A stretch of 55,778 bases of DNA, the filler included, from Sphacelaria rigidula (lineage: Eukaryota): NCBI GenBank assembly GCA_964200075.2. It is 6 parts of 6 records of this genome, joined end to end, with 100 filler letters (N's around TTAATTAATTAA, not from the genome) between each part and the next. Parts side by side here need not be neighbours in the genome. Positions count along the whole stretch, not along the records: positions 1 to 9,214 come from CAXNAA020009029.1; positions 9,315 to 18,528 come from CAXNAA020009030.1; positions 18,629 to 27,841 come from CAXNAA020009031.1; positions 27,942 to 37,154 come from CAXNAA020009032.1; positions 37,255 to 46,466 come from CAXNAA020009033.1; positions 46,567 to 55,778 come from CAXNAA020009034.1. One strand, given 5' to 3'. A program made the translations under genes and the position numbers. The notes beneath the pieces were generated by a model. That model was not told where the DNA came from. It ran no database searches and saw only the letters and a program-made list of their open reading frames with translations. Positions 1 through 55,778 of the stretch are shown piece by piece. Within the stretch, counting starts at the first letter, position 1. Each line of letters starts with the position of its first letter.

Positions 1-2342
1 TGACGGAGTTGTTGTAGTTCATTTGGACAAGGGACAAGTGCAGGTCCCAGTCCGTTTGTCGCTTATTGGTCACTGTGGCAAGCATTTGCGCCATCGTGTG
101 ATTAACTCGTTCGGTCCCACCGTTTGTGGACGGATGGTATGAACTAGTAAAAATACGATGGGCACCCAGGAGATTACTGATCGCGGCAGAAAGTTTGCCG
201 GCAAAATGTGGGCCGTTATCGGATGACAAACCTTTGGAGACACCCCACTGAGGGATGTATGTGTACACCAGGACGTTGGCAGTCCCTTCTGCACTATAGT
301 TGGCCTCCGAAACAGCATTCATCACAGCATGTCGACTGAACCGATCCGTAAACAACAAAGTGTACTCGTTACCACTGTCAGTGAGGGGCAGGGGGCCAAA
401 GTAGTCCCATAAAACTATTTCACCAGGCCCATTGGGAAGGGGCATAGAGATTACCGGCCATCTAACTGTTTGACGCGAAGTTTTACGTGCCTGGCAAAGA
501 AGACACCGCCGAACCCACCAACGCACACATTGGTCCATACAAATCCACCAAAAAAACGCTGAAGCATCTGGGATGTCCTAGCGACGCCCAGATGTGTGGA
601 TGCTTGTGAGTGGCATTCATGGAGAACCCATAGACGCAGAAGCATCGGGACATGAATACGTATGGGGGCATCACCCAACAAACGGGCGTGATTACTTGAA
701 GATTTCCCTCCAGGAGGGTTCGTGGGGGGCCGGTGAACTAAAGAACAACGCTATCATCATCCGTATAAAGCATGCCTTTACGCGATATTTCAGCAACTTC
801 ATTCTGTGTGGGGGCTCGGTGGGGCCCTACTGGCAAAAGGAACTCAGTTTCTGGAAAGGGGGAGGGGCATCCTTTGGATAGATAATGTACAGCTGCTCTC
901 CAAGTAGGTTCATCTTGCTGTTCCCGGGCCCAATCGGCGTGAGAAAAAAGGGTCAGTTCCTTGAATACACTGTCGGAGGGGGTGTCCAAAACGCAGCGGA
1001 TCGAATCGCTGTGGGATGGACACGAGCCGTTATTTGGATCAAGGGCAGAAGAGGTGGTCAGTGTATTCTCAAACGGAACGTTCACCTCTATTCCTACGTT
1101 ATGGGGGGTGTTGGATGGTGTGGTACCGGAGGTGGTACCATCACGGGGTGGAGGAAGCACAGTCGAGGTCTCGACTATGGTGGGCAGAGGGGGTTTGGAC
1201 GGTGTCGATTTTCTGGGGGCTTTGCGCCGTGGAGGTAGCGGGGGCGCAAGGAGGCTATCGGGGACTGGAATGGGGTTGGGGATTGGGAGGTCTAGGCCGA
1301 CTGCTGCCAGGGCGGCAGCCGTTTCCGCGGCCCGGCATCCTCGGGTCCCACTCGAGATGAGGTCTCGGACTTGAACCGGGAGGACGCAGTCAGTATAAAC
1401 CGGCTCTACAGTACAAACCATCCGATGACCAGACGCACGAAATTGATTATACCCGCCGGTAGTTGCACGAATTTCACTCCTAACTGAACACAACGATCGT
1501 GGGGCCAAACTGCCCAATACAGAAGCGTGAGCCGAAGACGTCAGCTTATTTTTAACAAGTGCCGAGTTGTGGTTCAGTGAGAGTGGAGTGTAGAGTCCGC
1601 GATGACCATTTGTGCTTATGAAATATACAATGTCTTCGGTGGGGTCTGTGATGCGACCCAAGGCGGAGGTGTCGATGGGTTGGGCTGGTAAGGGCAAGCG
1701 TGACAGGAAGTCGGCATTTGCGTTTTGGGGACCTGTGCGGTACTTCAACGTGAAGCTGTAGGAAGACAGGATTTCAAACCAGCGTTGAACCCGGGCGTTT
1801 TGTTCCGCCATTTTGGCGAGGTTCTCCAAAGACTCATGATCTGTATAAATCACAAACGGGAGGTCATACAAATATTGCCGGAGCCGGCGCACTCCCCAAA
1901 CAATTGCACCTGCTTCTTGTTCCATAACGGACCAGTTCTGTTCGTTTGGGTAGGTGGTTCGGCTCAGATATATAATGGGGCGAACACTAGCATCGTCTTG
2001 TTTCTGTTCCAGTGTGCAGCCAAACCCAATTTTCGAAGAATCCGTGTGCAGTCGGAACGGACGGGAGCCATTTTCAGCAGCTGACCAGTCTGGAAAGACC
2101 AGAATTGGCGGCTTTGACAACGTGTCGAGCTGCTCTCGTCCAGCATTTTCCATTGCCGACGTGAACACGCATTTTCCCCCCTTCTTGAGGAGGGTTGTGA
2201 GAGGTTTTAGAGCTTGGGCTAAATTTGGCAGATATTGACGGTAGTAGCTCAAACCACCGAGTAAAGAGCGCAGTTGAGAGACATCGCGTGGCATGGACAT
2301 ATCTCTAAGTGCGGCAACTTTGTCTCCGTGCGGGGGCTCCAA
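1..2342 (-). mobile_element. Ty3/Gypsy LTR retrotransposon pol fragment (RT C-terminus, RNase H, linker, integrase H2C2 and DDE core), pseudogenised
   Basis: ORF 738-2342 has the RT thumb (QLRSLLGGLSYYRQY) and Ty3 RNase H motifs (LHTDSS...EQEAGAIVWG...YTDH...NANADFLSR). After frameshifts near 741 and 550 it continues into HECH...HLG...CLLCQ and an open integrase core (WDYFGP...SDNG-x35-E in GGTERVN) to base 1. RT-RH-IN order is Gypsy. Confidence 0.95.
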
Positions 2343-3065
2343 CTGTGATGTGATAAGTGGTGAAACACCTTGTGGAGAGTGTAATGGTGCTCACCACGAT
2401 TGTTCCAGGTTCAGACCTCTGTGTACGTTGTTTGTTTACACGGCTCAGCAGCGCAGGCTGACCACAGTCGCTCTCGTGTTGCTTTCACACAAGGAGACAA
2501 CAAGCAAATAATACAGACCAGAATAGCACTTTTATCACGCAATCAATTGTATCCAACTTCATCTACAGAACAGGGAGATACAACACAAATCGAAACAAGC
2601 CGAAACCGAAATCAATAAAACACACCAGACAAAACAGTAGCCCGATTACTGCTCATATCTCTGGGACTCACTTTCTCGCGGTTTGTAGATACTCCAATGA
2701 GGAACTGTTGGGTCGTAGCCAAAGCCGGGAATGAAAAGAGAGTGGGGCTCGTAGGGGCTGCTATTTCAAACGTGTTTCGCCGCCCCCTAAATCAACATAA
2801 GCTGAGGTCATACCATAATATCCAAAAGCCGTGCTCCTCAATTCATGCCATGGTTGGGTCACTACCTTTTTTCGAATTCAAATACATGCTCTCCGTAGAA
2901 CGTCAACCTCAAGGGGCAGCCAATTCTCCGCTTATTGAACATGAAAATGTCCATCATTCAATGTCACCTTTGCCCAAGATCATGACTACGTCCTGCAGTC
3001 ACATCATATCATATTCAGTCTTCATTGTTTGCCATCGTAAGCAAGGTTAATAAGGTGGCATACTA

Positions 3066-3145
3066 AAAACAAATAAAATTGAAAAAGAACAAGCTCCTGG
3101 GTGACCCCGGCTGGTGCGCCCACATATATATACCGAAAGGGGTAG
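3066..3145 (+). repeat. Short dispersed repeat, copy 1 (copy 2 at 4279-4383)
   Basis: CAAGCTCCTGKGTGACCCCGGCTGGTGCGC...ATACCGAAAGG occurs at both sites. Confidence 0.8.
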
Positions 3146-4278
3146 ATCAGAGCTATACTATCGTAGAAGTTCACGTTTTTCGCCAAAATGTTTCCTGGGG
3201 TGTTGGACGGGTCACTTTGAGAATCGGCATCATTTTATGTTGAGATAAAGTGAAAATGATGGTGATTCACGAAAACTCCCCTGCGCACATTTCAATGTCC
3301 AGTCGCCGCATATTTCGATTGCACAGTAGGCGATAAAAAATAAAGGCAAGCACCGCAGAAGGAAGGTGCAGCGCCTGTCTTATTAGCACTTTTTTTTCGC
3401 CGGTCTGATAGGCCCACCGCATTTGTGTTCCTCGAATGCTTCAACTCAAAGTTATAATTAGCGACGCGCGGAGAAGAATGAAACGAGGGAAGAAAAAAAA
3501 AACGATCGGAAACATGCAGTCGAAAGGCACGACGCCGCACGTGACTCCTATCTTACAGACCATCACGCCAGATAATACCTGTTTACAGGGTCATGCAAAC
3601 TCCATCTAACTCATTCTCAGCTACCACCGCAACCCTGCAGCATGGAGCACGAGTTGAGCACAGGGATAGATACAATACAGTAGTTGAGTGCGCTTTGATT
3701 ATTATTTTAATTGGCGAAACCTTGCGTATCTACTCTCATGGTAGGCAGTTGGGACGGAACTGCGTGGCACGGTGGGTATACCCGAGTTACGTGCACGCTC
3801 ATGGACAAGGCAGACAGTACAAAGCTGCACGTTGCTGAAGTTCTTTTCAGATCGCATTGAAAGCAGAGAGGAATGATAGTCGTAGGCTGTCTGCACTGCA
3901 CGTTGCCTGCTTCTCCTTTATATCTTCCTGCACGAAACACACCCACGCACTCAACACACCCTTCTTGGAAGCAGTGCAGACAGTACAGACTGCCTGTGCT
4001 GCACACGAGACCATGTGCCGTTTCACGCCTTTCACTGTAGGTTTTGGATCGAATGCTTGAAAATCCATCTGCACCCAACTGCATTAAAACGAGAAACTCT
4101 CACTGAGATCGATTCCACCGCCCCATTTTCTTGATCGAAAAAAAAGTGCCAAGACAGGCCCTCACACCATGCTCAACAGTAGAGAGCGAACATGTCGTGG
4201 GTACACAAAAATCGACGACGAGGGAAAGCGACTGCTGACCCCTTCTCGCGATAAAAAGTAAAGGCAAGCGCTGCAGTG

Positions 4279-4327
4279 AAAACAAATAACAAGGATCAAG
4301 CTCCTGTGTGACCCCGGCTGGTGCGCG

Positions 4328-4371
<44 letters not shown>

Positions 4372-4383
4372 GAAAGGTGTAGC
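4279..4383 (+). repeat. Short dispersed repeat, copy 2, with expanded (CA)n(TA)n microsatellite
   Basis: Matches 3066-3145. The internal CA/TA run is expanded at 4328-4369. Confidence 0.8.
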
Positions 4384-4594
4384 GTTTTTCAATTCCAACA
4401 ATATCACACCCATACCGTATCTTCCTTCTCCTACTCCTCTCATGTAAATGAGTTTCATTACCAATACGCATATCATATCCTCGGCTTAATCTTCTGGTAG
4501 GAGTCATTACCTTCACCCTCTCCCTTCCATATTTTATTCTTTTTCACGCCTATCATGGAGGACGGGGCCGCCGATAGGCGGCCCCGTCCGATCC

Positions 4595-4810
4595 TTGTAA
4601 TATATACAATATATTCTATATTAAGGAGAAGAAGCATATGTGTAATATAGACCAATAATATTCACCTATATTATGGTAAATAATATATGAAATATAGTAT
4701 ATGAAACATAATATATGACATGTAATATATTGAATATAGTATATGATATGTAATATATGAAATATAATATACGAAATAATATATTACATACAATATATCA
4801 TGTATAATGT
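4595..4810. repeat. AT-rich low-complexity tract
   Basis: Degenerate TAATATATGA-like units. Confidence 0.75.
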
Positions 4811-5035
4811 ACAAGGATCTCTACTGTCTACGGCAGCTGACCGCATTCGCCAACGCTTCGGCGGGAAATCAGGGGACACACGGCTGGGAGTCTCCCCCCT
4901 CCCCTCAAAAACTCGAATTTTCCATATTGGGGTCTACGTGTCCCAAAAGATATTTTCAACAGACCATTGGCGTGGCCCAGATTAAATCACATACAATTTG
5001 AACATCAATTCGTTTCCATAGGAACATTTAGTTCT

Positions 5036-5249
5036 GACACTCTCTACGATAGCCCCCCCAAAAAAGAGTGCACACTTTTGGGAGGCCAAATCTTCACGTA
5101 AATCGAAACGGGAAAGGCCGAGTACAACGAGAAGCTGGGAATTCCCGCGCTTGGGTTCGTTCTAGCCAATGNNNNNNNNNNCGCTGTATGGCCATTTTTT
5201 TCGTGACACTTTTAGCTGGTTTTGGGGGGGGGCTATCATAGAAAGTGTC
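5036..5249. mobile_element. Non-autonomous TIR element (MITE) with 4-bp TSD TTCT; spans a 10-N gap
   Basis: Left end GACACTCTCTACGATAGCCCCCCCAAAA; right end reverse-complement GACACTTTCTATGATAGCCCCCCCCCAAAA. TTCT at 5032-5035 and 5250-5253. A homologous copy lies inverted at about 40091-40325. Confidence 0.85.
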
Positions 5250-6042
5250 TTCTCACTTTCCGGTATCGCCTGTAATCACCAATCCTGGAGGATAAAGGGT
5301 TAATATTCCGAAGAATTAGTCGCTAGATATATAATCCATAATCAAACAAACATGATGTTGAACATTCTTTGACATTGCGGCGGCTTATTACCCTTGACTG
5401 GCATTCAACGTATTGAACGAAAAAACAGTGTTCGGCTGCAGTCTGTTTTATTTGATGCGGAATTGAAACGTGGTAAATGTGTAAAGACTATTTTTAATTC
5501 GTGACACTATAGTACAAGGGGTGGTGATTTTGTCACACCCATTACTTGATTGCTCTTTGAAGAAAATACGTCGTTAAGTACACTGACACTAGTCGTAGAG
5601 CTAACGACTCCGAATTCAGAAGTGTCCCACAACGTCACTTGTGTTAACCCGTCAACTTCTACGGTTTGCTATTTGTCGATAGGGTGCAGTTTGGCTGCAA
5701 GGGTGTCGCAGCGGTAGACACGTAATCGCATATTTCTTCCATTTTCCGAGCCCCGCCGCCCTTGCTATATACGTATATATGGTTGTGCATATCAATCCTT
5801 GCCCCGGGCTTTTTCATAGATTGTATTTTCGTCGGGCTCTTACATCGTGCTACGCTGCACCGGTGCACGCAAGTTCCTTGGACCTAGACTGCGTGCATCC
5901 TTGGGGGTAGGCCGTGTTTTATCGGGACACAACATCATTCCAAAATCACCCCGGCCTGTGACTGGCCACGGCGATACATCGCTCCTGAAACTGACAACAT
6001 TTCAATATTAGATGACATTTTCGCCAAACTATGAGTAATAAG

Positions 6043-6337
6043 GTTTTCGTGAGATTGAGAGTAGAGCGCTGATTGAGACTTGCGTTGATCATTCGCTTTA
6101 TCTCAGCCATTTTGACATTCCGTGTCTGCTTTTCTTTACCTTTATCACTTGCGTGTGCTTAAACCCCACACGGCGATTTCCTACTCAGGGAATTCAAGGG
6201 CCTCAGTGGCAAGCTACTACGGAAAGCATACTGGGCCTTGATGAGGGGCATTTCGGGACTGAAACGATTTATTCACTTACGCTTATTGACCGCTTTTCAT
6301 TCTCAATCGTATCCTCTACTCTCAATCTCACGAAAAC
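6043..6337. mobile_element. MITE/foldback element with 24-bp perfect terminal inverted repeat
   Basis: GTTTTCGTGAGATTGAGAGTAGAG at 6043 versus CTCTACTCTCAATCTCACGAAAAC ending 6337. The right arm recurs at 14441-14530 and 43886-43971. No clear TSD. Confidence 0.75.
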
Positions 6338-7982
6338 ACTGTTGAGTCTAGCATGCCATTGAGAGCGAGCTTCCAGTAGGATCGCGTTGTTACACTGATG
6401 TATTTCATTCATTGATGAAACACCAACATGTCTAAATGTCAAGTGCAATGATGCTGATTTACCATCACAATATCTGCTTTCGTCATCCTGTCCTGTTCAA
6501 TGACGGAACTGGACGTATTTACGTCGAATCTCCACGAGAGCCGACCTCTCACGTCTTCAGCTCGCCTTGTGCTCTGTGAATCCGCAGCGTACTACCTCTC
6601 ACGTGAAAACATCCTCGTCCGAAGACAAAGACCAAGCGTGTCTCTGAATCGCTGTTCTTCCATCTGATGGTAACAGCCATGGCCAACGTTTCCGCTTTCT
6701 TCCTTCCCTCTCCGATGGTACAGCTCCCAAAATAAAAACTGTTCCAGGTACATATCATGGACATTTCTTTCTCGACTCACAGTGCTGTTAAAGAAAACAC
6801 ATGAGTGACCACGTCCCAGCAAACATGCTGCGGTATTGCCTTCAAAACCCAAAGCTACCGTCGAAGTGTTTTACTTTACTGAGCCGGAAAACGGAGTGCC
6901 TTCCCCACGAACGTAACTTTCCAAGATGACGTGCCCGCGTCAAAGCGTTTGACCCGCCCAAGGAAGAAAATAACGTTTCGGTGTGATGCACTTGAGCCTT
7001 TTCCCCCAACACACGTACCCATATCCCCAAACATCCCCAATATTTCCAAAAGCACAACAAGTGCCGACCCTTGCACGCAACATGCATACACATATATATA
7101 TATATATACTGAACCCGAGACCTCGCGTCCACCTCGTGCGACTCAAGTTCACGAGGGAGACAAGCCGTCTCTCACGTTGCCCCTATCTCTGATAATAATA
7201 ATTAGCCATAGAGAGTCATCATCAGCAGCAACAGCGAAAACGACCACTGCTTCTAGACAAAAACTAGTACAAATAAATCAAGCACGAACCAGATGTTTAT
7301 ATATTGTGTATATACTACATTCCAACATTCTGTCATAAGTGCTGGACCCACGCTCCAACGTACATGTGATCAATCTTTTGCCCTCAATCGTTCTACGCGA
7401 CTCTTCGAGTTCAATTGTCGGAGACCCAAATTACTTCAAACCCCGTCCCCCAGCATCGCTGTCATTCCCTATCCCTTCATCTTGGCAAGCTCTCTCGGAC
7501 CCCTCCTTCTACACACCGTCCACTGTAGCTCAGGTCGCAACCACTGGCGCAATTCACCCCCGTGTAATGTTTGTTCCTCAATTCCCTCCCACCCTTTAGG
7601 CATCTTTGTTTGCCGACTTGAACCCATTCGCGTCGCTTTCTCCGTCTCTTCTTCCTCCCCCGCCTCACCTCCCTCCATCCCTTCAACTATTGCTACTACG
7701 GCTAGGCACTGTTCATCGGCATACAAATCCGATAAAAAGAGCAGGGAGCTCTGAGCCGATATAACGAACCACCTCCCAGAAGGCAACACCCGACAAATTA
7801 TACTGCTGAACGTTGAGTTCTATTGTACTATGAGTTGGTGACGCTCGCGGGGGTGAGGGGGAAACAGGGGGAGGAACCGCTTTCTGGTCGTGATGTCATC
7901 CACTACTGTTGTGTAGCAGGAAGCACACCAAGTGTTGTTGTTGATTGTCGTGTTATGTGTAAACCTGCACTGCCTTCATTAC

Positions 7983-8888
7983 CCGTGGTAAATGTAGTTC
8001 TGAGGAGTTTCTGGGTTGAACATTCGAGGACCCACCCCACACACCCCACCCTGCTGCATGAGCGGCTGAGGTGAGATCCAATGCCCCATCTTCGAATTGA
8101 CCTGCTGGTAGTTGGGCTGTTGGTCTTGGAGAATGTTGGGAATCCGATGAGGTTGCCTGAAGATGTATTCAGGCTGGTTCTGGGGAAACTGGCTCTGGTT
8201 CTGGAGAACCTGAGTCTGGTTCTGAGGAAGCTGGTTCTGGATCTGGGCGACTTGAATCTGGTTCTGAGGGCACTGGGTTTGGCTCTGGGGGAACTGGGTT
8301 TGGCTGTTGGGAATCTGGTTCTGGCTCTGGGGGAACTGGCTCTGACCCTGAGGGAACTGGCTCTGACTCTGAGGGAACTGGTTCTGGGTCTGGGGAATCT
8401 GACTCTGGTCCTGAGAGAAATGGTTTGGGCTCTGGGGGAACTGGTTCTGGGTCTGGGGAAACTGGCTCTGGTTCGGAGGAGCCTGGTTCTGGGTCTGGGG
8501 GAAATAAATGTGGTTCTGAGGATACTGGTTCTGGCTCAGAGGCTGGGGCTGACACTGGTGTTGAGGGAACTGATTTTGAGCTGACTGGTTCGGAGGGAAC
8601 TGGCTCTGATTGTGAGGGCATTGGTTTTGGTTCTGGGGGAAACGGTTCTGGATCTGGGGAACCTGAATCGGGATCTGGGGAACCTGGATCGGGATCTGGG
8701 GAACCTGGATCGGAATCTGGGGAACCTGGATCGGAATCTGAAGAACCTGGATCGGGATCTGGGGAACCTGGTTCTGGTTCTGGGAGAACTGATGCGCAAA
8801 CTGGTTCTGAGGGAACTGGCTCTGAGGGATCTGGTTCTGGGGCTGGAGCTGGGGCTGGGGCTGGTTCTCGCGACCCAGTCCGTTGTCA
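7983..8888 (-). CDS. Putative internal exon encoding a Q/N/P-rich heptad-repeat low-complexity protein
   Basis: Acceptor TTCTATATTGCAG (AG at 8890-8889) and donor GG|GTAATG (GT at 7982-7981) bracket 906 bp, phase 2-2, with no stops. Translation is dominated by units such as QNQFPQS and QIPIQVP. Confidence 0.5.
8170..8868. repeat. Degenerate 21-bp tandem repeat (coding minisatellite)
   Basis: Roughly 30 units resembling CTGGTTCTGGGGGAACTGGCT, with some 15-bp variants. Confidence 0.9.
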
Positions 8889-9214
8889 CTGCAATATAGA
8901 ACAGAGGGCACGCGCGTACAAATATTACACCAAGAAAAGGGCGGGGCGGTCAGCAGGGGGATAGTACCAAATGAATACTAGAGAGCTCAATCCTTCAAAT
9001 TGCATGATATCACAACCATCGCAGGGAATATGTACCGCTACGTAACCTAGCTGTGGTTAAATGGTCATCTATATATTAACACGCGACGCAACCCCGAAGC
9101 ACATCTCACGGACGGGGGTAAGGAAAATGGGGGGGGGGGGGGGGGGGAAATTTTCCCCTTTTGTGCTATTTTTAAAACCCGAACTGGGCGAAATATTGGT
9201 TGGAGCAGCCCGCG

Positions 9215-9314
9215 NNNNNNNNNNNNNNNNNNNNNNNNNNNNNNNNNNNNNNNNNNNNTTAATTAATTAANNNNNNNNNNNNNNNNNNNNNNNNNNNNNN
9301 NNNNNNNNNNNNNN
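9215..9314. other. Artificial contig spacer (44N-TTAATTAATTAA-44N)
   Basis: Identical 100-bp structure occurs five times. The 12-mer puts stop codons in all six frames. Confidence 0.98.
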
Positions 9315-9545
9315 CGGGTCTTCCGTGCAAGAGAGAAATGCCACTTCAACCCCATATTTTGTATGAACCCCAAAGTTTCAAATCGGCTGTTTTGTGTGCT
9401 TTGAGCCGAAATGCACCCACTGGGTTGTAGCCCTTTACAGCGCACATGCCGCGCTCAGCAGGAAAAGTCGGATCATGGCCTATTATTTCTTCTGCAGGTT
9501 TTGAGGGTCGGCTTGAAATGCACGTGGGAATAAGGATCAACCCCG

Positions 9546-9792
9546 GAGTGATGCTGCGGTAGGGTCTGCACTTTTTGGGCCAAAACCGGCCTGAGAGCCA
9601 CGAGAGTCTTGTTCCATCGAGAACATTGTGACCTTCGCCCGAACCTTAGACTGGAATTATCTCATGGGTCATGGATGCATGTTCCACCCTGAGGCTTTCA
9701 GAACTGTGGTGAGAGTCAAAGGCGATTCGACATGCCTAAATCCCGATTTCCTCTAAGGCCGCAAAAGCGCAGACCCTATCGCAGCATCACTC
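9546..9792. mobile_element. 247-bp MITE with ~35-bp TIRs, GAG...CTC termini and 4-bp TSD CCCG
   Basis: GAGTGATGCTGCGGTAGGGTCTGCACTTTTTGGGCC versus right-end reverse-complement GAGTGATGCTGCGATAGGGTCTGCGCTTTTGCGGCC. CCCG at 9542-9545 and 9793-9796. Confidence 0.88.
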
Positions 9793-10029
9793 CCCGGAAT
9801 GTCTCACTGGTGCGGAGGTGTATCTGGCGTCTGAACAGGAATAGCGTTACCTTCACGCACGATTTCTCCCTGTCAAGGATGTAGTCTAAAATCAAGTGTA
9901 TCCCAAGAAACGAACGAAAAGAGGCGATGGTTCAGGATGGTTAGTAGAGTGTCACCAAACACCCCGGACACTTTTCGTAGGCTAGCAACCCCCCCGCCTT
10001 TGGCACCCCTACACACGCAGCCATTTGGC

Positions 10030-10285
10030 TACCCCCTGAAAGGCCTCCGGGGGGATGCGCGGCCCTTCAGAGGCAAGACAAGCCTCCGCAGGCCTTCAAC
10101 CCCTCTGGAGGAAATCAAACACTACCGGCCTAGAGGGCCGCGCACCCCTACAAAGGAAAAAACAAGCGTCCCGGCGCGTTTAATCCCTCTGGAGACAACA
10201 AAAAAGTATTCCTTTGGAGGGCCGCGCATCCCTCCAGAGGCGTTCAGTTCTTCTGGAGGCTCGAAAAGTTTACCGCCCTGGAGGA
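10030..10285 (+). repeat. Degenerate subrepeat array (CCCTCTGGAG/GCGCGGCCC motifs); related copy at about 16105-16185
   Basis: GCCTCCGGRGRGATGCGCGGCCCTTSAGAGGCAARAMAAGC and AATCCCTCTGGAG are shared between the two sites. Confidence 0.7.
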
Positions 10286-10497
10286 ATTTTGAGGATAGCC
10301 AAATGGCCGCGTGTCTAACGCTCATCACGTTAGCTGTGGGGCTGGAAGCCCATACTTGCTTATACTTTGTACTTATTAGTTACGGTTAAGGTCGTTTTCG
10401 CTTCTCGCAATTTCGTTCTGAATCACTACGCGTGCGAGAACAGTGGCGTTGGTACCTGCGGCGGTACTGCCACGTGCGTCAGCCGTGGCTTACCACT

Positions 10498-10653
10498 AGT
10501 AATGATATTAATAATAATAATGATATTAGTTATAATAATATTAATCATAATTATATTAATCATAATCATATTAATCATAGTCATAATCATAATCATAATC
10601 ATAATCATAATCATAATCATAATTATAATCATAATCATAATCATAATCATAAT
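10498..10653. repeat. (AAT/CAT)n microsatellite
   Basis: ATAATC/ATA runs read directly. Confidence 0.95.
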
Positions 10654-10973
10654 AAAACATTCCCTTTTGCAACTGATCCATGCAAGGGGCCCCACATTGA
10701 AATGTCACGCCACCAGGGCCACCCCTCCCCTACCCCCCCAAGGGATCGAGAATGAGGAAATGACCACATCAGCTGTACAAAAACCTTATTCTTCTCGTTT
10801 CTCTAAAAATATGCGGAATTAAACGATCAATCGCATCACCTAGGGTCCTCGTCGACATGAGCAGCCCAAAACCGAGGAGCTTTGGGGGGTCAGTCGTTCT
10901 TTTTGTGGCCGTAGGGGGGCAAATTTTGGGACCCCTACATATTCTGGAACTGTCCATTTAGGCTAAAATATTC

Positions 10974-11129
10974 TATCGCGATGGTATCGCGATGGTATCG
11001 CGATAGGAAAAAAGGGAAATTTCTCTATCGCGATGCTGTCGCGATAGACAGAAACGGCCAGGATTGGCATCGCGATAGCATCGCGATAGAGAGCGATTGC
11101 ATATTTTCATTATGATACTATCGCGATAC
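10974..11129. repeat. Cluster of eight TCGCGA-centred palindromes (ATCGCGAT x7, GTCGCGAT x1)
   Basis: Counted directly. Arranged 3+2+2+1 with 11-bp spacing inside groups. Confidence 0.9.
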
Positions 11130-13013
11130 CTCTGATTTACTTGCTAGATCTGGCGACAAGGGACCTGAACGGCTGCTGGAAGGGGCCTGAACGGCTTTTA
11201 CACACATATTATGAAATGTCGTTCACACCAATTACGAAATTTCGATATTGTTCTTTGCGAAGTTTAGTTTTCACTGAGAATAATCAAATTTAGGTTGCAG
11301 CGGCCAGTCGACGTAGACAGCGACTAAATAATTGTGCACAGCCGCTACGTGGTTAATTTGAACGGCCAGGTTTTACTCCAGAACGACCAGTGGTCGTTAA
11401 CAACGGCGAGTTGTTATTTATCGTGTCCACGTATGTCTTATCAACGGTCAGTTGTCATCAATGACAGCCAAGTGCATGTTGACAACGGGCACCGGTGACG
11501 GCATGGCGCGGGGGAAGAAATTATAATATTTTGATCGCGGGAAGCAGTGATGTACGTGGGTATAAGTATCAAGTGCGCAAGACACGTTCTTCGCTGCGCA
11601 GCGACACAAACAGTAGTCAGCGTACTACAAAAGCGGGCATAGATACCGAGCGTGGTGCAAACGCCCGGCATAGACACCCACAACATCTGCGAGTAATATA
11701 AGCGCAGCGGGCAGGGGCAAGGTAGAATCGAACTCCAGCCAGCTGCACGTCAAGTACAGTGAAACCGCACGTAATGAGGTCGATTCTCACGACCTCCGGT
11801 GGTATAGTTCTTGGGGATAATACTCCATAAAGGTACCACTTGGTAGGTACGAAGATCTCGGAAAATTTCAGCATGTGGGTAGGTGATGGTGATTCATAGG
11901 TGCTCTTTCGCACAGGAGCCAAAGTATCTGGAACCGCACATACATGTAGCTGCCCGTCACCTCTGCTCCTGATCGACAGTTTCGGGTGAACTGTGTGTGT
12001 GCTCGAGCTCGTACGGACTTCATACACGGGACAGTCCCGGATTAGTCGCACCGCTTCAGCAAGGATCGAGACAGCTCCGCAGCTAGTTCTGTCTTTCGCT
12101 GTCTGTCTGTCTGTCTATTTCTCTTTCTCTCTTCCTCACACACTAAGAGGTCGAAGTCTGCAGCGACAAGCCGTTGATTGAACGTTCGAAAAATATCTGC
12201 TCTCATTATTTGGGTCATCAGATGTTGCCTTTACGTTTGTTTTTTTAATCATCCGCCATAAAGGTGGGATTTTATTTTTTCTCCAGCAAAAATGCTACGT
12301 CATGTTGTTACTGAAAGCAGCATCTTGTTGTATTTGAATGCCCTTATTATGAACCGGTTGACACCGTAGTCACCCGGACAAAGCACGTCGCAAATAATTC
12401 AGGTCCTCTGGCACACCTCCCTGTAAGCCCACGATTTTGGGTAAATCAACTCCCCTCCGACCCCCTCCCCCCTCTCTTCCGCAGATGATTCATTTTTGAA
12501 TCCGCTGCATTTTGCCGGAGAAATATTTTGTTTCATTGGACCTTCTGCTACTTTCGATGCAAACCTTGTGCCGACATTTCAGGTGGTGATCGCAGGTGAT
12601 AGGAGGGAAAATACATTATGACGATCAGCGGGACCCCTCCCTGCATATTCTGGAACGGCCCCCACAGTTAAGAAGGACGATTGGCATTCGTTGAGTGTAA
12701 AGTACAGTGAAAACATCATGATAAAATGAATGTAACATAGAAGTATCCACACTCAAGATAAACACTGTAAAACCAGAGTGAAGCGTGGCACGCACAATGG
12801 ACTAATGGCGGGAGAGACTGTTACGAAAGCGAACGTTTGCTACAACGGTAGTAGAGAAGACGCTAGTTGCAAACAGCGTCTTTGAAAAGCTGACGTGGTT
12901 GCCGAAATTCCAACATATCTGAGCTGCGTAGTAAGTCGCTGTGCTGCGATGCTGAGTAGGGGGCTTGTGCTACCGACATCTTGCTGCTTTGGTATGACAC
13001 ATATATATATATT

Positions 13014-13109
13014 TACATGTATCATTTCACTTTTTTCACCACTTTTGCCGAGTTTCCTCAGGAGGCAAGGCATCTTATCACGCGCTTTTTTTGTAGTGCA
13101 CGAAGAAGG
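13014..13109 (+). repeat. ~96-bp direct repeat, copy 1 (copy 2 at 14685-14780)
   Basis: TACATGTATCATTTCAC...TTCACCACTTTTGCCGAGTTT...GCAAGGCA is shared. Confidence 0.8.
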
Positions 13110-13237
13110 TGCAGCGGTACATCACCTTTGAGGTTTGGGTGTCATCTGATACCTGTGGCGCGTGTTCTGGCCATCGAAAGTCGCCCACACTGGCTTTTTT
13201 TTGCGGGGTATTGATCCCAAACCACAAAAGCCTCATC

Positions 13238-13700
13238 ATGAAAACTTTCAAACAAGAACCCGAACCACAAAAGCCTGTTCATGGCGGAGTATTCCTTCGC
13301 GTTCTCGTTGATTCGGGAGTACAAAGACAGCGGTTGTGTAGCGGATGTCACAAGAACATGAAAGCAAATCAGTTGAAAACAATTGAACATTGCCTTCGCC
13401 TTAGTCAGCAGCAAAACCAAGACCGTGCAATGAGCTGTTGGCGAGTTGAACAAGGCACACACGTGGGCAAACGTCCTCACTATCGGTCAGCTGTGCTGGA
13501 CAAGCGCAGGAGGGTGACCAAATCCCTGTGGTCATGCAACCCGTAACAGAGAGTTCCCTCAAAGGATGCACCTATGTGAAGTACCGGCGCAAGAATGTCC
13601 TTGTGACAAGGATGCATTCCTGCACAAGTACTTCACCGAGGGGGCTTGAAGAAATGTACGTGAACAATGGTTGGTGCTATGGAGATGCCACCAACCCTAA
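13238..13700 (+). pseudogene. Possible decayed hAT transposase 5' fragment (BED-like zinc finger)
   Basis: KPVHGGVF...LCSGCHKNMKANQLKTIEHC resembles a BED finger. After a frameshift, LEEMYVNNGWCYGDATNP resembles the hAT FFYxNGIPFxxAxNP segment. Recognition by eye only. Confidence 0.4.
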
Positions 13701-14440
13701 CGCTAACCCTAGCACTAACATCGACCAAGGCATACCGAGAACTCTCGGGCAAAGGGGGTGCAGTTTCGTAGCTAAAGCGTGCGTTACGAGAACTCGAATC
13801 GACGCCTTTCGAGAGCTCAAATCGACGCCTTTGAGCCGATTTTGGACCAAAACACGACCTGGACGACCTGGTTCTACTGCTCACCACTGCTCACCTGCCT
13901 CAAGTCATTATTTTTCTCAGAACTTTCTTTATTCTGAAACCAAGTCAAATCGAGTACCAATCGTTGTCCATGTACATTTCTTTAGGTCTACCAGTGTCGC
14001 ACTACAGGCGAATGCATACATACACGCGCAGATGCATAAACTCAGACATGTTGGGCGACTGGACGGCCAACGCGGTAGCAAACTGGTACCGGTCTGTACT
14101 GCGGTTCTTTCTGGATCATGACCATCTGTAGTGCACCGATCGGCACACAGTCTGTTGAGCTGCGCGCTTCATGGCGCACGGCCCTAAGCGCGCTGCAGCC
14201 GCTGCGAGGCGCTGAAACATCGCTCATAGGCTGTGCAAACCACAGTCAACACTTCCAAGTCGCTATATCTAGTGCTGTGCGCTGCAGCACTGCGCACTGG
14301 AGGGCAAAACGGTGAGATTTTGTTCCGAAAAATATTTTTTGCTTTTGGCGCAACACTGACTTCACAGGATCATCTCTGTGCCGGTGCTTCGCAGGTTAAT
14401 AACTGTGAGTTAGCCCGCTGCTTCGGTAAGGGCCTCGCGC

Positions 14441-14530
14441 AGGGATATTTCGGAACTGAAACGATTAAATCACTAATTGACTGCTCTTCCTTCTCAACCG
14501 TATCCTCTACTCTCAATATCACGAAAACAT
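14441..14530 (+). repeat. Copy of the right arm of the 6043-6337 element
   Basis: ATTTCGGAACTGAAACGATT...CGTATCCTCTACTCTCAATATCACGAAAAC. Confidence 0.8.
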
Positions 14531-14684
14531 CGTTCTATGTAATTGGAGGCTCTCTCATCAGTTGTGTTTGCTTGTCCACGTCCGTTTATTTTTCGCGGAG
14601 GGCAATATATACTTGCTCGATCGAAGCGAACAAAGCGATAACTCGCGCGCTTTTTCTCCCTTCATTCAACCCACGTGTATTATG

Positions 14685-14780
14685 TACATGTATCATTTCA
14701 CATGTTCACCACTTTTGCCGAGTTTTCTCTGCCAGCAAGGCACTTTTCCCCACGCTTTCTTTTGCAGCGCACTGAAAAGG
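14685..14780 (+). repeat. ~96-bp direct repeat, copy 2
   Basis: Matches 13014-13109. Confidence 0.8.
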
Positions 14781-16766
14781 CATACTCGTACGAAGTATAT
14801 TTTATACTTTCGACTTGCGTCACCTCCGGGAGGTCCGTACCAACCTCCCGAAGGGGAACTTTGTATTTATATATATATATATATATCTTTTTTCTACTGC
14901 CATAAGAGGGTGTGTGTGTACAGGAACGATGTAATAATCGTGTCAAGTATCAGTTTCGTCGATGAAAGACCTCGTCACTGAAGCGGAGTATCAATCGCAG
15001 AAGCAGTTGTTCCTCGTACCGAGAGGTAAAGGCTACGGGTAGGTAGACACGGTTCCCCACAGAGTGGGGTTGTGCACATATCAGCGGCATACCTGCCTGC
15101 AACATATACGCCCGGCCCGCGAAAGTACTCTACAACGTAACATATCTTCGGTAACAAAGCAGCAGTATGGTACGCCACGGCAAGTACGTACGATAAGAGT
15201 GTGAATGTAAATACCTTACTGGGGTATATTAAATACATACGATCAATCATCATAGCCCTGGTCAAAGTGAGATAAGATGCGCGATATTTAGTCACACCTA
15301 AGAGTTAGTCCTGCTATGTAAGCAAAAGACGTACAGGAATTACCCAACCGAGAAAACCACTAAATGGTGTTCAACGCGGACACATACCGTCCTCGATGTA
15401 CCGTGCTTCCGCGTCCCGGCCTGGTGGAGGATGAACGGTCGTCATCGCATTTAGCGCCGTTTCTCTCGTGATGACACATATACCCAGGACAAGGGTGTGG
15501 TGTGAAGGTATTAAGGTGTAAGGTTAGCACAAGTTGGGAGCACGGAGTACATGGAAATAAGAGCATGCCCTGGTTTTGTCACTCCTGTCGCGTATCGACT
15601 CCTTCCGTGTCGAGCCCTGAATTCGATGATTCAACTTGCCACATAAGTAGGGGTACTAGAAGGATTCCATCATCCAATGCAACAAGTACAGACAATTAAT
15701 TTAGTAAGCGAGGCAATGTTTGTACGTGGAATATGCACTCGAAGCCAACGAAACAGCACAACGGTTGGGTCTTGGGTAGAACTATACTTTCCACAAAGGT
15801 ACCAAAGTGGACGGTCAGGTTCGGCCGGCTCAATGTGGAAGATGTGCCGACATCATGTAAAATCAGCGCTACTATGTGTACAATAAAATTCGGGACGCGT
15901 ACTGCAATCGTGTAGTGTCAAAAGAGTACGGCACTGGCGGCACATGCGAAAGAAATCCCAGAATACAAAATATGAGAAACTCAAGTAAGATTGTGTATTT
16001 TCAAGGACAAAAACGGTCGCCGCAAAAATGAAAAATGCCCCACACCCATGTAACTTTTTATCTTTTTGGACCCTCCAGGGCACACGAGGCCATTTATCTA
16101 CACCCCAAAATGCCTCCGGAGAGATGCGCGGCCCTTGAGAGGCAAAAACAAGCCCCCGGGGGCATTTAATCCCTCTGGAGGAAAAGATCGTTGAGTGGTC
16201 GCTGCGATACCACCCGCCCCCCAAGAAAAACCCCCGAACCGTGTTCAGAAATCCCCTCTTCAGAGAATACTGCAGGGCGTGCAGAAAAAGCACTTCCTGA
16301 AATCCTCTTTCGAAAAGGGATTTCCGGACACCTTCAACGGGAACATACATGTCTGGTTGACAGGGACGCACGTGCAAAGGGTTACTAAACAACCGAACGC
16401 AATCGGAGCTATTCCGCGGAATAACACGATTTAGTTTGTTTTACATGGGAAAAAAAAAATAAAAAAACTCCTGTGTTGATCTTCCTCCTCTGTGCCCCCG
16501 GCTGATGCGCCCACACATACCGGAAGGTGTAGATCGGCGTCCAGAATAGATGGGACGACAACACACGAACACACACCATATGTGCAGACGGTAGAGTTTA
16601 TCCGTTCAAGGCTTCGAAAACCACAACGCTGCAGTCACCACATTTCTTGTTGTCTTGAAGATCGCATTCCGTTGGAAGCGATGATGAAATCAACACCACT
16701 GGTCTCAAAACAGGAAGCGATGATGAAACATGATGGAACATACATATGGATCATACCCTATACATG

Positions 16767-16768
<2 letters not shown>

Positions 16769-16822
<54 letters not shown>
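16769..16822. repeat. (AC)n microsatellite
   Basis: Read directly. Confidence 0.97.
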
Positions 16823-16825
<3 letters not shown>

Positions 16826-17292
16826 GACAGCCACACCACGCCATAAGCCAAGTGCGTAGTGTCGTCAAGTAGTGACACATGAAGTGGGGAGAATGAGCGA
16901 TGACGCGGGCGCAGGAAGAGTGGGCGCCGGTCAGGGCTGTAATGAGAGGACCCACCTCCACGCGCGAGGCGCCAAGAGCGGCGCGGGGGGCGACGTATCC
17001 GTAATAATAATCATGTGTTTGGCAAATACCACCGTTGACAGTAAAGAAAATCGCGCTCATCTTGGAACAGCGCGACGCGAGCTACAGTCTGTGGGCAATG
17101 TGTGCAGTGCGAACAACCGGTGAGGAGTTTTGTATTGGATTTACTGTCCGTCTTGGCAGCGTGTAGCGAAGGTGGACTCATATTATCGCTCGTGTGCGTG
17201 AAGTGTTGTCGGTGTACGATACAGTTGACGGTCACAGCGAACAATATTGACGGTCACAGCGAACAATATACGTCACATTCTCCACAACATGA

Positions 17293-17775
17293 CAGCCAGT
17301 ACAGCATAGTACCGACACAAAAGTGACTTTTGAACTCCCGCAGTTGATTACTCCGCAGTCGGAGAGGGGTGTGTGAAGATAGCAACGTAATAAATGGAGG
17401 GCGCTATTCCGTCAAGAGCCCACCCGAGCAAACAGGCATACACCCACATAACAATTGCAACAAATAGAAGCGCAAGTTACAGTCGCCATAATGATGTCTG
17501 TTGTGGGATACGCCATGCGCTCTGGCTTCTGTGCAGCCAGTACAGCATAGTGCCGACGCAAAAGTGGCTTTTGAACTTCTCCCACAGTTGATTACTCCGC
17601 AGTCGGAGAGGAGTGTGAAGATAGCAACGTAATAAATGAAGGACACTATTCCGTCAAGAGCTCACCCGAGCAAACAGACAGACAACCACATAATAATTGC
17701 AACAAATAGAAGCGCAAGTTACAGTCACCATAATGATGTCTGTTGCGGGACATGTGATGCGCTCTGGCTTCTGTG
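17293..17775 (+). repeat. Tandem duplication, two diverged ~241-bp units
   Basis: Units start CAGCCAGTACAGCATAGT at 17293 and 17534, and both end GCTCTGGCTTCTGTG. Confidence 0.93.
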
Positions 17776-18420
17776 TGCCTGGGTACTCAAGCGCCAACCT
17801 TGTCCCTAGATAATTTTGTCACGAAGCTAGCTAGCTATTTTGAGGATACAACATGACGAATTGATACAGACATGAACAAGGGGGAATCCGATTCAGACCT
17901 CCTGACACAACAAGGGCTCTCGGAACCTCGCAGCGAACAAGAGAAGCAAGAAACAGGAACACATAATACAGTTTTCACTACATGTTGTCTGTTCCAGCAA
18001 ACACCACGCGCTTGATGATTTATGGGTTCGGCGTGGCTGGTGCTCCTTCATAATCTGTGTCGTGGTGAGCACTCTATCGCAGGTGCTCTTTTACACTCCA
18101 CGCCATGCACTATTTCTTTGAGAGAGAAAAGCAGGATAGGGATTTGCGAGAGGCGATGCTGCCGCAGGCCACAACGGTATGTTGGAATATTTGATTTCCA
18201 ACAACCTGTAATACCGTTCGATGTTCATTTCTTCCCACGGTATGCTGCCGCAAGCGACGAAAATGACCCCGTGCTCGATGGTCGAGGCGGAGTCCAATTC
18301 GATAATGAAAGCGTGTATGAAATCGTGTTCCGATAAGGATCATTTTTGACTTGGCTAGAGTATGGGAAATCCGGACACCGGCCGACTTGATTGCAGTGTA
18401 TAAGCGGGGTGACATTACGC

Positions 18421-18475
18421 CAATAATGAATAGGATAATGATAATAACAATAATAATATTGTTAATAATAATATT

Positions 18476-18528
<53 letters not shown>
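18421..18528. repeat. (AAT)n microsatellite at contig end
   Basis: Read directly. Confidence 0.97.
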
Positions 18529-18628
18529 NNNNNNNNNNNNNNNNNNNNNNNNNNNNNNNNNNNNNNNNNNNNTTAATTAATTAANNNNNNNNNNNNNNNN
18601 NNNNNNNNNNNNNNNNNNNNNNNNNNNN
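18529..18628. other. Artificial contig spacer
   Basis: 44N-TTAATTAATTAA-44N. Confidence 0.98.
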
Positions 18629-19150
18629 TGCCTGCACTCCGGTACTACGCGTGAAGGCTTCACCTTGTTTGAAAACATCCGTGACGGGCAGCTGATTAAA
18701 AAAATGTGGGTCCCCGTAGGTGGATATACTTTTTGCGCATTTATTCAAGTCTGGGGGTGGTCGGTGTTGAGGTGATTTTGTTCCTCCGGAAAGCTCGCTC
18801 CACATCAGTAGATGGACAATCTTGTTGCACTAGCGAGTGTCCTCCCTTTGTCTGTACCAGTCGGGAAGCACACGCCCCCGGGCTGCCACCCCACATTTAC
18901 CGTCATTGCGAAGATGATAAGACAAGAGCACGAACAGTAGCTGTTGTGGCCGCTACACACCAACGTAACTACAGTGGATGCGCATGGCTAGTATCCTTTG
19001 AAGTGTCGAACTACAGAGGGAGAGTTGAAAGAGGAACAAAGCTGGCGGCTACTTCATGTCAGGGCTCCAGTGCAGAAAGGTCCTCTAGATCTTGTTCGTA
19101 TGCGGGGGGCTGTCAAGTGCCGTGGACCGTCCGCACGAGAAGCAGCAAGT

Positions 19151-19165
<15 letters not shown>

Positions 19166-19182
<17 letters not shown>

Positions 19183-19452
19183 TCAGCAGCATATTTGTTG
19201 CCAGTAAATGTACGCGGCTGGGGGTGGGTCTGAATCAACCGGCGCCGATGCTGCTGCCGCTACTGCCGCTGCTCTTGGTCGTAGAAGGTCCGCGTTTCGA
19301 CCGTGCGACAACACCCGCGCACCTTACGAGTGATAGCCACCGTGCTGGACAGTGCTGACACACACACGAATCGGCACCGGCTGATTTAGAACCACTCCCA
19401 GCCGCGTACATCTACTGGCAGTAAAGATGCTGCTGATACTACTGCTGTTGCT
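19166..19452. repeat. Inverted repeat with ~80-bp arms and ~120-bp loop, CAG/CTG outer ends
   Basis: 19166-19249 (...TATCAGCAGCATATTTGTTGCCAGTAAATGTACGCGGCTGGG...GGCGCCGAT) is the imperfect reverse complement of 19370-19452. Confidence 0.88.
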
Positions 19453-19530
19453 TCTTCTCCTTCTCGTGCGGAACGCGATTAGAACGGCGCGTGATTTCTC
19501 GTGATGCTGCAGAACATCTGTGATGTTTTC

Positions 19531-19711
19531 TGTTGAGAGTAGTACTCTGCAGTTCATACACCACTGCAGAGTTGTCTGGCTCTGAGTGTACCACCCTGTA
19601 GTCAAGATAACGGCATAACTGTCTTGTCTGGTGTTGAAAGTAGCACTCTGCAGTTCATACACCACTGCAGAGGTGTCTGGTTCTGAGTGTACCACCCTGT
19701 AGTCCAGATAA
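19531..19711 (+). repeat. Direct repeat, 101-bp period, two ~80-bp copies
   Basis: Both copies contain CTCTGCAGTTCATACACCACTGCAGAG (an 8-bp stem) and CTGAGTGTACCACCCTGTAGTC. Confidence 0.88.
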
Positions 19712-19879
19712 TGGGGTCATCTTTTGAGCAGTTTTCCGAAAGGTTCTGCTGGGTGTTTTAGAGGTTCTGCTGGGTTTTTTTCAAGTATTCCGAAAAACAC
19801 GAGAGTGTTTTCTGTCACAGTAATCTATAGCCGACTCTGGAATAGCCTGAGACAACAACCAATTTGAAAATTGGAATAT

Positions 19880-22800
19880 TGTGACGCCAGCCAGAAGAAC
19901 TGGCGGATCACTGCTATTGAGGGACTCCTCAGTCTTACTGGCTTCAGTTTCAGTTGTCAGCCTTTACAACATTCTCATTATTCAGGAGTGCCCTCGTAGG
20001 CACAGCCTCCTAGACACGCAGGGAATCAACCTAGTGTTCCCCGTCATAATCCAGATCATCACCACCAACTCAACGTAACGGCGTAATTTCGTCACAGCTG
20101 TCAGCGACAAGGCCATGCAAGCTCTCGCTCGAGATGTGCTCCTGAGACTCAAAGGAGCGATTGAAAATGTGTGCAAGAGATGCGTTCCAGCGACTAGGAC
20201 AAACTCTTGTATGGCCGTTGTTGTAATGTGTTATTTTGGCCACGGCACACAAGGCCGCCGTCGGAATGACGGATTTTGTCGTTTGTTTTCCCTGCTGGCA
20301 CCGGCGCGTAACGCTGGGTTGAAATTTCAACGAAAAAAAAACACACGTTTTCAAGTTATTCGCCTAAAATTGATCGCCGGCCGTATGCCCCCAAGTCGAT
20401 TTCGGATCCCATCCTAAAACGCCAAGTCGTTCCTGATCTCGAGAACATGATGTCAGCCGCCGTCCAATATATATGCTTGAGTACATGAAGCAACAAGGAT
20501 GAGAACGAGCTTCTCTCACAGTGTTCCGTTGTATGATTGAGCGCACGCGGTATACAAAATATTTAGGGCGGAGTTATACATCACTACTCAAGAACTGTGG
20601 CTGACATGCTCAATGCCATCCCCATGCATAACAAGTTGCTGCAGTCGTTCAAAGAAAATCTGGAGATGTCGGAACGGGAGGATTGCACTCACCGCACGTA
20701 ACGTGGCAGATGTGCAGCACTTCGCAATCTGTAGCTGGTTCTTCAATATATATGTGGTGTGTGGATGCTGCTCCTCTATGCATTGTCGTGATGAGATATC
20801 CCGTGTACGTATCGCGCAGACCGCAGCGAAGCATCGGCTTTACCGGTTCGCCCGATTGCACACACTTCAGATTGTCGTCCGAGCCCGGTTGCACGCATTT
20901 CAGATGTATAGAAAAACAAGAAGCAACAAGAAGTGAATTAATATGCATGACTACTTAGAGCCCTTCTTGACGTTTTTTTTATCCGTTCCATTCATTTCCA
21001 TTCATTCATGGATGCAAAGTGTGAAAAATACAACCCCGTTAATATGGGCCCTGACAAACCAACTATGCAATAGCCGTTGTTCTACACCAGCGCGCAGAAC
21101 AATACAAGATCCGTCTACTTAAGGACCAAACACAACGGCGACTACTGCTCCTAGCGATTGAATTCATGTATCGAGTCGTTGATATCCTCTCCCCTGCAAT
21201 CAATTCCCGAAAGTACGCAGTGACGACCAACAAGAATGCAATTGGGACACGTGACCACCGATTTCATCGCCGCCAATTTTCCCATGTCCAATGGTGACGT
21301 CCCATAGCTGCCTTTTGTTCCCCGCAGTTTTCAATCATAAACAAAAGAAACAGCTCTGCACACATGGTCCGCGAAAACGCCACTTGCACCTATACTGCGT
21401 GGCACACAAGAGGACGACATGAACGTGTAACTTCCGACGCCTACCCTCATCTGACATGATGAAATTCAACAGATTTCGATCAACTAAGAGAGTTATCTCC
21501 GTGATCTTGCATCTGACATACACGATAACGCGAAAACTCCTTGCTTGCAGGTTTCAATAGCTTTTCAACCGGTGTGCGAAACCCCACACTCGCTGCAGCC
21601 GCCGACTTCCCGCGTTTGACTGCTCCCTCCCTGCTCGAAGTTTCTGACTCAAGTCTCAGTGATACACTGCTGATCTGGTTGAACCAGCATTGCAGCTGTT
21701 TCCCCCAGCTCCGACGTTTGCATTAAGCTCCTCAACAATGATCGTGTTTTGACTACTCGAACAAAATTACAACAAACGACGGTACGCCTGCTCGTTTCCC
21801 CCGGAAGAAATATATATAAAGATCCAAATATCTCAACACAGATTTAATCCCTCCTATATATTCCCATTCCAAGGAGGCAAATGAAAACATGTGGTATCAA
21901 CAAAGCTGCTTTCCCAGTGAACTGTACCGCACAGACAAGTGCCGTCATCGCATACACGCAATGCTCATCCTGTCCCGACACAATCTTTCGCCCATGTATA
22001 ACTCGTTAACAAAATACGCATGTATGACTCGTTTGACAACGATTTCTTCGAAACGCATCCGCTTTCCCAAATTCAGTCAACCAAAAGTATAAATATTTTT
22101 CTTTTCGTGATTATTTCCGATACACCCACTACCAGTGTAAGTCATAATCTAGTATCAACAGTACATCAGATCACCGAACACGCAATTTGACCATCATGTT
22201 TTATGTTTTACGTCAAAATTTATTTGTTGGACAAACCGGCAAAAAGTGGCGGGGCAGGATCACGCTCCTCTATGTCCTAGCTCGAACGTGGGCCTCGTTT
22301 CACCGAGCCTTTCACAGTTTCCCAACTTACTCACTGCGCAGTCTACAAACTCTCTGGAGCGGTACTCTCGAATCTAGTCAATCCGGAAATGCAGTATCGT
22401 GCTCAATGACACTTTAAACACCAGTGTATATCGCATTCAATGTTTCCCGTTCATTTCACAAACGTTACACAAAAATGACGTACGCGTGTCAACGATCGCT
22501 TCCCGCACACAACGCACAAATGAAACGTATATGTCAAGTAGCAAAATCATCGGAATGATAGCAGCAACATTTCTCCTCTACTGCTACCACTCGACGTGAT
22601 ATTGTCCGAGCTTCCGCACGGATGCACATCGAATTGGTCAGGAAGATCGCGCCGAAATATGAGTAATCAAAATGACGTATGACCGCTCGTACATCGCGAA
22701 GAAGGTCAGGTTCATGAAACCCCAGATCAGCGCACCTTTACCCTTTCCAACTCTTCAAACCAACGACCTCACAACAACCACCACTTCGGCATAGTCTCGT

Positions 22801-23150
22801 CTGCCTCCCAAAACTCACACTACAAGAGACGAATATAAGGATCAAGGCGCCTTCATTAAATGATGCTGGTGCCTAGAACTCAAGGCCACTTCCGTGTTTC
22901 TGTCCGTAGACGGTGTACCTGACGTACCACCCGTTTTTCGCGTAGTTTCAACACTAAAGCACCCATAGTTACACCAGACATCGAGACCACACTGCGATTC
23001 TTCTAACTGACGCGACGCATACACTACACTTGCGACCACGATTTGTATCGCATTCGATAGACCTCAAAATTAGCTTGGTGGCAATATTGTAGATGTATAC
23101 TCGAAAAGCACAATTTCCACTACAAATACTCAACGAACGTCTACTCAGTG
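19880..23150 (-). pseudogene. Heavily decayed coding relic, possibly a DNA transposase
   Basis: Protein-like minus-strand segments broken by many stops and frameshifts: CADLGFHEPDLLRDVRAVIRHFDYSYF, ICALCAG, YIGGIKSVLRYLDLYIFLPGETSRR, MIENCGEQKAAMG. Family not established. Confidence 0.3.
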
Positions 23151-24231
23151 TGCTCAATAGCCCTACTTCCACGTTCTCGCGCACGATATGCGAACAGGTA
23201 GGAATGAAAACACTACCCTAACGCGATAGCACTCGTTAAATGTGAAGTCTGCATGGGCACTTTCCCTCTTGGGCTGATACATGGTGGAGGTACACACGGA
23301 GGGGAGCGACAGAAACTAGTAGGAACGTGAATAAAGCACAATGCATGTGCTAACACAGATATTGAAGAAAACATTCAACAGTAGCACCACCGCACGTCAA
23401 CCACCCTAAATACGTCCAGAATCCATACGCACATTCACAGAACACAGGTATGCAGCACCAACAGCACCGAAACTCCACCGTGACGAATATCTTCCGATCA
23501 ATAAAAATGATGATTTAAATCAAACTCAAAACAACGTTGTAATTATTGCATTTTCCAATTTTGTGTCATTTTACGGAAAAGCGGGGCTTGAAACTTCGAC
23601 CATTGGTGTGACAAGCCACAGCTCCACCAACTGGGCTACACGGATTCTCATCAGTTAACGCACTACACGTACTTTCAATACCAACAGCACCGGACCTACC
23701 ACTATCGTGGTCCCAACCGAAGCCATGGAAATCAGAGGCACCGCCGATCTAAGCTTACGATGCTGATGCCGAGGGCCAAAGTACACGCACAGCAAGGCGT
23801 GCGCTCCGGAGCTCGACAAAAAAAAAGCATTTTTCGAATGTCGTTTACGACTGTCCCATGAGATACACATTCAACTATATAAGGGCTTGCCGTATGCACC
23901 CCCAGCCATGCAGCGCTACAGGTTATCCCAATTCTTCTGCTCCGGGATGTCTTCAACATATACCCACAAACTTAACTAGATATCTCCCGCCCCCTCTCTC
24001 AAGTTCCCCCCCCCCGCCCCCTCCCCTCTATTAATGACCTTCTCGCAGACAGCCACCGAAGTGGCGCATGGTTTAATCTTCGTCGTGCTATCGGTGTGCC
24101 TTTCGCGAACACGTTACCATGAAGAGGGCAACCATTTAGTCTCGAAAGCATCATCATCAGTATGCTGCGATCCAGCATTCTTGGTTACACACGCACGGCG
24201 GACACACACAGGCAAACTGTCGTTTTCTCAG

Positions 24232-25060
24232 GCACACACTCACCCCTTTGGCACCCCCTTTGGCATCCATTCCTGAAAACATCAGCCTTGACCCACCAGC
24301 ATCGCTACTTCCAGAGCCCGTAGTGGATGACATTTTGCCATCACCTCCGGCTACTCCCTGCTGCTCACGTATCGCCGACGATATTCCAGAGGAGAAAATA
24401 CAAGAATATGACGCCCTGGTGCACAAAGATGTCATGCAGCGATTACGCCACACATGCAACAGCGCACAAAGCATCGATTCCCGGGAACTCTGTAGAATAC
24501 ACGAAAATAGCGATATTCGCAGTCACCGATCGTTAGTCCCTATTGCCCGCGTGCGAAGATATCCCAGAAAGAAATACAAATACAAGGCCTCTGCTCATGA
24601 ACATGCCATACAGTGATAGTCCCACATCTGCAACAACGCACACAGCGTCGCCTCCCGAGAACTCTGTAGTGCGTATGGCAGACGTTTAGAACAACAATTC
24701 GCAGTCACCTCCCCCTAGTCCCTGCTGCCTGCGTGCCGCTGAAAACACCCCGGAAACAAATATACGAAATTAAACACGCGTGCGCATGAACATACCATGC
24801 AACGATAGTGCCACCTCTGCAGTGGAACGATGCATGACACGTCGCCTCCGCTCCGGAGAACTCTGTAGAGCGCACGTAGAGAACAAAACTTCGCAGTCAC
24901 CTCCCGCTAGTCCCTGTTACCCCCGTGCGGTTGAAAACACCTCGGAAACAAATATACATGATATAAACCCCCTGCGCATAAACCTGTCATGCACCGATTT
25001 TGCCACACCTGCAATGATGCACAAAGCGTCGCCTTTCGAGAACTCTGTGGAGTGCGTGCT
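24232..25060 (+). pseudogene. Frameshifted exon-like segment of four diverged ~180-bp (~60-aa) repeats
   Basis: Acceptor TTTTCTCAG ends at 24231. Units recur near 24338, 24520, 24702 and 24894 (CAGTCACCTCC...TAGTCCCTG...GAACTCTGT). Translations SPPATPCCSR...HKASIPGNSVE and SPPASPCYPR...HKASPFENSVE. Confidence 0.55.
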
Positions 25061-25320
25061 TATAAAGCTGATAAACAAAGCACACGAAAAACCCTTCATG
25101 CTCATGCTCAGGTCAGATTTGCTCCCAGCCGTTGGAACTACTTGTCCATGGTTTGAATATGAGGAACAACTTTCTAGAGTGCCTTCTCTTGAAGCGCGAG
25201 ATTTTTCACAGATGACCTGCGACGTTGCTGACATAACGCAAAGAGGAACATTGTACGGTCGCTCCTTGCCTCGAAACCCTCCTAATACCCCTCCAAATCA
25301 TACCCCCCGCGCGCTCCGAG

Positions 25321-26658
25321 CTACCCCGGGCACCCATTTGCCCTTGCCCAGCTGGCGATATGGTGATACCCCTGCTGAGAAGCCCACTCACACGTCCTCT
25401 GATCCCATGGGCAGCCATACATTCTTGCCCACTGCAGCACCTCTAGATGCCTTCCAAGCGCCGCCCAGCAGCAGGTATCTTCGTTCCACTCGCACCCGTT
25501 TTGCTTGACCCATTGCAGGATGTCGATGTTTCCCACTGCCGCCGCGGAGCGACAAGTATCAGTGTCCCACGCACAGCCGTTAACAACGGCCCACTGAATC
25601 ACATGTAGGTGACCCCTCGCCGCCGCGAGGCTGCACAGGTTCGCGTCCCACTCGCACCCATACTTGCGCGCCCACTGCAGGACTTCGAGATGCCCCCCTG
25701 CCGCCGCGCCCCCACAAGTGCCGCTATTCCAGGGACACCCGTTCTGACGGACCCAATGTAAGACATGTAGGTGTCCTCTCATGGCCGCGACCGTACAGGT
25801 GCCCTCATTCCAAGGACAACCGTGTTGTCTAGCCCACCGGATCACGTCCAAATGTCCCTGTTCAGCCGCTTGAAGGCATGTCCACTCCCCCCAAGGACAC
25901 CCGTTCGTTCGGGCCCACTGAAGAATATCCAGATGCCCGCCGCCCGCCGATTGGCTACATGTTTCCTCGTCCCACGGACATCCGTTCGCCCTCGCCCACT
26001 CGAGGATCCTCATGTGGCCACCCGCGGCCGCGGCTGCACAGGTGCTCGCATCCCAGGGGCACCCGTTCTCCCTCACCCACTGCAGCATGTCCAGGTGTCC
26101 GTTCTTCGCCGCGTAAGTGCATGTGAAAACGCTCCACGGGCATCCGTTTTCCCTCGCCCAGCGAAGCACGTCGAAGTGCTTCTCAGCTGCTGCTCTCGCG
26201 CATGTAAAGTGGTCCCAGGGACAGCCGTTTTCCCTCGACCACATCAGTACGTCCAGGTGCCCCCCCGCCGCCGCGCTCGAACAGGTGTTGGCATCCCACG
26301 AGCAGCCGTTCGCGCGCGCGTACTGGAGTACCGCGAGATGACCGGCCTCCGCCGCGCGGCTGCAGGTCGTCTCGTCCCAGCTACAGTCATGCGCCCGCGC
26401 GCACCGCATGAGCTGTACGTTTCCGAACCCCGCCACGCTGTTGCAAATACCGTAGCCGCGCTGCAAGCCCCAGTCGAAGCAATGAAGTAGTTGCCAGGGT
26501 GAGGTGTGCGCCGTGACGGCCCTCGTTAGGGTCGGACGCTGGCCCCACGCGCTTCGCCACCTCCGGGAGACCAGAGCAAAGAAAAGGTACTGCTCGTCAT
26601 CAACTAGGTCTGCCACGCTTTTGATGATATCTTCTTGACCCAGGGGGTTGTTGCTCAT
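25321..26658 (-). CDS. Ankyrin-like repeat protein (14 x 27-aa TCxxAAxxGHLxxLxWARxNGCPWD repeats) with N-terminal F-box-like segment; intronless
   Basis: Complete 445-aa ATG-to-TAG ORF. Repeats counted directly. The N-terminus EDIIKSVADLVDDEQYLFFALVSRRWRSAW resembles an F-box (VSRRW). Confidence 0.92.
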   Translation of the reverse strand: MSNNPLGQEDIIKSVADLVDDEQYLFFALVSRRWRSAWGQRPTLTRAVTAHTSPWQLLHCFDWGLQRGYGICNSVAGFGNVQLMRCARAHDCSWDETTCSRAAEAGHLAVLQYARANGCSWDANTCSSAAAGGHLDVLMWSRENGCPWDHFTCARAAAEKHFDVLRWARENGCPWSVFTCTYAAKNGHLDMLQWVRENGCPWDASTCAAAAAGGHMRILEWARANGCPWDEETCSQSAGGGHLDILQWARTNGCPWGEWTCLQAAEQGHLDVIRWARQHGCPWNEGTCTVAAMRGHLHVLHWVRQNGCPWNSGTCGGAAAGGHLEVLQWARKYGCEWDANLCSLAAARGHLHVIQWAVVNGCAWDTDTCRSAAAVGNIDILQWVKQNGCEWNEDTCCWAALGRHLEVLQWARMYGCPWDQRTCEWASQQGYHHIASWARANGCPG

Positions 26659-27752
26659 GCTCTAGCGTTTGACTAGAGGTGCCCAACAACACGGCTGCAG
26701 GATCGTTGGTTGTTTTCTGGTGCTTTTGGCGGGGCGGGGGGAAAGCGAGGCACATGTGTGAGGACGGGATGATGCTTTCGTTAGGGCTTGTTTACAAGTC
26801 ATGCACTTCAAATTTAGGAGAGTGATGACTGACATGAACTCTAAGCAGCGGAGGATAATAATGCACATCAAGGAGGTAATATAAGGCCCAACGTGTTGTG
26901 CATTTTATAAATGTTACGGGAACTGCGCATGCAGTGATAATGGAAGAGCGGCGAAGAGCTTACTTTGACTATCGAAACGATTGCAGTTTGATGAATGTTC
27001 CACCTAGTAGGGCAGCGTTTGTCGACACAATGCCATCGCAGGGTTTACATATACAGCCACAGCAGCTAACAGCCGAGATAAATGTTTCGACGAGTCAGAG
27101 TGGCACTGCAAGGGCTATCCTTGCATGATTTTGTTGACATAGATCTCGTGGCTGCACGTAGCCCTGGTCTCGTGTATAGCCCAGGACGACATAGATTCAG
27201 GCTTTGCTGGAGAGAGCGGGTAAATCACGAACGGGTAATGGACCAACTATATGTTCATGAAAAAATTGCAGCTGCCGCCCCTCGTGAATGACATGGTACA
27301 ATGATCAGCTTGGGCTTCTTCCGTGAGTTCAAATTTCGACTGGGATGAGTTTTTGGTAACCAGCATCGTGCATAAGTCTGAGTTAATGAGTAAGCCAAAA
27401 CAAGATTGACGAGGGACGACGGGCTACAGGGATGCTGATCCACACACTGCTCGACAATAAATTGTCGGAAGACTATTGCTGGGGTAGAGATTGGTTGATC
27501 CCTTGAAACTACCGACATGTTCTGCGGAAGCGGGGTCAAAGTATGCCCCCCTGCCCCCCCCCAAAACGGAGCGTACCGTAGCTTGCAAACGGTTACCTCA
27601 CATGCGTGCAATGCCAGGAGAGAGCACTATCCCAAAGGTTTGGTCGTACCAGGATACAGTAGTGGGCGGTCTAACTATTTAGAGGGATTTGGGGGTTTTC
27701 CTCGCGTACTACTCTTCGATAGAACTGGAAATTGCTAGCGTCGGTAGGTTTT

Positions 27753-27841
27753 GAGTCATCCTACGATAGGGGGGGGGGTATTTGGTTCCACGAAAAAAGA
27801 TGCTCAAAAGTGTGTCAGACATCCTTCCACACTTGCGTTGC
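27753..27841 (+). mobile_element. Terminus of a TIR element truncated by the contig end (same family as 37081-37154)
   Basis: GAGTCATCCTACGATAG(G)nTATTTGGTTCCACGAAAAAAGA...GTGTCAGACATCCTT is nearly identical to 37081-37154. Confidence 0.75.
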
Positions 27842-27941
27842 NNNNNNNNNNNNNNNNNNNNNNNNNNNNNNNNNNNNNNNNNNNNTTAATTAATTAANNN
27901 NNNNNNNNNNNNNNNNNNNNNNNNNNNNNNNNNNNNNNNNN
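27842..27941. other. Artificial contig spacer
   Basis: 44N-TTAATTAATTAA-44N. Confidence 0.98.
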
Positions 27942-28769
27942 TGGATGCGCATTTTTTTGCATTCAACAGTCACCGTGATGAGCGGTGGCAAGCAGAACAA
28001 ATTTGGACAATCTTTGAGAAACCAAGAAATTACGGATTCTGCATACTTCTGACGCTGACTGCTGTAGCCGTAAAATTCTATGCTACTAGAAACACGGAAC
28101 ACATAAATATTTCTAGCGTTGTGATTTTGGTCTGACGTCATACGATAATTGGAGGTAGCGGTTTGGAGTTGAGTTTTCCCTTTCGCGCGGGACAAACAGA
28201 TCTGCTTTTGTGGAAGTCTCCGGACCACCCCCGTAGCTTGGTAGACCGGGGCAACTGCGGCAGCTAGTGTACGTCAAACGTAACCCAAGGTTCAACACCA
28301 ATCGAACGCACGCGCTTCATTTCAGGGAGCGTCCAAGAGCGCGCCCCCTTCATTAGTTTAGCCGCCATCTGTCAGTCAATTCATGCTGCGGATGTCCGAA
28401 TATCCGCAAAATTTTGCAGTACGTGAATTTCTGCGGATAAAGCCGTTCGAAAACATAATCCGCTTCGGAGCGTTTTGTTTTGAAATGGAGCACACCTCTA
28501 CTCGGAAAGTGCGGCAGAAGTCGTACTTGTAAAGTACCTTCTGTTGTCATCATTCAGTGCATCTGAGGGCTAAACCCGTTCAGGGGGTGTACCCCGCCTT
28601 CGCAGACCTCTCCCACAACGAGCTCTTCCTAAAATCGAGGGAGCGGACACTGGATACCATCGCCGCTATTTGTGTCACCTGGGGGGGTTACTCCCCCTCA
28701 AAAAAGGTGTGCTGCCTCGTATATTGCCCCCTCTTCCCTCCCCTCCTCATCCTCCCCCATGTTGGGGAA

Positions 28770-28847
28770 GGAGTAGGAACGGTGCTCGGTTTCGAAAGCG
28801 ATGGGTGGCCGATGATCGAGTGACTAAGGCAAGCAACAAATAAGTAT
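28770..28847 (+). repeat. ~80-bp dispersed repeat (also at 40013-40090, 46400-46466 and inverted within 46835-46930)
   Basis: GGAGTAGGAACGGTGCTC...TCGAAAG...TGACTAAGGCAAGCAACAAATRAGTA. Confidence 0.85.
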
Positions 28848-28870
28848 AGAACGTCCCTCTTACTTCTCAC

Positions 28871-29054
28871 CCATGATGGTCTTCGATATTTCCACTACGT
28901 GTTCCGATTTTCGGAAAAGCATCAGTGCCTCCTCTGCCTCCTTAGGGTTGGTTGCGAACGCTCTGCAGCGACTCTCCATCCACGCCACCGCCTCATCAGG
29001 GCTGCGCAGGGGGGTGCGGGTGGATTGGGGAGGATTCGTGGGATTACGGGACAT
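28871..29054 (-). CDS. First exon of an exportin-4-like (importin-beta family) gene
   Basis: ATG at 29054; MSRNPTNPPQ...EAVAWMESRCRAFATNPKEAEEALMLFRKSEHVVEISKTIM; donor G|GTGAGA at 28870. AExxLxxFRKS resembles the exportin-4 N-terminal HEAT repeat. No later exon was recognised in the contig. Confidence 0.6.
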
Positions 29055-32000
29055 AGATGGTATCAGGTGGTCAACACAGTCGCACACTCTAATAGTACTG
29101 TCGTGGGAACATGGTATATACTGTCAGACCATCTTGGGCGGCTAAGTTTTCCAGGCTGCAGCACAGCTCAGTCCACCAATTTATAAAATCAAAATTCAAT
29201 TGGGGGGGGGAGGGAGAAGCGGGGGGGGGGGGGGTACTCATCATCATGCATATCGTAGTCATAGGACCATTGATCTCGCAGCCCTACAAAGCTGGGACGG
29301 AGCACGCCGGGTTTTAACCGGACCAGGCTCGCACGCAATCACCAAGTGCGAAGCGCCGTGGTGTGTTCGGCGAGTCGCATGAAAAGGGAGAAGGGAGGGG
29401 TGGGGGGGTCGCAGAACGGCAATGGCAGAAAGGATAATTTTGGCGCCAGCGGGTCGCCAGCAAATTGCTCAACTTACGAGAGGTACATTTGCGGTCATCA
29501 GCTCTTGCTGCAGGATTGCAACTGTTCAAGTGAATGAAACGAAAAACCGCTTGGAGCTCATACTGCCACTTGGTCGAATGATTCGTTGAAGAATTTTTTC
29601 GGAAATTCAAGATATTGAAATAACGCTAACAACAGGTCAAGGCGCGAGGGTTCCGAAGGCCAAGTATGCGTTGGGAGACCTCAATCGGCGCCTGGACAAA
29701 GCGCTACATAGGAGTACTTGGGACTGCCAGCCCCACTAAGGATCCGAACATGGGCATTTACTTACGTTAATATAAAGTAATACATTTTTGCGAAAGTTCC
29801 AATCGAGCAAGTCGTGGTATCTACCGACTACTCGGACCTTCATGAATACAGCAAATCAGACAAGGATCTCTTCGATTTCTTTCTCTAGACCTGATTTGAT
29901 TTATCGACGTTGCGGAGCTTGATCTTCATTTGCGGGAAATATGGAGGGTGCGATTCCCGTCGCTCCGGGCGATGCAGTGAGTGATTTACAGTACACGTGC
30001 ATCATCATTGATCCGGGTCGGCACCGCGTCCAAGCTATTATCCACTTCTGTATTTTGTATCGCGCAACAAATCATGCAGATCCCTGAGCACCTCCGTAGG
30101 TGTTACAATAGCACCGCCACTTACTGTTGGAGCGAAATCATTGTGCCAATGAAGAATCAACAGCCGCATAGTGGGGCGCAGTTTTGCAGTGCAGCCGGCC
30201 GCCTTAGCAGAAATTACAGAGCAAAACACACCCATCGACTTGCTATTTTTCACACAGCGATTATGGTGCCCCTGTGTCCGTGCAGTAAATACTACTGTCT
30301 ACCTGGCTGATAAAGGTGCCCAGTCGTCCCCGATGCTGATGGATGTTCCTACGAGTACAAGTATGGCGGTCGGTTTGTTGAGCCTTTGTTGACAAACCCC
30401 ATGTCACCACGAACAGCACAGGAGCACGCGAGCGATGTTGTTGTACGCTCGGGTGTCTGCAACTGCAGATATGCACACACTTCCGAACAAGCTACCACAA
30501 CGCTTGGTACAGTTATCACCCCCAACTCCTTGAAATCACTTCGTGGGCACCTTCCACATGAACCCTTGTGCATGCTTGCGTGTACAGCATACCGTACCGT
30601 ACGAGTCCGGTACGGCAACGTACTAATTTACAGTACAGTATCGAACTATCCACACTGCAGCTCCCAGCGTATACACTACGTTTTCCACTGTGGGTTTTGC
30701 TTGCCTGGTGAAGGTGATCATGGCTTATCCCGAAGGTAGAGACGGGCACTCTGCCGATGGTGGTGGATCGCCTTCTGTACTGGTTGCACAAGCAAGCCCT
30801 GAGAGCACTGACTTGCAGTTTCTCCTGAGAGGACAGTCCTGCGGTCGTGCTTCGCCACAACGGTCGTGAGCCTCCGCTGTTGTTTTCCTCTTTGCCTGCC
30901 TTTATGTGGAGAAGACTTCCTGTCTCCTGCAAGTTTTCTCGCCGAAACGAAGGTAACTGAACTAGACTATGTACGAATTCTCTTGCCTGCTATGTAGTGT
31001 ACCTCCTCTAATCGTCTGGATACGGGTAATTAGCTTCCAAGCAGGGACAGCACAAGGGATGTAGGGTTCCTTTGTATCGGCGTTTTTCACTTGCATATAT
31101 GATAAAATGCAATCCATCAGTTCCCGTTGTTCGTGCACGGCAGATTTACCTAACCTTTCCTCACTATACTATAGTCTCTACTATATTTTGGCTTCATTAT
31201 ATAACGAAAATATTTTTTTCATGCGCAAGAATGTTAAAAAAATGTGAAACTACCTTTTGATGCTCCAGATCTTGTCCATATCTCTAACAATATATTAGTA
31301 TAGGTACAGGTATTAGGACCGCGGGTCTGACTGAAAGCAGACATTTCGAGTCAAATTGCAAGAGGACGTCCTGGCTGGCGTTGGTCGACGCAAGGTTGAG
31401 GTCGTGTGTCTCTTGCCGTCCACATCACCGCTGAAAGTGAGTACTACTACAGTATGGAGTTCTTGATTCTCATATTTAGCCGTCGAATCCTTCTGTCAAG
31501 CACAGTACCGCACAGTACAGCTGTAGTCACCGTCCTGTGCTTCTGCTGTCGTGGTTAGTCCAACCAACGTCAACCCCGCCCCACCGACTGACCCGTGCGG
31601 GGCAGGCCAGCACGGGCAGAGCGCCTCAGCAACTGGCATATGGCGTGTCATCTATTGATTGGCCATCAAATATTGCCGTGAGGGGGGGTGAGCGTTCCTT
31701 CCCTGCTCCGTTGTACTTGCTACCCCACACCGCGTTGTATGCGGATGTAGAGTGTCATGATATACGCAAGGTTGGACAGTCACGACGTCAGGCGGACACG
31801 TTCTCATGTTCGAACATGCGTGGGTCTGCCGACCCGTTGCCCGTGGCGCACCTTCAACCCTGTCCCCACGGTATCGTATCTATTCATCAGAGAAGCTGCT
31901 GAACACTTTCCAACATTTATCGTGCAGTATCGCAGAGTTGTGTGTTTGAGTGCGTGTTGTGTGGTACGACACGGGCAGCGGCGGGTCACGTGGTAGATTA

Positions 32001-32406
32001 CGAGTAGCTCGGCCGTGCACCGTACCGTGGCAATGCCGAAGCGGGTACTGCTCTTCGATACAACACGTCGGCAACAGCCCAAACAGCCGCGTGCTTGCTG
32101 TGTACTTGAATGATATCGTGGGTGTACTACCTTTTCTCCAGCAAACGGAAAGAATACGTCTCTACTGCCGTTCATGCCTATTCCCGCGACGCCTGTCTCT
32201 TGAATCAACAGGCCAGTATCTTGCCGGTGGAAGGCCTATGGAGCGACCCGGACGGACCTAGGCAGCCAGGCACAAGCAGTAACAGCAGCAGTCGCTCATT
32301 GTTTTGCGGGGAAACTCTTTGGCTCAAAGCAATCACTTGTGTAAGGGCGGGACGGCGCGTGGATGAAACGTTTCATTACGGCAGGAAGAGAAAAGAACAG
32401 AGCATA

Positions 32407-34789
32407 ATGGTGGATGAGTCATGTCCGCTTTGCCTTTCCACTACTCAATCATCCGGCAGCTCCAAATGGCACCACCGGCAACGGCGACGACGGCGACGGC
32501 TAGGAAGTGTCGCGTCCGCGGCGGCAACTATCGCCTCTCTTGCCGTGTTCACGCTTAACTCTAGTGGAGGTGCGGGGGGGGGGGAGGCGATGGCAGCTCC
32601 CACACTTCGACCAGCACAGTGGACGCATTTTGTTTCCCTGTACCTATTCGACCGCGCTCGCTGTACCACCCGGCCGCGGCCTCTGGAGCAGCGACCACTG
32701 ACCGCCGGCCAGGAGCTTCTGGAGTGACGGGTTACCGACGCAGCCAGGGAGACAGTAACAGCGGCAGTAGCGCAATACGCGCAACCGCTGGCTCCAGAAG
32801 GAGCAGTAGCAGAGGGGAAAAAATCGCGCAAAATCGTTCGTCACATCGAGGGAGATGTGTGGTGGCGAGCACCAGTAGCCCAGTTTGTTCGGAGAGTGCT
32901 GTGCTAGCGCTAGACATGACCTGTCCCGAGGAAGTGACAGAGGTCTTCAACGGGGGACGGGGGACGGGAGGTACTGGTATCGAGGACCTGGATAAAATGA
33001 AGCTGGCCGAGCTGAAGGTCTTGTACAAAGAACGCGGAGGAAAGCCCAGAGCGATGCGTAAATCTGAACTGATACAAAAATTGACTGATTCGTTTCTCCT
33101 TGCTGGGCAACAACCACAACAGCAACACGATGGTCGGGAGGGAGATGATGGCCGTCTAGTGCATGCGGTAGATCAGGGATCACGTGCTGTAGAAGCACCA
33201 ATAGCATCCGCAACAGCAGTGGCTGCATCGTTTGGCGGTGAGACGGTTACTACGGCGTCCGCGTCACCAAGAAACATCAAGCTGAGCGCAGAAGCGGAGA
33301 CGGGCGCCGGAGGAGTTGGGCACGTGAAGCACAAAGGAGCTGCGGAAAGGCTGAATGGACACATCGTTGCGGCAGATGGCAGCGGCAACTTGCGATCACA
33401 AAATGACCTTGTAGCTTCGAACGCCGCTGTGGTTTCTGGGGAATCTGGAGCTGTTGGCCGTGGTGCCTTCCCTGCTGGTGCTGGTATTGTAGGTAGCATT
33501 ACTACTAGTAGCGCCAGCAGAACCACCACCCGGGCGTCGCTGACGCCACCGCTGTCGCCGACCGATGCTCTGGATCCCGTGACGAGCAGATCATTGCATG
33601 AGAGCGCGCCATTGTCACCTCGGTTGCCATCATCTGCAAGACGGGCTAGCGCAACAACAGAGGAACACGGGGTAGGGTACGGCCTCCACGACATTCAACC
33701 GGCGGGGGCGGGGGCAGTGGCCGCCGCGGCGCGTGCTCGTGCACTGTCGGCCGCGGCCGCGGCCGCGGCAGCGCGGGTAGCGGCAACCGGGCGATCGACA
33801 GCGCTCGTCGGAGCGAGGCGGCACGCGCACGCTGTGCGCGCCCAGGCGTCGAACAGATGGCAACAATCCATCGACGGTCGTCAGTCAACCGACGACAGTC
33901 AAGCACGCATTTTGCCGACCGAGGTGCTAGTAGCAGACGGCGGCGGCGGCGGCGGCGGCGCAGGTGTCGGGGCAAAGATTGAGTCATCATTCAAGACACG
34001 CCGCCAGATGGAGAGGCAAAATGGCGGCGCCGACATGTTGAGAGCGGGATGGAATGACACGGGTGCTGTAGCCGAAGTGCAGGACACGGAGGAAACAGGA
34101 GGGTCAACGATGAGGATGCGTGCACGCAACCTTCAGCGGGTGGCAGCGGAAAATGCCGTGTCCTTCCCCGCGCGCTCGTCGCCCTCCTTGCAGCACGCGG
34201 GCAGTGCCACCTTGAAGAGGCCCACCGCGACCAGTGGTCTGCAAGACGATAATGGAGGCTCGTCTCCTGCCGCTCCAGGCAGGTCGTCCGACCATCGCAC
34301 GGACCCCATCGGCAACAGAAGCAACGACGGCTTCCCAGAAAGAACCTTCTCCACCTCGCGGGAGCACCCTCCGCAGAGGAACGGCGGCAGCCGCGGTGGG
34401 GTGAACGTCCTCCGCGAGGGTAGGTATACTTCGAGAGCAGCGGGCGCACGCACAAGCGGTGGCCGTGATGCAGCGAACATGCACGCTGCGGTGGAGCGTG
34501 AAGCGGGAGGCAACGGAAATGGGTTCGACGAACGCGGTGGCGCTTATCGTGGATCGGGCTCCGCGATGCCGCGGGATACGGGCGGACGTGGAGATGGCAG
34601 AATCGGTGTCAGCGGACGACTCAGGCGGATGCCCAAGGCGTACAATCCTTGGTCGCAAGCAAACAACCCCCTGGCGGACCGGTGGATTTCCGGGGAGGAC
34701 GGTGATGTGGTGGAGGAGTTTTTGACGGCCACCATGATGAATGACGATGAGGATGAAGATGGTCGCCCGGGGGATCCGGTGCTCAGCAG
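32407..34789 (+). CDS. Large first exon of a probably plastid-targeted protein with a SAP/Rho_N-like helix-extension-helix domain; one frameshift in a G11 run
   Basis: ATG 32407 gives an Arg-rich then hydrophobic leader. One extra G at 32574-32584 joins it to VDAFCFP and the 724-aa ORF. LDKMKLAELKVLYKERGGKPRAMRKSELIQKL fits SAP/Rho_N. Donor AG|GTGAAC at 34789/34790. Confidence 0.7.
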
Positions 34790-35184
34790 GTGAACAAGGG
34801 ATCGTCGCGGAATTCGCTCTAGTGGTCGTTTTTGGTTCGTGTATGGTGCAGTCAGTCTGTGTTTCGCGTCTCACCTCGTTCGTGTCCATATGTGAAATAG
34901 TGCTTCAAGATGCGCGTGTGATGATCCCTCGCGAGCCATTCTCTAGTGTGTACAGTATGCTGACGTTCCCGTAGCGTTGCGCCCGGTTCAGCTTCACGTT
35001 CTTGACCACTTCTCCATGAAACAATACACGGTGGGGTTAGCAGACTCAGTGAAGCAGAAAACCACAATCATGATGGCCTTCAACTACCATCCACGTCCAT
35101 GCCTACCTCCTCCGAGAACTCCGGTCGAATATATCCCAGCATAGCGCGCAAAGTGACGATCGATATTTTTACGGTTATGTTCCG

Positions 35185-35706
35185 TGGAGTACGGTTTTCT
35201 GTATACCGGGGTATTTTCCCGCGTATTTAAGGTACCCGACAGTTCTGTGACTTCTGTAAGACTTTCATACCAGTATCCGACAGTTGTGTAAACTCTACAA
35301 GACTTTCATCCCCTTACCCGATAGTTCTGTGATTCTGTACGCCTCCCGTACCGGTACCGGAGGGCACGGATTTGCTCTTGGTGAGATACCCGGTTGCGGG
35401 TACGGTTTCTGTGCAACCTCTATGCCCTATCCGGCAGTTTCTGTGAATTCTGTAAGCCCCTCATACTATCCCGACAGTTCTGTGAGTTCAGTATGCTGTG
35501 TTTACCCGTACCCGGAGCGCGGGTGTGCCCTGGAAGAAATACCCGGTTGCTGGTACGGTTTTCTGTAAGCCTCCCATACCCTACCCGATAAGTTCTGTAA
35601 TTTCTGTAAGACTTTCAAACCGGTACCTGACAGTTTTTTACTCTCTGTAATACTTTTATAGCGGTACCCGATATTTCCTCAAGTCCTGTAAGGCATCTCA
35701 TACCCT
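35185..35706 (+). repeat. Intronic degenerate ~41-bp minisatellite with interspersed larger units
   Basis: TACCCGACAGTTCTGTGANTTCTGTAAGACTTTCATACC-type units, plus recurring ATACCCGGTTGC...GTACGGTTT blocks. Confidence 0.8.
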
Positions 35707-36149
35707 ACAGCACACAACCTTGGATATTTCCCACCAACTGGCAAAACATATACAGTACCGCACAAACGCGATGGTCATTTTCTATTCTGGGATCCAAAAT
35801 GTGATCGCACCACACTTCCGCTGTACGGCATAACATATGCTGCTTTACACATAAGTAGGGCATTAGTATACTAGCAGCTATCGGTCGAGGCCAAGATTGT
35901 GCTCTTTGCCCCACAGGCTGACGTTTTTTTTTACTTTCTCGTGGTGTATACACAGAGTAGTAACAGCGAGTAAGCCGATAATCGAAACTGTCGCTTAGAG
36001 CAGAGATCAATCCCCAAATAGATTTACTGTGTAGAGTGCTGTAGAAAGATATCCCCTAAAGAGCCTGCGTACCGGAGACTGAATAACGTCAGATAGGAAG
36101 ATCCAAAAAAGACAAGAACAACAAGAAAAGGAAGAGCCTTTGGCAACGA

Positions 36150-36620
36150 GGAGGGAAAGTCAGGAACTATGATCTCCCTCGGATTCTGGTCAAGTAGCAT
36201 CGTTATGGAAACACAACAGACAGGGCGTGTCTAGCCTTCACACGGCATAGCGCTATCAGCAAAAAAAATCCGTTCAGAGTGTCCTACATTCAACTCCGAA
36301 AACATGGGATACCATTTGTATGTAGTATCTATCCACAACAAACACCTGTATCAAAAACCCAACAGAAAAATAACTTCTCGCCCTCAACGAAATTAGCCGC
36401 CTGCTCGACTGTTCTCCGCTGCAAGGCTCTCTTCGAAGTTGACCTCCTGACGCTCCCATCTGTCCTCACCAGCGTCCATGGCCAACCCAACCGCCCATAC
36501 TCGCCGGCGTCCATGATGCGAAACAGTGCCCCCTCTGCTTCCGTTCGTGCTGAAACACTTAGTCCTTCGTTATGCACTCTGGTTCTGGCCTATATTAAGT
36601 TTCTCATTCAGGAGGCTCAA
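36150..36620 (-). mobile_element. Possible decayed non-LTR (LINE) 3' fragment
   Basis: LSVSARTEAEGALF...GRLGWPWTLVR resembles the post-RT region, followed by CLLC...ES...H resembling a CCHC knuckle. Contains stops. Confidence 0.35.
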
Positions 36621-36849
36621 CCAAACCTAACCCGTCCGTCGACGACCGCTTCTTTTTCAATCATGCACACCCTGGATAATAGACGGCATGTATTGCAGTA
36701 GCAATATAATCTGCTGCAGTAGATGCCAATGTTGTCGTCCGTAATGGCCATCGGTCGGCAAGTTTCTCTTTCTCTTGTCGGCAATGTCTATCGATCGACC
36801 AGTTTCACACACTTTTGTCCGGGCAGCAGTATGTTGTGGCCCTACACCG

Positions 36850-37050
36850 AAATCTATTGATGACGGCAATGGCTATCGATAGACCGCGTGCCAAATCTAT
36901 TGATGACAACGATGGCTATTGACAGATTGTATACCAAATATACTGATGACGGCAATCGCTATTGATTGATTGCGTACAACATTTATGCATGGCGGCAATG
37001 AATATCGATATATGCATACCAGAATCTACTGTGGTATACAATGCCTACCA
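36850..37050 (+). repeat. 43-bp minisatellite, ~4-5 decaying units
   Basis: AAATCTATTGATGACGGCAATGGCTATCGATAGACCGCGTGCC and variants. Confidence 0.85.
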
Positions 37051-37080
37051 ATGGATATCCTCTGTCGTCTATTGCTGTCC

Positions 37081-37154
37081 AAGTCATCCTACGATAGGGG
37101 GGGGGGTATTTGGTTGCACGAAAAAAGAGGCTCATAATTGTGTCAGACATCCTT
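37081..37154 (+). mobile_element. Terminus of a TIR element truncated by the contig end
   Basis: AAGTCATCCTACGATAG(G)nTATTTGG... matches 27753-27826. Confidence 0.75.
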
Positions 37155-37254
37155 NNNNNNNNNNNNNNNNNNNNNNNNNNNNNNNNNNNNNNNNNNNNTT
37201 AATTAATTAANNNNNNNNNNNNNNNNNNNNNNNNNNNNNNNNNNNNNNNNNNNN
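37155..37254. other. Artificial contig spacer
   Basis: 44N-TTAATTAATTAA-44N. Confidence 0.98.
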
Positions 37255-38717
37255 TTTTTCTTTGTGGTTGTGGGAGGTGGAGGCTCCTCCCCCCCGCAAG
37301 ATGATATTTTTCTCCCTTCCCTTTTTTTCCCCCCCCCCCCCCCCCCCCCCCCAAACGTCATCACACGGGTGGTTTCCACCGTTCTCGAAAGAAATAGGGG
37401 TGTTGGTTACGTCATTTGTTCATAAATGACGATGCCCCCGAACACGCAAGAAGCATCGTTGAACTGGTCTCACCCCCTTGCCATTTATTCGTGCCCTCTC
37501 ACCCTCTGAAATGGAATTAACGCATCCCTTCCCAGAGCGATCTCTAAGGTGAGGGCAACACTTCATTTGAGAACAGGAACCGTATCAAAGGAAACCTCAC
37601 GAACTAGTTAAGTAGCCGTCATCTCCCTGTTTTTTCGCGTGATTACTGCACACCCTGGACAATAATCCCACAAGAACTAGACTGCCTACAGAATCGGCTA
37701 TTGCGAACATTGCAACATACACTAGATTTCGTACTGTACGCGGTACACTTTTTGGCAGAGGAAATTATTGTCCAGGATGTGGATGACAGACAACCCAGGA
37801 ATATTATTTATATATATTCCCCGTGGTTACGACACACCGTCAAAACTTCTTGACCTTTTCCTACTGCTCCGTAACCACGGTGCCCCGCACCGCCTCCCCG
37901 GGCATGAAATCGAAGCATCCTCTCCTAACGGTATCAGTGGGGAGGGGTGTTATCCGGCGTGAGTCATACGAAGCCTGACACAGATCAATCTCAATGCTTC
38001 ACCGGTACCGATAGAAGAGACCCCAGTCCACCATGAGCAATTTCGCCTTTCGTTTTGTTTTTCAACGGGGACTACAGACATGTGGGTAGATATTGTTTCC
38101 CCCCCTTTCGAAGCACGTGCTCGCATCATCATCTACCGTCTGGGCCTCTTTGTGCAAATGGCGATGGCACCGATGACTGAGTGGTCACTGGAACTCCTGC
38201 GTTCTATATGCTGCTTCGAGACCACCCCTCCCGATGATGAGATGAGCATATCTCCTCCCTACATACCATTCACACGGGGAACGGATGTGTGCTCATGATC
38301 TTCGCACGCTGGATGAAGAATTTCATTTTGATGAAATGTACTGCGTACGAAATGGAATCTGTTGTCGATTGCAACAGGCGCGAAAGTCGATACCGTACTG
38401 TGCGCGGCACACTTTTTGACTGTACTCTATTATTGCCCAGGGTGTAATGACCTTGCATTTCGTGGTCGTACGACCCATCACCCGGGAGGGAGGTGTCGTC
38501 CGTCGTATTGGCCGTTGACGGGCGGACTCCGTGATGCTCTTGATTGCATGAGAAGTATCGTCGGGACATTGACACCTTCACGACGACTCAGGCCGCTCCT
38601 TATATCAGACAAAAACAAAATCTGAAAAAGTGCCCTTTTCGAGCTTTTTCGTCGTTTCACGCCGCAGAAGAGAGCTAGGTGGAGTTTGACACCTTGAAAT
38701 GACTTGCCCTAGTAGTT

Positions 38718-38914
38718 GAGGCGGTTCCAGGATGTCTTCCCGTTTTCCGGTGGGCGCAGTTTTCATTTTGACCAAACAAGAATTTTTGTCGAAGAGTGAT
38801 GGAAGAACAGTCAAATGCAGAAAAAATCGCCACTTTTCTCGGAAGAAAAATCTTGGCTGGCCAAAATGAGAACTGTGGCCACCGCAAAACGGGAAAATGT
38901 CCCAGAACCGCCTT
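38718..38914. repeat. Foldback inverted repeat (~56-bp imperfect arms)
   Basis: GAGGCGGTTCCAGGATGTCTTCCCGTTTTCCGGTGGGCGCAGTTTTCATTTTGACC versus reverse-complement AAGGCGGTTCTGGGACATTTTCCCGTTTTGCGGTGGCCACAGTTCTCATTTTGGCC. Confidence 0.8.
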
Positions 38915-39910
38915 GCCTTGCTCTCTTTCGGGGCGTAAAACGACGTGGAGGCTCGGAAAAGGCACCTCTTCAGATTTAAAGTTTTGTCTGTTGTAAGGAA
39001 TGGCCTCACTCTTGAAATAACCAGTAGCACCACCGTTTGTTCTAGACACGAAAAACGCTAGATACCACCCTCTGGGACGGCTACTTGCCCATCGTCCGAG
39101 TCCGTTGGCTCAACGTTCACGTGAAACATACCTTCGTGTTGAAATTAATTTCTCGATAGTCGTAGATGTGTTCCGCGCTATTCTTTCTACTCTCGGGGCC
39201 TTGAATACGCTGCAACAACTGGAACAAGAGCGGGGGGCAACATTTGGCCGCGAGGTAATCTAAATCCAAATCAATTTGTTTGAACCGTTCGGTCCATGTC
39301 CTGAAACTTGACGTTTACGAAACCCGGCTTGATCATATTTCGATTAAAGTTATCTCTACCCCTTCTTATTTGATTGCTCAAATGTGAGGAACCACCTACT
39401 GCCAATGTCGCACATTAGGTGATCACTTTCCAGTAAAAAAAGGGGTTGAACATAACGAAAGACACGTCGGATTCGACGTGTTTTTTACACATTTGTGATC
39501 GAAACATGACTTCATTTTTCCAATTTCAAGTCGGAATGGCGTCCGCGGGACTCTGGCCTGGAATGCAACACCGTGGAACTACCCTCTTGTCAGGATTCGT
39601 ACTCTTCGCCTTCCGTCCGTAGTGGTCTTCGATGTATGCTATGTACGTGTGTAGTCGTTTGATCATCGGGCTCCCGACCACAAAAGGCTGCAGACACTCA
39701 ACCACACCCTGGACGAGAAATTACAGTGGAAAAATCCACCGTGTGCGGCATGAAATATTTTGTCTACTGGCACTAGATGCGATTGGGCGATATGTCCGGG
39801 ATACAATTGTAGAGGTGTTTACTCTTTAGACCACCGGCTTGCGGCCGCAATTGGCTGCAGTCATTCAATTACACCCTGGAGAAAGAATCACGGCGAAAAA
39901 ATTCACTGCG

Positions 39911-40325
39911 GAGTTTTTCTACGATAGCCCCGGGATATAAGACATGTAAGCGGGTTTTGTGTGATGTATGAAAGAACTGCGATGATTGCGCACATGTTTA
40001 ATGTATCGATCAGGAGTAGGAACGGTGCTCCGTCTCGAGAGAGATACATTGCCAATGGTCAAATGACTACGGTAAGCAACAAGTAAGTATGCCCCCCCCC
40101 AAACCAGCCCAAAACTGTCACAACGAGAACGATCATAATGTCCATGATGCTTGGTTCCAGGCCGCGTGAAGCGCCGTACATACGCGACATCGACGGGAAA
40201 TGAACCCCTGCTTGAGAAGTCTCAGCTGCTCGTTGTGCTCAACTCTTCTCATTTTGATTTACTTGTAGATTTTACTCGCTGGAACGAGCCACTTTTGAGG
40301 AGGGGGGCTATCATGGAAAAGTGTC
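39911..40325 (-). mobile_element. Composite MITE: inverted copy of the 5036-5249 family with ~160 bp of extra sequence inside one TIR
   Basis: 40325 back to 40190 aligns to 5036-5171, and 40091-40135 aligns to the reverse complement of about 5187-5233. Outer end GAGTTTTTCTACGATAGCCCC at 39911. Flanks TGCG and TGCA form an imperfect 4-bp TSD. Confidence 0.7.
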
Positions 40326-40329
40326 TGCA

Positions 40330-41310
40330 ACGGCATGGAATATATGATTTTGACAGGGTAAGCTATTGTTCAGGGTGTGCATCGAACACACACCGCCGGG
40401 GAATGACGAGATCCGAGGCGGGATCTATGGCGGAACAAAATTCCTTCCGGGCCTCATGATTCCCTGTTGTTGCGACTGATTTTTCCTCGATGATCCTAGT
40501 GCACTCGTGAGGTAGTTCTCAGTCTTCGTGTGTGTCTCGGAGGAATTCGACCACCCTGCACAGTGGTGAGGGCGTCATGTAGATACCCCAACACCGTCCA
40601 CGAGCACATCGACTTCGTAACAACTTGTAATTATCAAGCCAAGGGGAGAGGTATTACGAGATGCACTCACATATGTGGGAGGAATTGTGCACTCCCCCTC
40701 TCCCTGAAAGTTCGAGACTCGAAATGGTACTTCCAGTTGTGGGATCCCTGCTTGTGATTATAAACTGAACTTGGCCGAGAATTGTCAAAACTTACTTGTA
40801 AAGTGGCGTATGGACGTGAGGCATATTTCCACAGCCTGAAGATGTGGAAGCCACCACCCCTTGCAGATCATTCCAATGAAAGTGGAGCACGATGCACATC
40901 ATCCCAGGGTGAACGGCGTTTCGGAATGTTCGAAGATTCGTCATCAAGAAATTGTTGCCGCCTGTGGTACAAAGATTGTAGACGTCGGATAGCTCATGAG
41001 CAACGTGGACATTATTACTTCTTTGAGAACTGATGAGGATCATGAGCTAGCTCATTTGGCCACTATTTCCGTATTAGCTCCCGAAAGCGATGGACGCCGA
41101 TCACGTGGTGTAACGCGTCGGCTTCTTGGACACTGCTGTCACGTGTTTTGAGGTTTCGTAGAAATGATCTGGGAGTTCTCTTCGATTAGATATCAGGTAG
41201 TTCACGAGCTGTCCGGCATGTGAAGGGTTGTCTTTGACGGTACGGACCTCGCGTCCTTGTGCAAATCGCTGCGGAAATGGGATGTGACGATCGTCGCCGG
41301 GTCGCATCGT
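40330..41310 (-). pseudogene. Possible decayed Sola-like DDE transposase
   Basis: Ordered motifs GGNNFLMTNL...LQVSFDNS...VLGYLHDALTTVQGGRI resemble the GxNxxxTxL...LQxDN...VGHTHxxxDxxFGxI pattern. Many stops and frameshifts; recognition by eye. Confidence 0.35.
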
Positions 41311-41859
41311 GACCGTTATTCTTCGGATTTCTCCGCTTTTGTGTTCAGTGTTTCATGTGTAATCTTTTCGAAATATTGGTGTTCGTGCCACTTCGCATCC
41401 CCAGTTTGGTCTATAATGGGGGGGCAGCGAGGGCATCTTGAGTTGGATTTCTGCGGGGTGGCGTGCGCTTCACGTCAAATTTTGACATATGGAAGTTATC
41501 TGCCTTTATCTGCATACGTTTAGGTTTATCAAGATGTGACGAGCAGATCATTTCTACTTTTTTTGTGTAGTATTTTTTCTCTCGTCGCTGCAACGTGTGT
41601 CCTCTCTCGGGTAGGTGTGCTCACACCTTGGTGGTCAGAGAGTGGTTGACGGGGCGTTCTCGGAAATTTATCATTTTGAATCCCCGCAAACCCCAACCCT
41701 GTCTGTGATGCTGTCCTTCACCCTTCACCAAGGCATACCTGAACTATTGAGCAAGGCAGGGGCAGAGGTTCTCTTGACAAAATCATCTCGCCGTCTCGCG
41801 TTGAACCCATACCCACCTCCACCCCCTTCACTTTCCTGATATATCTGCACTTCCTGCAG

Positions 41860-42572
41860 GCCCCCATCGCTCAGTCTCACGCATCCCACATACTAGACAA
41901 CAGCCCCGCATCCGCAGCCGCCACTGGCGGGGGAGACGGCCGATCCTCACCTCATCTCTCCAACGGAGAAGTTTCTTCATCCCCCTCCGGTGGGGGCGGA
42001 GCCGGCCCGGACTATCGCAGCAAACTCAATGGCACACCCGGGGTTTCAAGTGCTGCAGTGGGCAGCGGGGATGAACAGCAGGGTAACTCTGAGGGCGGAT
42101 CCTCCAGCTTGTCATCCCGAGTGCAGGCAGCCGCCGGCGGTGTGGCAGCCATGGGCAATGGTCCTCAACGATCTGCTTCGCCCCACGGGTTTCCCGACGG
42201 GGTGTCCGGTGGTGGTGCTGGCGGCGGGGGTGTAGCTGCTAGTGCTGGTGCATTTGATATTCCTCATGGCGGGGTCGGAGGAGGGAGTGGTGACGGCCAT
42301 CATCCACTCCATGGTCAACAGCAGCAGCATCAGCAGCAGCAGCAGCAGCAGCATTTTGTGGCGCAGAATCGGCATTCGGCGGATGGATACGTCGGTCGGG
42401 GTCCTGGGGGTGACGGACTTGTGTCGTCGATGAGTGCGCTGTCGTTGGGAAGTGATGGAGGCGGTGGTGGCGCCGGCGGTGCAGCGGGCACCAAGGCGTT
42501 GTTGCAGTATGGCGGGGGGGGTGGTGGGAACAGATTGGATATGTACGGGAACCACATGGTGGACGGGTCGAG
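41860..42572 (+). CDS. Exon A of a Gly/Gln/Ser-rich low-complexity protein (possibly a Pumilio-family N-terminal region)
   Basis: Acceptor TTCCTGCAG; open frame APIAQSH...polyQ...LVSSMSALSLG...MVDGS; donor AG|GTGCGT (phase 2). Confidence 0.75.
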
Positions 42573-43535
42573 GTGCGTGTCGGCGTTTTTTTTTTTCGAG
42601 AGAGAAAACATGGGCAGACAGATGAAATCGACGGAATTGAAGGAGCTTGCTCCGTTGAACGTAGGCGGCTCTTGTTGTGTTGGATATTTTGTGTCTTCCG
42701 CTGAATGTTCAATTGGGTTCGTGGGACTTGGCTGATGGATGCTCGTGGATATTCGGCGTTGCACGCACCATCCTAAGATACTGGCAAAACGTACTCAAAG
42801 CGTCATCACTCTCGGATATCCTCAAGCTGGCCAATTGTAGTGTGTTTGCCGTCTGACATCCAACGTTGGACGTCGTTCGGGTCATGCGTTCATCTGAAGG
42901 TGCTCTCTCTGCCATGCTCAGCGGAAAATACGTGGAGAATTAGCTGGGAACGCAGAATGCTGAGACGTTGTCTTCTCTTTTCGTCGCGGGAGATATTTAC
43001 ATGATTTGTGTCCCGTTCTGTCATCAGTATTCCTCAAGGGCATCCAGTCGGGAGCAATTTTAAACGTGCATACGGTGCCGGTGCCGGGAATCAAGAATGA
43101 GAGGACGGTTTTCGGCCTCGAAAACGTACATGAAATGCCCAGACAAGGTACAGGAATCAGGGAAGTAGCAGCCGTCACGCTGGGCGGGTGATAATGCATC
43201 CAGAACACTGACGGCACCCTCTCGGATAATCGTACTTCCACATACTCTTTCCTTGCCTGTTTTCCCGGACGAGCCGCATAACTCGGAAGGGGGGCAACGC
43301 TACATATATGTATATATATATATGTTCCAAAAACAACGGAAATGAACTCCAAACGATATCAATTTCGGCCTTGACGTTGCGAGCCTCGACGAGGGGCTCC
43401 CCAAACCTTGGAGACGATGCACGTGCATTCCTTGTCTCTTATTTGTCGTTCACATGTTCGATGTCTGCTGCTGCTGCTGCTGCTGCTGCTTCTGCTTCTG
43501 CTGCTGCTTCTGCTTCTGCTGCCACCGGACACCAG

Positions 43536-43692
43536 GGGCGGAGGTGGGCATGGTATCATGCCACAGTCACCCTACAACGCACCGCAAATGTCACCGTATG
43601 GTGGAGCCCAAGTGCCCCAGGTGGCGTTAATGGGTGGCGTACCACCGTTGACGCCGGAGATGCATCCGTCCAGCATGATGGGGTACCAGCTG
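43536..43692 (+). CDS. Exon B of the same gene
   Basis: Acceptor CACCAG after a CTG-rich tract; phase 2 in; GGGGHGIMPQSPYNAPQM...MMGYQL; donor GTGAGA (phase 0). Confidence 0.78.
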
Positions 43693-43885
43693 GTGAGATG
43701 GAGACTCTCGAGTTGGTCGGGTAGGACTTTTATTGCTTGCTCTAAATTTTCCCTTTTTCATTTTCATGTGCTTTTTTCGCCTCTGGCACTGTCGTATGCA
43801 CACAGCTGCACGTCGATATCCTACTTTGGGATATCGAAGGCGTGACAAGCTACTTCAGGAAGCAGATGTGAGCCCCGGATAGACG

Positions 43886-43971
43886 ATTTCGGAACTGAAA
43901 CTATTTCATTCATCAGTTGATCGCTTCTCAATAATGATCGTATTCCTAGACTCTGAATCGCACGAGAACAT
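43886..43971 (+). repeat. Diverged intronic copy of the 6043-6337 element arm
   Basis: ATTTCGGAACTGAAAC...ATCGTATTCCTAGACTCTGAATCGCACGAGAACAT. Confidence 0.65.
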
Positions 43972-44321
43972 TTTTCATGATGGATTTTCAGATGGAGGGT
44001 GGGTTCTGATGGGCCTGTCTGTTTTCACATCATTGTTCCGTTTCAGCATGCGTGATGGACCAGGATTTGATGGTACATCGTGCGAGTCCGGAGGAATAAG
44101 ATTGATGATGTTGATCTTGTGCGAGCATTTAACCGTGGCACTTTGATCGATCTAATCCTGAACAAAAAAAATTGCGGTTGAATTTCGATGCAATCGGCTG
44201 TGCCCACTCTCGTCCCACCCCTTCATCCACCATTGCTCGTTCCTAACCTCCTCGTGACACTGTGCACTACCCCCTCCTTGTCATCCTCACCATTTTTTTT
44301 GTCTCACGACATACTGGACAG

Positions 44322-44534
44322 GATCCACGGCACTTGGTCCAACTGCCCCCACCTGACCCCCGATTCGATGCGAGAATGCCCAGCGATCGCGGCAGCCTGG
44401 GTGGAGGTGGAGGCGGGACGGGGATGGGTGGCGCTGACCCCGCGTCGCACATGCGCGGTGGTGGCGGAGACCCTCGAATGGGGGGGTCCGGAGCAGGGGC
44501 TTCGGATGGTTCACCGTACTACCCTGGACAACAG
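44322..44534 (+). CDS. Exon C of the same gene
   Basis: Acceptor GACAG; 71 codons DPRHLVQL...SPYYPGQQ; donor CAG|GTTGCT; phase 0-0. Confidence 0.75.
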
Positions 44535-45380
44535 GTTGCTCTTTGGTTGACAGGAATAAAGTAGAAAGAGAGAGCTGCTGTGCCTGGTGGGTTAGGAGTA
44601 GTACATGACAGGGAGGTACACTAGAAGGTTGCTGTTCGAGGTGCGCGAGCCAGGAGTATTTTAAAAACGTCATCTCTCGAGGAAACGTTTCGACCAGCCC
44701 AAAGACGAGCTGTCCTTCATTGCCGGTTTTGTTTGACTCATTGGCGAGATGATTGGTGCATTTCGAGCCGAACAATCTTGGTACGATGCAGCTCACCCTT
44801 TGTGCAACCGCCGAACACATCACGGCACATTGCTTCGCGCTAGGTCATTGCGGGCCTGGTGCGGCGAAAACCTGGCGTGGTCCGTTCTGGCTTTGTAGTG
44901 ACGCGAGGTCAAAAGTCTTACGACAGTCGTGAAAAATTATGAGTACACCCCTCGGCTTCCCTCCCCCACCCAGCCGACTAACGCTTTGCGGCATGTAAAA
45001 TGTGAATGTTTTCTTCAAAGCGTGCTTGATACAGATAATGCAGACGTTTCCACGTCGGCAGCAACAGCACCAGCAGTACCACAACTCTCACCTGCGCCCC
45101 CGACTGTACCTCTGTGCTTCTCTTCCGTGAAATGGTCTCGGAGCCCAGCGACAGGCAAAATCCCAAACTTGGTCGGTTGTCTTGTGGTGCATGCATGCAC
45201 GCACTGTCGCGTGTTGAACACCTCAACACTACGCTGCGGTCCCGCGCCCAGCCTTGCCCTCTCCCCCTGCTTCCTTTCGGAAAGGATGTGTGTCAGTGGT
45301 CGAATGATCGATGGAAGACAGAGAACAAATGAATACGACCTCCCCCCCGCTTATCTCCACACGCGCATCTTCGTTACCAG

Positions 45381-45951
45381 GGCTACGTAGACCCGCGTTA
45401 TCGGCGCGTGCTCCAATCCCCGCGTGGAGCCGCAGCGTACGCTGACCCCATCATGTACCAACAAGACCACCAACCACAGCAGCAACAGCTGGCATCGCCC
45501 ATGCTAGGCTCTCGTAGAGTTCAACACCAGGATAACGGTATAAGCAGCAGCGGAGCAACGGGGGCTGGCTACGGATACGCGAGCAATGGCGGCGGCGGAA
45601 GGGGAGGCCGCGGTCGGGTTTCGGGTGGTGGTGGTGGAGGGCACCTTGATCAGGGGCTCATGTCATCCCCTCGCGCAGGTCCAACCGGTGGTGGTGGCGG
45701 AGGGGGTGGAGGAAGGGACCCGTACTATGGGGCCGGGGTAGGGAGCGGAGGTCGGGGTTACAATGCCCTCGCGGGCGGCGATGTGAGGCTTGGGGGTGGT
45801 GGTGGCGGGGGGAGTGGCGGAGGAAGTGCTCGGTATGGAGGAGGGAGGCCGATGGGTGTCGGTGGGGCAGATGATATGGGAGACATGCACCGTGGGGTTG
45901 GTGACATGCGAGATATGGGCAGGGGGGGAAACGGAGACGGAATGATGCGAG
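45381..45951 (+). CDS. Exon D of the same gene (RGG/Gly-rich)
   Basis: Acceptor TTACCAG; GYVDPRYRRVLQSPRG...GDMHRGVGDMRDMGRG...MMR; donor G|GTAAGG (phase 1). Confidence 0.8.
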
Positions 45952-46354
45952 GTAAGGGGTAATGACGAGTCGGAGAGGGGAGACGGGATAGGAGTTTAGA
46001 CGCGTAGAGTTTGTGCAGGAGACATGAAAGCGTGGAGCAGTAGCATGTTCGCCGGCTTGATGAGAGTGCAAAGGACATGCGAAAGTTGATTTTTTGTATT
46101 TGGAGTTGATTCGAATTGTCCCTGAAAACCTAGAGAACATGGACTGAGGATGACACGGCGACATCACAGCATTAACTCAGAGCTCACGGAATTCCCGAAT
46201 ATGCGGTATGGGCTGCTTCGATATGCTGCCCTCCCCCCCCCATCCACGTTGAGTAATTTCTGGCCGTCCGATATGCATTGGCCCCTCACCAGCTTTCCAC
46301 TTTTTCATCGAAATGAAACTATGTTTTATTCAAATCCATGGTATTATGTCGCAG

Positions 46355-46443
46355 CTGACATGCATCGCGGGGGTGGACACGCCATCGACGGAGACATGCG
46401 CTCCGTCTCGAAAGGGATGCGTGGTCAATGGTCAAATGACTAA
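46355..46443 (+). CDS. Exon E of the same gene, running into a dispersed repeat that supplies a stop codon
   Basis: Acceptor GTCGCAG; phase 1 gives ADMHRGGGHAIDGDMR (echoing DMHRG of exon D), then repeat-derived SVSKGMRGQWSND-stop. Confidence 0.6.
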
Positions 46444-46466
46444 GGCAAGCAACAAATGAGTACGGC

Positions 46467-46566
46467 NNNNNNNNNNNNNNNNNNNNNNNNNNNNNNNNNN
46501 NNNNNNNNNNTTAATTAATTAANNNNNNNNNNNNNNNNNNNNNNNNNNNNNNNNNNNNNNNNNNNN
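46467..46566. other. Artificial contig spacer
   Basis: 44N-TTAATTAATTAA-44N. Confidence 0.98.
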
Positions 46567-46834
46567 GTGTCACCATGTATAACTACGTAGTACGATCATC
46601 CCCATTGTGCGGAGTCGAGGTTCTCCCACGCCGCACAACATGATCTAGCTCGACTACCATCATGGTTACCGCAGGAAAAACGCAAGCGCGCGAGTAAAAA
46701 GAAACGGCGACCTGGTTGCCTAGCTTACGCAGTAAGTGGCGTGTTTGATAGCGTCATCGCCAACCGACGCCAACCCCATCGGGGTCCGCCCCTACAAAGC
46801 CGGGACGGAGCACGGCGGTTTTTCGCCAGACCAG

Positions 46835-46930
46835 GCTGTGATCTACGATATCGCAGGGGGGGGCGTACTCATTTATTGCTTGCCTTAGTCGTTTGACCAT
46901 TGACCACGCATCCCTTTCGAGACGGCACCG
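46835..46930 (-). mobile_element. Terminus plus ~70-bp subterminal segment of the dispersed repeat family, abutting another repeat (46788-46834, related to 29281-29328)
   Basis: GCTGTGATCTACGATATCGCAGGGGGGGGCGTACTC..., then the reverse complement of 46400-46466. Confidence 0.65.
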
Positions 46931-48249
46931 CGACATAGTGTGTGTGGGGGTGATGCTTGGTTGCACAAAATAATGGGGTCGCGAGTGTGATGTACCACCT
47001 TACACAGTAGGAAATGGACTTCTACATGTGTGGAAACGGGGTCGAGTGGTTTGAACAGAACCTTGATAGTGAACAAGAGCATTTGCATGGATATGTTCCG
47101 CTCGCAACGACGTTTTCAAAGCGGCTCCTTCGTGCAACAGTTTACAAAAATAAGCCCGCCCCCCTCCCGTCGTAGGATCAGTGGATTGAGCCCCTTGGGT
47201 CGGCTGTGGTTTGTCAGCTGCTGCCTTACTGATGGTCGCCGTGAACCCGACCGAATCTTGTACATAATCGAAGAATTTTGTGGTCGATGGTGGACCCATA
47301 TCTGAAATCGAAATGATGGATGCCGAAATAACCCCCCCAAGAAAAGTGGCTAAGTTGGGGAGGCAAAATGTACTTGTAAATCAAAAGGACAAAAAACGCC
47401 GAGCACACCAAGCACCTGCGAACTCCCACGCGTGGTATCCTTTTCGCCAATTTCGTCCGAATGAGGCGCCTCATGGAGTCTGAAGGCAGGGGTCATACGC
47501 TCTATGGTCATATTCTAGGTGACCGTTTAGGGGCTGGTCTGTGGGGTAGACAGACCATCGCGGTATCACTCAAATCGAGATCGAAGTCCCTCTCGATTTC
47601 GATTTTGCTGCTCAAGATACGGTCTAATAAAGATCCCCAAAGTCTCCGTAGTATATCCCAAACTCTTCGTGGGCCCTTTTACCGCGAAGAGTTTGGGACT
47701 TCAACCGTGGACAGAATCAAGAGACAAACTTGTGGTTCGTTGGAACGAGTGGATTCAGGCCGTGTCTTATCAAATTGTTTTTGACTCGAAAACGTACGAT
47801 GGAATCAAATTTGCTCGTACCTGATATGCCCACGGCATTCATGTTCTCAACCATCTCAAAAAATTAGTAGCGTGGACGAATCAGAAACGAGCGGATTCGA
47901 TTGGACCGCACGTTTTCGACACAATATTTTTGACAAGACACTGCCTCAGAAGAAGTGCTTCATGGCCATGAGCCAATCAAAGCGATCAATTACCACTTGA
48001 CAGATGCGCTTCTTCGCTTCTGCGAAGAATCGTGGCGCACGGATCGATTTTTGCATTTTTCATGTTTCACACACACACACACACACCCCAGCGCGCGCGT
48101 GCGTGGTCGCTATGCTGCACATGAGGAAGCAGTGGGTTTTTTCGCGGATCACGAATCTCTGGAGGTGCGAACAACCAGCTGTCACACAACCACCTCGGTT
48201 GAAGTTATGCCAGCGTCGAGCGACTTCCTTCGACTCAGTGGGTAAGCCG

Positions 48250-51200
48250 GGTTGTTCCACCACGCTGCCGGACACAACATACCTTTGTGGGAGGAGCCCC
48301 GAACTGCCCGTGGCTAGCAAGAGAGTGACTGTGCTGGCGATAATCGACACTGCATCGGCGACTCGTAGTAGATTATTGCTGGGGTGACGCAGGGTTCCAA
48401 TCGCTGTGGTATCGTTTACGCGCACGCAAGACAAACTACGACGCAAGGTGAAGCAGTTGCGGTCTGCGCTTGTGACTCTGTTATGTAACGGTTGATGGAC
48501 CAGATTCCAATGATGTCCCACTAGCAGCAACGTACGACGCTCACGCCAAGTCGGCCAGCGGATAACAGATGTTCGCGGTTTCTTCATCAACTTTTGTACT
48601 TGTACTCAAATGTGAGTGCGGGTAGTGGCTAAGTGGGTAAATGTCTGCGAGCTAGCTCGTTGCTTACGGCGAGTTGACTGCAAAACGTTTTCACCGCAAG
48701 TATCCAACAAGGCCGTAATCAAATGCAGCCGCCCACAAGGTGCCTGTACTGTGACGTAAATGGGTTGGCTATGGATTTCACAGTTGTTTTTCCTGTTTGT
48801 GCTGCACTATATATACGTATGCACCGTACGTACTTTGTACCCATCAGGTGCTCCGCAACCACAGTTGGAGGCGAGAAAAGACGCAAGAAGGTGCACATGC
48901 GAAGTTGTCAATTTGGTCGGGAAAACGTAGATACTACCATCGTGCACCGTATGTTTGCGAGAAGAGTGAACAATCTCAGTTCCCCCCCCCGCTCTCTCGG
49001 ATGGAGCAAACGTGATGAAGAGCTGGCCCTGTCAGTTATTCACGACGGGGTTGTCGTTCCTGTTGGAGAGAGCCGACGTCGAATACACAGTGTGCCGCAT
49101 TTAGGTGGATAACATACGTGCAGCGATCGTACTGGTCCGGCTTGTTTCAGCAACCAATTCGGCATTGTGATACCACTTCTTAGGTCGTGTCTTATTGACA
49201 CCAGAAAGAGAAGTGTAGACCAAAGCAAGCGTCCAAAAGCAGCATATTGGTTAGCCGCCGCAGCTATAGACCCGCCCAGCAGCAGCCGATCAAGATGCTG
49301 CCTCTGGACGCTTGTTTCGTTTTTCGCTCTTTTTGGTGTCTCGATAGAACAAGGTTACATGAGAACTTGAGAGTCATGGTATGATGGGGACACGGGCGGG
49401 ATTTTGGCCGTTTCTTTTGCACGAAATTCCGCTTCAAATCGTCGTTGAGAGCAGTAACGGTTGTTCGGACGCGCTTGTTACCGAGAACAGACGCTGTCTC
49501 ATCCTGCTTGACACCATTTTTATCCAAATGCAAGCACACTCCGAGTGTGTAATGTCGTGTGACACACCTTTCCACTTGCTCTATTCTTCGTGGAATCAAA
49601 CAACCCCCGCCCCTATCGACTCGCAAATAACACGTCGACATTTTTGCTGCCACTGGCTCCGAAGCATCTTCGAAGATGCAAACCACGGGGTACTTCCTCC
49701 AAAGAGAAAATGCTGGCGTTTTCGATCCCAACAGACAGGATATTTCACCACCGTTTCTGCGCGTGTCTTTCATCCGCGCACGAAGCTCCGATTTGTCGCC
49801 CAACACTCGCCCGACTTTGAATGGTATACGTCAAATACAACCTCCTCCGTTGCCCTTAGCCGGGAGTTGAGCACACAACACCGCTCACACAGTATCCATG
49901 TTGGCATAAGAAGCTGCTAGAAGTACACATCTGAGGCGCGGTCGTGACTCGGTAGCTGGTGGGGTGCTACCGCCGGCATACGTGTCGTCTGACTGCGCGG
50001 TACTGACTGTTGTCTTTCAGCATAGTATGTGACACCTTCACCGCTTCCGGTTGCTTGTTGTAGTCCGGTAAAAAATGGCCGTGGCAAAGTGCTTTTGTGG
50101 TACTTCGACGTCGTTTCACCTCGCAACGAGAGCTAGGCGCAAGTGGTACTACTCTGAAATGACTTGATACACTCGTTGAGACGGTCCCGTGTTACCTTTG
50201 CGTGTCCCGATTGCCGCAGTATTTTCTTCGGCCAAACTTGCAGTTTCTCCAACAAAGGTGCAAAGTTCACGACAACTTGGAATTTTGCGCGGCCAACAAC
50301 TGTCTTGAAAACGTCACTGTCGTTGTTATTGTACTCGTCAAGGTGGTTTGAACCATGAGATTTACAAGTTAGCACACCGCTGGATTCACCCCAACGTTCG
50401 CAGTAGTAGGCAGCCGGCCAACACCGACCAGCCGTCGGCATAATGTATGTGCAAGGTGTCGCGGATGGCCACTCTGGCCGCAATATCGGACGCTGCTCAC
50501 TGAACCCAGAGTGGAGAGTGGAAGTGACGCAGGTGTTAATTTTGCCGGCTCGCTCTATCATCGGTGCTCTAACCCGCACCGGAGGAGTCTGAATCTCTCA
50601 CCCGGTTTGGCTTAGACGACGAACAAGGGAATCGGTCTTTCGAAGAACCTTGGCTCAGTGTGAAGCTTCACCAAACAACGGTTCGAACTGTTGGGCGAGG
50701 TGGGCGCCACCTCAGAGACTATGGCGGGCACTTCCAACACAGTCTGTCGTTCATACTGTCGAAAGTGTCGCATGTGTCAGAGATGTTTTAATGATAATTA
50801 TACAATGGATGAGACTGGCGACCGTATCGGAGTTGTGCCACCCGACACACTAGGCTGCACCGTGTGGCAAGAACAGCAAGCGAACTGACTTTCTTTTTTC
50901 ACCCTGGTCAATATCCGCCGAGAGCTTGCATAATACTTCGAAGTATTTCATTTTGAATCATGTCTCCTCACGCCGAAATTGTCGGCGACACCTGCGATGC
51001 TGTCGTCCACGAGTGTAATGTGAGCTACGGTGCGAAGATGTTGGATGGCGTTGGATAATGTTGGCGATAGTAACGTCAAGGTGTCGTTGTTACTGTACTA
51101 TTTGCACTGGCCCCAACTGCGTGTAGCACGAACAAGCAAGCCGGCTTTTTGAGAACCTTGGCCAAGGGGTTACCAGGGGTTGCATTGCATAACAAAAATA

Positions 51201-52600
51201 TTGCATCTGAATCAAATTTTCGAAGTTCGTTGAGATTGTGATGCTGTCGCTCACTGGTGGTGTGGGCGGCAGTATAGTATCGCAATTTCTACATGCGTCG
51301 CGGCACTAGTTTGGGCGACGGTACAGTCGTGGTGTTCAAGGTGTCGGCGACACGACATACTGTTCTGTTTTCGTCGGCCGGCACGTTTATCGTCCCAGCG
51401 ACACCTCCAGCAATCAATATGTTATTGCCGACACTCCCGGCATCATCCCGGTACTGCTGACCGGCGCTTGTGTAAAGCCACGCACAATACTTTGTATCAT
51501 TTTTTTCGGGTTGTAACGAAAACAGGTGGTTGCGCCTGAGGTATCAACCGCTGTTCACCATGCAAAAAATTGGCCCGTGTGATGACAATCACATATATCA
51601 TGTTGCATGACTTTTGGTCGGTCACGTTATGTACACCAAAGATACTCGGAGCCCCCACCACAGGCAAGCCTATATTCATCGCAGGCACGACCTTCAACAA
51701 TTGACCGTACCAGGACTTGACCATAGTGTCTTCTTCAGTTCCTAGATCAAAGCGACGGTCGAATGTCTGCTTGATGAGGAAGCACCCCCTACGACTTCTC
51801 CTACTTGCGCTGTTGTTGTGTAGGCAAGGGCAAAGAGTGTGAAGGATAAGAGTACGAAAAAGGTGCTGAGGCGGAGAATGATGAGGTCACGTCCATGCCA
51901 AGACGGCACAAGACAGGATCTAACAGTACAATCACTGACTTTTCTGGCGTAAGATCAGATCGAACAATCGTACACAATTCCTCTGGAAGGTTGAAGATTT
52001 GTTTGCCTCGACAAGGTCAAAGGATTGCAGACTGACAGGATCAACAGCAAGTTATCAGCATCTTTGCGCCTTCGTCAATGTCACGTTATTTATCACCCCC
52101 GCAACACAGCACAGTAAAGCCAGCAAACTGAAGGGAGCACGGAAGCACAGTTCCAGAGGCGTTTTAGAAAATTTCTATGTGCTACTTTCCTCGGCACTCC
52201 AGCTCAGTTATATCGACTACAGCGCACAAACTGGCGATAGATACGTCGGTCTTCGCTGGTACAACACGCTGGTCATTCTCCACCCTGATTCCGCCGCAGA
52301 GTAGCCCATGGCGTACTCGTACACAGTATCCTGGGCCGTATGTCTTATCGAGACGAAAAAAAAGTGGGAAAAGGAACCAAGCAACACAGCTTGCCGATCC
52401 ATAACCACCATTTTAGGACCTAGTGGGGATTCACAAAACTGGCTCTCTGGAAACATCGGTGATTATTTCCGCGCTACCTCTTGCTCATGTACACCAAGTA
52501 GTGCTGTGTGTTTGACGGAAATGCGTTCGGTATTGGAACCGGGCCGACCGTTTGTGTGCACAAAAGCTAAGCGCAGAGAAGGGCAAAAGATCACTAGTAT
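48250..52600 (-). pseudogene. Long decayed coding relic of unknown identity
   Basis: Several protein-like minus-strand stretches with scattered stops (ORFs 49264-49806, 50133-50579, 51497-51724 and intervening frames), and an acceptor-like ACAACAG near 51810. No recognisable domain. Confidence 0.3.
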
Positions 52601-54332
52601 TTGGGGAAGGGGGAAGTACCTGTAGTACACCACCCTAAACTAGGAACACCAAAATTATTTAACCGTTAGACTGCGGTGCGGGTAGCCCATTTGGATCGGG
52701 CATACTTTTTTCTAGTCAATATTGATGCCGATTCAGCAGGTGACCTACCCTCGCGGTCAAAGGGTTAACAAGCGGCTCGACACGAAATTCGAGAAACAAA
52801 TCAGCAGGTGGACAAGAGCAAATGTAGAGGCATAAAAAACGGGAAGATAGTGGCTCCGAAAAATTGCAGGGAGAGTTCACAAGAGAGGGAACAGCTGAAC
52901 TCAAGAACAGAAATGCAACGCAGGGGCAGACGAAGGAGTGACCGCATTTCTGAAGTATCGGGGAGAGGGAATGATTGCCATGGTGGTTACTGAACTTGTC
53001 CTAGGGATCGCTCCCCCCCCGCCCTCACGGACTGGGCGGTGGGGCCAGAAGGTGTTGGATGTGAAGAAATGTTGGAGCGGAGGGAAATAAGTTGCAGGAG
53101 GCGGGTGTAGTGGGTAGTGCAGGACGTGAAAAGGACAGTTTGCAGGAGGGAGATATGCGGAACGTGCTGCTCTCTTCGCGGAATGAATTTGAATGCATCT
53201 TCCTATTGTTGATGACTCCAAGTAGGTATTATGTGTGTTCTTGGTTAGGGTGGAGACAATGTACCGGTGTAGGAGGAGGAACAGACTGGAGATGAGGGAG
53301 ACGCGTTGTCCATGAATCATATTTTTCTGAACGGAAGATATGGATTTTCGAATAGTCGAGGAATGCTTGATGACTGAAGAGAGAGATGAATCGGGAAAGA
53401 CAGGAAGCGAAATAGAACCTCAGCCGTTGTAACTAATTGTAGGTGATGGGAAACCGAAAGTGAGATGCAAGGGGAAACCCGGGTATCGGGGAAAAACCCG
53501 TCGCGAAAGCATATACACAGAACCGGAAACCAACCCAGATGCAAGGGTAAACCCAAAACCCCCAGGACATAAAAACTCCTGGCCAAACAAGGGCGAGTGA
53601 AAAAAATATCCCTGGACCCCCCCCCCCCCCCCCAGCAGCTCCTCATTTGATTGTTTTTTTTCTCAAACCAGACAACTGTTTATCGGCCTTTGGGGCGTCA
53701 GTTGCTCAGCAAGACGTTGTCGAAACAATGCGCACGAGCCGTGCGTGGTTCGTTCGTGTGTTTCACGAATAAAATTGGATGGTGTGCAGTGGTTTGAGCA
53801 GTGTTGGGTGTTGTTTTCGATGAATTCATCAATAATAGTTATTTGATGATTCAAGATGATTTAAGCAAGCAAGTAAAAATGATCACGCCAAATGAATAAC
53901 GCAGATCCTCCGGCAACACCCCCTCAGCCTCACTAGTGCGGCCGTTGCAGTGGTTGCTGCGGTTACAGACGGGTTAAGGGTTTGTGGTTCGTCGCAACTG
54001 CCCCCCTCCCCCCCCTCGATCTTTTGCCACGACTAATTAGTCTCGCCGCGTTTTTGCGAAAAATCCTTGGCTCTGCTTGTTCCGGTGTTAGAGTGCCGAA
54101 CTCTATTCATGTGACTCACTTGGGTTTGCTAGGATTCATGATCAGGTTGCGTCAAGCAATGGATCAAACGGTTAATGTTCGCTTACACAGCGTACTTCTA
54201 GCCCAACACCAAACCAAGACTTGCCGAGACCGCGACTGTTTTGTTTCTTGCTGCTTGTGCTTGGGCGTGCTCTGCAAGTGAAGTAACTCTTCCCCGTTCG
54301 ACCTATTCTAAAATCAAGTAACTTGTGGTTGA

Positions 54333-54489
54333 GCTTGGTTGCATCAAGTATATAGGACTTAGTATAGAACCGGAACCTGCCAGTCCGCTTGGTTGCATTG
54401 AGTGGATTTAGTATAGAACCGGAACCTGCCAGCCCGCTTGGTTGCATCAAGTATATAGGATTCAGTATAAAATCGGAACCTGCCAGCCC
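54333..54489 (+). repeat. Tandem repeat, three units (54/49/54 bp)
   Basis: GCTTGGTTGCAT...AGTATARAAYCGGAACCTGCCAGYCC starts at 54333, 54387 and 54436. Confidence 0.93.
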
Positions 54490-55170
54490 GGACACGGTCC
54501 CAACAGTGCTACCACGCCCCCACCCTCCCCAGTCGGCCTCAAATGGAAAAAAGTGAGTGTGGGTCCAGGGATTTTTTTTCAACCGCCCTTGTGCCAAATG
54601 CAGTACATGTGCCATATAACCTCTCAATTTATAACATACAAGAAACAGAACGAATGATGTATCTCCTACTAATGAAAGATGGGAATGCAAAGAAATAACG
54701 TCGGCGGTAAGGCACTGAATGGAACGTGGGCATGCCACTGGGGAAGCGGATGGTAGAAAACTTATGCATTCGTATGCCACTACCTTGTCCCTCGTCGTAT
54801 ACGGACTGCCACCTCTGCAAAGAGCCGTGATGAGGGAGAGACCGACATTTGGAGTTGGGCAATTTGAAAATGCCCGAGACAAGCACACATCAACCACACA
54901 GCAGATCCACCAGACCAGCAGGGAAGTATTGCGCAAGAAGAGAATTGTTGATTCGCTCACACAGCGACGAACGGGGCGACTCTTGACATGTGTATGACGT
55001 GGGATACGACCCCCGAGCGTGGTCCGAAATCAATATATTTTTTGCGCCTGTTCAAAAATCGAGACAAAACAGACCATCGTGCGGGCGTCCATATGAAGGT
55101 TTGGGTTTAGATTTCCTGTGAAAAACCCGGCTATATCAGTATAGGACATCATAGAGAAGGGTGTGATGCG

Positions 55171-55778
55171 TGTTGGCATGTGCAGATCTGCTGCTGGGGC
55201 GGAGTTATCGAGAGCCGAAGCAGTGGGTCAGAACTCCGCAAGTCTGGGCCGACGACAGGAAGCATCCACTCACTGCCGTGTGCTCGCCATCACAGATCCA
55301 ACCTCCTAAATTGCGAATCCGCAGCAGTAGCTGGTACCGTTGGCTACTGCTGGAGACTCGTACTTGATTGAGCAGGTGAGGGTCTGTGGTGGCGAGTACA
55401 GCACTGCAAGATATTCGCTGTGGGTGCAGATTGCGGAGTTCTGGAGGAGGTGCTGCTGCGTGCTGCTGCGTACTGCCGCGGTTCTCGATAGCTCGTTCCC
55501 TGCACGAGATATAAGCATGTCAACACGCATCGCACCCTTCTTTAGGCTGCCTTCTACTCATAGCGCCCGTGAAGGTACAGGAGAGGTCAGGCGGCGAGAG
55601 TACAGCAGTGACAAGGTTTGCGTCTGTCGTGGTGAGTACGGCATATTGGGGATATAGTTGTGTGGGTATCCCTGCACGCGGGATCAGAGGCTTAACTCCA
55701 CCGACGGTAGCCGGATCCAGGAGACGAGAAGCTTGGATGCAGAAGTACCGCAGTACTTCAGAGCAGAAGACAATGGTT
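55171..55778. mobile_element. Possible LTR truncated by the contig end
   Basis: Starts TGTTGG with an abrupt shift to GC-richer sequence and internal GAGTACAGCA subrepeats. No second LTR, PBS or TSD visible. Confidence 0.3.

Follow-up and report, generated by a model that had tools for sequence, protein, structure and literature searches.

The question raised by this locus is what kind of element carries the recurrent terminal signal G-N7-CTRCGATAG in the brown alga Sphacelaria rigidula, and which transposase would have moved it. The stretch analysed here (the window; 55,778 nucleotides, six joined contigs) comes from the 244-Mb genome of this species, and the initial annotation had quoted nine strings from it as termini of unrelated MITE families. 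All nine are present at their coordinates, and every one of the six contigs carries at least one element, as had been claimed. The window holds six G-N7-CTRCGRTAG sites, compared to a mean of 0.24 (maximum 2) in 100 second-order Markov simulations.

Copies in the window

The copies recognised belong to four of the families A–E described below:

3150–3331 (+): decayed family-E MITE, 3′-truncated; GAG start at 3150; global alignment to family E
5036–5249: family-A MITE, both ends; GACACTYT ends, C-run, target-site duplication (TSD) TTCT
9546–9792: family-D MITE, both ends, 247 bp; ~36-bp imperfect TIR, TSD CCCG
27753–27841 (+): family-B MITE left end, cut by the contig end; 84% over 89 bp
37081–37154 (+): family-B MITE left end, cut by the contig end; 91% over 67 bp
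39911–40325: family-A MITE, both ends; TSD TGCG/TGCA; interior 40092–40325 75% to family A
46835–47183: decayed family-B MITE; first bases overlap the upstream copy of a G/C-run-tailed repeat; without TSD
~47328–47546 (−): decayed family-A MITE, absent from the initial annotation; aligned part, ends eroded; 73% over 219 bp
~49371–49618 (−): decayed family-B MITE, absent from the initial annotation; 80% over 249 bp

The three TSDs in this list are as originally quoted. The length of 214 bp for the copy at 5036–5249 counts a 10-N assembly gap at 5172–5181, and the copy at 39911–40325 holds ~160 bp of foreign DNA (~39932–40091), partly a C-tailed repeat, within its left C-run. The first base of the copy at 37081 is mutated to A. 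A Ty3 pol fragment lies at 2–2390.

Of the starts GAC, GCT and GTG that had been called atypical, GAC is genuine and the other two are artefacts. The supposed GTG terminus at 3174 (−) results from reading the near-palindromic core (CTA-NNN-TAG) on the wrong strand; the interior lies rightward, with 3172–3331 76% identical to the family-E consensus across 161 bp, and the true, decayed end is at 3150 (+). The GCT start at 46835 comes from a family-B copy whose left end is decayed and whose left G-run has taken up ~90 bp of the G/C-run-tailed repeat; the start is unreliable owing to the overlap with the upstream repeat and the lack of a TSD. Sites at 18082, 29258 and 42020 were rejected as family ends, since they match none of the family consensuses. 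Some TIRs are followed by a G-run repeat; considered at first as the interior of a long element, it proved to be a separate tandem repeat inserted in the G/C run.

End signal, target-site duplication and length

Scanning the whole genome for G-N7-CTRCGATAG gave 7,775 matches (3,859 + 3,916) compared to 590 (293 + 297) for the reversed-pattern control, a strong enrichment of the motif at a fixed distance from a terminal G. When the first base is anything other than G (H-N7-CTRCGATAG), the 2,589 matches (1,298 + 1,291) are at the level of the control (2,587; 1,252 + 1,335). The excess is therefore confined to sites with G first, so that G precedes the core by exactly 8 bases in all ~7,190 surplus exact ends; this is a high copy number, corresponding to at least ~3,600 elements. 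Motif ends that are not followed by a G/C run (390 matches versus 184 in the control) are mostly variants of known families.

Though the initial annotation had correctly placed the motif at positions 9–17, positions 2–8, which it described as differing, are not free, as positions 2 and 7 are strongly constrained: of 82 ends in a partly pattern-selected set, 73 carry A at position 2 and 76 carry T at position 7. Position 3 is G in 54 of these ends and C in 25. Among the first 100 genome matches listed, which were not selected, a GA start was counted by eye in 84. A G start was part of the selection of the 82 ends, of which 80 begin with G and none with TG. The TIR is bipartite: its GA tip is followed by six more loosely conserved bases, positions 9–17 hold the near-palindromic core CTRCGRTAG, and a G/C-rich extension brings the length to ~25–36 bp; past position 17 the TIRs of families A/B diverge from those of families C/D/E.

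For the TSD, 64 candidate pairs were reduced to 38 independent two-ended copies by retaining those of 235–280 bp, dropping L026 and merging four copies of one nested insertion. An exact 4-bp TSD flanks 21 of the 38, and 33 have one mismatch at most, while exact duplications of 2, 3, 5, 6, 7, 8 and 9 bp occur in 5, 2, 1, 1, 0, 1 and 0. In the whole set of 64 pairs there are 24 exact 4-bp TSDs (38 allowing one mismatch), compared to a mean of 0.75 exact when the pairing is shuffled. None of the 21 exact TSDs is TTAA, and two fit AWWT. Of 10 nested copies examined, 4 proved to have one or more empty paralogous sites: for L115 (five empty paralogues) and L153 (one) the overlap is exactly 4 bp, and for the other two it is 4–5 bp in a C-run and 3 bp at an internally deleted copy. 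These sites confirm that the duplication was made by insertion and, together with the 38-copy count, bear out the non-TTAA 4-bp TSD first proposed: 4 bp of essentially any sequence are duplicated at insertion.

At least five families (A–E) carry the same end signal around interiors that cannot be aligned to one another. Global alignment gives interior z-scores below 6 between families, compared to means of 16–34 within them, and local alignment between families gives p-values of 0.035–0.97 (10 pairs), so the interiors are unrelated, as had been stated. The family consensuses measure 249, 252, 258, 247 and 254 bp, a uniformity near 250 bp that the initial annotation had not mentioned. Of the independent intact copies 36 of 38 fall at 242–260 bp, in a set bounded at 235–280 bp; when length is left unbounded, the first 100 genome matches listed yield 16 inward-facing pairs, of which 14 are spaced at 247–256 bp. 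Short, non-coding, bounded by TIRs, flanked by a fixed 4-bp TSD and present in high copy, the elements are MITEs, which supports the proposal that non-autonomous TIR elements sharing a subterminal core at fixed distance have radiated to high copy number.

Candidate mobilisers

The elements are probably (about 0.7) non-autonomous Sola2-type MITEs, and a Sola2-type DDD transposase would have mobilised them in trans; this membership is inferential, as no transposase copy is demonstrably bounded by a MITE TIR. The Sola2 lead of the initial annotation was right in that a Sola2-like transposase family, judged by its sequence, is present in the genome (43 matches; multi-copy, mostly broken); it is a putative partner of the MITEs. 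The transposase shares 26–47% identity, in six to seven blocks, with the Ectocarpus proteins CBJ32683.1 and CBJ33599.1, which we take to be of the Sola2-1_Ec32 family. Two contigs (C15028 and C17308) encode DFQE..QDEVQ..HW..SDD..SDN..HFK..HGKS..DG.GG, which corresponds, motif by motif and by eye, to the published Sola2 alignment (PMC3627910). A third, most divergent Sola2 group, on contigs C14624, C8346, C25526, C885 and C19763, shows 42–50% identity. Neither the transposase nor eight relatives could be placed convincingly in a Pfam family, the names of ten distant homologues were uninformative, and neither scans of metagenome and viral contigs nor a word-indexed search among longer proteins returned matches. 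A feature search led from the transposase to eukaryotic protein clusters, one with DUF7869 (presumably PF25273) in 21% of its members.

On C17308, the contig end that lies 5′ of the transposase begins with CGATAG-GGTTTGC, identical in 12 of 13 bases to positions 12–24 of the family-D TIR. This end can be read in more than one way: 89 bp inside it is a facing TIR-like stretch, the match of a second copy starts just past that stretch, probably at its own contig end, and one possibly-RNA contig extends 819 bases beyond. The TIR-like end may be a small nested remnant; four public runs yielded no sequence beyond it. A spliced contig, from a run that is RNA by presumption, was left aside as a sign of expression. 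Outward from the Sola2 copies we met nested insertions and contig ends, and among the copies traced no transposase-bearing element showed a complete TIR of the G-N7-CTRCGRTAG type. A TIR-like stretch at ~L219:560 was considered as a Sola2 3′ end and rejected, since the alignment with a paralogue continues across it. The MITE interiors match the fetched Sola2 flanks only where copies are nested inside them, so no MITE is a demonstrated Sola2 deletion derivative.

Sola2 termini were reportedly given as 5′-GRG by Bao et al. in 2009; families B–E fit this, and family A (GAC) departs from it, like several published Sola2 ends. Published ends include GAA, GAG, GTT and GAT (PMC3627910) and GGC (PMC12477816), so GAC alone is no argument for an undescribed clade, and the earlier suggestion of one is weakened, the known ends already varying after G. 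Under the Repbase rule for non-autonomous elements, positions 1–11 align to the autonomous end with at most one mismatch; the published Sola2 ends compared, which are from other genomes, do not align so closely. Sola2 elements make a 4-bp TSD (PMC3627910), as these MITEs do. Sola2-1_Ec32 of Ectocarpus, another brown alga, shares the 4-bp TSD, the first base G and an imperfect TIR (26 bp, versus ~25–36 bp here), but it is autonomous, 4.6 kb long and in 48 copies, and by listed termini its ends are GGCGG versus GAGT/GACA here (PMC12477816). The dictyostelid Sola2 elements DFa-1/2/3 and PPa-1/4/5 likewise have a 4-bp TSD, a G start, variable positions 2–3 and the transposase motifs of the S. rigidula gene; unlike these MITEs, they are several kb long, carry Fanzor, have 12–21-bp TIRs without the CTRCGRTAG core and target AT-rich AWWT, compared to 2 of 21 TSDs here (PMC3627910). 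No Sola2 MITE appears in the curated Ectocarpus table (PMC12477816); insect Sola2 MITEs, likened here by their iMITEdb listing alone, are also miniature, non-autonomous and assigned by TSD and TIR (PMC5199201). TcMar-N1_Ec32 and other Ectocarpus MITEs are similarly short (~217 bp), high-copy and more numerous than their autonomous partner, though TcMar-N1_Ec32 is of another superfamily, with a TA TSD and CCGTA/CAG ends (PMC12477816).

Keeping the same MITE anatomy, one could assign mobilisation to an undescribed or unrecognised lineage, or to several, with the Sola2 genes as bystanders. This would agree with the nesting of MITEs inside Sola2 copies as in any other target, with the unlikeness of families A/B and C/D/E beyond position 17, with the failure to connect the TIR physically to a Sola2 gene in the fetched copies, and with GAGT/GACA termini being listed for no curated Ectocarpus family (PMC12477816). 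We nevertheless think it unlikely, as Sola2 in a related alga likewise combines short TIRs starting with G and a 4-bp TSD free of sequence bias (PMC12477816), dozens of Sola2-like copies are in the genome, and the core is present at one contig end beside a Sola2 gene. Far less probable still is movement by the abundant Sola1-type (DUF7869) transposases. These likewise make 4-bp TSDs, as Ectocarpus Sola1-1 does (PMC12477816), the genome has 79 DUF7869 matches, and many of the loci contain the MITEs. However, those MITEs are later insertions with empty paralogues, and no inward motif pair encloses the gene in 60 stretches covering part of the 79 DUF7869 matches. The located ends of DUF7869 elements are AACAG/ACACAG, like those of Ectocarpus Sola1-1 (AACCG), or TAGGGG in one family, and the MITEs have no such AACCG/AACAG ends; Sola1-1_Ec32 and the DUF7869 elements also differ in their long TIRs and GHT[HF]-type catalytic motif, versus HGK. 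For families with visible ends this explanation is largely refuted, and DUF7869 as a route to the partner transposase was dropped, having led to Sola1-type elements with different ends.

The 4-bp TSD and the uniform ~250 bp would also be accounted for if the elements were TRIMs or the solo LTRs of Ty3-type retrotransposons. Ectocarpus Gypsy elements do have 4-bp TSDs and several LTRs of 231–298 bp (PMC12477816), and the window includes a Ty3 pol fragment, but we find this hardly credible: LTRs end in TG...CA or a close variant whereas no end here begins with TG in a set selected to include the G start, the TIRs of 25–36 bp contrast with the short inverted repeat of LTR ends, and the flanks of non-nested copies are apparently unique, with no common internal region. 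Ginger, Chapaev and Academ were rejected, their termini being TGT, CAC or TAG whereas nearly all of these selected ends start with G. Sola3 and Kolobok duplicate TTAA targets. So does piggyBac (PMC12477816), and all three were rejected on the absence of TTAA among the exact TSDs.

Mechanism and meaning

If Sola2 mobilisation is correct, the transposase would bind the core CTRCGRTAG, a putative binding site, cut at the terminal G at a fixed 8 bp from it, pair both element ends and cut the target with a 4-nt stagger, giving the 4-bp TSD. The interior would be mainly a spacer, with ~250 bp perhaps favoured for pairing or amplification. A bolder and rather doubtful proposal is that one lineage reads nothing but a bipartite end code (terminal GA plus the near-palindromic 9-mer at fixed distance) and imposes a ruler of ~250 bp, or ~24 helical turns. 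That lineage could be a separate Sola2 clade of brown algae or, with lower probability, a transposase of unrecognised type; were the proposal true, independently born elements with unrelated interiors would have converged on 247–258 bp, providing a natural test of MITE sizes.

Our best reading is that these are new families of a known element type and not a new category, with novelty judged by the list of curated Ectocarpus termini. For annotation, at least ~3,600 copies, many of which lie at contig breaks, become available for masking and for a provisional classification. A literature search found no paper on end recognition by Sola2 transposases, and the natural variation within this radiation marks positions 1, 2, 7 and 9–17 of the ends as fixed. 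The tight shared length is, in our view, the part worth testing: with five unrelated interiors inside an 11-bp length range, constraints on MITE size become directly testable.

The end code and its abundance

The end code G-N7-CTRCGRTAG occurs at six sites in the window (six contigs of ~9.2 kb each, joined by spacers, from an assembly of 244 Mb in 27,214 contigs) compared to 0.24 expected. Genome-wide, G-N7-CTRCGATAG gives 7,775 matches compared to 590 for a reversed control, which bears out the enrichment at a fixed distance from element ends proposed in the initial annotation. When A, C or T replaces the G, the core gives 2,589 matches genome-wide and the control 2,587; because a non-G first base brings counts to control level, the excess of ~7,190 lies wholly at 8 bases from a G. 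These excess ends imply at least ~3,600 elements, a figure that leaves out CTRCGGTAG variants and mutated ends. The MITE feature is real and abundant in the genome.

All nine terminal strings quoted in the initial annotation are present at their window positions, but two of them mislead. The site at 3174 (minus) was rejected: the family interior lies to its right and the decayed true end, with a GAG start, lies at 3150 (plus), the wrong strand having been taken of a core that is nearly palindromic. The element at 46835-47183 is decayed and without a TSD, its G-run is interrupted by an insert and its first bases overlap a repeat lying upstream; the GCT start is therefore unreliable. Among the starts described as atypical, GAC stands and begins one of the two largest families; those at 3174 and 46835 do not, and with them the argument for an undescribed clade mostly falls away. 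Other features of the window are as follows.

Other features of the window
2-2390 (minus): Ty3-type pol fragment, with a Pfam RNase H-like domain and, beyond it, what by eye is probably an integrase frame
3050-3145 and 4250-4380: a different repeat in two related copies that adjoin the Ty3 fragment, with a third partial copy at 16478; possibly LTR remnants
7979-8977 (minus): Gln/Pro-rich open frame made of a 21-bp tandem repeat
25321-26661 (minus): intact frame of 446 codons in a single exon, with 27-residue ankyrin repeats and a weak F-box match
28769-28847, 29236-29400, 40012-40091, 44790-44903, 46385-46466 and 46567-46925: G/C-run-tailed repeat
~47328-47546: further decayed MITE copy
~49371-49618: further decayed MITE copy

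The G/C-run-tailed repeat is a high-copy element of roughly 600-700 bp, often tandem, with 2,254 first-look candidates in the genome. It inserts into the G/C run of MITE TIRs, also in other stretches fetched from the genome (L003, L005, L017, L018, L047, L123), and resembles, by description alone, the C-rich-targeting SINE-like RTEX-N1_Ec32 of Ectocarpus.

Families, target sites and mobility

The fetched loci yield 41 intact copies, which group into five clusters, A-E (15, 14, 8, 2 and 2 copies). Interior alignments have mean z-scores of 16-34 within clusters, and all scores between clusters are under 6. Local alignment of the 10 pairs of consensus interiors yields p-values of 0.035-0.97, and none survives correction; as originally claimed, the interiors are unrelated as far as similarity can be detected. 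Their ends are bipartite (n=82), with G1 in 80, A2 in 73 and T7 in 76, followed by positions 9-17, nearly fixed, figures for the core being inflated since the ends were chosen partly via the motif. Beyond the core, families A and B carry a C- or G-run, and C, D and E have a common GG(G/T)..GCAC-like extension.

An exact 4-bp direct repeat flanks 21 of 38 independent two-ended copies, and 33 of 38 when up to one mismatch is allowed, compared to 0-5 exact repeats at other lengths. Without filtering, all 64 candidate pairs give 24 exact repeats and 38 with at most one mismatch, and shuffled pairing gives 0.75 exact. The duplication is unbiased, the 21 exact TSDs comprising 19 different sequences, with TTAA, the target of Sola3, in none and AWWT, the AT-rich target of dictyostelid Sola2 elements, in two. 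Empty paralogous sites, found for four of the ten copies tested, attest to mobility: the overlap is exactly 4 bp in two copies, 4-5 bp within a C-run in one, and 3 bp in an internally deleted copy. The non-TTAA 4-bp TSDs of the initial annotation are thus confirmed.

Candidate mobilisers

HGK-x3-DG is a transposase motif, and a degenerate form of it matches the genome 84 times compared to 53 for the control. Ten of these matches were translated, and two, on contigs C15028 and C17308, encode a transposase core that agrees by eye, motif by motif, with the published Sola2 alignment (PMC3627910). Across the genome, 43 matches to this Sola2-like gene family form identity groups of roughly 80-100%, 63-72% and 42-50%, and the representative library contains 163 relatives. 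Its only named close relatives are Ectocarpus proteins, which suggests a brown alga as host, and the alignment to CBJ32683.1 covers residues 77-864 in separate blocks of 26-47% identity. The C15028 copy is frameshifted and contains nested MITEs. On the same contig, a 298-codon open frame (L217:758-1651) includes the C-terminal part of the transposase and extends beyond the end of the Ectocarpus homologue, with ~70% DNA identity in a second subfamily.

The contig end upstream of the C17308 gene begins with CGATAG-GGTTTGC, 12 of 13 bases identical to positions 12-24 of the family-D TIR, as might be expected for a TIR clipped by assembly. Three observations speak against this reading: 89 bp further in there is a TIR-like stretch facing the end, the match to the only other copy starts just past that stretch, and a contig of a guessed-RNA run extends 819 bases past the end. 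The terminal stretch may be a small nested remnant. Also 5′ of this gene (L218:274-412), a guessed-RNA contig leaves out 137 bases that are bounded by GT..AG when read on the other strand from the transposase, a hint that a second spliced transcript runs divergently within or next to the element.

We consider a Sola2 transposase the mobiliser of the MITEs with a probability of roughly two in three. A GRG rule is described for Sola2 termini. The Sola2 lead of the initial annotation draws support from the 4-bp TSD, the first base and the Sola2-like gene family in the genome; families B-E fit GRG, and family A (GAC) departs from it, as do several published Sola2 ends. Sola2 elements have 4-bp TSDs and ends starting GAA, GAG, GTT or GAT (PMC3627910), Sola2-1_Ec32 has GGCGG ends, a 26-bp TIR, a 4-bp TSD and 48 copies (PMC12477816), Sola2 MITEs exist in insects, and Sola transposases were at that time without a Pfam profile (PMC5199201, PMC5751038). 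Repbase has a rule for classing non-autonomous elements by their ends (PMC4455052), and the MITE ends fall outside it against the published Sola2 ends compared. GAGT and GACA ends are absent from the Ectocarpus table, which covers curated families only (PMC12477816), and no description of these MITE families was found in the literature searched. Apart from nested copies, MITE interiors do not match the fetched Sola2 flanks. An unrecognised or mixed mobiliser is a less likely alternative.

Sola1 is a much less probable mobiliser. DUF7869, the Sola1-type transposase domain, has 79 matches in the genome, and MITEs do lie within such elements, but as later insertions; no motif pair encloses a DUF7869 gene in the 60 stretches fetched around these matches, and the ends that could be located differ, being AACAG/ACACAG, or TAGGGG in one family. 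The former resemble Ectocarpus Sola1-1, whose ends are AACCG. In stretches L096-L155 there are several Sola1-type families, multi-copy and 5-8 kb long, whose ends are AACAG/ACACAG and which have taken up many nested insertions; the TAGGGG-starting family is seen in L143, L144 and L147. Least credible of all is that the elements are solo LTRs. The MITE system works like a Sola2-type system and probably is one, an assignment based on co-occurrence, the TSD and the first base of the ends and not on a TIR common to an autonomous copy.

A common length and a possible mechanism

Other DDE/D transposons have bipartite ends. By analogy, a transposase would bind the 9-mer core and cut at the terminal G, and both ends would be paired and then joined to the target with a 4-nt stagger, the interior serving mostly as a spacer. 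The consensus lengths of families A-E, overlooked in the initial annotation, are 249, 252, 258, 247 and 254 bp. The first 100 genome matches, taken without regard to length, contain 16 inward-facing pairs; 14 of these are spaced 247-256 bp, and the other two, 2,386 and 13,104 bp apart, are apparently fortuitous. The remaining oddity is that five unrelated interiors are held to 247-258 bp, a common length that may reflect a preferred end-pairing distance, or common ancestry in a single old element, the interior having since changed past recognition.
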